A stretch of 64,000 nucleotides of DNA, taken from an uncultured Acidobacteriota bacterium (GTDB lineage Bacteria > Acidobacteriota > UBA6911). Positions within the stretch are counted from its first letter, which is position 1, and each line of letters opens with the position of its first letter. Below the pieces are notes generated by a model that worked only from the letters and a program-made list of their open reading frames with translations, did not search any database and had not been told where the DNA came from. The translations under genes were made by a program, and so were the position numbers. This document shows positions 1 to 64,000 of this stretch, piece after piece. The stretch is taken from assembly GCA_963827655.1 (NCBI GenBank), contig CAWHCF010000044.1, positions 128,001 to 192,000 on the forward strand, written 5' to 3'.

Positions 1-627
1 CGTTCCAAGGTCAAGAGCGAGCGAGCCCTCAGCGAACTGGCACAGGAAGGGTTTTCGCCTGTTTTTCTGCGCAACGGCACTATCTATGGCGTATCGCCTC
101 GAATGCGCTTCGACACGGTTTTCAATGACCTCGTGGGATCGGCGGTGACCACAGGTAAGGTCGTGGTATACAGCGACGGCAAGCCCTGGCGGCCGGTGCT
201 GCACGTCGCGGATGTCGCGCGCGCCTTCGAAGCGGTCCTCAAAGCGCCCACCGCGGCGGTCCACAACCAGGCATTTAACGTCGGCGCCAATCATCTAAAT
301 CATCAGATTATTGAGCTGGCCGAGATTGCCGTCGCGACCGTGCCCGGCTGCCGGCTGGAGGTATTGGCTCAGCCCGGCGCCGATCAGCGCACCTATAAAA
401 CCGACTTCGGCAAGTTTGCCAGGGTGATTCCCGGTTTTGAGTTCCAATGGACCGCGCGAACCGGGGCTCAACAGCTCTACGACGCATTCAAGACAGCCGG
501 GCTGGTACGCGACACTTTCGTTGACAAGCGGTTCACACGGCTGAAGTGGTTGCGCCATCTGTTGGACACGGGACAGCTCGACGCCAATCTGCGATGGAAA
601 AACGGCGCACGAGGAGAGCAGCAATGA
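1..627 (+). CDS. NAD-dependent epimerase/dehydratase (extended SDR), 5'-truncated by the window edge
   Basis: Frame is open from base 1 (RSKVKSERAL...LRNGTIYGVSPRMRFD...DGKPWRPVLHVADVARAF), a typical C-terminal half of an NDP-sugar epimerase. The TGA overlaps the next ATG (ATGA). Confidence 0.85.
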   Translation, partial: RSKVKSERALSELAQEGFSPVFLRNGTIYGVSPRMRFDTVFNDLVGSAVTTGKVVVYSDGKPWRPVLHVADVARAFEAVLKAPTAAVHNQAFNVGANHLNHQIIELAEIAVATVPGCRLEVLAQPGADQRTYKTDFGKFARVIPGFEFQWTARTGAQQLYDAFKTAGLVRDTFVDKRFTRLKWLRHLLDTGQLDANLRWKNGARGEQQ

Positions 628-1073
628 TTGATGGAGTGAAGATCGTTCCTTTGCGGCAGATCGTCGACGAACGTGGGAAGATCATGCATATGCTGAAGGC
701 GACCGACCCTCATTTCCTCGGCTTTGGCGAAATCTATTTCTCGTGCGCGTGGCCGGGTACGATCAAGGCCTGGCATATCCATCAGACGATGACGGTAAAT
801 AACGCCGTTCTTTCCGGCCGAGCCAAGCTGGTGATGTATGACCTGCGCAAGAATTCGGCTACGCAGGGCAAACTTCAGGAGGTCTTCCTGGGCGAGGATA
901 ACTACTGCCTGGTCCAGATTCCCCCGGGTATTGCCAACGGATACAAAGCCTATGGAGACAAGATGGTGATCCTGGCCAACTGCGGCACCGAGGCGCACGA
1001 TCCCAAAGAGATGCTGCGGCTCGATCCCTTTACCCCGGAAATACCGTATGATTGGGCGGTCAAACATGGCTAA
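624..1073 (+). CDS. dTDP-4-dehydrorhamnose 3,5-epimerase family (RmlC/RfbC-like cupin)
   Basis: MIDGVKIVPL...DERG...KAWHIH...YDLR...VQIPPGIANGY motifs. GAGGAG RBS and ATGA coupling at 624. Confidence 0.85.
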   Translation: MIDGVKIVPLRQIVDERGKIMHMLKATDPHFLGFGEIYFSCAWPGTIKAWHIHQTMTVNNAVLSGRAKLVMYDLRKNSATQGKLQEVFLGEDNYCLVQIPPGIANGYKAYGDKMVILANCGTEAHDPKEMLRLDPFTPEIPYDWAVKHG

Positions 1074-2083
1074 GAGCCCAAGATTCTCGACTCCCAGACT
1101 GGTGGTTTCCAGCACACCCTTGCGAGTGAGCTTCGCGGGCGGCGGAACCGACCTGGCAGCGTTCTACGAACACGAGCGCGGTGCGGTGTTCAGCACTGCC
1201 ATCAACAAATACATCTACGTGACCGTGAAGCGGCACGGAGAGGTATTCAACGAGCGCATTCGTCTGAACTACTCCAGGAGCGAGCAGGTTCAGGGTGTCG
1301 ACGAGATCGAGAACAACATTGCGCGCGAGTGCCTGAGGTTCCTTCAAGTCGAACCGCCCCTCTACATCAGCACGGTCGGGGATCTGCCGGCCTCGACAGG
1401 ATTGGGCGGGTCCAGCAGTTTTGCGGTCGGCTTGCTGAACGCGCTGCATGCCTTTCGCGGCGAACGTGTGTCCGCCGGACAGCTTGCCGAGGAAGCCTCC
1501 TACATCGAGATTGACGTACTCAAGGAGCCTATCGGCAAACAAGATCAGTATGCGGCGGCCTTCGGCGGCTTGAACCTGTTCTGTTTCAAACCCGAACGGC
1601 GCCGTGACCGTCGAGCCGCACCGGCTGAACAATGGCGCGCTGGCCGCCCTGTTTGAGCAGATGATGATGTTCTGGACCGGGCACCAGAGGGATTCGAGCT
1701 CGGTCCTGGCGGAACAGAGAGCGAATACCGCTCAAAAGATGGACTCGCTGAGAATGCTGCGCGATCACGCCTACCACCTGCAGGGAATTCTGAGCAACGG
1801 CCATAGCAATTTGCAGGCGCTAGGGCAGATTCTCGACCAGGGTTGGGAGCTGAAACGCGGTCTGGCAAGTACGATTACAACTAACCAAATTGATAACTGG
1901 TACCGTCTGGCGCGTGAGGCGGGCGCCCTCGGAGGAAAGCTTTGCGGCGCGGGCGGCGGAGGCTTCCTGCTCTTCGTCGTGCCTGAGGAGGCTCAGGACA
2001 CCGTACGCAAGGCGTTGACTACCCTGAAGGAAGTGCCTGTGGGTCCTGCGGCGCACGGGTCTCAAATTCTGTTCGTGGAATAA
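1066..2083 (+). CDS. GHMP-family sugar kinase (HddA / heptose-7-phosphate kinase-like); one frameshift near 1595
   Basis: PLRVSFAGGGTD, PASTGLGGSSS and GKQDQYAAAFGG in ORF 1048-1656. GGKLCGAGGGG in ORF 1604-2083. Confidence 0.85.
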
Positions 2084-2088
2084 TACAA

Positions 2089-3369
2089 ATGGGAGATAAC
2101 GGTAAATTGAACTCGACAAAGAATGAATCCGTGCGTTGTATCGTGTGCGGTTTGCAGACGGTGGAGCGGTTCCTGCACCTCGGCGATACGGCGCTCGCCA
2201 ACAAGTTTCTGACCAGGGACGAACTGACCATCCCGGAGCCGACCTTTCCGCTGACGGTTGGCTTCTGCCATACCTGCGGCCATGTGCAGCTAACCGAAAG
2301 AGTGCCTCCGGTCGCCATGTTTCAGGACTATCTCTACGTATCCTCAGCTTCCGATACACTCAAGGATCATTTGTATGATTTGAGTGACACGCTCGTACAA
2401 CGATATTCCCTCGGCGCTGATGATCTGGTCATCGATATCGGATGCAATGACGGCACTCTCTTGAGCGGGTTTGCGCGTCATGGCGTGAAGACCCTGGGTG
2501 TGGATCCTGCCGAGAACCTGGCCGCCCTGGCGGGTAGTCGGGGAACCGAACGCTATGTCGGGTTCTTTACCTCAGCCTCGTCCGAGGAAATAATCCGGAG
2601 GTGGGGTCAGGCCTCGCTTATTACCGCGACCAATACTTTCCCCCACATCCCGGAGTTGCGTGATTTTGTCGCCGGAATCAAGAAGGTGCTCGAACCAGGG
2701 GGCGTGTTTGTCATCGAAGCACATTACCTGGTCGACATGCTGGAACAAGCCGCCTTTGATACCATCTATCACGAGCACGTTTCTTACTGGGCGTTAGGTC
2801 CGATGGTCCACCTCTTCGCTCAAGAAGGCATGGAAATCGTCAATGTCGAACGCCTGCCCCTCCATCATGGCCAGTTGCGGGTTGCGGTCCAGCGCAAAGG
2901 AGAGGGACGCGTGCAGCGAAGCGTCGTCGAATTGCTCGCATTGGAGCGGGAGCTAGGGATCGATCGGTTTGAAACCTACCAGCGCTTTGCCGAGCAAACC
3001 CAACAGCTCAAGCGCGATTTGCACTATACCCTGAGGGAACTGCGACGCCAGGGAAAACGAGTCGCCGGTTACGGAGCGCCGGCGAAGGGCAACACACTGC
3101 TGAGCTTTCTGGAGCTCGGTCCCGATACGGTCAACTACATCGCTGATCGCAGTCTGCTGAAACAAGGGCGCTATACGCCCGGTTCACACATTCCGGTCGT
3201 GCCTCCCGATCGACTGTTAGCCGACCAGCCTGATTACGTCTTGCTGCTCGCCTGGAACTTTACCGACGAAGTGCTGGGGCAGCAGGCGGAGTACCGAAAA
3301 CGGGGCGGCAAGTTCATCGTCCCGGTTCCGAACGTCAAGATAATAGAGCCTGCGCCATCCAGGAATTGA
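2089..3369 (+). CDS. NDP-hexose C-methyltransferase (Zn-binding N-terminus, class I SAM domain, C-methyltransferase C-terminal domain)
   Basis: CIVCG and CHTCGHVQL Zn ligands, DIGCNDG, IYHEHVSY, YGAPAKGNT and PDYVLLLAWNF, as in TcaB9/NovU-type C-methyltransferases. Confidence 0.9.
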   Translation: MGDNGKLNSTKNESVRCIVCGLQTVERFLHLGDTALANKFLTRDELTIPEPTFPLTVGFCHTCGHVQLTERVPPVAMFQDYLYVSSASDTLKDHLYDLSDTLVQRYSLGADDLVIDIGCNDGTLLSGFARHGVKTLGVDPAENLAALAGSRGTERYVGFFTSASSEEIIRRWGQASLITATNTFPHIPELRDFVAGIKKVLEPGGVFVIEAHYLVDMLEQAAFDTIYHEHVSYWALGPMVHLFAQEGMEIVNVERLPLHHGQLRVAVQRKGEGRVQRSVVELLALERELGIDRFETYQRFAEQTQQLKRDLHYTLRELRRQGKRVAGYGAPAKGNTLLSFLELGPDTVNYIADRSLLKQGRYTPGSHIPVVPPDRLLADQPDYVLLLAWNFTDEVLGQQAEYRKRGGKFIVPVPNVKIIEPAPSRN

Positions 3370-3398
3370 ACCTCGCAGTCCCATGAAGGTAGTGGGGC

Positions 3399-4280
3399 AT
3401 GGACCGAAAAAATCCGGCAAGTTGGGCTGTGGCCGCCGTCGCCTGGCGTCTTCATCACGTCAGGCGACTGACTAAATCGTACTTGCTGAAAAGGTGCAAG
3501 TCATACTTCGAGCGCCAGGGCTACGGGACTTACCTGGTGGCCAAGAAAGATTGCCTGGCTGCTTTGACCGTGAAAGAAGCGCAATACTACACTCAGTGGT
3601 GCGCCCCCTGCCCCCTCTTTACCCCATGGGCAGGGCATCCGGACTTTCAGAAGGTATATGAAGGTATCGAGCCTCACACGCTGGTTTCTCCCGAGCGATG
3701 CTACATGCTGGTGAGTCTGGCCCGTCACAGTCTGCATCTCGCCGGGGATTTTGCCGAATGCGGAGTTTATAGAGGCGGGACGGCGCTCTTGCTTTCTCGT
3801 GTTCTTGACGACGATCGGTTCGTAACCAGTCAGGCTAAGACCTTGTATCTGTTCGATAGTTTCGAGGGGTTACCCCGTAAAAACGGAAGTCACGATAATG
3901 TATACGGCGAAGGAACCTTCGCGATCGACTCGGTAGAATCGGTGAAGAGTCTCTTGAGCAGTTTCCGAAATTTTACCGACTTTCGCAAGGGTTGGATTCC
4001 CGATACTTTCCAGGGACTTGATGACAGGCGTTACGCCTTTGCCCACATCGATGTGGACCTCTATCAGTCTGCTCTGGATTGCTGCCGGTATTTTTATCCG
4101 CGCCTGGTCCCCGGTGGAGTGCTGGTCTTCGACGACTATGGATTCCCGGCGGCCCGTGGCGAAAAAGATGCTGTCGACGAGTTTTTTGCCGACAAGCCGG
4201 AATCTCCCATAACGCTCCTGACCGGACAATCCCTCGTCATAAAACTACCCGGATCAGCGGAACTAATCGCCGGAAAATGA
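3399..4280 (+). CDS. TylF/MycF/NovP-family sugar O-methyltransferase
   Basis: GDFAECGVYRGG, FDSFEGLP, HIDVDLY and FDDY motifs. Start codon uncertain. Confidence 0.88.
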   Translation: MDRKNPASWAVAAVAWRLHHVRRLTKSYLLKRCKSYFERQGYGTYLVAKKDCLAALTVKEAQYYTQWCAPCPLFTPWAGHPDFQKVYEGIEPHTLVSPERCYMLVSLARHSLHLAGDFAECGVYRGGTALLLSRVLDDDRFVTSQAKTLYLFDSFEGLPRKNGSHDNVYGEGTFAIDSVESVKSLLSSFRNFTDFRKGWIPDTFQGLDDRRYAFAHIDVDLYQSALDCCRYFYPRLVPGGVLVFDDYGFPAARGEKDAVDEFFADKPESPITLLTGQSLVIKLPGSAELIAGK

Positions 4281-5616
4281 ATTCAGCCGATTTAACCACC
4301 GGTCTCAATTTGGTTGACGCCGGGACAGAGATGTACGCCCTGGTTTCGGAGTTATATCCCATTTGCCGAAGCATCACGGGCGGCGGAGTGCGAGAGACCC
4401 TTCGTATCCTTCAAAGCCGGATTCCGCTCACAATCCATGAGATCCCCAGCGGCACACCCGTATTCGACTGGAATATTCCCAGAGAGTGGAACATCAGAGA
4501 TGCCTGCGTAAAGAATGCGCAAGGGGAGCGAGTCATAGATTTCAGGAAATCCAACCTGCACGTGGTCAGCTACAGCGTGCCGGTCAGAACCAGGATTCCG
4601 CTTGACGAGTTGAAAGAGCATCTGTTTACGCTCCCCGATCACCCGGACTGGATTCCGTATCGAACTTCATACTATGCGGAAAACTGGGGATTCTGCCTGA
4701 GCCACAATGAATTGATGCGGTTGAAGGATGGCGAATACGAGGTACTGGATCGATGCGTCTCTGGAAAAAGGTCACCTTACCTACGGCGAATACTATCTCG
4801 CAGGAGAGAGCGCCGAAGAGGTCCTGATATCCTGTCATGTCTGCCATCCGTCGCTGTGCAACGATAACCTTTCCGGCATTGCCCTGGCGGTGTCTCTGGC
4901 GCAGCGACTGGGGCAGGTCAAGCGCAGATATTCCTATCGATTTCTTTTTACCCCCGGAACCATCGGTTCCATAACCTGGCTCTCCTTGAACGAAGCGCAG
5001 CTTTCCCGAATCAAACACGGGCTGGTTTTAGCTTGTGTCGGGCGACTCGGGCAAGTTTACCTACAAAAAAACTCGCCGCGGCAATGCAGAGATTGACCGG
5101 GCCGTCGCCTATGTCTTCCAGCATGCGGGCAACGACTACGAGATCCTGAATTTTTCCCCCTACGGCTATGACGAGCGCCAGTTCTGCTCGCCGGCGTTCA
5201 ATCTTCCGGTTGGATGTTTTATGCGAACGCCGCACGGCCGCTTCCCGGAGTATCACACGTCCGCCGACAATCTTGATCTGGTGCGCCCTCAAAACCTTTC
5301 GGACTCGTTCGCCCGGTGTTTATCGGTTCTGCAGATCCTGGAGGAGAACAAGGCTTACCTGAACCAGAATCCAAAGTGCGAGCCGCAACTGGGCAAGCGA
5401 GGGCTCTATCGAACCATGGGAGGGGAAACCGATGGAAAAAGTCGTGAACTGGCAATGTTGTGGCTTTTGAATCTATCGGACGGCAGCCATACTTTGTTGG
5501 ACATCGCGGAGGAATCCGGGCTGGAGTTCGGTCTTATCAGTAGCGCCCGAGACGCGCTGGTGCAACACGGCCTGTTGAAGGAGCGTCCCGAAGAAGCGCA
5601 GCCGACCTGCAGGTAG
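4277..5616 (+). CDS. DUF4910/DUF2172 aminopeptidase-like (M28-fold) glycan-modification protein with C-terminal winged helix; frameshifts near 4745 and 5040
   Basis: LYPICRSITGGGVRETL, VFDWNIPREWNIRDA, PYRTSYY, HVCHPSLCNDNLSG, GYDERQFCSP, EYHTSADNL and KCEPQLGKRGLY occur across three overlapping ORFs. ATGA overlap with the upstream gene. Confidence 0.85.
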
Positions 5617-5644
5617 CCAACGACAACCGGTCACACTTTCAATC

Positions 5645-6367
5645 ATGGCAGACTTCACCAATCAGATAGCGGTTGTAACGGGCGCCAGCAGCGGCGTCGG
5701 CAGGGCCATTGCCCTTGCCCTCGCCGAGCAGGGGGCTACCGTCTGCCTTGTGGGGCGCAAGCTGGAAGCGCTTCAATCGGTTTCAGGCAGCGCCGGTTCC
5801 TCTCGCTTTTTCAGTTATCAGGCCGATCTCACGAACGACGAGGAAATCCATGAACTGGCGGCGCGCCTGCAGCGAGACGTCGGCTTTATCGACCTGCTGG
5901 TTCACAGCGCGGGCGTTATCGCGTTGGGACCGATCGAAGAGGCTCCGGTCGAAGACTTCGATCGCCAGTACCGCACTAATGTGCGCGGCCCTTACGTCCT
6001 TACCCAGGCACTGCTGCCTATGTTCCGCGGATCTCGAGGCGAGGTTGTATTTGTCAATTCCAGTATCGGTCTGAGCGCCAGAGCCGGCACGGGACAGTAC
6101 GCGGCAACCAAGCTCGCGCTCAAGGCCATCGCGGACAGCCTGCGCGCGGAAGTAAACGCGGATGGGCGGCGGGTACTCAGCGTATTTCTTGGACGAACCG
6201 CGACTCCGATGCAGCAGACTATTCACGATCGGGAAGGCCGGGACTATCATCCGGAGCTGCTGCTTCAGCCGGAAGACGTGGCCGCCGTGGTGTTGAACGC
6301 CGTCAGCTTGCCGCGGACCGCCGAAGTTACCGACATTAATATCAGGCCGATGATCAAGACGGCCTAG
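5645..6367 (+). CDS. Short-chain dehydrogenase/reductase
   Basis: TGASSGVG nucleotide-binding motif and YAATK catalytic YxxxK. Confidence 0.9.
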   Translation: MADFTNQIAVVTGASSGVGRAIALALAEQGATVCLVGRKLEALQSVSGSAGSSRFFSYQADLTNDEEIHELAARLQRDVGFIDLLVHSAGVIALGPIEEAPVEDFDRQYRTNVRGPYVLTQALLPMFRGSRGEVVFVNSSIGLSARAGTGQYAATKLALKAIADSLRAEVNADGRRVLSVFLGRTATPMQQTIHDREGRDYHPELLLQPEDVAAVVLNAVSLPRTAEVTDINIRPMIKTA

Positions 6368-6435
6368 GGAAGCGCCCTCCATACTGTGAGACATTAGCCG
6401 AAGGCGGCAACCTGTCGCGCATTTGAGAGGAAATC

Positions 6436-7895
6436 ATGGATACTTCATTCTTGAAGTTGCTGCGCTGCCCTTTTTGTGCGGGGACTCTGAGCGCAAGCGG
6501 GCCTGAACCGGTTTCACCCGAACCGGAATACGGTGTGCTGAGCTGCTATTGCGGCCGGTACCCCATCGTGGCCGGCATTCCCGTTCTCAAAAAGGGAAAC
6601 ATCGGCAGCGCCGGACAAAGCAGCGAAGAGGTCATCGCCTTGATTGAGAATGGCCGGCGAGTCCGAGGCGCTGTTTTCTCTTTTGACACCGCCCGGCTTG
6701 CCGCCGTCGCCGTCCTGGATCCGTTCCTTGCCTTCGGTCACGGGAATCAATCGGGTCAAGAGCCTCGCGTCGGAGCGGTCGGCGCGCCAGTGGCAAGAGC
6801 AGGCGGCCCCGCTCCTGGCAGATGAAGAAGCGACGGCCTGTAACCTCCTGGATCTCTATTTCAGCAGGAATAAGAACAAGCTTGTCCGCGACTATTTCGC
6901 CTTCCGTTTCGGCAACGGGCGCTATCTGGTGGGCCTGTCTTTTGCTGCCAGCCTGGCAACCAGCCCGATCGAGCCCTGTTGGATTTGGCTTGCGGATGCG
7001 GCCACCTGACCAGCGGCCTGGTGCAGCAAGCGGAAGGCCGGCCCGGTGGTGGGAATGGACGATTCCTTTTTCGGACTCTATGTGGCCAAGCGTTGGACTG
7101 CGCCTCAGGCAGAATATGTCTGTTGCGCGGCCGATGGGTCCCTCCCTTTCCCGGATGGCGCCTTTTCGGCCGCATTCTGCTCCGATGCCTTTCACTATTT
7201 CTCTGCCAAGGCAACGAGCGCTCGGGAACTGAAACGCCTGACGCGGGACCACGGGATCATCGTCTTGTTCTGGGTGCGCAACGGGCTCTTGGAACATCCC
7301 TACGCCGGCTTGCCGCTGCCGCCGGCGGGTTATCAGGCTTTGGTCGCCGACATGCCCCACCGCCTGGTCGCGGACTCTGAAGTCCTGGCCGGTACCTGCG
7401 AAAGCAAGGCCCGCCGCTGGCTCGCTCCGCCGAGATCGAGAGTCTGGCCCAGTGAGCCCGTGCTCTCGATCGTGGCGTCGCATCGGCAAGAAGCACTCGT
7501 CGATTATGGTACCTTCGAGGATTGGCCGCACGCTCGAGGGCGCCTGGACTTGAACCCTCTGTATGTGAAAGAACCCAGGAACGGCGACGGAAGTGTGTCT
7601 TTGCGCCGTCGCTTTCCTTCCCCGCTCTACGAACAGCTGAACGAGGAGTGCAAGTCGTACCTGCCGGCATCCGTGGATGTGAACGAAACGATATGGACCG
7701 ATCTCGCGAACGGGAAAGCAAACTCAAGAGATCGAAACGTTGGTAGAGCAGTGCGTCTTGCTGGCTATCCCTGAGCGCTATGGGAATCCCAATGCCTCTC
7801 GTCTTCAAAGCATGGCGAGTGTCATCGGTTATCCTATGCTGTATTCGCTTGGTATCGAACTGTGTGAGAGCTTTGTTTGGGACGTACCCATATAA
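6436..7895 (+). CDS. Trm112-like Zn-knuckle fused to a class I SAM methyltransferase; several frameshifts
   Basis: LRCPFC...LSCYCGRYPIVAGIPVL (Trm112-like), then LDLACGCG and LPFPDGAF...SDAFHYF in successive frames. The last frame reads ...IPERY... to TAA at 7895. GAGG RBS upstream. Confidence 0.7.
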
Positions 7896-7931
7896 GCCAG
7901 CGGACACAAGGTTGTCCGGGAGATTGAGTCA

Positions 7932-8980
7932 ATGACCCTCGAAAAACAATTTCTGTTTATCATAGGCGCCCCGAGAAGCGGAACTACGTGGCTGCAGGCC
8001 ATGGTGGGCGCGCATCCTTCAATCTGTACCACGGACGAGCTTAAAATCTTTGATTTTTTCACCGGTCCGTGGGGAAAGTCCTGGCAACAGCTCCTCAAGT
8101 TGCAAAAAGACGGCCGAGGGGCCCGGCGACATGGTTTGACTGGTGTCTGGTCGGAAGATGAATTCCGTGATTTCTTGAGGGAGTTTCTGGAGCGCGTATA
8201 TGCCCGTGTTCTGCAGAAGAAACCGGAGGCAACCGTCATCCTCGACAAGACTCCTGGATACTCTGACTACGTGGAGCACATCAACTGGCTCATCCCTCAG
8301 GCTAAGTTCATTCACCTGATCCGCGACGGACGGGATGTTGTTGTATCACTCCAGGCGGCGTCCCAGGGCTGGGGAAAAATGTGGGCACCCAAGAAAACCG
8401 AATCGGCCGCGCCCTTGTGGAAGTCAACGCTCCTGGCAGCCCGAAAGGGTCAGCAGTACGGGGATCGGTATCTGGAGGTGCGGTACGAGGATCTCTTGAC
8501 CAACGGCGCCCAGATACTCTCCTCGATATTCGAGTTTGTCGGCGTACCAATGAAGCCTGTGGATGCGGCCGCGATTTTTCAAGAGCATCAGTTCCAGAAG
8601 ATGAAAAAAGAACGGAGCCGGCGTTCAAAACTTTGGATTGCCGGAGGGCTTCTTCCGTAAAGGTCAGGCCGGAGACTGGCAAAATTCGCTGAAACCCAAC
8701 CAGCGTTATTCCATCCATGATACGGCGGGCGATCTGTTGTGCGAACTCGGGATATGCCCGCGATTCATGGTGGGTCGAGCGTTGGCACCAGCGTTTTACG
8801 CTGCCCTTGCTCGCCATGCTCCATAGCCGGAAGCGGATGCGGTTAAAGACCTTGTATGCAATCAAGCGCGCTCTGGGTCCGGTCTGGATCGAACGGATCC
8901 GGACCGCGCGGACGCGGGTGAGACCGCGCCAGATGGGTAGTGAACAGTACAAAGCGGGAGGGCGCGCAGCAACGCCGTAG
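7932..8980 (+). CDS. PAPS-dependent sulfotransferase (Sulfotransfer_3-like); frameshifts near 8620 and 8750
   Basis: FIIGAPRSGTTWL 5'-PSB loop, DKTP, IHLIRDGRDVVVS 3'-PB motif, VRYEDL and FFRKGQAGDW. Confidence 0.88.
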
Positions 8981-8988
8981 AGGACGGA

Positions 8989-9859
8989 TTGACCAAGTTA
9001 AGTATCATCATCCCCTGCTTCAATGCATCCGAGGCTATCGCAGCGCAACTCGAAGCCCTGGCCGGACAAGAATGGTCCGAGTCCTGGGAGGTCATTGTCG
9101 CGGATAACGGTTCAACCGATCAGTCACTCGCAATAGTCGAGCGCTATCGCGAGACTTTTACCGAATCTCCGTGTTGTCGATGCATCCGGCCGACGGGGCG
9201 CCGCTCACGCGCGCAACGAGGGGGCAAAGGTGGCTGAAGGAGAGTCGATCGCTTTCTGCGACGCGGACGATGTGGTGGCTCCGGGGTGGTTGGCCGCCAT
9301 AGGCGAGGCCCTTTCCAGGTACGATTTCGTCGCCAGCCGTTTTGATACTGAGAAGCTGAATGACCCCTGGGTCCAGGCAAGTCAGGCAAACCCGCAACAA
9401 GATGGGGTGCAAAAGGCCTGGTATCCTCCCTATCTGGCGCATTCGGGCGCGAGCGGTCTCGCAGTCAAAAGGGGATTCCATGAAGCTGTCGGCGGCTTCG
9501 ATGAAACCTTGCCCGTATTGGAAGATACCGACTATTGCTTCAGAGTCCAGCTGGCCGGGCCCGAGCTTCATTTCGTACCCGAAGCCACGGTGTACGTCCG
9601 GTACCGTAACGAATTAGGGAACATGTTCCGCCAGGCGCGCCTGTGGGCCGAGTACAACGTCCTGATGTACAAAAAATACCGGCCGTCGGGGATAAGAATG
9701 GCACATCCCTGGAAGCGATATATGAAGGCCTGGAAGATTTTTCTCCTCTGTCACCTCAAGATTCATCGGCGGGGGGGGCGTGCTGAATGGGTGTGGCGTC
9801 TTGGATGGCAACTGGGCCGGTCGCAGGGTAGCTTGAAATACCGGGTCCATCCAATCTGA
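8989..9859 (+). CDS. Glycosyltransferase family 2; frameshift near 9160
   Basis: SIIIPCFN, VADNGSTD, AFCDADD, VGGFDE and EDTD. TTG start after an AGGA-like RBS. Confidence 0.85.
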
Positions 9860-9870
9860 CCGGCCTAGAT

Positions 9871-9906
9871 TCTTAGTGTTTCTTCGTGCTTTCGTGTCTT
9901 AGTGGT
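9871..9906 (+). repeat. Degenerate tandem 8-bp repeat (CTTCGTGT family)
   Basis: tCTTAGTGTttCTTCGTGCTTTCGTGTCTTAGTGGT. Related copies lie at 15449-15500, 18063-18083 and 19020-19042. Confidence 0.7.
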
Positions 9907-9914
9907 ATTTGTTG

Positions 9915-10725
9915 ATGTCCAAAGTCGAAAGAGAAGCTTCGATTCTCCACACGAACCTCGCCCGGGGGAAACGCGCCCTCAGCTGGTACGGCAGCGCCAT
10001 CCTTCAGCGATTGTTCGGTCCCCCGGGGCAGGCCCTTCTCGGTACGATCACGCATGTGGCGACGCGAGAGAACGTAGCGGCACTGACGTTCGACGATGGG
10101 CCGCATCCTGACTACACCGTCCGGCTTCTGGATATTCTGGAGACGGCATAATGCGCGCGGGACCTTCTTCATGCTGGGCGAGTCGGTCCAGAAGTATCCG
10201 GAAATCGTCCGGCGAGTAGCGCAGGGCGGACACGCCATCGGCAATCATTCGTGGGATCACCCGTCGTTTCCGCTGATCAGCAGCCGGGAACGGCGCCGTC
10301 AGATGCGCGCCTGGGAACGGGCCGCGGCCCCTTACGCCAGCCGAATTTTTCGTCCTCCCTACGGTGAGCAGAGCCTGGCATCACGTCTTGATGCGCTGTG
10401 GCTTCGGTATGAAGTCATTGCCTGGAACGTGGACGTCGGCGACTGGTGGGATCGCGACGCGCAGCGAATGGCCAACCTTCTGGTGAATCGAGTGAAACCG
10501 GGGAGTGTGATTACCATGCACGATGTTCTCCATCAACGCACCGATGCAGAGAAAAGGCCCAAGCTTACGCGCGAACCTTGTAGTGACAGAGAACCCATGC
10601 TGGCAGCTGTAAGTTCGTTCCTCGAACAGACGGCGGGCCAGTATCGTTTTGTAACAGTTCCGGAGCTGCTCCAGTATGGCCGTCCAAAACGGGAAAACTG
10701 GTACAGGACAACGCCGGCAAGTTGA
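9915..10725 (+). CDS. Polysaccharide deacetylase (NodB/CE4); frameshift near 10145
   Basis: ALTFDDGP, TFFMLG, GNHSWDHP, FRPPYG, DW and MHD motifs. Confidence 0.88.
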
Positions 10726-10786
10726 ATACGCAGTGTCAGGCCATGGAACTAGACAATCCGGCCTGGCTTAAAAGGAGACAATACGG

Positions 10787-11735
10787 ATGAGTGATCGTAC
10801 AGCCCTTGAAACCGCAACGGGTCAGCTCTTTGGCGGTCTGTGGGGCCCTTACAATGAACAGCTGTTCGAAGAGTCGGTCCAACTCTTCTTCAAGCGCCTC
10901 GAACTGGTACCCTTCCCGGAAGGCTGGTTCGAGAACAAGGTTTGCCTGGATGCCGGATGCGGCGGTGGACGCAACAGCCTTGCGATGGCGCGATTGGGCG
11001 CAAAAGACGTCGTCGGAATCGACCTGGGCGAAGAAGGACTGGCTGACGCCCGGCGCCGGGCGCAGCGAAATGGGCAAACGTGAAATTTCAGCATGCGTCC
11101 ATCATGGACATTCCTTTTGCCGATGGGACCTTTGACATGGTCTGGTGCGCCGGCGTCCTCATGATCACGGCCGACGAAAACCGGGCCTTGGATGAACTGG
11201 CTCGCGTGGTCAAGAAGGGGGGCTACCTTTATTTGCTTGTGTATGCCACCGAAGGCCTCCGCTGGCCCCTCATTGAGTGGCTGCGACCTTTGGCCGCTCA
11301 GATCGGCAAACCGGCCGTCGAGAATGCGATCAAGCTGGGAGGCCTGGCGGCGAACAAGCGGCGCACTTTCCTCGACGACCTCTTTTGTCCCAAACTCGAC
11401 TTCTATCACTGGGAACGCCTGCAGCGAATGCTGAAGAAGCGCGGTTTTCAAGAGATCGATCGGTGGGGCCCTCAGTGCCGCCTCGACCACGAGGCCGACC
11501 TGGAAAGCTACAGGAACGACTTGGAAGCGCTGCTGGCGATCTTCCAGGCCGGAGATCATGAAGATTTCGGGAAACTCCGCCCTCTCTTTCAAGCGGGCCG
11601 CGCCGGCGTTCAGGCCACAATTGATGGCATTCGGTGGTTTGAAGATTCCGTCGCGCGGGGCGAGATTTCCCTGAAGCAGCGATGAATCATGTGATCGGAC
11701 AGGGTCACCATCGCGTGCTGGCGGTGAAAGGGTAA
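10787..11735 (+). CDS. Class I SAM methyltransferase; frameshifts near 11075 and 11675
   Basis: CLDAGCGGG, IPFADGTFDMV and ELARVVKKGG. AAGGAG RBS. The last frame ends ...HHRVLAVKG* at 11735. Confidence 0.8.
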
Positions 11736-11753
11736 GCAGGACAGAGGCTCCGT

Positions 11754-13527
11754 ATGTGCGGAATTTCCGGCATCGTGGGTCAGGGCTGGGAGCGATCGCA
11801 GCTCGCGGCCATGGTAGCGATCCAGCATCATCGCGGCCCGGACGAGAGTGATCTCTACGTGGATCCGTCCGCCCAGGCGGGTCTGGGTCACAACCGCCTG
11901 AGTATCATTGACCTCTCTTCGGCCGGGCATCAGCCGATGCCGAACCAGGACGGTACCCGGTGGATCGTTTTCAACGGCGAAGTCTATAACTATCTCGAAC
12001 TGCGCGCCGAACTGAGCGACTACCCGTACCGCAGCCAGACCGATACGGAGGTCGTGCTCGCCGCCTATGAACGCTGGGGTGAGAAATGTCTTGATCACCT
12101 CCTGGGCATGTTCGCGTTCTTGATCTGGGACAGCCGCGCACAGAGACTCTTCGTCGCGCGCGACCGATTCGGAGTCAAACCACTCTACTACCACCGGTCT
12201 GCGGATGGGTCGTTGCGGCTCGCGAGCGAGATCAAGGCTCTTCATTCAGCGGGCGTACCCGCGGAGCCTGATCTCGCAACGTGGGCCACATACCTTACCT
12301 ATGGCCTCTACGACCATTCGGAGCGGACTTTCTGGAATGGGGTCTCGCGCCTTACCGGCCGGTCACGCCATGACCTGGCAGGACGGCAGGCTGCGAATCT
12401 GGCGCTGGTACGATCTGGCGGAACAAGTCGGTCCCGAGCTGGACTCGCGGCCGACCGAGGTCGTCCACGAGGAATACCTGGCCCTGATGGCTGACAGCGT
12501 AAGACTCCGTTTCCGCTCAGACGTACCGGTTGGTATCAACCTCAGTGGCGGGTTGGATTCATCGATCCTGCTGGGCCTGGTACAGGCTGTTCAGGGGCGC
12601 GACAGCGAAGTCAAGGCCTTCACGTTCATCACGGGCGATCCCGAATACGACGAGCTGCCGTGGGTGCAACAGATGCTCGCCCGCACTCGCCACCCGTTGG
12701 AGGTCTGCCCGTTGAGATGGGAGGCCGTACCGGAGCTTGCGTGTTCGGTTCAGTACCACCAGGACGAGCCGTTTGGCGGTCTGCCAACGCTCGCCTATGC
12801 CTGTGTTTTCGAAGAGGCGCGCCGGCAAGGCGTGATTGTGCTGCTCGATGGCCAGGGGCTCGATGAGCAGTGGGCCGGCTACGAGTATTACCGTCGATTC
12901 CTTTCCAACGGCCAATCGCCTGCCGCCGAGTCTGTCGTAGGACCCGTCCAGGGAAGCCAAGACCGGTCGGTGCGGCCCGATTGCCTGACCGTCGAGTTTC
13001 GCGCGCAAGCGCGTCCTCTGGCGGAACCTGCACCATTCCCTGACCGGTTGCGGAACCGTCAGTACTTGGACGCGCACCTTACCAAGATTCCACGGGCACT
13101 CCGGTTTAACGACCGCATCTCCATGCGTTCCTCGACCGAGCTCCGCGAGCCTTTTCTGGATCACCGCATGTTCGAACTTGCCCTGCGCCAGCCGCCCGGG
13201 CGAAAGATCGCCAACGGCGTGCATAAGAGCTCCCTGCGCCAGATGACACAGGCGCTGCTACCCGAGAACATCGCTCAGGCGCCGAAGCGTCCGTTGCAGA
13301 CCCCTCAACGAGAATGGCTGCGAGGGGTGTTGAAGGACTGGGCCGGTGAATGCATCGACGCAGCCCTGGGCGCCTACGGAAACAGCTGGCTGAACCAGGC
13401 CGGAGTTCAAAGGTCCTGGAAGGAATACTGTGCGGGTATCAGCGACAACAGTTTTTACGTCTGGCAGTGGATCAATCTGGCGTTAATGAATTCCAAGGTT
13501 CCCGTCAAGATGCTCGGAGTTTCCTAG
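11754..13527 (+). CDS. asnB: Asparagine synthase (glutamine-hydrolysing) family amidotransferase, copy 1; frameshift near 12345
   Basis: MCGI N-terminal Cys, HRGPD, RLSIIDLS, FNGEVYNY, RDRFGVKPLY, LSGGLDS and REPFLD. Confidence 0.9.
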
Positions 13528-13657
13528 CATCCTCCCACCTTCGTGGTCAGGAACCTTGTCGAAAAAAAACCGAAAGTACAGATTCAGTGAAACAACTCCT
13601 GCTCTCTTATATCTTTGTTGATGCTCAGAAACCTATTCCTCTTGGAGTGTGACATAA

Positions 13658-15427
<1,770 letters not shown>

Positions 15428-15448
15428 AATCAGGGACGTGATTTCGAG

Positions 15449-15500
15449 TCTTTGCGCCTTTGTGGTGGCTTTTGTTTCCCATACCGCAAAGGCGCGAAGA
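15449..15500 (+). repeat. Intergenic inverted repeat (18-bp arms), related to the CTTCGTGT repeat family; possible terminator or RNA stem
   Basis: TCTTTGCGCCTTTGTGGT ... ACCGCAAAGGCGCGAAGA. Both mismatches are G-U compatible on the + transcript. Confidence 0.7.
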
Positions 15501-15574
15501 CATGAGAGAGTTCTCCCGGCCCCTCCCCGTTTTAGGAACTTCCGATAAGATCGTCGAATTGTCATAATACTGCT

Positions 15575-17426
15575 ATGTCAACTTACATCCTGGGTATTTC
15601 GGCCTATTACCATGATAGCGCCGCGTGCCTGGTGCAAGACGGCCGGATCGTGGCGGCCGCGCAGGAAGAGCGGTTTACACGGAAGAAACACGACTCGCGG
15701 TTCCCGCATCAGGCATTGAGTTATTGCCTGCGCGAGGGTGGTGTTTCGCTGACGGATCTGCGCTACGTCGTTTTTTATGACAAGCCGCTGCTCAAATTCG
15801 ATCGTCTCCTGGAAACCTATGTGGCTTTCTCTCCGCGGGGGATTCGTTCTTACCTGGCGGCCATGCCGGTATGGATCAAGGAGAAGATGTTGCTGAAGAG
15901 CCTGCTGCAGAAGGAGCTCGCGGCGGTCTCCGGGGGCTTGAAAAAGTCCGCGCTTCCACCCATGTTGTTCACCGAGCACCACGAATCTCATGCGGCGTCT
16001 GCCTTCTACCCGTCACCCTTCGACCAGGCCGCGGTTCTTTGCATGGATGGAGTCGGAGAGTGGGCTACCACGTCTGCCTGGCTCGGTGACAAGAACCGCC
16101 TGACGCCTCTGTGGGAGATTTCCTTCCCTCATTCGCTGGGACTTCTGTATTCCGCCTTTACTTACTATACCGGGTTCAAAGTGAACTCGGGTGAGTACAA
16201 AGTAATGGGTCTCGCTCCCTACGGGAAGCCGAAGTATGTCCAGGCCATTTATGATCATCTACTCGACCTGAAGCCCGATGGAACGTTCCGGCTGAACATG
16301 GGCTACTTCAATTACTGCACCGGGCTGACCATGACGAACGGTAAGTTTGATGCTCTGTTCGATGGTCCTCCTCGCCGTCCCGAGAGCCCCTTGACGCAGC
16401 GCGAAATGGATCTCGCTCGCTCGATCCAGGAGATCACCGAGGAGGTCATGCTTCGCCTGGCCCGGACCCTCCAGCGCGAGACGGGCGCGAAAAACCTGTG
16501 CATGGCGGGGGGTGTGGCGCTCAACTGCGTCGGAAACGGCAGAATCCTGCGCGAAGGTCCGTTCAAAGGGCTATGGATCCAGGCGGCGGCCGGCGATGCG
16601 GGAGGGGCCGTGGGCGCTGCCCTCGCTGCATGGCACGAATACGATGGGAATTCCCAGAAACCCCGGCGATTCCATAGACGCGATGCAGGGAAGCTTCCTG
16701 GGCCCATCCTACACCAACGAAGAGATTGAACAGTTCCTTCGAAAAAAGGACGCTCCGTACGAACGGTTGAATGACGACGCGCTCTTCGAGCGGGTGGCGG
16801 ATGAGCTGGCCTCAGGCAAAGTCGTGGGTTGGCTTCAAGGCCGCATGGAGTTCGGTCCTCGCGCCCTGGGTGGACGCAGCATTCTGGGCGATGCTCGCAA
16901 CACCAAGATGCAATCGGTGATGAACCTCAAGATAAAATATCGCGAATCTTTCCGGCCGTTTGCTCCCTCGGTTCTACGGGAGCGGGTGTCGAAATATTTC
17001 GACCTCGACACCGACAGCCCCTACATGCTTCTGGTTGCCCCGGTGCTGGAGCAGCGCCGGACCTCAATGACCGAGGAACAAAAGACCCGGTGGGGAATCG
17101 AGCTATTGAATGTGCCTAAATCGGATATTCCCGCCGTCACACATGTGGATTATTCGGCGCGCATTCAAACCGTTCATGAGGAGACCAATCCGCGTTATTA
17201 CCGGTTGATCAAAGCGTTTGAGGCGAAGACCGGTTGCGGCGTCATAGTCAATACCTCATTCAACGTCCGGGGAGAACCTATCGTTTGCTCGCCTGAAGAT
17301 GCCTATCGCTGTTTCATGCGCACAGAGATGGACGTTCTTGTCCTCGAGAACTGTGTTCTGCGCAAGGCCGACCAAAAGCCTCTGGCCGGAGACACCGACT
17401 GGAAAAAAGAGTTCGAGCTTGATTAG
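15575..17426 (+). CDS. O-carbamoyltransferase (NodU/CmcH; SxtI-like), copy 1; frameshift near 16655
   Basis: ILGISAYYHDSAA, QEERFTRKKHD, EHHESHAASAF, DGVGE, GEYKVMGLAPYG, MEFGPRALGGRSIL, RESFRPFAPS and NTSFNVRGEPIV. Confidence 0.92.
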
Positions 17427-17446
17427 CGGTAAGCGAGGGTAGCGGA

Positions 17447-17842
17447 TTGCAGGAAAAAGTAAGCAATAAACAATTACGCCAGTTCGGCTTGCTGGTAGGC
17501 GGCATTTTTGCGGTCATCGGCCTGTGGCCTATGGTGCTGCGCGGACAGAATCCGCGGTTGTGGTCCCTCGTTCCGGCGGTGCTGCTGATACTTCCGGCTC
17601 TGGTGTATCCTCGCAGTCTGCGATTCGTACACCGCGGTTGGATGGTTATCGGCGAGGTACTGGGATGGATCAATACCAGAATCATCCTGGGTACAATCTT
17701 TTACACCCTGGTGACGGCGACGGGGCTGATAATGCGCCTTTCCGGGAAGGATCCGATGAATCGGAGATTAGATCCCCGGACCGACTCGTATCGGCACACG
17801 CGCGAACCGCGTCCCGCGTCACACATGAAACATCAATTCTAA
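17447..17842 (+). CDS. SxtJ-family membrane protein
   Basis: LRQFGL, two hydrophobic segments, WM..GEVLGWINTRIILG.IFY, KDPM.R and C-terminal MKHQF. Lies between the carbamoyltransferase and the SxtK-like gene. Confidence 0.85.
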   Translation: MQEKVSNKQLRQFGLLVGGIFAVIGLWPMVLRGQNPRLWSLVPAVLLILPALVYPRSLRFVHRGWMVIGEVLGWINTRIILGTIFYTLVTATGLIMRLSGKDPMNRRLDPRTDSYRHTREPRPASHMKHQF

Positions 17843-17868
17843 ACGAACTGTTGAAGGAGTGCCTGATA

Positions 17869-18021
17869 ATGGGCGAATTCATTCTGGAACTGTGGAGCTT
17901 CATGAAAGAGCGGAAGAAATTCTGGCTCCTGCCGATCATCATCTGCCTGATGCTGTTGGGTGGATTGATATTCTTTACCTCAGGTTCCGCCGTAGCTCCT
18001 TTTATCTATACGCTTTTTTAG
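17869..18021 (+). CDS. SxtK-like (DUF5989) small membrane protein, 50 aa
   Basis: MGEFILELWSFMKERKKFWLLPII...GSAVAPFIYTLF signature. AAGGAG RBS. Confidence 0.9.
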   Translation: MGEFILELWSFMKERKKFWLLPIIICLMLLGGLIFFTSGSAVAPFIYTLF

Positions 18022-18089
18022 TGACTCGAGGGGACTGCGGCCTCGACCGAGTGCCGGCAGTTCCTCCTCGCGTCTTCGTGGTTAGTGCT

Positions 18090-19025
18090 GTGAATTGGAA
18101 GTACAAGGCGCTGCTGCAAGGTTGTTTTTCCACCATACCGCTGGGCGAACCCCTGAACTATTTTTTCCAGAAACACGTTACCAAGACCCTGCCCCACCCG
18201 GATGCTAAGTTCGCCAGTATGGTATCGGTGGCCAAAACCCACCTTGATTTCCTCCGGCAGTACTGGCCGCGGCCGCTCAGCCAGGCCACGTTCTACGAGT
18301 TCGGCGCCGGGTGGGACATGGCCGTCCCGCTGACCTTTTATGCGCTCGGTGTGGACCGGCAGATCCTGGTCGATATCCGGAGGTTGCTGCGGCTCGAACT
18401 CGTTAACGATACCGTGGCGAAGTACCAGCGCCTCACCCTCGACGAGGAGATTGCGCGAAAACCTGGCTTCTACGTGAATGGCGGCCAGCGCGACCCTTCC
18501 GCTGTCCTGAAGGAACACTACGGCATTGAATACAAGGCCCCCTGTGACGCGCGCCACACCGGCCTTCCGACGGCTTCAATCGACTGTATTACATCGACCG
18601 ATACTCTGGAGCACATACCGCTGCCGAGTCTCCGGGCCATCCTGAAGGAATGCCATCGGCTGCTGCGTGATGACGGGGCGATGAGCTTTCAGATTGATTA
18701 TCAGGACCACTACTCCTATTTCGACAAGAACATTTCCGTCTATAATTTTCTCCAGTATTCTGACAGCGCCTGGAGGCTCTTCAGTCCGCCCTTGCAGTAC
18801 CAGAACCGCCTCCGCCATCGCGACTACGTGAGCCTCCTGGACCAGGCCGGCTTTGAAATTCTCGAGGAGCGCCGCCAGGATGGAACCGAATCCGATTGCA
18901 GGATCATTGAGCGGCTTCGGGTGAATCGAAGATTCAAAAACTATAGCGGGTCAGAGCTCGCCGTTCGTAAGGCCCTCCTGGTTGCGAGGAAGCGAAGCGG
19001 CGTCTCTGAAAGCAAAAGTCACTAA
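18090..19025 (+). CDS. Class I SAM methyltransferase
   Basis: YEFGAGWD, DCITSTDTLEHIP, ECHRLL, IDYQDHY and YQNRLR. Probable GTG start (MNWKYKA). Confidence 0.78.
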   Translation: MNWKYKALLQGCFSTIPLGEPLNYFFQKHVTKTLPHPDAKFASMVSVAKTHLDFLRQYWPRPLSQATFYEFGAGWDMAVPLTFYALGVDRQILVDIRRLLRLELVNDTVAKYQRLTLDEEIARKPGFYVNGGQRDPSAVLKEHYGIEYKAPCDARHTGLPTASIDCITSTDTLEHIPLPSLRAILKECHRLLRDDGAMSFQIDYQDHYSYFDKNISVYNFLQYSDSAWRLFSPPLQYQNRLRHRDYVSLLDQAGFEILEERRQDGTESDCRIIERLRVNRRFKNYSGSELAVRKALLVARKRSGVSESKSH

Positions 19026-19042
19026 GACTCAAAGACACGAAG

Positions 19043-19918
19043 ATGGAAACCCTGGTCGACGCAAACGTGACAGTCCCCTGCCCGATCTGCGGCTCGGTAT
19101 CGGATTCGACTCTGATGTTGTTCAAGGGCTACAGAATCGCACGCTGCCTCAATTGCGACTTCATTTTTCTCAATCCGAGACCGGCGGAGGATCGACTGGT
19201 CGGACTCTACGCCAACCATCGGCAGAACCCTTATTTCGCAGAAGGTTACGAACCGGTTGAGTACGAGCTGCCCGTTCTGGCAAAGATTGTTCGCCAGATT
19301 GAAACTTACGTTCGGCAAGGACATCTCTTGGAAATCGGATGCGGACGTGGAGATTTCCTGAAGCTGGCGCAGACGCGAGGTTTCTCAGTCACCGGGTGCG
19401 ACATCTTTGGCGGCCAGAAACCCGCTTTGGACGGTATCTCGTTCTTTGACGGCACGTTGAAGGAAGCAGGATTCGGCGCCGAGTCGTTTGATGTTGTGGT
19501 GATTCGCAATGTTCTGGAGCATCTGTTCGATCCCAACTCGGAGATCAGGGAAATCAGAAGGATTCTGAAGCCGAACGGTCACCTGTATTTGAAAGTTCCC
19601 AACGTGGAATTTGAACACGGTTTTAATTGCCGGTTGGTCTTTGGGAAGGAACACGCATTTGAACCCCCGTACCATCTCAACTATTTCAGCCCGGCCTCCC
19701 TGCTGGCGTTTCTTGGAAAAGCCGGGTTCAGTTTCCGGTCCTGGTATCTGGAACAGCCAACTTTGACTCCTAAGTGGACCTCGAACTTGATCAGACAGAC
19801 CGGTTACAGAGTAATCCAGACTGTTTCGCTTCTGACCGGCGGCAAGAGTTTTCCCAAGATTCTCCTGTCGTGCGTGGCCCAGAAGAGAGAACCGGCAACC
19901 GGCTCAACTATCGGCTGA
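19043..19918 (+). CDS. Class I SAM methyltransferase with N-terminal Zn ribbon
   Basis: CPICG...CLNC..IFLNPRP, LLEIGCGRG, NVLEHL.DP, LKPNG.L..KVPN and PYHLNYFS. Confidence 0.88.
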   Translation: METLVDANVTVPCPICGSVSDSTLMLFKGYRIARCLNCDFIFLNPRPAEDRLVGLYANHRQNPYFAEGYEPVEYELPVLAKIVRQIETYVRQGHLLEIGCGRGDFLKLAQTRGFSVTGCDIFGGQKPALDGISFFDGTLKEAGFGAESFDVVVIRNVLEHLFDPNSEIREIRRILKPNGHLYLKVPNVEFEHGFNCRLVFGKEHAFEPPYHLNYFSPASLLAFLGKAGFSFRSWYLEQPTLTPKWTSNLIRQTGYRVIQTVSLLTGGKSFPKILLSCVAQKREPATGSTIG

Positions 19919-19943
19919 GTTCCATCACCGCTCGAGGCTCATT

Positions 19944-21266
19944 GTGCGCGTCACCTATTTGGGTCAGGCCTGCACCCTGATCGAAGTGGCAGGCAAGAAG
20001 ATCCTTACCGACCCCTGGCTTACCGAGGGCGCCTACTCCGGGACCTGGTTTCACACCCATCTTCTGGCGGAAGCCGGCGTCACTCCCGAGAGTTTCCCGA
20101 AGGACATCGACTACCTGTTCCTGTCCCATGAGCATGAGGATCACCTGGACCCCGAATCGCTCCGTCACTTTTCGGCCGATATTCCGGTGCTCATTTGCAA
20201 GTTCGCGACTCCGAAATTCCGGCATTACCTCGATAGCCTGGGTCTGAAAAGGATCCTGGAAATGCCGGCGGGCGAGAAGTTTGACCTGGGGGATGGCGCG
20301 TCGGCTACAGTTCTCGCCACCGCCGAATACACGAATGACGCGGCGCTTCTGGTCGAGGGCGAGGGATTCCGCGTGCTGAACGAAACCGATTGCAAGCTGG
20401 GCTACGCAGACTTGCAGCGGATCGGACAAAAGGGAATCGACATTGGCTTCTACATGTTTTCAGGCGCCAACTGGTATCCGATGATGTACGACTATCCGGA
20501 TCAGGTTCAGGTCGAGCTGGTTCGCCGGCGTCGGCAATCCCTGCTCCGGAGCCTGGTCCAGCGCGTGAAGCTGACGCGGCCCCGCGTCGTGGTTCCGGCC
20601 GCGGGACCGTGCACGGTGCTTGACCCCGAGCAGTTATGGCTCAATTCCGAGGACCGAGGCATTTTCATTGATCCGGAGGAGGCAGTCGCGGAATTGAAGG
20701 CGGCTGGTCTCCCAACGGAACCTGTTTATATGGCGGCAACCGATGTTTGGGACAGCGGTTCCGGGATCGAAAGGCATGCGCCGGAGGAGTTTCGCCGGCC
20801 CCGTCAAGATTACATTTACGCGGCATCAGAAAGGATGGCGCCGGAGATTCGCGCCCGTCGCGCTGCGGAAGCTCCCGCAGGAAGTGACCTGCCTGAGCGC
20901 CTGGTGCAGCACTTCAACGATCTGGTGGCTGCCCAGACCGAAGCGACCCGTTGCCGCGTTAACTCCAAACTCTTGCTGGAGATAACCGGTGACCATGGCG
21001 GAAGCTGGACCGTGGATTTCAAGTCCCGGGGGCCGGAATTCGTTCGCGAAGGCGCAGCGCCGGACTGGACTTACAAGATCGAGGTTGAGGACAAGCTGAT
21101 CTATCCTTTCCTGACCGGCCGCGCGTCTTTCTTTGAGCATCTTCTCTTGTCGCTACGCGCCCGCCTCGCGCGCCGCCCGGATGAATACAGTGAACCGCTC
21201 TACCATTTCCTTTACGAACCTGATCCTGAGAAATTGCACAACTGGTATGCCGCACATCGACATTAG
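19944..21266 (+). CDS. Metallo-beta-lactamase-fold protein resembling the catalytic part of NamH (Rv3818) / CMAH-type N-acetyl hydroxylases
   Basis: ILTDPW, SHEHEDHLD, FSGANWYPMMYD, VVPAAGP and EYSEPLYHFL parallel the motifs I recall from mycobacterial NamH. The Rieske domain is encoded separately downstream. Confidence 0.75.
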   Translation: MRVTYLGQACTLIEVAGKKILTDPWLTEGAYSGTWFHTHLLAEAGVTPESFPKDIDYLFLSHEHEDHLDPESLRHFSADIPVLICKFATPKFRHYLDSLGLKRILEMPAGEKFDLGDGASATVLATAEYTNDAALLVEGEGFRVLNETDCKLGYADLQRIGQKGIDIGFYMFSGANWYPMMYDYPDQVQVELVRRRRQSLLRSLVQRVKLTRPRVVVPAAGPCTVLDPEQLWLNSEDRGIFIDPEEAVAELKAAGLPTEPVYMAATDVWDSGSGIERHAPEEFRRPRQDYIYAASERMAPEIRARRAAEAPAGSDLPERLVQHFNDLVAAQTEATRCRVNSKLLLEITGDHGGSWTVDFKSRGPEFVREGAAPDWTYKIEVEDKLIYPFLTGRASFFEHLLLSLRARLARRPDEYSEPLYHFLYEPDPEKLHNWYAAHRH

Positions 21267-21591
21267 AGTAGATCAAATCCCTATCGACCGGCCGCTTCGG
21301 GTGGAACACGCGGGAACGGCCATCGTCGTCGTTCGAACCCAGGAAAGCGTCACTGCATTCCATGACCGCTGTCCTCACGCCCAGTGGCCGCTTTCCGGGG
21401 GAGAGTTGACCAATGGCATTCTTCAGTGCCCTGGCCATGGGTGGCAATTCGATATCGGCACCGGACGCTGCGTCGACTCACCGGTCTATTGCCTCAAGCC
21501 GGTTTCGGTTGTGGTGACCGACGACCGGGTCCGGTTGGAGTGGGACGCTCCGGCGTCGGAGCATGAAAGCGTCAATGAAGCGATTGTTTGA
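21247..21591 (+). CDS. Rieske [2Fe-2S] ferredoxin
   Basis: DRCPH...LQCPGHGWQFD (CxH...CxxH). Start overlaps the end of the upstream gene. Confidence 0.9.
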   Translation: MPHIDIRVDQIPIDRPLRVEHAGTAIVVVRTQESVTAFHDRCPHAQWPLSGGELTNGILQCPGHGWQFDIGTGRCVDSPVYCLKPVSVVVTDDRVRLEWDAPASEHESVNEAIV

Positions 21592-22219
21592 TATTGTCAT
21601 ATCGGCGACCGGCCTGTCGCTCCTGGCCGTTCCCTTCGCGGTTATTGCCCTGGCCATCAAGGTCTCCTCTCCCGGCACGGTGTTCTATCGTCAGAAGAGG
21701 ATGGGACGTGGCGGCCGGCCATTCTGGCTGTACAAGTTCCGCTCCATGAGGAATGCGGAAGGCGGCGCGCAGGTCACGGTAGACGGAGACCCGAGGATTA
21801 CCGCGGTAGGGCGCGTGCTGCGCCGTTGGAAGCTTGATGAGCTGCCGCAACTGTATAACATTTTACGCGGTGACATGAGCGTGGTCGGCCCGCGTCCCGA
21901 AGTCGAGCGATTCGTGCGCAGCTATACGGCCGAACAGCGACTTGTGCTCGAGCAGACTCCGGGGCTGGCGGGACTCGCCCAGCTCGTCTACCCGCACGAA
22001 GCGGATTTACTTCGGGGATGCGACGATCCCGAAGAGGCTTACGTGCGCTATCTGTTGCCGAAAAAAGTTGCCGTCGATCTGCAATATGAACAGAAGCGAA
22101 CCTTTTGGTCCGATATGCGCCTCCTCGGGGAACTAGCGCTGCTGGTCCTGGGCAAGAGTTATCGCACCGACCGAAACTTTCAGAATACCTCATGCGGAAA
22201 CACGAACCGATTAGACTGA
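21575..22219 (+). CDS. Priming sugar-phosphate transferase (bacterial sugar transferase, PglC/WbaP C-terminal type)
   Basis: KRLFDI, YKFRSM and DPRIT.VG..LR..KLDELPQL.N.L.GDMS.VGPRPE. Confidence 0.92.
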   Translation: MKRLFDIVISATGLSLLAVPFAVIALAIKVSSPGTVFYRQKRMGRGGRPFWLYKFRSMRNAEGGAQVTVDGDPRITAVGRVLRRWKLDELPQLYNILRGDMSVVGPRPEVERFVRSYTAEQRLVLEQTPGLAGLAQLVYPHEADLLRGCDDPEEAYVRYLLPKKVAVDLQYEQKRTFWSDMRLLGELALLVLGKSYRTDRNFQNTSCGNTNRLD

Positions 22220-23316
22220 TAGCGGTGGGCGACATCTGTCCGGGCGACCTTGTCTGCCTGGGTTTTGGCACCGGTACGCTCATGCGGTCCCGCGGACCGC
22301 ATTTCGCGTTAGAGCGGGCGCGGGCTCTCCTGCGCGAAGGCGACATTGTGCTGGGCAACCTCGAGGGTGTGCTCTCGAATCACGGGGCTGACCCCAGCAA
22401 CATTGACAGCATGGAATTCCGAGGCCTGCCCGAGTTTGGCCAGGCTCTCCGCGATGCCGGGTTTAATGTGATGACAGTGGCCAACAACCATGTGGGCGAC
22501 TACGGTCCGGAGGGAATGTGGGAGACGGTGAACAACCTGAAATCGGCCGGGGTCCACGTGCTCGGCCTGCGTGACAAGAACCGCACCGCCACACCCTTGA
22601 TCCAGGAAATCAAAGGCCTGCGGATCGGCTGGCTGGCTTATACCTGGCACTTCTCGAGAAACAGGGCTCAGGACACCGAGTTGTTATCGCTGACCAAGGG
22701 ACACGAGGTGCCGGCTGAAATCGCGGCCCTTCGCCCCGAGGTGGATTTCCTCATCGTTACACCGCACTGGGGTGCCGAGCTGGTTTCTGTTCCGCCTCAG
22801 AGCGTCTTCAAGCACGCTCACGCCATGGCGGACGCCGGCGCCGACCTGGTACTCGGTCATCACCCGCACGTCCTGCAGGGTACGGAGCGGCGAGGCAAGT
22901 GTCTGATTGTCTATAGCCTGGGAGACTTCTTGTTCGACGACTGGCTTCCATGGCTGACCGAGACAGCCCTGTTCCGTTGTACCATCGAGGAGGGAGAGGT
23001 CAGAAACCCCGAGTTCGTCCCGCTGAAGATCAACCGAAATTTCCAGCCGGAGCCGGCCACGAGGGCACAGTCCGCGCGCATTCTTCGGCGTATCGAACGG
23101 AGTACCCGCGCAATTAACGACCCCAAGCTAGCCTGGCTTCGCGACGAAGCTCGAACCTGGAAACGCGAAGCGAAAATGAAACGCCGTCTGGTTGCGAGCC
23201 AGATCCTGTTCCTCGCAGCCAACATCGGACGTTTAGGGCCGCGCTTCGCCTACCAGAAGCTCGCTCGCCGGCTGCCGGTTCTTCCCAGCTGGCCCAAGAA
23301 ACAACAAGCGCAATGA
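22192..23316 (+). CDS. CapA/PGA_cap-family metallophosphoesterase-like protein
   Basis: AVGDI, GNLEG, ANNH..DYG, HWGAE, GHHPHVLQ and YSLGDF. Confidence 0.88.
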   Translation: MRKHEPIRLIAVGDICPGDLVCLGFGTGTLMRSRGPHFALERARALLREGDIVLGNLEGVLSNHGADPSNIDSMEFRGLPEFGQALRDAGFNVMTVANNHVGDYGPEGMWETVNNLKSAGVHVLGLRDKNRTATPLIQEIKGLRIGWLAYTWHFSRNRAQDTELLSLTKGHEVPAEIAALRPEVDFLIVTPHWGAELVSVPPQSVFKHAHAMADAGADLVLGHHPHVLQGTERRGKCLIVYSLGDFLFDDWLPWLTETALFRCTIEEGEVRNPEFVPLKINRNFQPEPATRAQSARILRRIERSTRAINDPKLAWLRDEARTWKREAKMKRRLVASQILFLAANIGRLGPRFAYQKLARRLPVLPSWPKKQQAQ

Positions 23317-25272
23317 GCCTGATATCGACCGAGAACGTCGCATCCGACGACTTGCTGCCGTCACCCGACAACCAGACCCCGCTCCTGACGCTGGTCTGGC
23401 TCAAAGGCGGCCGCCGGGAGCTCGATGCCTCCAAGATTGTCGAGAACATGTTCCGGCATTCGACCGGTCCTTATGGGCTGACGGCAATCACGGGCGGTGA
23501 CGCCACCCTCGCCTGGGGGATATTGTTACCGAAAAGTTACACGCCCTTAACCGCCTGGTCCGTATACTCGGACGGCTCAGAGTTGTGCCTCTTCGAAGGC
23601 GATCTGTACGATGATCTTCCGGGATTGAGGGTGGTGCCTGGCGAGAATCCGAGAATCGCCGAGCGAATCGCCGTCCATATGCGGAAACAACCAGACGCGC
23701 GATTTTCCGACCTGGTCGGAATATACAGCGGCGTATATGTCAATCGCGAACGTTCCTGCGCCTATGTTTTCGGAGACGTTACCGGCACGCGGCCTGTCTT
23801 CTGGCATTCCAATGAGAAACGCCTGGTAGTTACCGGCAATCTCTGGGCGTTTCGAGGTTGCCAGGGTTTCGAAAGATCCTGGGACAGAATGGCGCTGGCG
23901 CAAGTGCTTACGATGGGCTTCCCCATGGCCGGGCGAACCTGGCTTGACGGAGTGAGGCTGCTGCAGCGCGGCCGGCAGGTCCGTTCCTTCGCGGACGGCC
24001 GCACAGAAGTCCGGATGACGCTGGAGCCGGTAGCGCGCGCATCCTGGTCGCTCGAGCAATCGGTGCATGCCCTGCGCGACAGCCTGGACGAAACCGTCGC
24101 ACGGATCTGCCGCCGTCTAGATGGTCCGGTCGCGCTTGGATTGAGCGGCGGGCTGGATTCCCGGACGCTGCTGGCATCGCTTCATACCCAAAAACTCGAT
24201 CACCGTAACTTTACGTTCTGTCTTTCCCCGGATGAGGCCGACAACCGGATTGCGAAATCCTCAGCCGAACTTCTGGGGGAGGAGCACAACACAGTCATCG
24301 CGCACATACCGGGCCTCGGCGCATTCCACCGAGACATACTCCTGATGAACGAAGGAGAATCGTCCGGATTTGGCTTCCTGGTCCTGGCGGCCCGGGTCCA
24401 ACAAGAAAGCAATGCGCTGTTAATAGGCAGCGAAGCCGTCCGTGAGACTCCGGGATCACTTCAACCGATCGCGCTCAAGAGCAAGCGCGAACTTGCGCGG
24501 CATATGCTCCGAGAGTACTCGACGTCCTTTCCGCGTTGATCATGCTCATAAATTGCTCGTGCCCGCATTCAGGGTACCGTGGCAGGATGTGCTGGACGAA
24601 TGGTTCGACTCATTCGAGCAGATAAATCACGACTCTATCCTGGAGGTTTTTTTGGATCATGTGGCGGACTACAGGGTACAACGTCGCACGCGTGCCCGTC
24701 TCGACCAGGTCCGCTGGTTCTGTCTTCCGGTCTATCCTTATATGGATGACCGGCTGTACGGCACCTACCGTCGTCTTCCCCTCTCGCAGGTGCACGGCGA
24801 ACAAGCTTCCATCGCCCTGCTGTGCAGCTATAATACGGGCCTGGAGAAGCTGCCGTCCCCGGCCGTGCGCTTTGGTATGCCGATGGACAAGGCGTACCGT
24901 TACCGCCATCTCCTCCATGCGGGTCGCATCCTGCGCGACAACCTTGTGCACCCGTTGAAACGGAAGTGGCGTGAGACTAAGGGCGCCTGGGGATTCGGCC
25001 GGAGCGTGCTGAGCCCGGTACGGCAGACCGAGCTGCCGCGGCTGGAGCAGTGCCGGTTGTTCCATTGGCCGGAGGTAAAGAGCCTCATCGACCAAGCCGC
25101 GCGCGGCAGCTTTTCGAACATAACAGCATTGCACGCTTTGATTAACGCGGGAATCATCGACGAGTTCGTATTCGGCGCCGGTCTTTCCGGATCCCGCGCG
25201 CTCCGGTTCATGAAGTCAACGCGAGAGGTTCAATTGGTGCGCAATTCGGCGCAAGCGGAAATCAGGACCTGA
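23313..25272 (+). CDS. Divergent asparagine-synthase-like amide ligase lacking the N-terminal catalytic Cys; frameshift near 24530
   Basis: DVTGTRPVFW (degenerate GATase-II segment), LGLSGGLDSR PP-loop and YPYMD in the second frame. No MCGI start. ATGA-coupled to the CapA-like gene. Confidence 0.72.
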
Positions 25273-25375
25273 TTTCGCGTTCTCGTCTCCGTCATAAGTG
25301 TGTGCAAACAGAATCCGCGGAGACGATCGACGCTTTACAACTTTGGATTCAACTTTGCCTTCGAGGATAAAAGAA

Positions 25376-26128
25376 ATGGCTGCTGAACTGACACATCTGC
25401 TCAAGATCGCCCGGACCTCGCTCAACGAGCGCGGCGTTTTGGGAACCATGAAACAGGGGCCGCACTATCTCAAGACCTACCTGAAACGCCGCAAGGCCTG
25501 GAGGGATTTTGAGGAGCAAGATGGCTTCGACCGGCGATACGGTACCGACACGACCGCCATGCTGGGGCCTGCGGATTTTGGCCACACCTCTGAAAACGTC
25601 CGGTACGCCTCTCTCTATCGGGCGACTCTGCCCCGCACATTCGAGCGCATCATCGGGACTATGAAGATCCGGCACGAAGACTTTATCTTCGTGGACTTTG
25701 GATCGGGTAAGGGCCGGACCCTCCTGCTGGCATCGGAGTTCCCTTTCAAGAGGGTCATCGGCGTGGAGTTTTCGCCCAAGCTTCACGAGACAGCGCAGAA
25801 AAATGTGCGCATTTACCGATCGGCAACTCAGAAATGCAAGCAATTCGAGCTCGAATGCCTCGATGCCGCATCGTATGAGCTGCCCGTCGAAAACACGGTG
25901 TTCTATTTCTTTGATCCGTTCGAACTTCCCGTCATGAGTCCGGTCATAGACAACATGAAGAAGTCTCTGGAAAAGCATCCGCGTAAAGTATTCATTGCGT
26001 ACGTGAATCCGACCTATTGCGCGGTTATGGAGAACTCCGGATTTCTCCATAGGATCGCGAAATTCGAAGGGGGTCCGCCGGAGATGGGCTTGGAGTATCC
26101 CTGGCATATTTACACGAACCAGCAATGA
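25376..26128 (+). CDS. Class I SAM methyltransferase
   Basis: FDRRYGTDT, FVDFGSGKGR, GVEFS, YFFDPF and YVNP. Confidence 0.85.
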   Translation: MAAELTHLLKIARTSLNERGVLGTMKQGPHYLKTYLKRRKAWRDFEEQDGFDRRYGTDTTAMLGPADFGHTSENVRYASLYRATLPRTFERIIGTMKIRHEDFIFVDFGSGKGRTLLLASEFPFKRVIGVEFSPKLHETAQKNVRIYRSATQKCKQFELECLDAASYELPVENTVFYFFDPFELPVMSPVIDNMKKSLEKHPRKVFIAYVNPTYCAVMENSGFLHRIAKFEGGPPEMGLEYPWHIYTNQQ

Positions 26129-26212
26129 CAGGTCGTCACAGACTCGATCCCGGCGTCTTAAGGGGTTTATTTTGTTCCGCCTCATCGAGAATCTTGTAGA
26201 GTTCAACCGGAT

Positions 26213-28208
26213 ATGAAAAGATTTCTGTTTGCTTTCCAGAGTTCCTTCCGCCGACTCCTGCTGGTGTTGTTCCACGTTGGACTCATTGCACTATCACTCC
26301 GCGTCGCATTTCTTCTCAGGTTCGATTTTGAGCTGTCGGGAGACCCGACAGCATTCTTCGCAGAAAAGCATCTGGATCGCGGTCGTCGCGAAAACCGCGG
26401 TGTTTCTTCTGGCCGGGCTCCACCGTGGCTGGTGGCGCTTCGTCGGCATCAATGACCTCCTCCGGGTCTTCTTCGCCAATCTGGTCGCTTCCGCCGTTTT
26501 CACGGCGGCTGTTTTGTTAACGACAGGTCCCGGCCCTGGAGCTCCCCGCGACTCTGGATCTTTTCCGCGCTCGATCTACGTCATCGATTTCGTGCTCTGT
26601 TTTCTGATGACGGCCGGCGCGCGCTTTGCCGTCCGGCTCTATATCGAAGGGATAAGGGGCACGTCCTCGAAGACTGGCGGCAAAGGGTTGCTGATTTACG
26701 GGGCCGGTGGAGCCGGAAGGATGTTGCTGCAGGGAAATTCGCTCGAATCCCACGCTCGGCTACGAGGTAATCGGGTTCATGGACGACGACCCGAAACTGC
26801 GGGCCGCCCATCTGATGAATGTTCGAGTGCTTGGAGACAGGCAGGGACGCTGCCACGCATCGTGGATCGGCACAATAAAAGAAAGCGCTCTCGCAAGATT
26901 GAAGAGATCGTCATCGCCATGCCATCCGCGTCCGGACGTCAAATGGGCGAAGCCTTGGCGAATTGCCGAGCCGCCGGCGTCGCCTGCAAGACAATTCCCG
27001 GAATCGGAGAGCTTTTGAATGGAAAGGTCCTCAGCGCTCAAATCCGCAACCCCACCCTGGACGACCTGATTGGGCGGGAGCAGGTCCCGCTGGAGGAAGA
27101 TCGCATCCAGGAAAGTATCGCCGGCCGCTCGGTCCTGATCACAGGAGCTGGTGGATCGATCGGGTCCGAACTGTGCCGTCAAGCCGCCCGGTTCAACCCC
27201 GCAAAACTGATCGCTTTTGATCAGGGTGAAACCGAGTTGTTCAGAATCGATCTCGAATTGCGTGAGAAATACCCGTCGCTTGATGTAGTTCCGGAAGTCG
27301 GTGACATTCGCGATGCGGAGCGGGTTGAGGAGGTAATTCGCCGGCATTCCGTCGATTCAATCTTCCACGCCGCCGCGTATAAACACGTCCCCATGATGGA
27401 AGCTCATGTCATCGAGGCGGTGAAGAACAACGTGGTGGGAACCTGGAACCTGGTGAAGGCTGCTTGCGAGTTTCAGGTTTCGAATTTCCTGATGATTTCC
27501 TCCGATAAGGCGGTGAATCCCACGAGCATTATGGGAGTGACGAAGCGGATCGCCGAGTTGATCGTATCGGCTGAGTCGGATGCAGCTCCTCAGACGACCA
27601 AGTTCGTCTCGGTGCGTTTCGGCAACGTACTGGGAAGCAATGGCAGCGTCGTTCCACTGTTCCAGGCGCAGATCGCGGCTGGAGGGCCGGTCACGGTAAC
27701 TCATCCCGGAGTGAAACGCTACTTCATGAGCGTGCGAGAAGCGGTGCAGCTGGTGCTTCAGGCCTCGACCATGGGAAAAGGGTCGGAGATCTTCGTGCTG
27801 GACATGGGTGAGATGGTGCGGATCGTCGACCTGGCTAAAAACCTGATCACGTTTGCCGGGCTAGACCCGGAGAAAATCCAAATCCGTTTCATTGGGCTGC
27901 GCCCCGGAGAAAAGCTCTACGAAGAACTGATGACCGAGGGAGAGAATATCCGTCCGACGCATCATGAAAAGATCAAGATCTTCAGAGGTCCCCAAATCAA
28001 GCGAGGCCTGCTGGAAGCCTGGCTGTTGCAACTCGAGCTGTTGCTGGAAAAGAGAAACCCTGACCTGGTAATAAACCATTTAAAAGAGCTTGTCCCCGAA
28101 TACCAGGATCCCCGAACTCTGGCGAGTCCTCCAGAGAAGAAACACGCACCGAGGTTGCCGGGGCCTTCGCTGACCTCCCCAAACGCCAATGAGTCCCTGA
28201 ATCGGTGA
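26213..28208 (+). CDS. CapD/PglF/WbpM-type membrane-bound UDP-HexNAc 4,6-dehydratase; frameshifts near 26360, 26730 and 26845
   Basis: N-terminal TM segments, IYGAGGAG, ITGAGGSIGSELCRQ, FHAAAYKHVP, SSDKAVNP, RFGNVLGSNGSV and GLRPGEKLYEEL. Confidence 0.92.
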
Positions 28209-28283
28209 CAGGCTACGCTTTTCCCAATTTCATGAATAGGATGACTTTGGCGGTCTATCGTAAAGGATAGCCTGTCACCGATT
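28200..28283. repeat. Perfect 16-bp inverted repeat (REP-like palindromic element)
   Basis: AATCGGTGACAGGCTA (28200-28215) and TAGCCTGTCACCGATT (28268-28283). A related degenerate copy lies at 61743-61833. Confidence 0.8.
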
Positions 28284-28307
28284 TTTCGTATAGCCCCTGA
28301 GGCAAAC

Positions 28308-29562
28308 ATGAAGATTCTGATTATCGCTTCCAACTATCCGTACTCCGGCCATCCCGCATCCGGAATCTTCAACGAGCGGTGCGCAATGGTCTTGCGAGAA
28401 CTTTGCGACCATATTGAAGTCGTGTCTCCAAGACCCTATGTCCCACCCCTGTTGTCGTCTTTGGTGCCGCGTTGGAAGGCCTATTCGTCCATTAAAGAAT
28501 ATGAGCGTAGGAACGAGATCTCAGTCCATCGACCGGCTTCTCCTGTGATTCCCTACGTGGCCGGCTCTTTTTGGTTCGACCGTGGGGCGTTTTTCCGGTG
28601 CCGGCAACGGATTCGAGAGCTCAATGACAAGGTCCACTTCGATGCGATCATCTCTTTCGATCTACTGGGAGCAGGCGGAATCGCGTGGAGAGCCGGGCAG
28701 GATTTGGGAATTCCAACTTGCGGCTGGGCTACGGGTGATGATGTTCTTATTCCACCATCTCCAGCCTATGCCCGAGTCGTCATTCGGGCATTGGAACGCT
28801 TGGATCTGGTCTTCTACCAAAGCCAGGAGCTCATGGCCAAAGCTGCCGGCCTCCTGGGAACCACGCTGGATCGCTTGTCGAACAAGCGACACATGGTACT
28901 TCCTCGAGGTATTCCGGCTCCCCCTCTACTGGCTCGAAGCGCGATCCGCAGTCGAGTCCGTGCGGAACTTGGCTTAAGCGAAGACCAGGTGCTCGTCGTC
29001 AACATCGGCAGAATCTCGCGAGAAAAAGCTGTGTTAGAGCTGGTCGATGCTTTTTCTATGGCCATCGCCCGAAATCCCCGCGTGGTCTGCCTGCTCATAG
29101 GTTCACTTCCAGCTTTTGACGACAGCAACGCCGTAAGGGAAAAATTGGAAAAGACTCCAGGCACGCGGGAAAGAGTAAAGCTTCTCCCGGCTTGCAGTAG
29201 CGATAAGGTTGCGGAGTATCTGTGCGCGGCCGACATATTTGCCTTCGCGAGTTATCACGAGGGGATGCCAAACAGCTTGCTCGAAGCAATGGCGATGGGA
29301 GTGCCCTCGGTCGCGTTTGCGCATACCCCCTGTTCTTGAGCTTGAAGGCGGGACTGGAGCCCTGGTTGCGGTGCCGCCGTTCAATTCGGCACTGTTTTCA
29401 CAGGCTATTCTGCATGTGGCCGAATCCCCTGCAAACCGGACTGACATGGAGAAAAAAGGCAAAGCTCGCGTCATGGAACGCTACATGATGAGGAAAAACA
29501 TGGCCAGCGCTCTCGACCGGCTCGCCCCCTTGACCGGTCTACAAAAGTGCGAAGCAGGATAA
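28308..29562 (+). CDS. Glycosyltransferase family 4 (TuaC-like N-terminus); frameshift near 29325
   Basis: KILIIASNYP, VVSPRP, IGRISREK and ADIFAFASYHEGMPNSLLEAMAMG (EX7E). Confidence 0.88.
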
Positions 29563-29681
29563 CCGACTTGGCGTTTTCTTGGCTGGGACTTCAGGTCTTT
29601 GGTTAAACTGCCAGTTTGCCAAATTAAGTTTTTGCCCAATCGCAGCGGTACTACTTCAGAACTCCACCCGGAGAGATTCAA

Positions 29682-31541
29682 ATGTGCGGCATAGCAGGGT
29701 TCCTCAGTCTCAAGGCTTGCGTCGGGCCAGCACTTATTGAGACGATGACTCGCACGATAAAGTATCGGGGTCCGGATGACGAAGGGTATCTCGCGGTCGA
29801 TACTCAAGCCGACTCGATTGAGGGAATACCACTTATAGGATCGGACAGTGCGACCCGCACTCAAAGGCCTCTGGAAATGTTCACAGGACCGGCTCGACTA
29901 TACCTGGGTCACCGGCGGCTCTCAATCCTGGATCTTTCCACAGCCGGTCATCAGCCGATGCGTTATCGCGATAGATGGATCGTATACAATGGCGAGGTTT
30001 ACAACTACCTGGAACTCCGTCAGGAGCTGAAGGCTGAAGGGTATGAATTCGCTACTAATACCGACACCGAAGTAATCCTCGCGGCCTATGACCGGTGGGG
30101 CGAGAAGTGCGTTACACGCTTCAACGGCGAATGGGCTCTTTGTATTTTCGACCCTCGGCGCCGGACTCTTTTTCTCTCCCGCGATCGATACGGCATTAAA
30201 CCGCTCTATTTCTTTAGAAACCAGGAGTTTTTCGCGTTTGCCTCAGAAATCAAAGCGATCTTATCCCTTCCGTTTGTACCGCGATCTCTCAATAGAGAAA
30301 AAGCGTTTCATTATCTCGCACTCTTCTGCAGAGATCACACGGAGGAAACCCTATACGACGGCATCTATCAGCTCATGCCGGGACACAACTTGTCGGTCAA
30401 TATCGAGACCGGGGAGACGAGAACATTCCAGTATTACACGCTCTCCTATTGTTCCGAGTTGGGAGAATACGACCATCGGCTAGCTCTGGCGTATGCCGCG
30501 GATATCCGCGATCTTCTCTTTGACTCAATTCGGCTGCGGCTGCGCGCCGATGTGCCCGTCGGCACCTGCCTATCCGGGGGACTCGATAGTTCAGCGGTGG
30601 TAACCATTGTGGCGAAACTACGTGGCATCGAGACTACCCCACAAGATCAGAACACGTTCACGGCATCCTTTCCCGGAGAACCGGTGGACGAAAGTTCGTA
30701 CGCCAGGTCTGTGGTTGAAGACACCGGTGCGACAAGTCATTTCAGTTATCCCTCAAAGGAGGGGTATTGGTCCGAACTTCCGGCAATTCTGCATCATCAG
30801 GACGAGCCCTTCGGAGGACCTTCCGTTTACGCACAGTGGGAAGTAATGCGCCAGGCTTCCAAGCATGTCAAAGTAGTACTGGACGGTCAGGGGGGAGATG
30901 AGGTCTTCGCCGGATACAGGGATTATCGAATGTCTTTCCTGGCCAACCTGTTCGTAAAACGAAGGATCGGCGCGCTTGTTACGGAGCTCTGGTCGACGAT
31001 CAGGCTTACCAATGGATTCAGAAAGGCTGCTGCTGAGTTGAAACCTTTTCCCTTCTTTGCTCTCAACAGTTCTTGGAAAAGGCGGGTGCACGGGCTCCGC
31101 TATCGTGAGGAACTCAGGCGATCCAAGGAAATCCTCGTCCAGGCAAATGCGAACGGAATAGATTATGACGGCTCGGAGCATATCGATCGACGGTACAGTC
31201 AGAATATCAATGAGTTACTCGCCAACTACATGACGAAGTACAGCCTTCCCCACTTATTGAAGGCCGAGGACAGAAACAGCATGGCGCATTCGGTCGAAGC
31301 CAGAGTACCCTTTACCGACTATCGTCTCGTCGATTACGTCTTCTCGATTCCTGGAATATATAAGATTCACAACGGGTGGACGAAGTGGTTGTTAAGGCTG
31401 GCGACCAAGGATCTTCTCCCTGAAGCTATTGTATGGCGCAGAGACAAACTTGGTTTTGCGACACCTGCCTGGGCTTCGCGGCAGGAGGAGTGGAAATTCT
31501 GGATTGAACACAACTTCAACCCTTTGACTGGCTCCTCCTGA
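29682..31541 (+). CDS. asnB: Asparagine synthase (glutamine-hydrolysing) family amidotransferase, copy 2
   Basis: MCGIAG, RGPDDEG, HRRLSILDLS, LSGGLDSS, DGQGGDE and EDRNSMAHSVEARVPF. Intact ORF. Confidence 0.93.
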   Translation: MCGIAGFLSLKACVGPALIETMTRTIKYRGPDDEGYLAVDTQADSIEGIPLIGSDSATRTQRPLEMFTGPARLYLGHRRLSILDLSTAGHQPMRYRDRWIVYNGEVYNYLELRQELKAEGYEFATNTDTEVILAAYDRWGEKCVTRFNGEWALCIFDPRRRTLFLSRDRYGIKPLYFFRNQEFFAFASEIKAILSLPFVPRSLNREKAFHYLALFCRDHTEETLYDGIYQLMPGHNLSVNIETGETRTFQYYTLSYCSELGEYDHRLALAYAADIRDLLFDSIRLRLRADVPVGTCLSGGLDSSAVVTIVAKLRGIETTPQDQNTFTASFPGEPVDESSYARSVVEDTGATSHFSYPSKEGYWSELPAILHHQDEPFGGPSVYAQWEVMRQASKHVKVVLDGQGGDEVFAGYRDYRMSFLANLFVKRRIGALVTELWSTIRLTNGFRKAAAELKPFPFFALNSSWKRRVHGLRYREELRRSKEILVQANANGIDYDGSEHIDRRYSQNINELLANYMTKYSLPHLLKAEDRNSMAHSVEARVPFTDYRLVDYVFSIPGIYKIHNGWTKWLLRLATKDLLPEAIVWRRDKLGFATPAWASRQEEWKFWIEHNFNPLTGSS

Positions 31542-31652
31542 GTCTCGCTTAATCTTTCAACTGCCACGCCTCCCGCCTACAGAATAGACAAGGGTCTCGG
31601 TGCTGAACCCCTAGGCGGGCAATTTAAGACCAAAGGATAAAGAGAACTAACC

Positions 31653-33416
31653 ATGAATGTCTTAGGTATACATGACGGACACAACGCGTCCGCGGTGATC
31701 CTGAAAAATGGACGCATAGTGGCCGGTGTGCAGGAAGAACGGCCCCGCGGCCTTAAGAATGCAATGGGGATGCCGCGTGCCGCCATCGCGGATGTCCTGT
31801 CACAGGCGGGGTTGAAGCCGGGCGACATAGACCTAGTTGCTCTCGCCGGACTGCACAATAGTGAATACATAGATATTGATCCATCCGCCAAACCCTCGGA
31901 ACAGGTCCTGCGTCAGCATCTTGCTGCCTACGAAGGGAACTCAATCAACGTGAAGGGATTCGTGCGGCGTTTCGTCCCGGATAGTGTCTACGAATCACTA
32001 CGCGGCAACGGAATGCGCCAGCGGCGCCTCGAAGTAGTCGCTTCACTTGGCTTCAGTTCCGAGCGCATTCGCCTTGTAGAACATCATACTGCCCACGCTG
32101 CTTCTGCGTACTACGGTTGGGGAAAATTCGACGAGCCCATTCTGATCCTGACCAATGACGGCATGGGCGACAATATTTGCGCCAGCATCAGTATTGGTAA
32201 GGAAGGTCGATTCGAACGTATCGCATCGGTCCCTTTCACGGAATCCGTAGGTGAAATATACGCCCTCACCACCTTCCTGCTGGGAATGGTTCCCCTTGAA
32301 CACGAATACAAGCTCATGGGCATGGCGCCATATGCCTCGCCGCGCCGGGCCGAGACGCTGTCAAACCAGTTGAAGAATCTCGTCGAGTTCGATAACAACG
32401 GCGGGCTCACCTGGCACCGAAGAACCGGCGTTCCTTCTTTCAGCTCGGCCCACCGCTATCTTGAAGAGTTATACCGACGTCAGCGGTTCGACTATGTTTG
32501 TGGCGGCGTCCAGGATTTCCTGGAAAAGTTTCTCACCAAATGGGTCCGAAATGCGATCGCTGAGACCGGCATCCATAAGATTGCTCTTTCCGGCGGCGTC
32601 TTCATGAATGTCAAAGCCAACAAGCTGCTATTGGAATTGGATGAAGTTGAAGACATCTTTGTCTTTCCCTCCTGCGGCGACGAAACCAACGCCCTGGGAG
32701 CCGCTTACTGGGCCTACGCCGAGGAGTCCCGGAAGCGCGGAACTGAAGCAAAGGTTGAACCGATCTCGGACCTGTATTGGGGAAAGAATTTCAGCGACAC
32801 TGAGATTGAGGAGGCTATTTCGAGCTTCCCTTTCTCGAACAAGATAAAAGTGGAAACCCCGGAGAACATAGAACGGCGTGTCGCCGGACTGCTGGCCGGG
32901 GGCCACGTGGTTGCCCGCTGCAGCGGAAGAATGGAGTTCGGCGCCAGGGCTTTGGGAAATCGTTCAATTCTCGCGAATCCCTCCGACCCGCGGGTAATTA
33001 ATACGATCAACGAAATGATTAAGAAGCGCGATTTTTGGATGCCATTTGCTCCATCGGTTACAGCCGAGCGCTCGCACGATTACCTTCTCAATCCCAAGAA
33101 CGTAGCCGCGCCTTACATGGTCTTTGCCTTCGATAGTCGTCCGGAAAAGGTGCCCGCCTTTGCAGCCGGCGTTCATCCTTACGATCGGACCGCACGTCCA
33201 CATGAGGTACTGGAACAACACAACCCAAGCTACCATCGATTGATCCAGTACTTTGGTGAACTGACGGGCGAAGAGATCATTCTCAACACAAGCTTCAATC
33301 TACACGGACTTCCGAACGTCTATACCCCCGAGCAGGCGCTGACTACCCTGGACAACTCTGGCTTGCAGCACCTTGCTATTGGCAGTTTCCTGGTAAGCAA
33401 AACTAATGGGCAGTGA
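31653..33416 (+). CDS. O-carbamoyltransferase (NodU/CmcH), copy 2
   Basis: LGIHDGHNASA, QEER, EHHTAHAASAYY, EYKLMGMAPY, GGVFMNVKAN, MEFGARALGNRSIL and NTSFNLHG. Confidence 0.92.
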   Translation: MNVLGIHDGHNASAVILKNGRIVAGVQEERPRGLKNAMGMPRAAIADVLSQAGLKPGDIDLVALAGLHNSEYIDIDPSAKPSEQVLRQHLAAYEGNSINVKGFVRRFVPDSVYESLRGNGMRQRRLEVVASLGFSSERIRLVEHHTAHAASAYYGWGKFDEPILILTNDGMGDNICASISIGKEGRFERIASVPFTESVGEIYALTTFLLGMVPLEHEYKLMGMAPYASPRRAETLSNQLKNLVEFDNNGGLTWHRRTGVPSFSSAHRYLEELYRRQRFDYVCGGVQDFLEKFLTKWVRNAIAETGIHKIALSGGVFMNVKANKLLLELDEVEDIFVFPSCGDETNALGAAYWAYAEESRKRGTEAKVEPISDLYWGKNFSDTEIEEAISSFPFSNKIKVETPENIERRVAGLLAGGHVVARCSGRMEFGARALGNRSILANPSDPRVINTINEMIKKRDFWMPFAPSVTAERSHDYLLNPKNVAAPYMVFAFDSRPEKVPAFAAGVHPYDRTARPHEVLEQHNPSYHRLIQYFGELTGEEIILNTSFNLHGLPNVYTPEQALTTLDNSGLQHLAIGSFLVSKTNGQ

Positions 33417-33488
33417 AGGAGTCTCTCCAAGAATTTGTAACTGTGATCCGCCTTCTGCGCATTAGCGTAAAGATTAGACCTGGGTAAA

Positions 33489-34652
33489 ATGCGAGTCTGT
33501 CACATCTCAACAGTTCACCCTGTCGGCGATGCTCGAATTGCGTTTCGCATGTGCTCTGTCCTGGCCGAACGCGGCTTATCGGTTGTGCTGATCGCACGAG
33601 GCAAGGCACCCGTTGACGAGTCGTTAGTCCGGATGTCTCGTTGGAACGAGCGTATTGCGAAAGCCGGACGTATCCAGCGCATCGGATTGGCGCTCCAGGC
33701 CGCCTTGGCTGAAAATGCTGACATTAACCACTTCCACGACCTGGAATTGATTCCTATGGGCCTCGCTCTGAAGGCCCTCAGGCCGGGAAAGGCGGTAGTT
33801 TATGACGTGCACGAGGACTATCCAGCATTCATGAAGGAGAAATACTGGCTTCCCAAGCCGATACGACCCTTCGTCTCCTGGGCCGTTCGCTGCGCCAACT
33901 TTACTACCGGGCTGTGTGTAGACGGCATTGTGACTGCCGATCCAGGTGTACAGAAGGACTTTCAAACGTGCGCCAGCGGAAAGACCATGGTGTACTACAA
34001 TTTTCCGCTTCTCTCGATGTTCAAGTCGCCTGCTGTAAGCGACTCCGATGTGAAGACCGATCTTGTCTACGTAGGCGGAATGAGCGACCGCGCCGGCACC
34101 TTTGTATTACTTGATGCCTTATCGCTGCTGGCGAAAGAAGGTCGCAGGCCCTCAGTTAGACTGGCAGGTTACACAGACGGCGAAGAAGGACGGCGCGCCG
34201 TGCAGAATGGGATCGAGAATCGCGGCCTCCAGGCTCAGGTAGAATTCCGAGGACGTATTCCTTATTCTGAAGTGCCTGGTTGGATTCGCAGCGGTCGAAT
34301 CGGACTGGTCACACTCCAGCCGATCCCCAAGTTCATGAAAAACATCCCGTCTAAAATGTTTGAGTATTGGGCCTGCGGCCTGCCTGTAATCGCCAGCGAT
34401 TTACCCCCCATCCGGCCGTTTTTGTCTGACGGGAAGAACGGGCTCCTGTTTGATCCATCCAGCCCCGCCGCCCTGGCTCATGCCATACGCTCTCTCCTGC
34501 AAAAGCCGGCAGAGCTTAAAGCCATGGGTCAACGCGGCCAACAAATGATTTCCAATAGCTGGAACAACGACCACCAAATCGACGGCCTGATTCGCTTCTA
34601 TAATCAGATTCGCAACGGGACACTTCGCGATGGCTCTTCGGCTGATCGTTAA
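33489..34652 (+). CDS. Glycosyltransferase family 4
   Basis: HISTVHP..D.RI, HFHDLEL, YDVHEDY and PSKMFEYWACGLPVIASD. Confidence 0.9.
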   Translation: MRVCHISTVHPVGDARIAFRMCSVLAERGLSVVLIARGKAPVDESLVRMSRWNERIAKAGRIQRIGLALQAALAENADINHFHDLELIPMGLALKALRPGKAVVYDVHEDYPAFMKEKYWLPKPIRPFVSWAVRCANFTTGLCVDGIVTADPGVQKDFQTCASGKTMVYYNFPLLSMFKSPAVSDSDVKTDLVYVGGMSDRAGTFVLLDALSLLAKEGRRPSVRLAGYTDGEEGRRAVQNGIENRGLQAQVEFRGRIPYSEVPGWIRSGRIGLVTLQPIPKFMKNIPSKMFEYWACGLPVIASDLPPIRPFLSDGKNGLLFDPSSPAALAHAIRSLLQKPAELKAMGQRGQQMISNSWNNDHQIDGLIRFYNQIRNGTLRDGSSADR

Positions 34653-34698
34653 CGCCACTGAAATGGGCCTGAGTTAATCGACAGTAGATCTCCACAGC

Positions 34699-35515
34699 AT
34701 GACGAACGACCTTAAATCGAGAGCAGTAGAGTCTCTTCTAGAAGGAGCCACAATTCACAAGAGGTGGACCGATGACTATCGGACTCTTGAGAATCAGGGT
34801 TTTTTCGACGAGGCGTTCGCTTGTATCGCACGACTCATCGACGCCCCAGCGCGCTCAACTTTCCTGGACGCCGGTTGTGGGAGCGGCGCTCATTCCATAC
34901 GTCTGGCAACCCTGGGCTTTCTGGTTCATGCGCTTGACTTTTCAGAACCCGTCTTGACAAAAGCCAGACTCAATGTTTCAGCGAGCCAGTTGAATCAGCA
35001 AATCACGATTCACCGTGCCAACCTCCGCTCGCTGCCATTTAAAGACTCGACCTTTCGCTACGCACTATGTTGGGGAGTTCTGATGCACATTCCCGATCTC
35101 GGGCAAAGCGATATCCGAACTGGTCCGCGTCCTAGGACCAGGAGGAACACTGATTATTAGCGAGAACAACATGTATTCCCTTCAGGGGATGATTCGTTTT
35201 GTCCTCAAGAGGCTATTAGGAATCGGAAGAGCCTTGGTGAAGAAGACACCAGCAGGTCTTGAGTACTGGTACGGGAATGCTGACGACGCTCTTCTTACAA
35301 GACAAACGAATATACGCTGGCTAATTCATGAACTAGAAAACAATGGCTTCGTTGTAAGAGCACATTTCGCAGGTCAGTTTACTGATTTATATACTTCAGT
35401 ATACTCTCGATTAATGAAGAGACTGATTCACCGATTCAATAGTGTTTGGTTTAAATACATCAAGATTCCTTATCTAGCTACGGGAAACATACTCATCCTT
35501 CAAAAGGCAAATTGA
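34699..35515 (+). CDS. Class I SAM methyltransferase; frameshift near 35100
   Basis: FLDAGCGSG, LPFKDSTF and WGVLMHIP. Continues as ELVRVL.PGG.LIISENN into ORF 35171-35515. Confidence 0.8.
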
Positions 35516-35577
35516 GACCGCTTCTTCTCCGCCGCCGAAAGTCAACCTTCGGATTAAATTTTTGGAGTGGTGTTACC

Positions 35578-36826
35578 ATGCTGGGCAGTTGGAAGGCTGC
35601 AGTGAAAAGAATGGCAATATCGGCTTTCGATCGTCGACCCTTAGTGATGCATCTGGCCCCGGGATACCGGGCCGTCGATCCCCGTCTTTACCACTTGCAA
35701 TGCGATGCTCTAGTCAAAGCTGGTTGCACGATCGAGCTCGTGGCCCATTCGTCTAGCCCATTAGAAGTTGATTCGCGCGTCAGGTTGCATTCGCTTGGCG
35801 AACACAGATCGACGCTGGCTTGGCGTCTGGTTGATCGCTTCCAGCGTGTCCGAAAGGCCTTTGAGACAGCTTTGCGTTCCAAAGCCGCTCTCTTTCACTA
35901 TCATGGCCTCGAGTTCACACTGTGGGGGAAACGGCTCCGGCGTGTGTCGGGACGACCAGTCATCTTTGACTGCCGTGAGGATTACGAGGGATATGCCCGG
36001 CAACGCCGCGGTATTCCCAAGATGCTCCGTCCTTTTCTTGCCCGCCTTGTCCGTGCCCAGTTGCGGAACGCCGCCCGCAGCGCTGACGCAACCGTCGTAG
36101 CAGACCAGGGAACCGCTGATTTACTGAGCCCCTATGCACGCCGTCTCGTGATCGTGCATAATTTTCCGCGAGTCGAACTGTTCGACAGGCGCGTGAGCGG
36201 GTCGAGGGTCTCTTCGCTCACCGGCAAGACGATCCGGCTGCGACGGCCAGCCTGCCCCCGCAGACAAGCCCTATGACATTGTCCTTCACGGCAGCCTGCC
36301 GAAGTATCATCTGGAAGTCTGTCTCTCCATTGACGCCGCTCTGATAGAACGGGGGTATCGAGTACACTGGTTGTTAATGGGGAAAACTCCCGAGATGAAG
36401 TGGCTGACCCAGGAACTTACGCGCCGAGGCATCACTGAAAGATTCCACCTGAAGGATTTCATTCCTCATCGTGAGGTGGCAGGTGAGTTGAGCAAGGCGA
36501 AAGTGGGTATTATCCCTCTCCCCAACTTGCCTAAATTCCAGAATAACATCCCCCAGAAGTTATTCGAATTCATGGCTCTCGGCATACCGGTCGTTTTGAG
36601 CGATCTGCCTCCAAGCCGCCCCTTTGTCGGTGACGGCAGATCCGCTATTATGGTGGCCCCAGGAGACCACGGTGCCTACGCCGATGCCCTAATTCGGCTG
36701 CTGAAAAGTCCTCGACTGCGCGACGAGATGGGAAGAGAGGGAAGGAAAAGGGTAATGGAGGAGTATAACTGGGAGAAAGAATCGCAGAAGTTACTCAGTC
36801 TCTATCGGGAGCTCTTACCCGCATGA
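35578..36826 (+). CDS. Glycosyltransferase family 4; frameshift near 36250
   Basis: DPR, FDCREDY and HNFP in the first ORF. NIPQKLFEFMALGIPVVLSD and YNWE in the second. Same subfamily as 33489-34652. Confidence 0.83.
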
Positions 36827-37692
36827 CCCGGAGATTGATCATCACCGCTGACGACTACGGGATGTGCGCCTCCGTGAACGACGCGATTGAAGCATGCCTC
36901 AGCGCCGGCACCGTCCGAGCTACCTGCGCCATGGTGAACATGCCGCTGTTCAATGCGACGGCATCTCTGCGACAAGAGTTCCCAGACTGCTCCGTCGGTA
37001 TTCACTGGACGCTGACCCAGGGAAAGCCCATTCTTACGGCGGCCCAACTCCCAACTCTGGTCGGTGCGAATGGGGAGTTTCATCCGGTCCTCGAGTTCCG
37101 GCGCCGTTGGCTACGCGGTCGAATAGACGCCGATGAGATCCGACGTGAACTCAGGGCGCAGTGTCAGCAATTCAGTCAAGTCGCTGGCGTCCCGGACTTC
37201 TGGAATACCCATCAGAATTCGCACGTTCTTCCCCGCTTGTTTGCTCTCTTTGTGCTCGCGGGGCGGGAACTTGGAATTCCGGCCATGCGTAGCCACCGGC
37301 GCCTGACGGTGCCGTGCAACATGTCGCCTCTGCGCCACAATCTGAGCCATCCCTTGTACTGGTTCAAGGGACGGGTCATTGCGCGATGGGCGGCGAAGGC
37401 GGAGGCTGGCGGAGTATTGATGCCTGACGGCCGGGTGTATACCCCCGGTTATGATGGCGGGGGAATCGCCTCGCTTCCGGAAATCGTAGAGCGCATTGAA
37501 TGGAGCGCCGTAAGAAGAGCCGTCGAACTGGTGGTCCATCCGGCAACCGCAGTCGACGAACGCCTGTTTGGCAGCATGACGCAGTCTCGCCTTCTCGAGT
37601 ACAATGTGCTGCGCGAGCCGGCGCTCAAAGAACGGCTCCGCCAGAGCGATGTTGAGTTAGCCAGTTTTGAGGCGCTTCGGGCAAGTCAGTAG
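36823..37692 (+). CDS. ChbG/HpnK/YdjC-family carbohydrate deacetylase
   Basis: LIITADDYG, MVNMP, GIHWTL, THQNSH and ELVVHP. ATGA coupling. Confidence 0.88.
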   Translation: MTRRLIITADDYGMCASVNDAIEACLSAGTVRATCAMVNMPLFNATASLRQEFPDCSVGIHWTLTQGKPILTAAQLPTLVGANGEFHPVLEFRRRWLRGRIDADEIRRELRAQCQQFSQVAGVPDFWNTHQNSHVLPRLFALFVLAGRELGIPAMRSHRRLTVPCNMSPLRHNLSHPLYWFKGRVIARWAAKAEAGGVLMPDGRVYTPGYDGGGIASLPEIVERIEWSAVRRAVELVVHPATAVDERLFGSMTQSRLLEYNVLREPALKERLRQSDVELASFEALRASQ

Positions 37693-37849
37693 TTTTGAAA
37701 GTATAGAGAGAAGGTAACAGGAATGATGTGGGTTTGAAGTATGTTGCCGCATTCTACTCAAAAGGGGAAGAGACCGACCTCCTGGGAGGTGGACGTCATC
37801 AAGACGTCATCAAGATGCTAAACTTCAAATGGACCTTGGGAGGAATTGT

Positions 37850-38779
37850 ATGAGCCGGGACGAACTGCGCCGCAAACCGGTTCAAGAAATTGAGGCTCAC
37901 GAAATCGACGCGTTCCTCAAGCGCCGCAAGCCATTCGTTGTCCGAGGATGGCTCCAGGATAAGCTGAAACAGGACGACCCTGTGTGGGAGAGGACTAAAG
38001 CCCGGGTGATTGTCATTCCTCCAGAGTCCAAAGCTGTCACGTCCGTTGCTCAGCGCGCGGCCGGGAAAGAGCTTGTGGAAATGACCTACCGGGAGGTGTT
38101 CGATAAGATCGCCTCTGAGCGCGAGGGCGTACGATACTACGTCTTTGGAGACTATAGTCCCGCGGAGATTTGGAAGGCTCTTCCCTGGCCGAAGCCTGTC
38201 CACGGGTCCACGATCTACGTAACTTCCGGAGACACTCTTTCAAAGGCCCATTTCGATTTTTGGAACGTGTTCCTGATCCAAATCGAAGGTAGGAAGAGTT
38301 GGAAACTGTTTTCCCCGTCGGATTATCCGTTCATGTATCCGGTTCACAACAGCGTCACAGGTGAAGTACAGCGATGCCTGGCGGACTTGGAGACTCCGGA
38401 CTTTAAAGCCTATCCCCTGCTGAGAAGGGTAACCTGCCATCACGTGACCGCCGGGGCAGGCGATCTTCTCTGGATGCCACCTCGGTGGTGGCATGAGGTG
38501 CGTACGGAGTCGTTTTCCGTAACGCTCAACGCCTCACTGTACCAATCGCGCGCGGAGTCCGCCAGAGAGATTTTCTCGTACTTCGGAAACAGCTTGCGAG
38601 CCCGCTTTGTGTACCGCAGCTCCCATCACATACCTCTGGTGACGTTGCTAACACCGGTGATACCGCCCAGGCTGGCTGCGAGAATTGAAGCTACTCTTGA
38701 TCGCTTTAACGACTGGCGGGCGCAGCGGCGAGCAACGAGTGTGCAAAAGGCCCCTACGCAAGATCGCACGGTTCATTGA
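37850..38779 (+). CDS. JmjC/Cupin_8 Fe(II)/2-oxoglutarate-dependent hydroxylase
   Basis: HFD...H facial triad (KAHFDFWN; GDLLWMPPRWWHEV) and QIEGRKSWKLFSP. GGAGG RBS. Confidence 0.85.
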   Translation: MSRDELRRKPVQEIEAHEIDAFLKRRKPFVVRGWLQDKLKQDDPVWERTKARVIVIPPESKAVTSVAQRAAGKELVEMTYREVFDKIASEREGVRYYVFGDYSPAEIWKALPWPKPVHGSTIYVTSGDTLSKAHFDFWNVFLIQIEGRKSWKLFSPSDYPFMYPVHNSVTGEVQRCLADLETPDFKAYPLLRRVTCHHVTAGAGDLLWMPPRWWHEVRTESFSVTLNASLYQSRAESAREIFSYFGNSLRARFVYRSSHHIPLVTLLTPVIPPRLAARIEATLDRFNDWRAQRRATSVQKAPTQDRTVH

Positions 38780-38885
38780 TAGACGTGCGGTCGTTCGGGA
38801 AAAGGTGCCGATGCAGGCCAGTGAACAGGATGTTCGTTGAAACCATCGCAAACTCGCGATATAAGTCTGTGAGTCGAGACATGCA

Positions 38886-39958
38886 ATGAATCTAAAGAAA
38901 GAAGCAGTCAGCTAGTGCTTGAAGACGGGTCCCTGTTTGAGGGCCAGGCCTTCGGCTTCCCCTCAGCTATCGCCGGCGAAGTAGTCTTTAACACCGGCAT
39001 GGTGGGATATCCTGAAGCTTTTACCGACCCTTCCTACAAAGGTCAGATCCTGGTCCTCACCTATCCGCTCATCGGAAACTACGGTGTGGCCGGCGGCGCT
39101 GGAGGACACAACAGCCTCGAAGGGACTTTCGAATCCAGCAAGATGCAGATTTCTGGGCTGGTCGTCTCCGAGGTTTCGTCGAATCACAGCCACTGGAACG
39201 CCACCATGAGTTTGATCGAGTGGCTTCATCAGGAGAAGGTGCCCGCCTTGTCCGGAATCGACACGCGGGCCCTGACGAAGCACTTGCGTGAGCAAGGGAG
39301 CATGGGAGGCAAAATCGTTACCGGAAGCGACGACGTTGAATTCTACGACCCCAACCAGGATAATCTGGTTTCATTCGTAAGCGTCCCGGAACCCATCCTC
39401 TATCCCGGTGGCAAGAAGCGAATCGTCGTCGTCGACTGTGGCTGCAAGAGCAGTATTATTCGAAGCCTGCTGGCTCGAGACGTCACCGTGATCAGGGTTC
39501 CGTGGAATTACGATTTTCTCCGGGAAGAGTTTGACGGCGTGCTGATCTCAAACGGTCCCGGAGACCCGAAGATGTGCGTCGAGACTATCGCGAACGTGCG
39601 GCGGGCGATGGAACGGGAATACCCCATCCTCGGCGTATGCCTCGGTCACCAGGTCCTCGCCTTGGCGGCAGGGTGCGACACCTACAAGCTGAAGTTCGGA
39701 CATCGCAGCCAGAACCAGCCGTGCAAACAGGTGGGAACGAATCGCTGCTACATCACCTCTCAGAATCACGGTTATGCGGTCGACAGCGAGACGCTGCCGT
39801 CTGGTTGGGAGCCGTGGTTCACCAACGCCAATGACGGGACTAACGAGGGCATCCGCCATCGCTCCCGCCCGTTCATGAGTGTCCAGTTTCATCCTGAGGC
39901 AGCCCCCGGACCGGTTGATTCCAACTTTCTCTTCGATGAGTTCTTAGAGACGATATGA
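38886..39958 (+). CDS. carA: Carbamoyl-phosphate synthase small subunit (start either ATG 38886 with an indel, or GTG 38915)
   Basis: LEDG, GEVVFNTGMVGYPE, TDPSY.GQIL, SNGPGDP, GVCLGHQ, TSQNHGYAV and VQFHPE. Confidence 0.95.
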
Positions 39959-42900
39959 TGAACGAGAAGCCCACGAAAGTTCTCGTGCTCGGCAGCGGAG
40001 CGCTGAAGATCGGCGAGGCAGGGGAATTTGACTATTCAGGCAGCCAGGCCATCAAGGCATTGAAGGATGAAGGAATCCGGACGATCCTGGTCAACCCGAA
40101 CATCGCCACGATCCAGACGTCGGATTACCTCGCAGACCAGATCTATTTTCTGCCCATCAATCGCTATTTCGTCGAGCGGGTCATCGAGAAGGAACGGCCA
40201 GACGGCATCATGCTCGGCTTCGGGGGCCAGACTGCCCTGAATTGCGGTCTGGACCTCGAGCGGAATGGCGTGCTCGACCGATATGGCGTCCGCATTCTGG
40301 GCACGCCTATCCAGGCTATCCGTGAGACCGAGGACCGCGATCTGTTTGTCAAGAAACTAGCCGAAATCTCGGTCAAGGTGCCCCGAAGCGCCGCCGCTAC
40401 TTCGGTCGAAGAGGCAGTCTCAATTGCCAGTGAGATCGGGTATCCCGTCATGCTCCGGGTTGCCTATGCTCTGGGCGGTCTCGGCTCAGGTCTTTGCGAA
40501 AGCGAGGACGAAGTGCATGACCGTGCCACCCGGGCTTTCGCTCACAGTCCCCAGGTGCTCATTGAGGAATACCTGACCGGCTGGAAGGAAGTGGAATACG
40601 AGGTGGTCCGCGACCGCTACGACAACTGCGTCACCGTGTGCAACATGGAAAACTTCGACCCCATGGGAATTCACACCGGCGAAAGCATTGTCGTGGCTCC
40701 GAGCCAGACGCTCACCAACAGCGAGTACCACCTTCTTCGACAGATCTCCATTCAGGTAGTGCGCCATCTCGGCATCGTGGGTGAATGCAACATTCAGTTC
40801 GCCCTTGACCCGAATTCCCAGGATTACCGCGTCATCGAAGTGAATGCCCGGTTATCGCGCAGCTCCGCTCTCGCCTCCAAGGCAACCGGCTACCCTCTGG
40901 CTCTCGTGGCCGCCAAGCTCGGGCTGGGCTATGGCCTCACCGAACTGCAGAATTCGATAACAAGCGTAACATCAGCCTGTTTCGAACCCGCCCTGGACTA
41001 TGTGGTTGTCAAGATTCCGCGCTGGGACTTGCAAAAGTTCCGACGGGTCTCGAAGCGCCTTGGATCCGGAATGAAATCCGTCGGCGAGGTCATGGCCATA
41101 GGCCGCAAGTTCGAGGAAGCCTTGCAAAAAGCGCTGCGCATGCTGGACATCGGGGTTGGTGGCCTGGTGGGAAATGACAGCTTCAGGTTTAGCGATCTGG
41201 AGCGAGAGCTTCACGAGCCGACCCACGAGCGGATATTCGCAATCCCTGAAGCCATCAAACAAGGTTATTCAATTGATCGCATCCACGAGCTTTCGCGCAT
41301 CGACAAATGGTTCCTACACAAGATTGAGAAGATCGTAGACATCGAGGGCAGAGTCCGCCAAAGCGCAGGCCGGCAATGTTCTCGGGAACTTCTCATGGAG
41401 GCGAAGCGCTCCGGTTTTGCCGATCAGCAGATCGCTCGATCAATGGGCTTCGAGGAAGCACAGATAAGAGAACTGCGGCATGAATATGGCATCGTTCCTT
41501 GCGTGAAGCAGATCGATACTTTGGCAGCGGAGTACCCTGCTCAGACCAACTACCTCTATCTCACCTATAACGGCCAGGAAGACGACGTCGCTTTCAATGG
41601 AAAAAACTCCGTCATCGTCCTGGGATCCGGGGCTTACCGCATCGGCAGTTCGGTCGAGTTTGACTGGTGTTGCGTCAATACCGTTTTGACGCTCAGGAAG
41701 CTCGGATACAGGACCATCATAATTAACTGCAACCCCGAGACAGTCAGCACCGACTACAACGAGTGCGACAAGCTCTACTTCGACCAGCTGAATCTCGAAA
41801 CCGTTCTGGATATATACAGGAAAGAGAACCCCATCGGCATCATCATCTCGGTGGGAGGTCAGATTCCCAACAACCTCGCTATGCGACTCCAGGAGGCCGG
41901 AGTCAACGTGCTGGGCACTTCACCCTCGAGTATCGACGCGGCCGAGGACAGGCACAAGTTCTCTCAATTGCTGGATCAGCTGGGAATCGAGCAGCCGGCG
42001 TGGAAGGAATTGGTCTCCATTGAGGAGGCGAAGGCGTTCGCCCAGAAGGTGGGTTATCCCGTATTGGTGCGCCCTTCGTATGTGCTCAGCGGCGCCGCCA
42101 TGAGCGTGGCCTCAAACGACGCCGAGTTGGCCAAGTTCCTGGAAAGAGCCACCGAAGTGTCCCCAATACATCCGATTGTGCTCAGCAAATTCGTGGAAAA
42201 CGCCAAGGAACTGGAAATCGACGCGGTAGCCCGCGATGGCGAACTGGTTGCCTCGGCGATCTCCGAGCATGTAGAGAACGCCGGGGTTCATTCGGGCGAC
42301 GCGACTCTCGTACTCCCGCCGCAGCGGACCTACCTCGAAACCATGCGCCGGATCAGAAAGATCACCAGGAGAATTGCCGAATCTCTCAAGATCAACGGAC
42401 CGTTCAACATCCAGTTCATTGCCAAGGGAAACGAGGTCAAGGTAATCGAATGCAACCTCCGAGCCTCCCGCAGCTTCCCCTTTGTCTCGAAGATCCTGAG
42501 GGTCAACTTTATCGATCTGGCAACGCGAGTGATCATGGGACATGCCGTGCCGAAACTGAACGGATCGCTGCTTGAGGTTGACTATGTTGGAGTGAAGGCG
42601 CCGCATTTCTCGTTCATGCGCCTTGACGGCGCAGATCCGACGCTCGGAGTCGAAATGGCTTCCACCGGCGAAGTCGCTTGCCTGGGAGACGATTTTGACG
42701 AGGCCTTCCTGAAGTCTTTGCTGTCGGTTGGGTATCGTTTGCCGGTCCGAAACGTCTTTCTTTCCACCGGTCCCATCGAGCACAAGGCGGCCTTTCTCGA
42801 AAGTACGCGTGTACTCAAAAACCTGGGAGTGAACATCTACGCCACCAAGGGGACCGCGGAGTTTCTCCGCAGCAATGACATCGAGACGACTACTCTCCCC

Positions 42901-43212
42901 TGGCCGTTGGAGGAGCAGGGCCACATCACTCTGGAGTATCTCAGCCAGGGGAAGATCGATCTCGTCATCAATATTCCGAAGAACTACCAGGAGGAGGAGC
43001 TGACCAACGACTATATCATTCGTCGCCGCGCCGCCGATTTTGGCGTCCCGTTGATCACAAATATACAACTGGCGGAGCGGTTCGTGGATGCCCTTTCCAG
43101 GAAACGACTCGATGATTTGGAGATCAAGAGCTGGAGCGAGTACGAAGGCCGGGTATCGGACCTCGATGTAAGTCCAATGAAGCCTGTCTTCTCGTACAAG
43201 GAAACTGCGTAG
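39955..43212 (+). CDS. carB: Carbamoyl-phosphate synthase large subunit
   Basis: Intact 1085 aa ORF with duplicated ATP-grasp halves: GEFDYSGSQA, GIHTGES, SRSSALASKATGYP, NCNPETVSTD, GVHSGDA. C-terminal MGS-like domain. Confidence 0.97.
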   Translation: MMNEKPTKVLVLGSGALKIGEAGEFDYSGSQAIKALKDEGIRTILVNPNIATIQTSDYLADQIYFLPINRYFVERVIEKERPDGIMLGFGGQTALNCGLDLERNGVLDRYGVRILGTPIQAIRETEDRDLFVKKLAEISVKVPRSAAATSVEEAVSIASEIGYPVMLRVAYALGGLGSGLCESEDEVHDRATRAFAHSPQVLIEEYLTGWKEVEYEVVRDRYDNCVTVCNMENFDPMGIHTGESIVVAPSQTLTNSEYHLLRQISIQVVRHLGIVGECNIQFALDPNSQDYRVIEVNARLSRSSALASKATGYPLALVAAKLGLGYGLTELQNSITSVTSACFEPALDYVVVKIPRWDLQKFRRVSKRLGSGMKSVGEVMAIGRKFEEALQKALRMLDIGVGGLVGNDSFRFSDLERELHEPTHERIFAIPEAIKQGYSIDRIHELSRIDKWFLHKIEKIVDIEGRVRQSAGRQCSRELLMEAKRSGFADQQIARSMGFEEAQIRELRHEYGIVPCVKQIDTLAAEYPAQTNYLYLTYNGQEDDVAFNGKNSVIVLGSGAYRIGSSVEFDWCCVNTVLTLRKLGYRTIIINCNPETVSTDYNECDKLYFDQLNLETVLDIYRKENPIGIIISVGGQIPNNLAMRLQEAGVNVLGTSPSSIDAAEDRHKFSQLLDQLGIEQPAWKELVSIEEAKAFAQKVGYPVLVRPSYVLSGAAMSVASNDAELAKFLERATEVSPIHPIVLSKFVENAKELEIDAVARDGELVASAISEHVENAGVHSGDATLVLPPQRTYLETMRRIRKITRRIAESLKINGPFNIQFIAKGNEVKVIECNLRASRSFPFVSKILRVNFIDLATRVIMGHAVPKLNGSLLEVDYVGVKAPHFSFMRLDGADPTLGVEMASTGEVACLGDDFDEAFLKSLLSVGYRLPVRNVFLSTGPIEHKAAFLESTRVLKNLGVNIYATKGTAEFLRSNDIETTTLPWPLEEQGHITLEYLSQGKIDLVINIPKNYQEEELTNDYIIRRRAADFGVPLITNIQLAERFVDALSRKRLDDLEIKSWSEYEGRVSDLDVSPMKPVFSYKETA

Positions 43213-43413
43213 ATTGACCCCGTTGCATCCTCTTCGCGTTTACTTCCTACCGACTAGATCTACCGCCCGAATAATCACACCGTTCAGTCAAATCCCTAAC
43301 ATGAAACTTTCGCGACCCAAAACTATCAGTCAGATTCTCGTCCTTAGGCTTGGCGGTGGCGCTCTTTTTCGCCCTAACTGCTAAGAAACAAAGACGTAAA
43401 GAAAAGATAAAGT

Positions 43414-44103
43414 ATGAGTTTTGCGACCAAAGCCGTTCCTAGCACCATTCGTGTGTTCTTACTAGGCGAGCACGCGCTCATTCGCGCAGGCCTGAAAATG
43501 CTGATCGAAAGCCGTGCCGGATTGACGGTTGTGGGAGAGGCGGCAACCTACTCCGACGCCCGAGCCGCAGGGCTTCGACAAGCCGATATCATCGTTCTCG
43601 ATTCGGATCTTGACCGCGATACCAGCCTCGATTTTCTTAACGAGATGGTAGCAAGCGCCAAGCCGGCCCGCATTCTTGTTCTTACGGGAACCGCCGATCT
43701 CGAGTCTCACTACTGTGCGGTGCGTCTGGGCGCAATGGGTGTAGTGGTGAAAGAAAGACCCGCCGACGTGCTCGTGAAGGCTATCGAGAAGGTCCACGCA
43801 GGAGAGATCTGGTTAGACCGATCCGCGATTGCGCGCGTTCTGCGCGGATTGTCGAGCGGGAGCGGAGACTCATCCGGAGACATAGATGACGTCAGAATAG
43901 CAAGCCTCACCGAGCGGGAACGCAACGTCATTGCGGTTATCGGCGAAGGGCTCAAGAATCAGCAGATTGCCGAACGATTGTTCATCAGCGAGACCACGGT
44001 TCGCCACCATCTCAGCTCGATATTCGAAAAACTCGGGGTCTCGGACCGGCTCGAGCTACTGGTTTACGCATACCGCCATAAGCTCGCTAAACCTCCGATC
44101 TAG
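43414..44103 (+). CDS. NarL/FixJ-family response regulator (REC + LuxR HTH)
   Basis: IIVLD phospho-Asp and LTERE..V...GEG.KNQQIAERLFISETTVRHHLSSIF.KLGV..R. Confidence 0.92.
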   Translation: MSFATKAVPSTIRVFLLGEHALIRAGLKMLIESRAGLTVVGEAATYSDARAAGLRQADIIVLDSDLDRDTSLDFLNEMVASAKPARILVLTGTADLESHYCAVRLGAMGVVVKERPADVLVKAIEKVHAGEIWLDRSAIARVLRGLSSGSGDSSGDIDDVRIASLTERERNVIAVIGEGLKNQQIAERLFISETTVRHHLSSIFEKLGVSDRLELLVYAYRHKLAKPPI

Positions 44104-44273
44104 CGGGTTGGCCAGGCCGCCATGGGCGGGGCACTCTTGTGCCCCCCTGAATAGGCGCATACGCCCATGCGGGTCTGGTAAAAAATGGTCTAATTCGCCT
44201 AGTGAAAATGGTCGCTCGCACCGATGCGCCGTCTGTGCGAACCATCTAGAATATTCCACTTAGGGTACACGTT

Positions 44274-44603
44274 ATGTACAGCACCCAGAAGCCGGCCTGT
44301 AGAGAGAAGCCTCGCATCAAAGTTTCGTTTCCGGCGAGACTACGTACGGTCGGCACCACTAGCGAGGTTCTCGAAATGGATGGTCAGGTCGAGAATGTCA
44401 GCGGTGGAGGTCTGTACCTGCGGCTGCCCCATTCTCTCGGGCAGAACACTAAAGTGAACGTCGTATTCCGGTTCTCTCACGTGTCAGACGCAACTACGCC
44501 CGCTGCGCGGGTCGCCGTTCGCGGAGTCGTACTACGCGCAGATCCGCTGCCGGACGGTTCATGCGGAGTAGCGTTAGCGTTCAGGCGCTACCGGTTCTTT
44601 TAG
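44274..44603 (+). CDS. Single-domain PilZ protein
   Basis: RxxxR (REKPR) and N-x-S-x-x-G (NVSGGG) c-di-GMP-binding motifs, plus G.VLR and GVALAF. Confidence 0.8.
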   Translation: MYSTQKPACREKPRIKVSFPARLRTVGTTSEVLEMDGQVENVSGGGLYLRLPHSLGQNTKVNVVFRFSHVSDATTPAARVAVRGVVLRADPLPDGSCGVALAFRRYRFF

Positions 44604-44641
44604 ACGCTTCAACCTCGGGTGCCCTCAAAGGAGTCACTGGA

Positions 44642-44824
44642 GTGAAAATCGTAGCCCGAATCGAGAAGGTGGCAGCCGATCAGTACCTGCTGGACGGAAA
44701 ACAGTTTGATTCATTTCTCAACGCACGCCGGGAAATGGCCGAACGCATAAAGCGCCGCCGGCTCGAACGGCAGTCCCGAACCTCCCGCCAAGGGATGGCT
44801 TCGCTCAGGGCCACCGGTGCGTGA
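44642..44824 (+). CDS. Small basic hypothetical protein (60 aa)
   Basis: GTG start 8 nt after AAAGGAG. MKIVARIEKVAADQYLLDGKQFDSFLNARREM... reads like a real protein. Confidence 0.5.
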   Translation: MKIVARIEKVAADQYLLDGKQFDSFLNARREMAERIKRRRLERQSRTSRQGMASLRATGA

Positions 44825-44900
44825 TTCGCCGTGAAGGCGACAGGAAAGTACGATCGCAAGCGGCGCGCCGAACTGTCTGCGGTCAGTAACCAATATTAAC

Positions 44901-44960
44901 GGGATGGCGATTACTGGGCGCCTCGTAAAAGAGGCGCCTGGCTTCCCCTATCGTCATCCC
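44901..44960 (+). other. Long imperfect hairpin (terminator or structured RNA)
   Basis: Outer stem GGGATGGCGAT/ATCGTCATCCC and inner stem CTGGGCGCCTC-GTAAAA-GAGGCGCCTGG. Mismatches are G-U compatible on the + strand. Confidence 0.55.
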
Positions 44961-45761
44961 GACCAGATTCCAGGTAACATCAGAGACTAACAGGCGGTCT
45001 CACACAATCCCACCTTTCCTTCGTAACTAATCCTTTCTTAATACGCATGCGTGTCACCTTGTACGCGCATCGGTCTGCGCCGGCTCTCGTGTTAAGATTG
45101 GTCAGCTAAGCGGCTAAACTCCTGGAATCCTGCTATCTGCGTAACCTGGCTGGCATCCATTGATAGTGGTTCCACGTCCTAAAACGGCAGATTGACGTGG
45201 TCGAGGTGACGCGGCGGGCCAAGACGGTGGCGAAAGGTTAACTTGGATGGTGACTACCGGAAGGCTCCAACCGTCATAGGAGCCGTTTTGATTATGCGGT
45301 GGCGACTCTCAAGCGTCCCGATCCAAGGCTTGACCCTCTATATGGATCGATGCTCGAACAATTTGCTGAGGCCGGGCCGGAAGTAGTCAATCTGACGAAG
45401 CACATTTCACAACAAACGCCTCATCTCTAAGCCTCATCATCCACTGCATGCTGGAATGGTGTTATCCTCTTTGGTTCAGGAGGTTCAAATGATCCCAACT
45501 AATTGGAACCGCCGTTAAGAAACGCAAACCGTCAGCGTCCCGAGAGGAGCGGAGATCTCGCCGCAACTAACCAATTGCTAACACGCTTCACTGCCAACTC
45601 TCATTGGAAACGGGTTCCCGATCTACAGCAATCAGTCGCGTCTATGACGAATTGTTGCAGGCGAGCCTATCACGGGCTTCTTTCCAGGCAATGCTGAACT
45701 CTCGGCTCAGAAATTCATAGTTTTCGACGCCGGCTTCGAAGTTCCCGGTTCCGCTTGATTA

Positions 45762-47655
45762 CTACTGCGTGGTGCGGAGGTTCCTGGGCGGCCCGGGTTT
45801 GCCAGCCTGCGATCCCTGTAGCGCTCCCAGGTCTGGCTTGGACCCCGAGAAATAGCCTGCTGTCATCCCCGGCAAGGCCGGGTAGGTTATTCCGGCGATG
45901 GTAAAAGGTCTCGAGACGTCAATGCCGGAGCTTCGGGCGTCGCTTCCTGCGGGCAGCGCAAAATCCGGCAAGGTTGTGTCATTCCACACTTTCCTGTTCC
46001 AGGCAATAATATTGTTGCTTCCATACCATTTGCGAAAACCCATCGACGCCCCACCCAGCCAGTTATAGTCAAAAAGACCCATGTTCCTCTTTTCTTGGAG
46101 GGTAGTCTCCGTGTTATATACACAATCAGCTGAAATGATATTGTTTACAATATACGTTTTCGGCATTCCATAACCCGGACTAAACTCGGCCATCAAGAAC
46201 GCATCCCGTCCACCGGCGACGCTGTTATGATAAAAGTAGATTTCTGCCTCCGAATCCCTGTTCATCCAGGCCCAGGCATTAAAGAAGATATGATCTGCGG
46301 TACCGGGAGGGTTGTAAAACCGATTTCGATAGATGTCTAAGCGACGATACCCTTCCTGGAGGTTGAAAAGACGCATGTTATACTTATTGTCATAAACTAG
46401 ATTGTCGTATATTACTGCGCTTGCCCGGTAGATCTCGAATCCTTGGCCTGAATGGTTGTGAATAGTGTTGTTGTAGATCTTGTTTCCGGAGGTCTCATCC
46501 CAGAGTCTAATTCCGACTATTGACTCAAACAAATGATTTGAATAGACCTCGTTGTTATTTGCCTGGTCCCATATCCGGATATTGTGATCGTCTTCCGTGG
46601 TGCCTCCGACGAGAAACTTGTTTACGTGATAGAGATGATACGTAATCCAGCCCGCATAAGTATCGTCCCCGACGCCCGGCTTGAAACTGCCTAACCCGTT
46701 CATCTTCATTTCATTGTTACGAATGTGATTCGAAGACGCGCCACCGTAGAGAAAAACTCTCGTATTTCCATTGGTGAGATAGTTCTCTTCAATAATGTTA
46801 TTCCTGGCTGAAGCTCCACGTATCAATACCGCGTTTCTGGCGGCGCGAATCCAGAAACCCTTTATCTTGATGTTGCTCTTATCATAAATGGCGACTGCTG
46901 CGCTCTCAGGAGCGGAATATTCAGTTCGCGGGCCCGGCGATGATCGTATGTTCTTGCTGCTAGGATTATCGCCATTGCGAAAGCGGATGTAAGTAACGCC
47001 GTTCCGATAACCGAAAAGCGCCTCCACTCCATCCCAGTAATTGATGTTAGGAGAACCCGAATAACGGACAACAGCGTTCGCAGGCCTGGCCAGGGCATCG
47101 AATCCCGTGCCCGTCGGCATTCTCCACCAGCTTTCCGTTCATGGAACTCGAATTGATCCGCCAGATCGTTTTATCATCGACGGTCATGGCATACGGCTCA
47201 TATCCAATGCTGGTGGTTTTGTATACTCCAGAACCTACCTCCGGGGCCGGAGCCCATCCAGTCACGGGATTACCTCCATCAATGATGGTCAGCCACTCTC
47301 CCTTGGCCCCTCGCTCCCCTTGGAACGTAATGGGCTGCCCTGCCGTACCATTCACATTGATTTGAACCCGCTCGTAGTATGTTCCCGCTTTAACCATAAC
47401 GGTGTCACCGGCAGCGGCGGCATTTGCAGCTTTCTGGACAGTACGCCAGGGCTGGGCCGATGTCCCCGGATTGTTGTCGGATCCAGAGGGCAAAACGTAG
47501 TAGGTCGCAGCAACAGCGCTTGAGGTAAAGCTCGCGGCGAGAACGACAGTTATCATGATCGACACCATCCAATCAAGCCGGGCCTGACCGGAAGCCGCTT
47601 TGACATATGGACTTCGCTGGAGTTGGACTCGAGCTTTAGGGGGATTCTTAGTCAT
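45762..47655 (-). CDS. Secreted right-handed parallel beta-helix protein (DUF1565/pectate-lyase-like N-terminus), paralogue 1; frameshift near 47115
   Basis: Signal peptide ending AVA-A, YYV.P.GSDNNPGT.AQPWRTVQKAAN...GDTVMVKAGTYYE, and Asn-ladder repeats (NNIIEEN, NHIRNN, NNEVYSN, NKIYNN). AGGAG RBS. Confidence 0.85.
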
Positions 47656-47679
47656 GTGCATTCTCCTTTGAAGCCGCGG

Positions 47680-47690
47680 AATATATCACA
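47680..47690 (-). promoter_or_regulatory. Putative extended -10 promoter element (TGTGATATATT) for beta-helix paralogue 1
   Basis: The same TGTGnTATA motif sits at a similar distance upstream of paralogues 2 and 3. Confidence 0.55.
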
Positions 47691-47812
47691 AAAGAACATG
47701 CTATGGGCAAGCGTTCTCTTTCGGTAACCGACGGATTGACCAATTCTTCGACAAGGGTTAAAGCGATGTGACCCAGTTTGCGCAATCCTATCCACCGATT
47801 AGGACTGACTCA

Positions 47813-48600
47813 CTCGATGTTGGTCAAATAAGGTGCTGAGCCGAGGCGCTGGATCAAGAAGTCTGGACGCTCGCGATGAAATCGAATAGACTCTGCCCAG
47901 CGGGAGATTCACCCAACAGCGCACCTGTCAGCTTGGCATCGTACCAAGGCGAGACTACTCCGCGAACGTAGGGTGGCCGTGTGATACCAGGAGCTGTTTT
48001 CGGGACGGCAATCTGGTCGCCTTGGCTCAAGTGTAGGGGGCTCAGTGATGAGCGCGAGACCAGGACCATGCTGAGACGGCGATCGGGCGGGCCTGACCAT
48101 TGGCGCTGGGTCTCCAGCCCGAGATGGCTCGCCTTCGTTAAAGGGTGGACATCCACCGCCCAACGCATAATCGGGCCGTCAGGATCAGTCCTGAACTGCT
48201 CTGCGGCCGGTACAAAGCGGTGATGCGTAATTGTCCTTGGGTCACACACGAGCATAAATCGCAGGTTTGGGGCCGCGCCTGCCTGGGGAGTTGGGGCCCG
48301 GCAGGCGACACAGTGCCCCCATCCCACGGCAGCCGCGGACTATGACGACTTGGCTTTCACACACGCCGGCCTCAACGACACCGTTTCAAGGCCGCTCTCG
48401 CCGAACAACACCGGACGGCGCCGTGGTGACCTGCCCTCGCACTTGGTTAATGATTTGTCGGACCCAGTCGACACTGGTTTTTGTACCGCCGCCCGGAACC
48501 CTCGTCCTGGGGGCCAAAACAGAGGAATAAGATCGCAGCGCCCTATTGCCGAGATTCTGGTCACGACCGCACCGGAACGTGTGGCGGTGTCTTGACGCTC
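47813..48600 (-). mobile_element. Decayed DDE transposase relic (IS701/IS4-like), copy A
   Basis: Minus-strand fragments KTSVDWVRQIINQVR, LVCDP, MRWAVDV and HLGLETQRQWS. Many indels. Homologous to 50451-51035. Right boundary approximate. Confidence 0.7.
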
Positions 48601-48700
48601 GAAGAGGTGCTTCATCCTCCCCGAACGGCAATATCGAACATTACGCCGAGGACTGGCCTCCCTCACGGACGAGCTCTGTAACTCGACGGACCGTCGCTTC

Positions 48701-50469
48701 ATGCTCAGAACAATATCTCGATTCGCTTTCCAACTCAGCAACGGCAACGTTTCTGTATTTGCTACGTTTATGGGCGTTGCCGTTTTGATCGTCATTCTAA
48801 GGTCGCTCGCCTCCTATGAGATACTCATCGACGATATGGGTGTACAGATAGAAGCAGGTTACCGGCTGGTATCAGGCTTCGGGCTCACACATAGTTCATT
48901 TGACCTTTGGGGATCATTGAGAGATCTCACTAAGCCTGTTCAGCGCAAATATCTGACAGCGTTTCCGCCATTTTTATCTCTCTATGTCGCAGGTGCTCTG
49001 TCCCTCGGCCTATCGCTCGTTACCTCCCTGAAGTTATTATTCAGTTTTGTTACGCTTGCTGGTTGGCTTGGATGGGCATGATTGGTAGTCTGATAATGAG
49101 CCGCCGACTTGACTTGAAGCATGTAAAAGCTCCTGCGCATATTCTAATTGCCTGCCTCCTACCCCTTCTTTTTACGCCGCCATGGCAAGGAACCGATATT
49201 ATTCTATGGGCGGGTACTCCATTTGTAATTCTCTTGCTGCTGTATTCACTGGAAGATGATTCGCAGTGGAGATATATCGCGGCGGCAGGATTGTTGTCCG
49301 GCTTTCTATACTCAGTGCGCTACGCCAGTGCCTATCTTGCCGTCGCGGCGTTCCTCATTATTGCGTAATTTCATCACCGGCAGATCAAGAACCTCGTCCG
49401 CGTATATGGCTCTTTCTGGCTGCATCAATGGTCTTTATTCTACCGACTGCGCTGTATGGAAAATATGCCAAGGCGCAAACCGCAGGAATCACAGAACATG
49501 TTCGTCTTGACTCAAGTCTCGCCCTAGACAATCTCAAAAACGTCATATACGCTCTGACCCACGGTCTCACGCCATATATATTTTGGATTCCGCAAAGCGT
49601 TCGTCTCACACTCTTCCGAGTTAATAACAACCCCTCATTGCAACTTGCTTGTGGCGTCTTAACCGTGCTCCGTACTGCTTCTCGCACCATTTTTCATTCT
49701 TCGCTATGCTGACAGAAAGCAAGATGAGAAGGGGGTTGCCAGACGACACCTTGCGGTAGCTCTTGGTCTGATTATACTGTCTTTATTATTGTTCTTGGCG
49801 CTTGCATCGGTTTTCATGGCAAAGGAAGCCTCCCAGATGGATACCAGTTTGTATTAGACTCGCGGTATTACATTGCTTCCGGCGGTGCCTCTGTCTTTAT
49901 TTTTTACTACCTTTGCACTCAGAACAACCGAGAAGAGGTGGTCGGTTGTGCCCAAGAGAATCTTTACCCTTATTATAATTGGGTTTATTGGTTACTGTGT
50001 TGCCTTGCCGACCTTGGCATTTGTGGCGCCTAGCAACAACATTTCGCATCTGATTAAACATTTCCTGCCGTCACGCGTTGCCGGTACGACACTCGATAGA
50101 GCGTACCCGAGTAATGAGCTGATTCGTCCGAAAAAGACAATACGGGTTGTCCAACAACTCAGCGCGGAGGAACCGCAAGCAATATTTTTTATGACTGCTT
50201 ATTACAATATACTCTTTGATAATTTCAACCCGCAGCTTCGATATTTCTGGACACGAGCCGCCAAAGTTGTATTGACCGGAGCATATGTTTCGAAAAGCAC
50301 TAAAGTCTATTTTGTACTGGGAGAATACGCGGCATCAGATCAGGACTTCTCAACCATCCTGGGCAAATCGGGTTTTCAGGAGTTCATGTCTATTCCTGAG
50401 GATGGAACAACAATTTTCGCTGCACAGTTGCCGGCGGGATTTTCTTTTGACTCCGCGCTGGCCAATTAA
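48701..50469 (+). pseudogene. Polytopic membrane protein, GT-C (ArnT/PMT)-like; several frameshifts plus an in-frame TAA at 49366-49368
   Basis: First-loop DD (ILIDDMGVQ), FPP..S, AAGLLSG..YS.RYA and many hydrophobic segments across ORFs 48701, 49063, 49266 and 49873. Visibly AT-rich. Could instead be an intact gene with sequence errors. Confidence 0.55.
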
Positions 50470-51035
50470 GATGTTCAGCGGGAGGCGCTGGATCACGAGA
50501 TCGAGACCCTCGGGACGAATTGCATAAACTCTGCTTCGAGAGTAGAGTTCACCAAATAGCGCGCGTGTCAGAGATGGCATCGTACCGATGCCAGACAGTC
50601 CGCGAACGTCGGGTAGCCGTGTGACATCAGGGCTGTACCGGAATCGGGCCGGTTCCTCGGGTCACGCACGAGCTCAAATGGCGGGTTTGCGGCTGCGCCT
50701 GCCTGGGGAGTCGGGTCACCGGCAGGCAATGGGGTGCCCGCATCCCACCGCAGCGGCGAGACTATGGCGACTTGGCTTTTCACACACGCCAGCACCAGCG
50801 ACACCGTCGCGAAGCCGCCGCCGAACAACAGCAGGCGGCGCCGTGGTGACCAGCAGCGCACCTGGTTAATCATTTGTCGGACCCAGTCGAAGATGGTTTG
50901 GTGCCGTCGCTGGGAACTCTTCTCCCGAGGCCAGCACCGTACCCTGAGGTACGGCAACGCCGGTCGTGCCCTCGGCGCAGGGACCAAGAGCATCATCGAG
51001 ACTCGCTTCAAGCCAAAGCAAAAGGAGGCCTTCAC
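50451..51035 (-). mobile_element. Decayed DDE transposase relic (IS701/IS4-like), copy B
   Basis: Minus-strand CFGLKRVSMMLLVP, RRHQTIFDWVRQMINQVRCW, GGFATVSLVLACVK, LRWDA, PTFADCLA.VR and LVIQRLPL. Confidence 0.75.
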
Positions 51036-51716
51036 GTGGGCAATAAGCACGTTGTCATCGTTATCCCGGCATACAATGAAGAACGGACCATCCTCGGGGT
51101 GATTCGCGGGTTAAAGCAACACGGATTCGAGAGGCTCATCGTGGTGGACGACGGGAGCACTGACCGAACCAGTGAACTAGCCTGTCAAGAGGGCGTCATT
51201 CTTCTACGCCACGTCCTTAACCGTGGCCTGGGAGGCGCGTTGGGGACAGGAATCAGCGCGGCTTTGCGTCTCGGCGCGGAGCGCATTGTGACTTTCGATG
51301 CCGACGGCCAGCATGATCCCGATGACATCCCACGGATGCTAGAACCCATTGAAAAAGGGGAAGCGGATGTGGTGATTGGAAGCCGGATGTTGGATCCGAC
51401 TGGCATGCCCTATTCGCGCCGATTGGCGAACTGGATCGCCAATGTTGCAACCTTATTTCTCTTCCGAGGTTGGACGACCGACTCCCAGTCGGGCCTGCGC
51501 GCTTTTTCTGGTCAGGCGGCGACCCGCATGCGGATCATGACCAGCGGCATGGAGGTCAGCTCGGAGATCATCGCCGAGACCGTAAAGAACTCTTTGAAAT
51601 GTAAGGAAGTACGGGTGAAAGCCATTTATACCGATTATTCCCTTTCCAAAGGTCAAAACTTCAAGCTCGGCGTGCAAACGCTGATAAAACTCATCTTGGC
51701 CAAACTACGGAGGTGA
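51036..51716 (+). CDS. GT2 polyprenyl-phosphate glycosyltransferase (DPM1/GacI/PpgS-like)
   Basis: VIPAYNEE, VVDDGSTD, NRGLGGAL.TG, TFDADGQH.P, DVVIGSR and DSQSGLRA. AAGGAGG RBS before the GTG at 51036. Confidence 0.9.
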   Translation: MGNKHVVIVIPAYNEERTILGVIRGLKQHGFERLIVVDDGSTDRTSELACQEGVILLRHVLNRGLGGALGTGISAALRLGAERIVTFDADGQHDPDDIPRMLEPIEKGEADVVIGSRMLDPTGMPYSRRLANWIANVATLFLFRGWTTDSQSGLRAFSGQAATRMRIMTSGMEVSSEIIAETVKNSLKCKEVRVKAIYTDYSLSKGQNFKLGVQTLIKLILAKLRR

Positions 51717-51720
51717 CGCT

Positions 51721-52080
51721 GTGAGACCCATCCAGTTTTTCCTGCTGGCCTTTGTCGTGGCCGCCTTGGCAAAAGCGATCTACTCCTACAAACAACGGGG
51801 CATTCGAACGCCAAGCTTCCTGTTTTGGACCGTGGTGTGGATGGGAACCGCTTCCATTATCATTTTCCCTGACGCCACATCGGTTCTGGCCCGTCTTCTT
51901 GGGATCGGTCGAGGCGCCGATCTGATCATCTACGCTAGCTTGGTCGCTAGCTTTTATCTGATCTTCCGGATTCATCTGATGCTTGCGCGCCTTGAGCAAG
52001 AGATTACCGAACTGGTCAGGGCTATTGCACTAGAGCGACTGACGTCGCAGGGTCATTCTACCGCAGGGGAGGGGGACTAA
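51721..52080 (+). CDS. DUF2304-family small membrane protein (GacJ/Rv3632-like)
   Basis: Three hydrophobic segments, FP, LARLLGIGRGADL and IT.LVR.IAL. GGAGG RBS. Directly follows the GT2 gene. Confidence 0.85.
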   Translation: MRPIQFFLLAFVVAALAKAIYSYKQRGIRTPSFLFWTVVWMGTASIIIFPDATSVLARLLGIGRGADLIIYASLVASFYLIFRIHLMLARLEQEITELVRAIALERLTSQGHSTAGEGD

Positions 52081-52397
52081 CGATCGGTCACAGAAGGTTC
52101 GTCGTGCACAGATGGCAAAAAGGGGCGAGTAGCGGGCATCTACACCATCCCGTCGCGTGACAGTCCAGGGCCAGCATGACTGAACTCCGCGCCACAGTCT
52201 GTAGGGAAACGGTCTTGCGCCGTTCAAGCCGAAAATGATCCTTTGAGGGCGAGCGGGCCCTTCTATCCCGCTGTGTAACTGACAACGCCAAAGGCGATGC
52301 CTGGGAGTGTACGGAGTCCCGTTGCTGTCACGCAGTGCAGGTTGATGACAATGATTGCTTTGTACGCACTTTGCACACGCAAGCGGGCAGAACGATC

Positions 52398-53885
52398 GTG
52401 AGGCATACGGTGGGCGGAGTGTTGGTACTCTTTGGTCTGATAAGTATTCTACTCCTGATTCAACAGATCTCTTATCTGTTCCTGCTCGATGAGGTGGGTT
52501 ACGGGGACAGCTACATTCTGTATGACGTCCTGAGCTTCCAGAAGACCGGTGTCATCTATCGGGACCTCTCGCAGGAACCGTATCTGCCGGCACAGTACAG
52601 CCCGATGACGTACCTGACCCTTGCTCTTCCCGGCCGGACTACCACTCCGGAGAACCCATTTCTAGGACCGCGCCTGGTGGTGCTGACGGCGTTTCTGCTT
52701 TGCATCGCAATCGTAATCTCTACCGTCCGGACGCTCATTCCAGCGCGGCTTGCGTGGATCTGGGGCGCCCTATTGGCGTGCGCTGTAAGCAGCATGTGGG
52801 AGTGGGTTCTCCAGATCCGCGGCGATTTTCCGGGAATTTGTTTCAGTTTGCTAGCAATTCGTCTGTTGCTATCACGGTCCCGGTGGGCGGTGGCTCTCGC
52901 TGGAATCTCCGCCGGCTTGGCAACCCAGTTCAAGATAACGTTTGTTGCGGCGCTTGCAACCGGAGTCTTGTGGCTGCTGATCCAGCGGAGGTGGACGGAC
53001 CTGGCTCGCTTTGCGGTCCTGGGCACAATGTGTTCCGCGGGTCTGTATCTTCTCTACTCAGTCCGCGAACCCCGCATGCTCTCGCAGATGCTGGCGCTGA
53101 GCCCTGGCGTTCTGGACGTTCACGGCGGGCTGCGATTGATATATCAGGCCGCTAACGAACCGGTCGTCCTGCTATCCCTGCTGGGCTTGCCACGGGTTAA
53201 GTTCGACAAGTGGCCGCGCTGGGCTCTGGTACTCGTTTTTGCCACGACGTCCTTCGTATTTGCCGGGATCGCCGATCTTCAAGCGGGTGGCAATATCAAT
53301 TACTTTTTCGAAGGGCTTTTCGCCCTGATTCCGGTAGCGGTTCTTGGCATCCTACGCATGACGGCCCTGGCACGTCAACGGGTGACGGTGGGGCTCTTCG
53401 TGGCAGCTCTATTTGCCGTTCACTTCCTGGTGCCCAGAGCGAAGGAACTCCGCAATCAGCTCGTGAACCCTCCTGTCTCGGTGGAGTCCCGAAATGAAGC
53501 ATTTCGCATGATCGAGCGCGCCCTGAGCGGACAGCGGATCCTCTCGACTGTTCCGCGCCTCGCACTCATTGACCCGAGACCCCCACTAACGGAACCGTAC
53601 CTCCTCGCATACCAGCAGCGCCTCGGAAAGTTTGATCCACAACCTATTCTAGAAAGGATCCGACAAAGCGAATTCGACGTTGTTATCACCTCCGCACGCC
53701 CCCAAAGTTGGCGGGGAATAGATCTCATTGGACCCGACCTTCGCAATGCGATAGTGGCCTCGTACAGACCTCAATGCATCCTGCTCGAATCCCTAGTTCA
53801 TTTGCCCCGCAACCCACACTCTGTCGGCAGCCCTTTGGCCCTGGACCTGGCAAACGTCGGCTGTGCGCCAATTCCACGGGACTAA
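52398..53885 (+). CDS. Polytopic membrane protein, GT-C-like glycosyltransferase
   Basis: YGD and QYSP in the first loop, IRGD, AGLATQFK, many TM segments, GGNINYFFE and a soluble C-terminal domain. Start uncertain. Confidence 0.65.
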   Translation: MRHTVGGVLVLFGLISILLLIQQISYLFLLDEVGYGDSYILYDVLSFQKTGVIYRDLSQEPYLPAQYSPMTYLTLALPGRTTTPENPFLGPRLVVLTAFLLCIAIVISTVRTLIPARLAWIWGALLACAVSSMWEWVLQIRGDFPGICFSLLAIRLLLSRSRWAVALAGISAGLATQFKITFVAALATGVLWLLIQRRWTDLARFAVLGTMCSAGLYLLYSVREPRMLSQMLALSPGVLDVHGGLRLIYQAANEPVVLLSLLGLPRVKFDKWPRWALVLVFATTSFVFAGIADLQAGGNINYFFEGLFALIPVAVLGILRMTALARQRVTVGLFVAALFAVHFLVPRAKELRNQLVNPPVSVESRNEAFRMIERALSGQRILSTVPRLALIDPRPPLTEPYLLAYQQRLGKFDPQPILERIRQSEFDVVITSARPQSWRGIDLIGPDLRNAIVASYRPQCILLESLVHLPRNPHSVGSPLALDLANVGCAPIPRD

Positions 53886-54056
53886 GAGGCTCGGGCAGAA
53901 ACAACTTCACATTCTGGCGTCAGAGTAAGTGGGCTATTAGCTGCGCAGTTAGGCACCCTCCGGACCGCGCCCCTTCGGACTGGCAAAAACTCGCTCCGGG
54001 GGTTTTTCGTCGCAAACTCATAGGGGTCCAGGAAATGGGCCGGCGCGACTCTCCCC

Positions 54057-55775
54057 CTATCTCGACAAGATATACGCATAATAGTCTGTATTCCCGATTC
54101 TTTCCCAGCCACTTGTAGACGCGGAATCAGGTACCTTTGTCGTCACAATGGCTTTTGCCCCAGCTCCCGCAAACGTTTTGATAACTTCGGACTTAACCAT
54201 CTGGTCCGCCGCCCAAAAGTCATCCACGTCTCCCTCAGGTATCTCGGCAACGATTCGAACCCGCGCCAATCGGGCCCAGTAGGGGTCAAAGGGGTCTCCC
54301 ATAAATGCCACACTATCTCCCGGTTGAACTCCCATTCGGTTCAAGCCGTCAGCAGCCTGCCATTGTACATGAGCATCTTGCTTCCTCACCAGGTCGCGAG
54401 CCGCAGCGTAAGCCTTTTCCGCCGTCGATGTGCTGATTAGAATGATCATCACCAATAGCAAGGCAATGCTCACACACGCCGTAAGTCTTCTCGATTCGCG
54501 GGAGTCCGGCAGGCGCAGACCGGAAAAGACTCCCATCCACAAGAGAACAACAAATGGGCCAATGTATCTCAGTTCTACGTGCACCAGTGAATACATACCC
54601 AATGCTGAAATTGCCGGGATAAGCAGACTCCAGTTTTCCCATATATCCTTCACGCACAACCATCGTCTGCCACCCATAAAACAAAGGATCAGAAAGCCAA
54701 CAATCAATCCACTCTGGAGATGGTAGAATACATTGAAGTAAACTTTGGCGTTCGTTACCAAGGCTCTTATCTGCTCGCCCAGGTCAAAGTGGAGTACAAC
54801 ACCTTCATACCAATAAGATGGATCGTACCATGCCGGATATGTGCCCCCAATCGGGCTTCCGAATTCGTAGATCTCAGGCATATCGAAAAGCCTTCTCGTC
54901 GGATGGCTGGGTCTGCCGCTGCCAGACGGTTCACCTTGCCAATGAACGAACCTCGTGACTCCATTGACATGCCATGCGTAATTCAATTCTGCGCTGGCGC
55001 CGAACGTCAAGCGATTTTTGGCTCTGGAAAGTGCAGCGATAAATGGGCCTCCTAACAAGAGAAATGTGGCCAATGCAACTAACACACGCGGCACTGCTCT
55101 TCTGAGCTTGGCGACCGAGAACATGCTGACCCCTAGAAAGACGAACGCCAGCGGCAGCATAGCCGCCTTCGCCAGATAACTGAATCCAAGAATCACACCC
55201 AGAAGGACAAATGTTAGCCAACTCGCGGATCCCGTGCGGATACGTAGTGTGATGCCAGCAGCCAAATAAACAAATGCCGCAACACACATGTCAGGGGTTA
55301 CTACCCAGATGGTTATCAAATCCAGCGAAGACCAAATGAACAGGGTATACCCGAGCCCCATCAAAGCCCATTCGGACAAACTCAGGCATCCATTTTGGGA
55401 CAACCCGGTCATCCGCCTCCTATGGTAATGAATTAGTCCGCGCAAGAAGAAATGAAAACAGCCTAACGCGCACAAGTAAATGGCGAAGTTTACAAGATGA
55501 ACGATGGAGAATTCCCAATATGGCAAGGGTTTTAGGACAAGAATGGCCAGACCTAATAGCCAGGAATAGAATGGACTCCAATAGCTATTAATGGCCATGT
55601 TCCAGTCACCCCGCAAATACGCATCCCCCATATCGAGATACATGATCCCATCCGGATTCATGGTATGACGGTCAGTCCAGGCATGAAGAAGACCCAGCAT
55701 CACAGCTACAAGCCATAAGATTAAGATAACTATCGACGGCAAGGGTCGATAGCTTCTATCAAGTGGATGCCACAC
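54057..55775 (-). CDS. Polytopic membrane protein, GT-C (ArnT/PMT)-like glycosyltransferase
   Basis: MNPDGIMYLD first-loop motif, YWSPFYSWL, TPD, LGFSYLAK and many TM segments. Intact ORF; start uncertain. Confidence 0.72.
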   Translation of the reverse strand: MWHPLDRSYRPLPSIVILILWLVAVMLGLLHAWTDRHTMNPDGIMYLDMGDAYLRGDWNMAINSYWSPFYSWLLGLAILVLKPLPYWEFSIVHLVNFAIYLCALGCFHFFLRGLIHYHRRRMTGLSQNGCLSLSEWALMGLGYTLFIWSSLDLITIWVVTPDMCVAAFVYLAAGITLRIRTGSASWLTFVLLGVILGFSYLAKAAMLPLAFVFLGVSMFSVAKLRRAVPRVLVALATFLLLGGPFIAALSRAKNRLTFGASAELNYAWHVNGVTRFVHWQGEPSGSGRPSHPTRRLFDMPEIYEFGSPIGGTYPAWYDPSYWYEGVVLHFDLGEQIRALVTNAKVYFNVFYHLQSGLIVGFLILCFMGGRRWLCVKDIWENWSLLIPAISALGMYSLVHVELRYIGPFVVLLWMGVFSGLRLPDSRESRRLTACVSIALLLVMIILISTSTAEKAYAAARDLVRKQDAHVQWQAADGLNRMGVQPGDSVAFMGDPFDPYWARLARVRIVAEIPEGDVDDFWAADQMVKSEVIKTFAGAGAKAIVTTKVPDSASTSGWERIGNTDYYAYILSR

Positions 55776-56116
55776 AGTCGTTTTCTCTCGGCTGGCTAGA
55801 ATCTAAGCTGTTAGGCGAATATTTCCAGATGGATCGTTTGAGAAGAGCCCTGAAAAACGTAGGCGCTGAGTTTCAATCCAATATCTTGTTCAAGTCTAAT
55901 TACCTATTCTTCTGTTTTTACGATGGCGCCGACCACGACAGAAAAGCGTGAGAAAGACTTAGCTCCGGCTTCAATTAAAGCACCAAACATCTTGTCAGAC
56001 CGTGCCAGCTCGAGCACCAGGTCCGAAATTTCTCTAGCAGCCCTTCATTTAAAGGGTCGCAGGCGCCCAGCGGTCACCATTCTGGAAAACATGGTGATCG
56101 CATCATCAAATGAACT

Positions 56117-56797
56117 CTAGTTCTTTTTCACACCCACCGCCAACGCCGAAATTCCGATGCCGGGTAAAGAAAACGGAATGGCACGGAACAGAGGTAGCCA
56201 AGCCACCGGCATGCGGTTCGGAAAAACGCAGCCTACGGTCGCGGTATGCAGGGTTTGCAAGCCCGCGGAACTTGCCAGTTCCTGCACTGCGCGCCTTGAG
56301 AATTGCAACGTTCCCCGTTCCGAGGGTACCAGAAGACCGAACAAAAACTGTGCGGGATTATATCGGTTCGGTTCAAACAAAATCACATAACGTCGACTGA
56401 CGCGTACAAACTCCTGAACTGCAGAAAGCGGGCGTTCGATATGGTGCAGAATTTCCCATGCGAACACGCAGTCAAACCTGTTGTCCTCAAAAGGCAACCG
56501 CTCCACGTGGGCTTGAACAAACTGCGCGGCGTCCTTGGGACAACGCGAAAGCATCGCAAAGGATCCGTCGATGCCCACACGCAAACGCGTGCGATCCTTG
56601 ACATAATTCATGGTGATGCCATAGCCGCACCCAACATCGAGAAAATCTTGGACCTTGCTCCAATCCACGAAGCGACTTAGATACTGCAAGCGCTGGCGTA
56701 CAAAAAACTCCATGACCGGATGGTCCCAAGGACGACCATGGGCGTGAACCTCCCAATACTGTTTTTGGTAAGTGTCACGGACGTTTTGATGACTCAT
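56117..56797 (-). CDS. Class I SAM methyltransferase (Methyltransf_11-like)
   Basis: FLDVGCGYG, LPFEDNRFD, ILHHIE.P, EFVRV and EPN. GAGG RBS. Confidence 0.88.
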   Translation of the reverse strand: MSHQNVRDTYQKQYWEVHAHGRPWDHPVMEFFVRQRLQYLSRFVDWSKVQDFLDVGCGYGITMNYVKDRTRLRVGIDGSFAMLSRCPKDAAQFVQAHVERLPFEDNRFDCVFAWEILHHIERPLSAVQEFVRVSRRYVILFEPNRYNPAQFLFGLLVPSERGTLQFSRRAVQELASSAGLQTLHTATVGCVFPNRMPVAWLPLFRAIPFSLPGIGISALAVGVKKN

Positions 56798-57317
56798 CAG
56801 CCTCTATCAAGGCAAAGTGGCGCAATCTGTCCGTAATTTTGCTTCTAATTCGCGGTTTTGCACGTTAAGAAAAACGAAAGCACGACGTAAAAGGGAGGTG
56901 AACATAAGCCGCCTTTGGAATCCCAACTCCCGCCAAACTTCCGACGTAGTTCTATGTCGACTCCACTGGCTGTTCCGGATTCAAGTGGAGTTTACGCCGT
57001 GGCAAGGCCACAGCTGTGAAACTTCGTCGAAGTATCCGGCGCGCCGTCCTATCGCCACGGCGTTACAAAAAACTCCGGGTGCGATGCATTCTCTTCCTCT
57101 ACTGCTGGGGGCGATCAGCGGCGCCTCAACGGTCCAGGCCAAGACAAACCATCCTGGCCCCCGACTGCCACTCTATCTGCGTTTCGATAAAGGCACATAG
57201 TTAGGACAAGATGAGCCGAAGGCAAACGTCATGCGCAGATAGCGCTTCCTCGAAGAAGATGGAATCCAGCACGCCATGCATGCCCAGGCACAAATGATGC
57301 GCACGGCCCGTGACTCT

Positions 57318-59207
57318 TCACTGCGTGGTGCGGACGTTCGATGGTGCCCCGGATTTGCCTGCCTGCGACTGCAGGGCCCCGAGGTCCGGCTTCGACCCGG
57401 AGAAGTAACCCGCGGTCATGCCCGGCAAGGGGGCGTAGGTTACTCCGGCGATGGTAAAAGGTTTCGAGAGGTCAATGCCGGCGCTTCGGGCGTCGCTTCC
57501 TGAGGGCAGCGCAAAATCCGGCAGCGTCGCGTCGTTCCACATTTTCCTGTTCCAGGCAATAATATTGTTGCTGCCATACCATTTGCGATAACCCATGGAC
57601 GCTCCACCGAGCCAGTTATAGTCGAAAAGACCCATGTCTCTTTTGGCTTCCAAGGTGTTCTCTGTGTTATACACACAATCAGCTGAAATGATATTGTTTA
57701 CGATATACGTCTTCGGCATTCCATAACCCGGATTAAAATCGGCCATCAAGAATGCATCCCGTCCACCCGCGATGCTGTTATGGTAAAAGTATATTTCTGC
57801 CTCCGAATCCTTATTAATCCAGTTCCAGGCATTAAAGAACACGTGGTCGGCGATACCCGGAGGGTTGTGAAACCGATTTCGATAGATATCCAAGCGGCGA
57901 TAACCGTCCTGAAGATTGAACAGTCGCATGTTGTACTTGTTGTCATAAACTAAGTTGTCGTATATTACGGCACTTGCTCGATAGATCTCGAATCCCTGAC
58001 CTGAATGATTGTGAATCTTGTTGTTGTAGATCTTGTTTCCAGCTTGTCTCATCCCAGAGTCTGATCCCTACTATTCCCTCCCACATATGGTTTGAGTAGA
58101 CTTCGTTGTTATTTGCACGATCCCAAATCGTGATATTGTGATCGTCTTCCGATGGTGGCTCCGACGATAAACTTGTTTTCGTGATAGAGATGATACGTGA
58201 TCCAGCCCGCATAGCTATCTGCCCCAGCACCTGGTTGGAAATTACTTAAGCCGTTCATCTTCATTTCATTATTGCGAATGTGATTATAAGACGCCCCACC
58301 ATAGAGACAGACCCTCGCATTCCCATTGGTAAGATAGTTCTCTTCAATAATGTTATTCCTGGCGGAGGCTCCCGATATCAATACCGCATTCCTGGCAGCG
58401 CGAATCCAAAAACCCTTTATCTTGATGTTGCTCTTATCATGAATGTGCGACTCCCGCGCCGGCGGGAGAGGAATACTCAGTCTCTGGCCCAGGCGATGAT
58501 CGTATGTTCTTCGCAGCAGGATTATCGCCGTTGCGAAAACGGATGTAAGTAACACCGTTCCGATAACCAAAGAGCGCCTCCACTCCATCCCAGTAACTGA
58601 TATCGGGAGAACCCGAATAACGAACTATAGCGTTCGCTGGCCTGGCCAGGGCATCGAATCCGGTGCCCCGAGCATTCTCCACCACCTTTCCGTTCATGGA
58701 ATTTGTGTTGATCCGCCAGATCGTTTTATCATCGACGGTCATAGCATAAGGCTCATATCCAATGCTGGTGGTTTTGTATACTCCAGAACCTACCTCCGGA
58801 GCTAAAACCCATCCAGTCACGGGATTGCCTCCATCAATGATGGTTAGCCACTCTCCCTTAGTCCCTCGCTCTCCCTGGAACGTAATGGGCTGACTCGCCG
58901 TACCATTCACATTGATTTGAACTCGCTCGTAGTATGTACCAGCTTTAACCATGACGGTGTCGCCAGCAGCGGCGGCATTGGCAGCTTTCTGGACGGTACG
59001 CCAAGGCTGGGCCGACGTCCCTGGATTGCTGTCAGATCCGGACGGGGAGACATGGTAGGTCGCGGCGGCAGCATTTGAGTTGAATCTTGCGACGAGGACG
59101 ACCGTCATGACTATGATCAACCTTATCAAAAGCCGGGCCTGACCATAAGTCGCTCTGACGTAAGGAGTTAGCTGCAGTTGAACTCCATTGGGGGTATTCT
59201 CAGTCAT
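57318..59207 (-). CDS. Secreted parallel beta-helix protein, paralogue 2; frameshifts near 58445, 58155 and 58040
   Basis: Highly similar to 45762-47655 along its length (e.g. QPWRTVQKAANAAAAGDTVMVKAGTYYERVQINVNG, HNHSGQGFEIYRASAVIYDN, YFSGSKPDLGALQ). Confidence 0.85.
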
Positions 59208-59232
59208 GTGCATTCTCCTGGAAGTCGGGCCG

Positions 59233-59243
59233 AATATAACACA
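59233..59243 (-). promoter_or_regulatory. Putative extended -10 promoter element (TGTGTTATATT) for paralogue 2
   Basis: Matches the motif at 47680-47690 and is followed by AGGAG-aatgcac-ATG. Confidence 0.55.
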
Positions 59244-59392
59244 AGAGGACGAGGCTAAGAGCAACAACCTTTCTTGCTTGTCCTTGCATTACTGATCCGC
59301 CCCACTACGGCGGACAAGGCTCAAGCCAGTGATGGTCGCGTCAATCCTGCGCACCAAACTGACAAGGACTGGCTGACCGCAAGAAACTCTAT

Positions 59393-61345
59393 CTATCTGT
59401 GCTGAAAAGCTCCAATATCTGGTCTGGAGCCAGAGAAATACGCCGGGCGTCATACCAGGCAAGGGATCATAGGTTCTTCCGTCAATCGTAAATGGCCTGG
59501 AGAGATCGATGCCGGCATTTCGGGAACTGCTGTCGGAGGGTAGCAGGAAGTCAGGCATGGTAGCGTCATTCCATTGCTTCTGGGGCCACGCAAGAATATT
59601 ATTACTACCGAACCAGCCCCGGAGACCTACAAATTCCCCGCCTACCCAGTTGTAGTCAAAGACCTGAACGTCTCGTTTCTCGGTAAGCGTGGTTTCCGAG
59701 TTATACGCATAAGGAGTGGAAAGAATGTTATTCAGAATATACGTTCTCCGCATGCCATAACCGCGGTTGAAACCAGCCATCAAGAATGCGTTTCGCCCGC
59801 CGGCGATACTGTTGTGGTAAAAGTAGATTTCGGCGTTTGAATCAACATAGGAGTTCGACCAGGCATTAAAGAAGATGTGATCTCCAAAACCTGGAGGATT
59901 GTAGAATCGATTTCCATAAATATGCAGGCGCCGCTGCCCATCCTGCACGCTAAAAAGCCGCATGCTGTACTTGTTGTCGTAGATCATGTTCCCGTAGATG
60001 TCGGCGTTTGCGTCCGGATAGAGCTCAAATGCCTGAGCCGAATGGTTGTGGATCTCATTGTAGGCGATCTTTGTTCCGGACGTGTCATACCAGAGGCTGA
60101 TTCCGGTGATGGCGTCATAGATATGGTTTGCATAAATCAGGTTGTTGTTGGCGCGGTTCCAGACCCTGATATTGTGATCATCCTCGGCTGTACGCCCGAC
60201 TAGAAACTTATTCTCGTAATAGAGATGATACGTGATCCAGCCGGCATAGCTGTCCGCCGCGGCGCCGGGCCGGAAAGTACTGGAACGATTCATCTTCAAT
60301 TCATTACTGCGAATGTGATTGCCCGAGGCGCCACCGTAAAGATAGATCCTGGTGTTCCCATTGGTCAGATAGTTCTCTTCAATGATGTTGTTCGTAGCAG
60401 CCGGATCCCGATATCAAAACCGCGTTTCGGGCGGCGCGGATCCAAAAACCCTTCACATATGATGAAACTCTTGTCTGAAATGAGCACGCCTGCGCCTTCA
60501 GGGCGATCACTTTCCTTTCTAGGTCCAGGAGAAGATCTTAGGTTCTTTCCATTGGGATCGTCGCCATTCCGAAAACGAATGTAGGTAACGCCATCGCGGT
60601 AACCGAACAACGCTTCCATACCATCCCAGTACTTTATGTCAGGGGAGTCCGGATAGTTCACAATGGCGTTCGCCGGCGTGGCAAGCGCCTCGAAACCCGT
60701 GCCCCGAGTCCCCTCAACAACAATCCCGTTCATAGAGTCGGTGTTGATGCGCCAGATCGTCGTGTCGTCAACGGTCATGGCCCATGGTTCGTATCCGATG
60801 CTGGTGGTCTTATAAACTCCAGCGCCCACTTCCGGCGCCGGCACCCATCCGCTGACGGGATCGCCGCCATCAATGATGCTCAACCACTCTCCACTCGGCC
60901 CTCTTTCTCCCTGGAACGTGATCGGCTGGCCAGGCGAACCATTCACGTTGATTTCAACCCGTTCGCGGTAGGTACCGGCTCTAACAATTACCGTATCGCC
61001 GGGCGCGAGCGAGTTCGCCGCCCTCTGAATGGTACGCCAGGGTTGATCGGAGCTGCCGAAACTATCATCAGAACCGGCTGGAGAGACGTAATATACATTT
61101 CCGTCGGCACTTACCTGCAAGTTCAGGCTAGTCAGGAGAAACAGGGTGGTCACTACCATCGAGACAAGCAACCGAGTTTGACCACCAGTCACCAATCGCT
61201 TGAAGGCTTTGGACAGTCCGCGACGAACCCCCGGGAAGGACCGAAGTCCGGATCTGTGGTGATTTTGTTCGCGCGGGGTCTCGGAAAAGCTCGTTCGCGT
61301 TTCGGGAGAAGGCCCCTCAGTTGAGTAGGCCTCACGGGTTACCAT
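59393..61345 (-). CDS. Secreted parallel beta-helix protein, paralogue 3 (more divergent); frameshifts near 60450-60400, 60295 and 59440
   Basis: YYVSPAGSDD...QPWRTIQRAAN, GVYKTTSIGYEP, YWDGMEALFGYR and EIYFYHNSIAGGR. The corrected end reads ...FSGSRPDIGAFQHR* with TAG at 59393-59395. Confidence 0.8.
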
Positions 61346-61375
61346 TCATGCGCTCCTTATAAAGCCGAGAAAAAG

Positions 61376-61386
61376 TATATAGCACA
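61376..61386 (-). promoter_or_regulatory. Putative extended -10 promoter element (TGTGCTATATA) for paralogue 3
   Basis: Same TGTGnTATA motif, upstream of an AAGGAG RBS. Confidence 0.5.
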
Positions 61387-61742
61387 GACGAGTCGACGGA
61401 AAGGGTTCTGCAAATTTTTGTTGCCGGCAGGCTATCGTGCTTGTACCGTGTCCGTTGCGAAACTCTTCCTCCTTAGTCACTTAGTCTGAGCCTGAGGTCT
61501 GATGCGCCGCCAGAGAAAAAGGTTCAGTTATCGAGTCGATCGAAAGTCCCAGTTGCCTCGGGTCCCCTCCTTAACTCTAGACGCCTTCGGACACAAAAAT
61601 TAGGCATGCCGGTCTACGCCCTCTTCGGCAATTCGCTCTTCGGCGTTTTCGTCGCTCACTCCAACAAAGGAGTACGCAGCTAAAATGATGAAGATCTTGG
61701 GAGATCCCTGACGAGACATCGACAGAAGTCTTCGAAATCGGT

Positions 61743-61833
61743 AAAATCGGTGACAGGCCCTATCCCGAATTTGGTGAACGAGGGCGGTCAGCCTCAGGTA
61801 CCGGGCGAAATTAGGGAAGGGACGTTTGCTACC
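61743..61833. repeat. Degenerate REP-like palindrome, same family as 28200-28283
   Basis: Left arm AAAATCGGTGACAGGC...CCCGAATTT and degenerate right arm AAATTAGGGAAGGG...GCTACC. Confidence 0.55.
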
Positions 61834-61846
61834 AGAGGTATCGCGA

Positions 61847-63068
61847 ATGAATCAGAACTCTTTCATTCCATTCAATCTTCCGTCTATCGGGGACGAGGAG
61901 ATCAACGAAGTAGTGGCCGCGCTGCGCTCGGGCTGGTTGACGACCGGACCCCGAACAGCTCAGTTTGAGGAGGAATTCCGGCGCTACGTCAGTTCTTCCT
62001 TTGCCCTGGCGGTGAATTCGGCAACGGCCGGGTTGCATCTCGCGCTGGCCGCCTCGGGAATCGGGCCCGGCGACGAAGTCATCACCACTCCCATCACCTT
62101 CTGCTCCACCGTGAATACGATCCTGCACGTGGGGGCAACCCCTGTTTTGGCAGATGTTGGAGCCGATGGCAATATCGATCCCGACTCGGTTGCTGAACGC
62201 ATCACGCCGCGCACACGCGCGATCGTTCCGGTACACATTGGCGGCTTGCCCTGCGATATGGCCGCCCTCTGGTCCCTGGCTAAACGCCACAGTCTGTTTG
62301 TCATCGAGGATGCCGCCCACGCCATTGGTTCGCGATATCGGGGCGCGGCTGATCGGGGCCGACGGTTCAGCCGACGACCCGGCGAGTGATGCCGTGGCGT
62401 TCAGTTTTTATGCCACAAAGAACCTGACCACGGGCGAAGGCGGGATGGTTACGACACGCCACGCCTGGCTGCAGGACGCCATGCGCATCCTCTGTCTGCA
62501 CGGCATCAGTAAAGACGCATGGAACCGCTATTCAGAGCAGGGAAACTGGTTTTACCAGGTCGTGCGCTGCGGCTTCAAATACAATCTCAGCGATATCCAG
62601 TCCGCTATCGGCATTCATCAGTTGCGAAAACAGGAAGCTTTCATCAGCACTCGCACGCAATATGCCAGGCTCTATAATCAAGCCCTTTCCGACGTTCCCG
62701 AACTCGAGCTCCCCCCCGATCACGAATCCTGCCGCCACTCGTGGCACCTTTATGCCCTGCGCCTGAACCTCGACCGGCTGACCATTGATCGCGAGGAGTT
62801 TATTCGTCAGCTCAGAAACAAGAACGTCGGAGCCAGCGTTCACTTCATACCCATACCGCTTCACCCCTATTTCGCTCCCTATGCCGATCTGCCTCAAAAC
62901 CGATGCCCTCGAGCGCTTGAATTGTACCCAAGGCTGGTATCGTTGCCGCTTTATCCAGCCATGAGCGAGGCGCAGGTGGAGTATGTAGCGACTACTGTCA
63001 AGGAGATTGTGCGGAGTGCCAGAAGAACGAAGGCGGCCCATCTCGCCACCAGATCCGACGATCCGTGA
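61847..63068 (+). CDS. DegT/DnrJ/EryC1/StrS-family PLP-dependent NDP-sugar aminotransferase; frameshift near 62345
   Basis: [49 protein letters not shown] and SLPLYP. Confidence 0.92.
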
Positions 63069-63153
63069 ACTTTTTCTGCGGCTTTCTCCCAGGGCTCCAA
63101 GGTCTCCCCCTTCGATTTACATTTGGTAGAATCTGCTGTTAACATTCGGCGCC

Positions 63154-63807
63154 ATGGAAAAAGCGCGGGCTCGCCGCTCGAAGCATGAGCCCATCCAACC
63201 TCGGGGACATCGCACACGGAACAAGGTCCTGCTGGCGGCACGGAAGATTCTGGTGCTGAGAGGGTACCAGCCGGCCCGCGTCGAGGAAATCACCCGGGTG
63301 GCACAGGTCGGCTACGGGACGTTTTACAAGTACTTCCGGAACAAACAGGACGTCCTGGAAGCTGTGATGGAAGAAGTATACGCGCAGCTCACCCAGGCGG
63401 GGTTTCCCGACCGTGTGGAGGCCTCACACCTGGAAGACCAGATCCGAACCGGCATCACCAACTATCTGAGAGTGTACTGGAAAAACCGGCAGATCCTTCT
63501 GGCGCTCCAACCCGCGAGCCTGATGAGTCCTCGCATCCGTCGTTTCATTGGCGAAATGCGGGAAAGAGATGTCCAGTGGATGGTTCGTGAATTGAACAAT
63601 CTCAGCCTGCAGGGATGGAAGATCAAGGGCAATCCGGAGGTCCTGTCACTGGCGATGCTCCACACGGTCGATGGGGTGGCCCAGGACTGGATCACGCGCC
63701 GCCAGCACCTCCCGCTGGAGCGCGTGGCCGAGACGCTCTCTGAGATCTGGTTCAGGACCATTTTACCTTCCCGTCCAATGCGAGCGTCCCGGACACGAGG
63801 GAATTGA
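63154..63807 (+). CDS. TetR/AcrR-family transcriptional regulator
   Basis: TR..VL.AA......GY....VEEIT..AQV..GTFYKYFRNK HTH. Confidence 0.9.
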   Translation: MEKARARRSKHEPIQPRGHRTRNKVLLAARKILVLRGYQPARVEEITRVAQVGYGTFYKYFRNKQDVLEAVMEEVYAQLTQAGFPDRVEASHLEDQIRTGITNYLRVYWKNRQILLALQPASLMSPRIRRFIGEMRERDVQWMVRELNNLSLQGWKIKGNPEVLSLAMLHTVDGVAQDWITRRQHLPLERVAETLSEIWFRTILPSRPMRASRTRGN

Positions 63808-63842
63808 CCTGGCAAGCTGGCTGGGATATAGCGTGACGAGTT

Positions 63843-64000
63843 ATGGGTCAAGGTAAACTGACGCTTGAAGAACTCGAGCGATTTTTGCCGGAAAAGATGG
63901 CGAAGATCGATCTCTTTCAGAGCGCGCGATTGCTTGTGGGTCTCAACTGCCTTGAACCGGGTCAGTCCCAGCCGGCGCATTCACACGAAGGTGCGGACAA
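63843..64000 (+). CDS. Cupin-domain protein, 3'-truncated by the window edge
   Basis: MGQGKLTLEELERFLPEKMAKIDLFQSARLLVGLNCLEPGQSQPAHSHEGAD; HxH cupin motif 1. Confidence 0.75.
   Translation, partial: MGQGKLTLEELERFLPEKMAKIDLFQSARLLVGLNCLEPGQSQPAHSHEGAD

Follow-up and report, generated by a model that had tools for sequence, protein, structure and literature searches.

Clusters of the sxt type combine SxtI, SxtJ, and SxtK with sulfotransferase, APS kinase, and Rieske proteins (PMC2679770). We find similar genes within a long glycan gene cluster of an uncultured Acidobacteriota bacterium. The window is a 64,000-nucleotide stretch of its DNA (contig CAWHCF010000044.1, positions 128,001 to 192,000), and positions 1–43212 form the 3′ half of a ∼82-kb single-strand island. 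The preliminary description had the run starting at base 1, which has to be revised, since same-strand genes go on for ∼38 kb 5′ of the window start and the strand is unbroken across the ∼82 kb. The cluster encodes enzymes for both the sulfate and the carbamoyl donor. We lean toward the view that the island enables this soil bacterium to produce one or more heavily decorated surface glycans with its own supply of PAPS and carbamoyl phosphate, and that its CarAB was acquired horizontally and replaced the native enzyme.

Gene content and copy numbers are direct observations, with enzyme classes called by Pfam and NCBIfam profile scans; we infer substrates from these classes. With fragments merged, 1–43212 contains ∼38 genes, all on the plus strand, the sole exception being a 318-nt minus-strand call without a family match. 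Every enzyme class named in the preliminary description is found, and sat-cysC and carAB do lie in the run. There are eight methyltransferases, three AsnB-like proteins, two deacetylase-type proteins, two carbamoyltransferases, and two hydroxylase-type systems (an MBL-fold protein plus a Rieske protein, and a separate JmjC protein), alongside one GT2 and three GT4 glycosyltransferases and a single priming transferase (Bac_transf). The imbalance between four glycosyltransferases and ∼20 tailoring enzymes holds within the window but not island-wide, as the upstream half adds at least four further GT2 and GT4 genes and one Glyphos_transf-like gene. Likewise, seven gene junctions have genuine 4-nt overlaps, whereas several other apparent overlaps are frame breaks and not translational coupling. 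The genes may be co-transcribed; 11 spacers of at least ∼100 nt lie inside the run, and scans for promoters and terminators gave counts like those of shuffles and were uninformative. A LuxR-type response regulator (Response_reg with GerE) and a PilZ-domain protein (43414–44603, plus strand) mark the end of the run.

The start of the window would encode a GDP-heptose branch with C- and O-methylation. It opens with the 3′ part of an SDR sugar dehydratase/epimerase (1–627; Pfam Epimerase, profile positions 145–240 only), a gene that starts before the window and whose frame runs from C44:127545. An RmlC-like cupin of the sugar 3,5-epimerase type (546–1073; PF00908, 52.9 bits) is followed by an HddA-like heptose kinase of the GHMP family (1048–2083), read in two frames with a break at ∼1590–1650 (GHMP_kinases_N in 1048–1656, GHMP_kinases_C in 1604–2083); its 69 bits with the HddA model NF049969 are below the cut-off. 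An NDP-sugar C-methyltransferase (2089–3369; Methyltransf_13 and Methyltransf_14, 193 bits) and a TylF-like O-methyltransferase (3399–4280; PF05711, 91 bits) come next, and then a DUF2172/DUF4910/HTH_47 aminopeptidase-like protein (4277–5616), the successive profile parts of which are carried by ORFs in three frames (4079–4867, 4728–5096, and 5035–5616). Beyond a short-chain dehydrogenase (5645–6367; adh_short, 148 bits) lies a small ORF (6436–6825) with no family at E ≤ 0.001 and a weak Trm112p-like match (E 0.046). The methyltransferase at 6822–7774 is split: its match to Methyltransf_11 positions 22–95 begins at residue 2 of ORF 7046–7774, and therefore the gene starts in another frame. Another split methyltransferase (10791–11685) matches Methyltransf_11 positions 45–95 from residue 2 of ORF 11080–11685. 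Also split are the GT2 glycosyltransferase (8944–9859, at ∼9140–9240; N-terminal signature frame 8944–9237, remainder 9137–9859), a NodB-fold polysaccharide deacetylase (9903–10725; Polysacc_deac_1, N-terminal part in frame 9903–10151), and AsnB-like amidotransferase 1 (11754–13527; GATase_7 in 11754–12494, Asn_synthase in 12205–13527).

The remainder of this part would join a PglF/WbpM-type dehydratase and a small priming transferase to the four glycosyltransferases and the ∼20 tailoring enzymes. Two methyltransferases (18018–19025, Methyltransf_23 and Methyltransf_11; 19043–19918, Methyltransf_23, 83.5 bits) precede an MBL-fold protein of the NamH/CMAH type (19944–21266; Lactamase_B_3), a candidate N-acetyl to N-glycolyl hydroxylase whose 67–77%-identical homologues are labelled "UDP-MurNAc hydroxylase" by one source. 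The Rieske [2Fe-2S] protein (21263–21591; PF00355, 66.6 bits) is its probable partner. The small polyprenyl-phosphate sugar-phosphate transferase presumed to prime synthesis (21563–22219; Bac_transf, 183 bits) gives 218 bits with TIGR03025, below the cut-off. It is followed by a CapA-like (PGA_cap) metallophosphatase-fold protein (22216–23316; PF09587, 198 bits), the divergent AsnB-like protein 2 (23313–24539; Asn_synthase, 33 bits, residues 254–331 only), a protein without a family match (24536–25272), a methyltransferase with weak matches (25298–26128; DOT1, 28.5 bits; Methyltransf_25), and the membrane-anchored UDP-HexNAc 4,6-dehydratase of the WbpM/PglF type (26229–28208; Polysacc_synt_2, 389 bits). 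The first GT4 (28308–29339) is C-terminally short in the assembly, with the Glycos_transf_1 profile ending at 125 of 172, and comparison of this region with an independent contig gives eight gaps over 29139–29951. AsnB-like amidotransferase 3 is intact (29682–31541; TIGR01536, 456 bits against a cut-off of 267). Farther on are the second GT4 (33489–34652; Glyco_trans_1_4, 79.8 bits), a probably split methyltransferase (34699–35515; Methyltransf_25 profile ending at 79 of 97 at the ORF end), the third, split GT4 (35512–36826; N-terminal domain 35512–36276, C-terminal domain 36371–36826), a YdjC-family deacetylase-type protein (36823–37692; PF04794, 182 bits), and a JmjC/cupin_8 oxygenase (37829–38779; Cupin_8, 90 bits).

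For sulfation, the run contains a PAPS-type sulfotransferase (7932–8660; Sulfotransfer_3, 111.6 bits; Sulfotransfer_1, 68.7 bits) with a GAPRSGTTW stretch that we take to be P-loop-like. Sat-CysC (13658–15427; NF004040 at 843.8 bits, cut-off 669), a PAPS synthase that joins the functions of ATP sulfurylase and APS kinase, would convert sulfate and 2 ATP to PAPS for the neighboring sulfotransferase. Elsewhere, CysD (318.9 bits against 195) adjoins a CysN-like gene on contig C20, and CysH and a NirA-like reductase are both on contig C25, where the CysH has CC...CxxC cysteines, presumably those of an APS-reductase type. Because CysDN, this CysH, and a sulfite reductase sit away from the cluster, Sat-CysC appears to be an accessory PAPS synthase, set apart from a sulfur assimilation that would run through CysDN, APS reductase, and sulfite reductase. 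The preliminary description's "dedicated" PAPS supply is nonetheless too strong, since the genome has no Sat or APS kinase besides Sat-CysC and encodes three sulfotransferases. Of 20 relatives, three carry a full-length Sat-CysC (66–72% identity, without a kinship gradient), and in the same-family genome G002 sat-cysC is immediately 5′ of a carbamoyltransferase. Among 80 Sat-CysC homologues elsewhere, two have a similar sulfotransferase nearby and two a carbamoyltransferase. The spacer between sat-cysC and the carbamoyltransferase gene harbors a hairpin-forming short repeat (15442–15501), parts of which recur six times elsewhere in the genome and also in relatives.

O-Carbamoyltransferase 1, of the NodU/CmcH/TobZ family (15575–17426), is split at ∼16650–16730 (Carbam_trans_N, 381 bits in 15575–16729; Carbam_trans_C, 255 bits in 16512–17426). 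Directly behind it are an SxtJ-like small membrane protein (17447–17842; PF19588, 71 bits; ∼3 hydrophobic spans) and a DUF5989 (SxtK-like) single-span peptide (17869–18021; PF19451, 86.5 bits; one hydrophobic span). O-Carbamoyltransferase 2 is intact (31653–33416; Carbam_trans_C, 181 bits; Carbam_trans_N, 132 bits). CarA, the glutamine-hydrolysing small subunit of carbamoyl-phosphate synthase (38915–39958; TIGR01368, 445 bits against a cut-off of 307), and CarB, the large subunit (39955–43212; TIGR01369, 1545 bits against 1027), lie 21 kb from carbamoyltransferase 1 and 5.5 kb from carbamoyltransferase 2, with a 135-nt spacer before carA. CarAB is predicted to form carbamoyl phosphate from glutamine, bicarbonate, and 2 ATP, which the NodU/TobZ-type transferases would use with ATP to O-carbamoylate sugars, perhaps assisted by SxtJ and DUF5989.

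Phylogeny and linkage, both observed directly, tie this CarB to carbamoylation genes. Among the best 80 metagenome loci, 30 have a carbamoyltransferase-1-type gene, SxtJ, or DUF5989 within 4 kb of carAB, 12 are unlinked, and the other 38 do not extend far enough for a call. The window sequence falls, in the CarB tree, within a clade (SH-aLRT 99–100) of 15 linked, seven short, and no unlinked loci, the linked ones amounting to ∼9 distinct lineages, many from related soil samples. CarB is a member of a clade consistently linked to carbamoyltransferase–SxtJ–DUF5989 modules in glycan clusters; GT4, Wza, sulfotransferase, and SGNH-like genes surround the linked loci. The CarB of the same-family genome G415 is inside the clade, and its sole carAB lies between CbmT–SxtJ–DUF5989–WbpM and a priming transferase. 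The local gene order is repeated in independent soil contigs, as YdjC–JmjC–carA–carB in L115 and GT4–YdjC–JmjC–carA in L129, and the JmjC–carA junction is bridged by one DNA contig.

No carbamoyl-phosphate synthase other than the cluster carAB was found in the assembly; the genome also has three OTCase/ATCase-family genes, all away from the cluster. CarA and CarB are 41–49% identical to the relatives' copies (20 genomes; 14 loci), whereas rpoB identity is 83–96% within the family and 73–79% within the class; the cluster carAB is therefore not the family's native gene. The contig belongs to the lineage of this genome, as judged by an AddA-like gene 50 kb upstream on it with 49–57% identity within the family and 30–39% within the class. 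In all four same-family relatives examined, carAB is flanked by orthologues of this genome's C41:154268–157984 and C41:161055–164327. This ancestral site on C41 holds no carAB remnant; a fumarylacetoacetase and an unknown gene are there instead. We propose that CarAB arrived horizontally within a carbamoyltransferase-linked module and that the native carAB was subsequently lost, so that the cluster copy may now also feed arginine and pyrimidine synthesis. With this sole-copy status and the three OTCase/ATCase-family genes, "dedicated" again overstates the case, although the link of the clade to carbamoyltransferase modules stands.

It is unlikely that carAB is a plain housekeeping synthase placed at the end of a glycan run by chance, with no tie to carbamoylation. 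Such a view can draw on the wider relatives of this CarAB type (52–64% identity), which serve as the only carAB in other classes of the phylum and have a carbamoyltransferase nearby in none of 20 loci examined; taken as a whole, then, this CarAB type is a normal housekeeping enzyme. The 135-nt spacer and the OTCase/ATCase-family genes fit as well, and a sole copy needs no glycan link for its upkeep. However, the gene is foreign to the family and the native site is empty, all 15 informative loci of its clade are linked, in several different gene orders, and glycan genes flank carAB on both sides in G415. Still less probable, in our judgment, is a decaying cluster with genuine frame breaks, in which many of the tailoring genes would be pseudogenes. 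At least 10 genes in 1–43212 read in two or three frames (the GHMP kinase, DUF4910 protein, GT2, deacetylase, AsnB-1, carbamoyltransferase 1, the GT4 at 35512–36826, and the methyltransferases at 6822–7774, 10791–11685, and 34699–35515), and 10 breaks in 43 kb are ∼2 times the genome mean by a frame-tracking estimate. Most indels relative to short-read contigs, which derive from other strains, fall outside homopolymers, so some of the decay may be real. Yet the essential rpoB is also split here, while 19 of 20 relatives have it intact (G009 differs, with a 759-aa frame), and ∼1066 frameshift-like events, by the same type of estimate, are spread over all contigs. The GT4 at 35512–36826 is a single 416-aa ORF in L129, and the split genes retain full domain coverage, with correct frames free of internal stops. 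As rpoB is affected too, assembly indel errors are the most likely cause.

The number of products is a separate matter, and the single short repeat unit carrying all groups, as first proposed, is doubtful. Export genes (wzx, wzy, wzc, or ABC type), which the preliminary description suggested seeking in the flanking contig, are present upstream as Wza and Wzc at the island head and a Wzy-like protein and Wzm/Wzt in the middle (domains Poly_export, Wzz/GNVR/kinase, Wzy_C, ABC2_membrane, and ABC_tran with Wzt_C), but profile scans of the island gave no Wzx flippase. These two export routes, the 11 spacers, and precursor branches for heptose, a NeuC-type nonulosonic acid, a decaprenyl-phosphoribose donor, and 4,6-dehydrated HexNAc would suit a region serving at least two glycans or transcription units, for example a Wzm/Wzt-exported heptose-rich polymer and a Wzy-type exopolysaccharide. 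In a related strain, moreover, a GT4 63% identical to that at 28308–29339 directly precedes the counterpart of the GT4 at 35512–36826, and the AsnB-3/carbamoyltransferase-2 block is absent. Against this stand the unbroken strand, the single UpxY-type antiterminator at the head (NF033644, 111.9 against a cut-off of 100), the missing Wzx, and the one priming transferase found in the whole island; we put the chances at about even. Two glycans would compete only with one short repeat unit and are compatible with the donor supply favored above. It is highly improbable that the cluster makes not a polysaccharide but a small saxitoxin- or aminoglycoside-like natural product, glycosylated or alkaloid in nature: the ORFs scanned contain no polyketide-synthase-like, amidinotransferase, or non-ribosomal peptide synthetase domain, and the island has Wza, Wzc, Wzy-like, and Wzm/Wzt proteins, a priming transferase, and at least nine glycosyltransferases. 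The TylF-type and C-methyltransferase enzymes would agree with such a product, as they are also typical in antibiotic deoxysugar pathways. So would the features that the island has in common with the sxt clusters, namely the SxtI/J/K-like trio together with sulfotransferase, APS kinase, and Rieske genes.

Pfam and NCBIfam scans of the plus-strand frames of 1–43212 bear out the gene inventory of the preliminary description, in that each enzyme class named there is matched. The source genome is an 8.18-Mb assembly in 53 contigs, with 59% G+C and a rated completeness of 90%. Once fragments are merged, the run comprises about 38 genes, all on the plus strand except for one 318-nt minus-strand call without a family match. 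They include eight methyltransferases, among them a two-domain C-methyltransferase and a TylF-type O-methyltransferase; a sulfotransferase matched by Pfam (7932–8660; PF13469, 111.6 against a cut-off of 27, and PF00685, 68.7 against 22), with an N-terminal loop-like stretch that we take to be the phosphosulfate-binding loop; a fused ATP sulfurylase/APS kinase (Sat-CysC, 13658–15427); and two NodU/TobZ-family carbamoyltransferases. Three AsnB-like enzymes, a NodB-fold and a YdjC-type deacetylase, an MBL-fold protein (19944–21266) adjacent to a Rieske protein (21263–21591), a JmjC oxygenase, a DUF2172/DUF4910 protein and a CapA-like protein are also present, as are one GT2 and three GT4 glycosyltransferases, a small Bac_transf priming enzyme, a WbpM/PglF-type dehydratase and, at 38915–43212, carA and carB.

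Carbamoyltransferase-2 (31653–33416) contains both the Kae1-like Carbam_trans_N and the YrdC-like Carbam_trans_C domain. Carbamoyltransferase-1 (15575–17426) has the same two domains across two frames, and is followed by SxtJ-like and DUF5989 membrane peptides with about three and one hydrophobic spans, respectively. From what is known of their family, the carbamoyltransferases are predicted to carbamoylate a hydroxyl group at the expense of carbamoyl phosphate and ATP. The chemistry would comprise formation and transfer of carbamoyl-AMP, as in TobZ, and by the same kind of reasoning the AsnB homologues would amidate uronic acids. One may speculate that SxtJ and DUF5989 anchor the transferase to the membrane at the site where units are assembled on their carrier. 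The MBL-fold domain and the Rieske centre, although on two genes, look like a split NamH/CMAH-type enzyme that would convert N-acetyl to N-glycolyl groups. Homologues of the MBL-fold protein (67–77% identity) bear the name UDP-MurNAc hydroxylase in their source records, as a name only, and genes for NeuC and a cytidylyltransferase lie upstream of the pair in the same island.

The content thus stands as described, but it is blurred by frame breaks and cut at the 5′ side of the window. In at least 10 genes of 1–43212, consecutive parts of a single Pfam profile are spread over two or three frames, and such splits also occur outside the run, in a DegT aminotransferase (61826–63068) and several β-helix genes. 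Even the essential rpoB gene (77700–81924 of contig C8) is found in this assembly as two overlapping frames of 1161 and 392 aa, and as a single frame of 1342–1471 aa in 19 of 20 relatives. The GT4 gene at 35512–36826 is one 416-aa ORF in an independent soil contig, L129 (88.5% nucleotide identity). A codon-usage frame tracker trained on the genome's own long ORFs, which provides a crude estimate, finds 2065 direct same-strand switches genome-wide, 1066 of them frameshift-like (1.3 per 10 kb), and 10 frameshift-like events in 1–43212 (2.3 per 10 kb). We attribute the breaks to indel errors of the assembly; in the cluster they are about twice as frequent as genome-wide, a difference that allows for some real decay. 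With about one break per 8 kb of assembly, gene counts derived from it are unreliable. Contigs of four public runs over 24001–44000, compared with joints with short sides disregarded, gave no decision because they come from strains of 90–99% similarity and their indels lie mostly outside homopolymers. Between the window and short-read contigs of related strains there are three single-base deletions in a 130-nt stretch (26729–26857) and, at 25329–25351, an insertion and a deletion that lie 22 nt apart and compensate each other; these are either local self-cancelling errors or strain differences.

Upstream of the window, genes on the same strand begin at about position 89455 of its contig, C44, on which the window itself spans 128001–192000. 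A LuxR-type regulator comes first, and a UpxY-family antiterminator with a NusG-like N-terminal domain and a KOW domain (C44:91492–92142; NF033644, 111.9 against a cut-off of 100) lies immediately 5′ of Wza, which is followed by Wzc. Next are a third carbamoyltransferase, 58% identical to carbamoyltransferase-1, accompanied by one small membrane protein and two weakly SGNH-like proteins; a second CapA-like gene and several GT2 genes; NeuC (355.9 against a cut-off of 235.9) and the cytidylyltransferase; and a Glyphos_transf-like gene with a GT4, then a Wzy_C fragment. Wzm (ABC2_membrane, 71.5 bits) and Wzt (ABC_tran, with a C-terminal glycan-binding Wzt_C domain, 40.5 bits) at C44:120396–122571 represent an ABC-transporter-dependent polysaccharide pathway. 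A decaprenyl-phosphate phosphoribosyltransferase (321 bits against a cut-off of 234) lies in the region C44:122355–125528 (14355–17528 of locus L013), with a 652-aa membrane protein without a family directly 3′ of it; together they hint that a periplasmic glycosyltransferase receives pentofuranose from a lipid-linked donor. GmhA and a fused GmhB/HddC-like protein close this half, and the GDP-heptose branch is completed by the first genes of the window, which encode a dehydratase, an RmlC-like cupin and an HddA-like kinase. Together with the window run, the upstream genes therefore make up an island of about 82 kb that has two routes of export and several branches of precursor synthesis. Among export genes, the flank has Wza, Wzc, the Wzy_C fragment and Wzm/Wzt. 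The priming transferase, the Wzy_C fragment, Wzc and Wza are parts of a Wzx/Wzy-type system, but no scanned ORF has a family match to Wzx, even at an E value of 0.1. No tRNA gene flanks the island, and promoter and terminator scans returned the same counts as shuffled sequence.

The preliminary description placed sulfate, carbamate, amide, methyl and hydroxylated acyl groups together on one short repeat unit. We regard the alternative, that the island makes two or more products, as about evenly balanced with it: the two exporters, the several precursor branches, eleven spacers of at least about 100 nt and the related strain represented by L129, which is without the AsnB-3/carbamoyltransferase-2 block, point to several products, whereas the unbroken strand, the single antiterminator and the single priming transferase favor one unit. 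In L129 (88.5% identical over 3.9 kb), a GT4 gene 63% identical to that at 28308–29339 immediately precedes the GT4 of 35512–36826, and AsnB-3 (29682–31541), carbamoyltransferase-2, one GT4 and one methyltransferase of 28308–36826 are missing, which suggests that the island varies modularly. The stretch recurs at 90–99% similarity in soil and rhizosphere metagenomes from 16 studies. Two metatranscriptome libraries, in which DNA carry-over is possible, contain contigs over parts of carbamoyltransferase-2, carB, a methyltransferase and a response regulator; none of their contigs bridges JmjC and carA.

Beyond the run, the minus strand at 45762–47661 and 57318–61345 encodes several right-handed β-helix proteins (Pel9A-like, DUF1565 and NosD-like), some of them frame-split, which may be glycan lyases or hydrolases beside the island. 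The region 48701–53885 contains PMT_2-type GT-C fragments in three frames, together with a 516-aa protein for which no family matched, a GT2 and its DUF2304 partner at 50874–52080 and, on the minus strand, a weak DDE transposase remnant (50568–51050). Codon usage is atypical over 47608–50997 and 53635–57351.

Sat-CysC combines PUA-like, ATP-sulfurylase and APS-kinase domains in a single chain (NF004040, 843.8 against a cut-off of 669), and is both the sole Sat and the sole APS kinase of the genome (tblastn, E ≤ 1e-10). Elsewhere, CysD (318.9 against a cut-off of 195) adjoins a CysN-like GTPase on contig C20, and CysH, itself frame-split, lies next to a NirA-like sulfite/nitrite reductase on contig C25. 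CysH has the paired cysteines that we take as the mark of APS rather than PAPS reductases, and PAPS should therefore be dispensable for sulfate assimilation. Full-length homologues of Sat-CysC are present in 3 of the 20 relatives (66–72% identity, without a kinship gradient), with a partial copy in a fourth, and the nearest proteins elsewhere, up to 80% identical, are from other phyla; this distribution marks sat-cysC as an accessory gene. We found no conserved cluster around it over 80 homologous loci from named genomes, where a similar sulfotransferase is near 2, a carbamoyltransferase near 2 and a WbpM-like gene near 5. One genome of the same family, G002, has sat-cysC immediately 5′ of a carbamoyltransferase, the same arrangement as in the window. 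At that locus (G002:C16:333700–339900, in an 8.2-Mb genome) the carbamoyltransferase is a distant paralogue (37–45% identity), and a Bac_transf gene lies 2 kb beyond it. Since the genome has three Sulfotransfer_3 genes, Sat-CysC serves sulfation generally and not the window cluster alone. The spacer 3′ of sat-cysC (15428–15574) contains a hairpin whose stem is about 16 bp long, and no T-run; parts of it recur at six other sites in the genome and in two relatives (G010 and G007), and it looks like a REP-type short repeat.

The carAB pair is complete: CarA has the CPSase_sm_chain and class-I GATase domains (TIGR01368, 445 against a cut-off of 307), and CarB two ATP-grasp halves with the oligomerisation and MGS-like allosteric domains (TIGR01369, 1545 against 1027). 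No second carA or carB was detected in the genome, either with the window proteins or with a relative's CarA and CarB as queries. This sole-copy status had first led us to regard carAB as a housekeeping gene that is merely adjacent to the cluster, a reading that the evidence for foreign origin and linkage has led us largely to abandon. A native carAB would show identities that track kinship and would occupy the conserved chromosomal site, and the window pair does neither. CarA and CarB are 41–49% identical to the proteins of the 20 relatives irrespective of kinship; for comparison, an rpoB fragment gives 83–96% within the family and 73–79% within the class. An AddA-like gene 50 kb upstream on C44 does track kinship (49–57% within the family, 30–39% within the class), and the contig thus belongs to this lineage. 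In all four relatives of the same family that were examined, the genes on either side of carAB have orthologues 3 kb from each other on contig C41 of our genome. The place at which these relatives have carB-carA is occupied here (C41:158242–160428; 5171–7584 of locus L114) by a fumarylacetoacetase gene and an unknown one, themselves interrupted by a frame change, and the gap contains no carAB remnant. Across 401 genomes of the phylum, a tally that alone counts three flagged unpublished genomes, foreign CarA reaches at most 64% identity. Some other classes of the phylum have window-type CarA as their single copy, with no carbamoyltransferase near carAB at any of 20 such loci.

Linkage to carbamoyltransferase modules is seen in metagenomes. 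A locus counted as linked if SxtJ, DUF5989 or a gene of the carbamoyltransferase-1 type (50% identity or more) lies within 4 kb of carAB. Among the best 80 metagenome loci (51–98% CarA identity), 30 are linked and 12, each flanked by 2.5 kb or more of sequence on either side, are unlinked; the other 38 are too short to tell. Gene order varies among the linked loci, from transferase-carA-carB-SxtJ-DUF5989 to a module that is upstream on the same strand or divergent, and the neighbours include GT4, Wza, SGNH-like, PMT-type, sulfotransferase and PIG-L genes. In a quick LG+G4 tree of 71 near-full-length CarB rows (from 115, of which the 44 partial ones were omitted), with the native CarB of the relatives as outgroup, the window falls in a clade (SH-aLRT 99) with 15 linked, 7 undeterminable and no unlinked loci, the linked rows representing about nine distinct lineages. 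Within the window, 21 kb separate the module from carAB, which is beyond the 4-kb limit. Of 51 family genomes scanned, one other, G415, from the genus nearest by rpoB, carries this type, as its only copy (CarA 70%, CarB 78% identical). There, a C-methyltransferase, the carbamoyltransferase, SxtJ, DUF5989, a WbpM-like gene, about 7 kb, carA, carB and a priming transferase follow one another on one strand. Its CarB joins the window's clade, for which SH-aLRT is then 100. Soil contigs L115 (YdjC-JmjC-carA-carB) and L129 (GT4-YdjC-JmjC-carA), together with one short-read DNA contig that bridges JmjC and carA, show that this junction is no assembly chimera. Five named genomes were searched for both carAB types, and the window type is in none.

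The non-native type of carAB, the empty native site and the module-linked clade support the earlier view that carAB is functionally part of the cluster. That its supply is dedicated to the glycan is not supported, since the sole copy must also feed the three OTCase/ATCase-family enzymes of the genome. The earlier interpretation is thus partly supported, and more strongly for carAB than expected. The simplest account is that a glycan cluster with a carbamoyltransferase module and its own carbamoyl-phosphate synthase would have entered the lineage, that the two synthases would then have been redundant, and that the native one would have been lost. In its full form, our reading is that a CarAB branch was recruited as an in-cluster donor generator for glycan O-carbamoylation; that a mobile carbamoyltransferase-SxtJ-DUF5989-carAB module is widespread in soil bacteria; that it displaced the housekeeping enzyme in this lineage, leaving central nitrogen metabolism resting on an island gene; and that the product is a non-cyanobacterial polysaccharide at once sulfated, carbamoylated, amidated, methylated and N-glycolylated. 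We give this whole somewhat less than an even chance. If true, it would provide a genomic marker for carbamoylated polysaccharides of uncultured soil bacteria, a first functional setting outside toxin clusters for the unexplained SxtJ and SxtK (DUF5989) proteins, and a clear case of a core metabolic gene replaced by a pathway-borne paralogue. A full-text literature search, with most subscription journals outside its reach, returned no paper that ties carbamoyl-phosphate synthase to carbamoyltransferase clusters.

Among known systems, Bacteroides-type capsule loci are likewise long and on one strand, with a NusG-like UpxY gene first and Wza- and Wzc-like genes after it. The island shares this UpxY-Wza-Wzc head, but is three to four times longer than such loci. 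A SusD-family gene was not detected in the genome, which is thus not a typical member of the Bacteroidia. The rhizobial Nod-factor genes nodPQ, nodH, nodU, nodS and nodB are a known case of a cluster with its own PAPS supply, NodPQ being a second set of sulfate-activation enzymes for the sulfotransferase. As in the island, a glycan pathway comes with its own sulfate activation and sulfotransferase, and also with a methyltransferase, a carbamoyltransferase (NodU) and a deacetylase of the NodB fold. In contrast to the CysDN-like NodPQ, however, the PAPS synthase of the island is a Sat-CysC fusion, and its product would be assembled on a polyprenyl carrier and leave the cell through polysaccharide machinery; we know of no carbamoyl-phosphate synthase in nod regions. 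A Nod-factor-like reading of the GT2, deacetylase, methyltransferase, sulfotransferase and NodU genes was dropped, since the GT2 is small (about 300 aa) and non-processive and the equivalog scores are far below cut-off (NodU 42–142 against 1000, NodB 77 against 240). NodA and NodC have no match in the island.

In the cyanobacterial saxitoxin (sxt) clusters, as far as the available parts of the reports go, SxtI with SxtJ and SxtK transfers the carbamoyl group from carbamoyl phosphate, and a sulfotransferase (sxtN), an adenylylsulfate kinase that gives the cluster its own PAPS supply (sxtO) and Rieske oxygenases are present (PMC2679770, PMC2684587). Carbamoyl-phosphate synthase is not among the sxt genes listed there (PMC2679770, PMC2684587), and the island differs further in being set in glycan assembly and export. 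In the scanned ORFs, the sxt core (the SxtA-type polyketide-like synthase, the SxtG amidinotransferase and others) has no domain match, and only SxtJ, DUF5989 and generic tailoring families match. WapO (PA5005), of the NodU family, is held to O-carbamoylate a core heptose of Pseudomonas lipopolysaccharide (PMC8005017, in the part available), and the island similarly couples heptose synthesis with carbamoyltransferases. WapO, however, stands alone as a tailoring gene within its core-oligosaccharide cluster and draws on the housekeeping carbamoyl-phosphate pool, and the same part of that report describes no SxtJ, DUF5989 or carAB alongside it (PMC8005017). The synechan (xss) cluster of Synechocystis 6803, for a sulfated exopolysaccharide of the Wzx/Wzy type, likewise includes sulfotransferase genes; it differs in that PAPS is absent from the main text of the report, which lists no PAPS-synthesis gene or carbamoyltransferase in the parts available (PMC8205485). 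As its authors state in the same parts, they knew neither of other bacterial clusters for exopolysaccharides that include sulfotransferase genes nor of a sulfated polysaccharide reported from other bacteria (PMC8205485). The island points to sulfated exopolysaccharides beyond the cyanobacteria and, lying in a non-cyanobacterial soil bacterium, would widen the known range of exopolysaccharide clusters with sulfotransferase genes.
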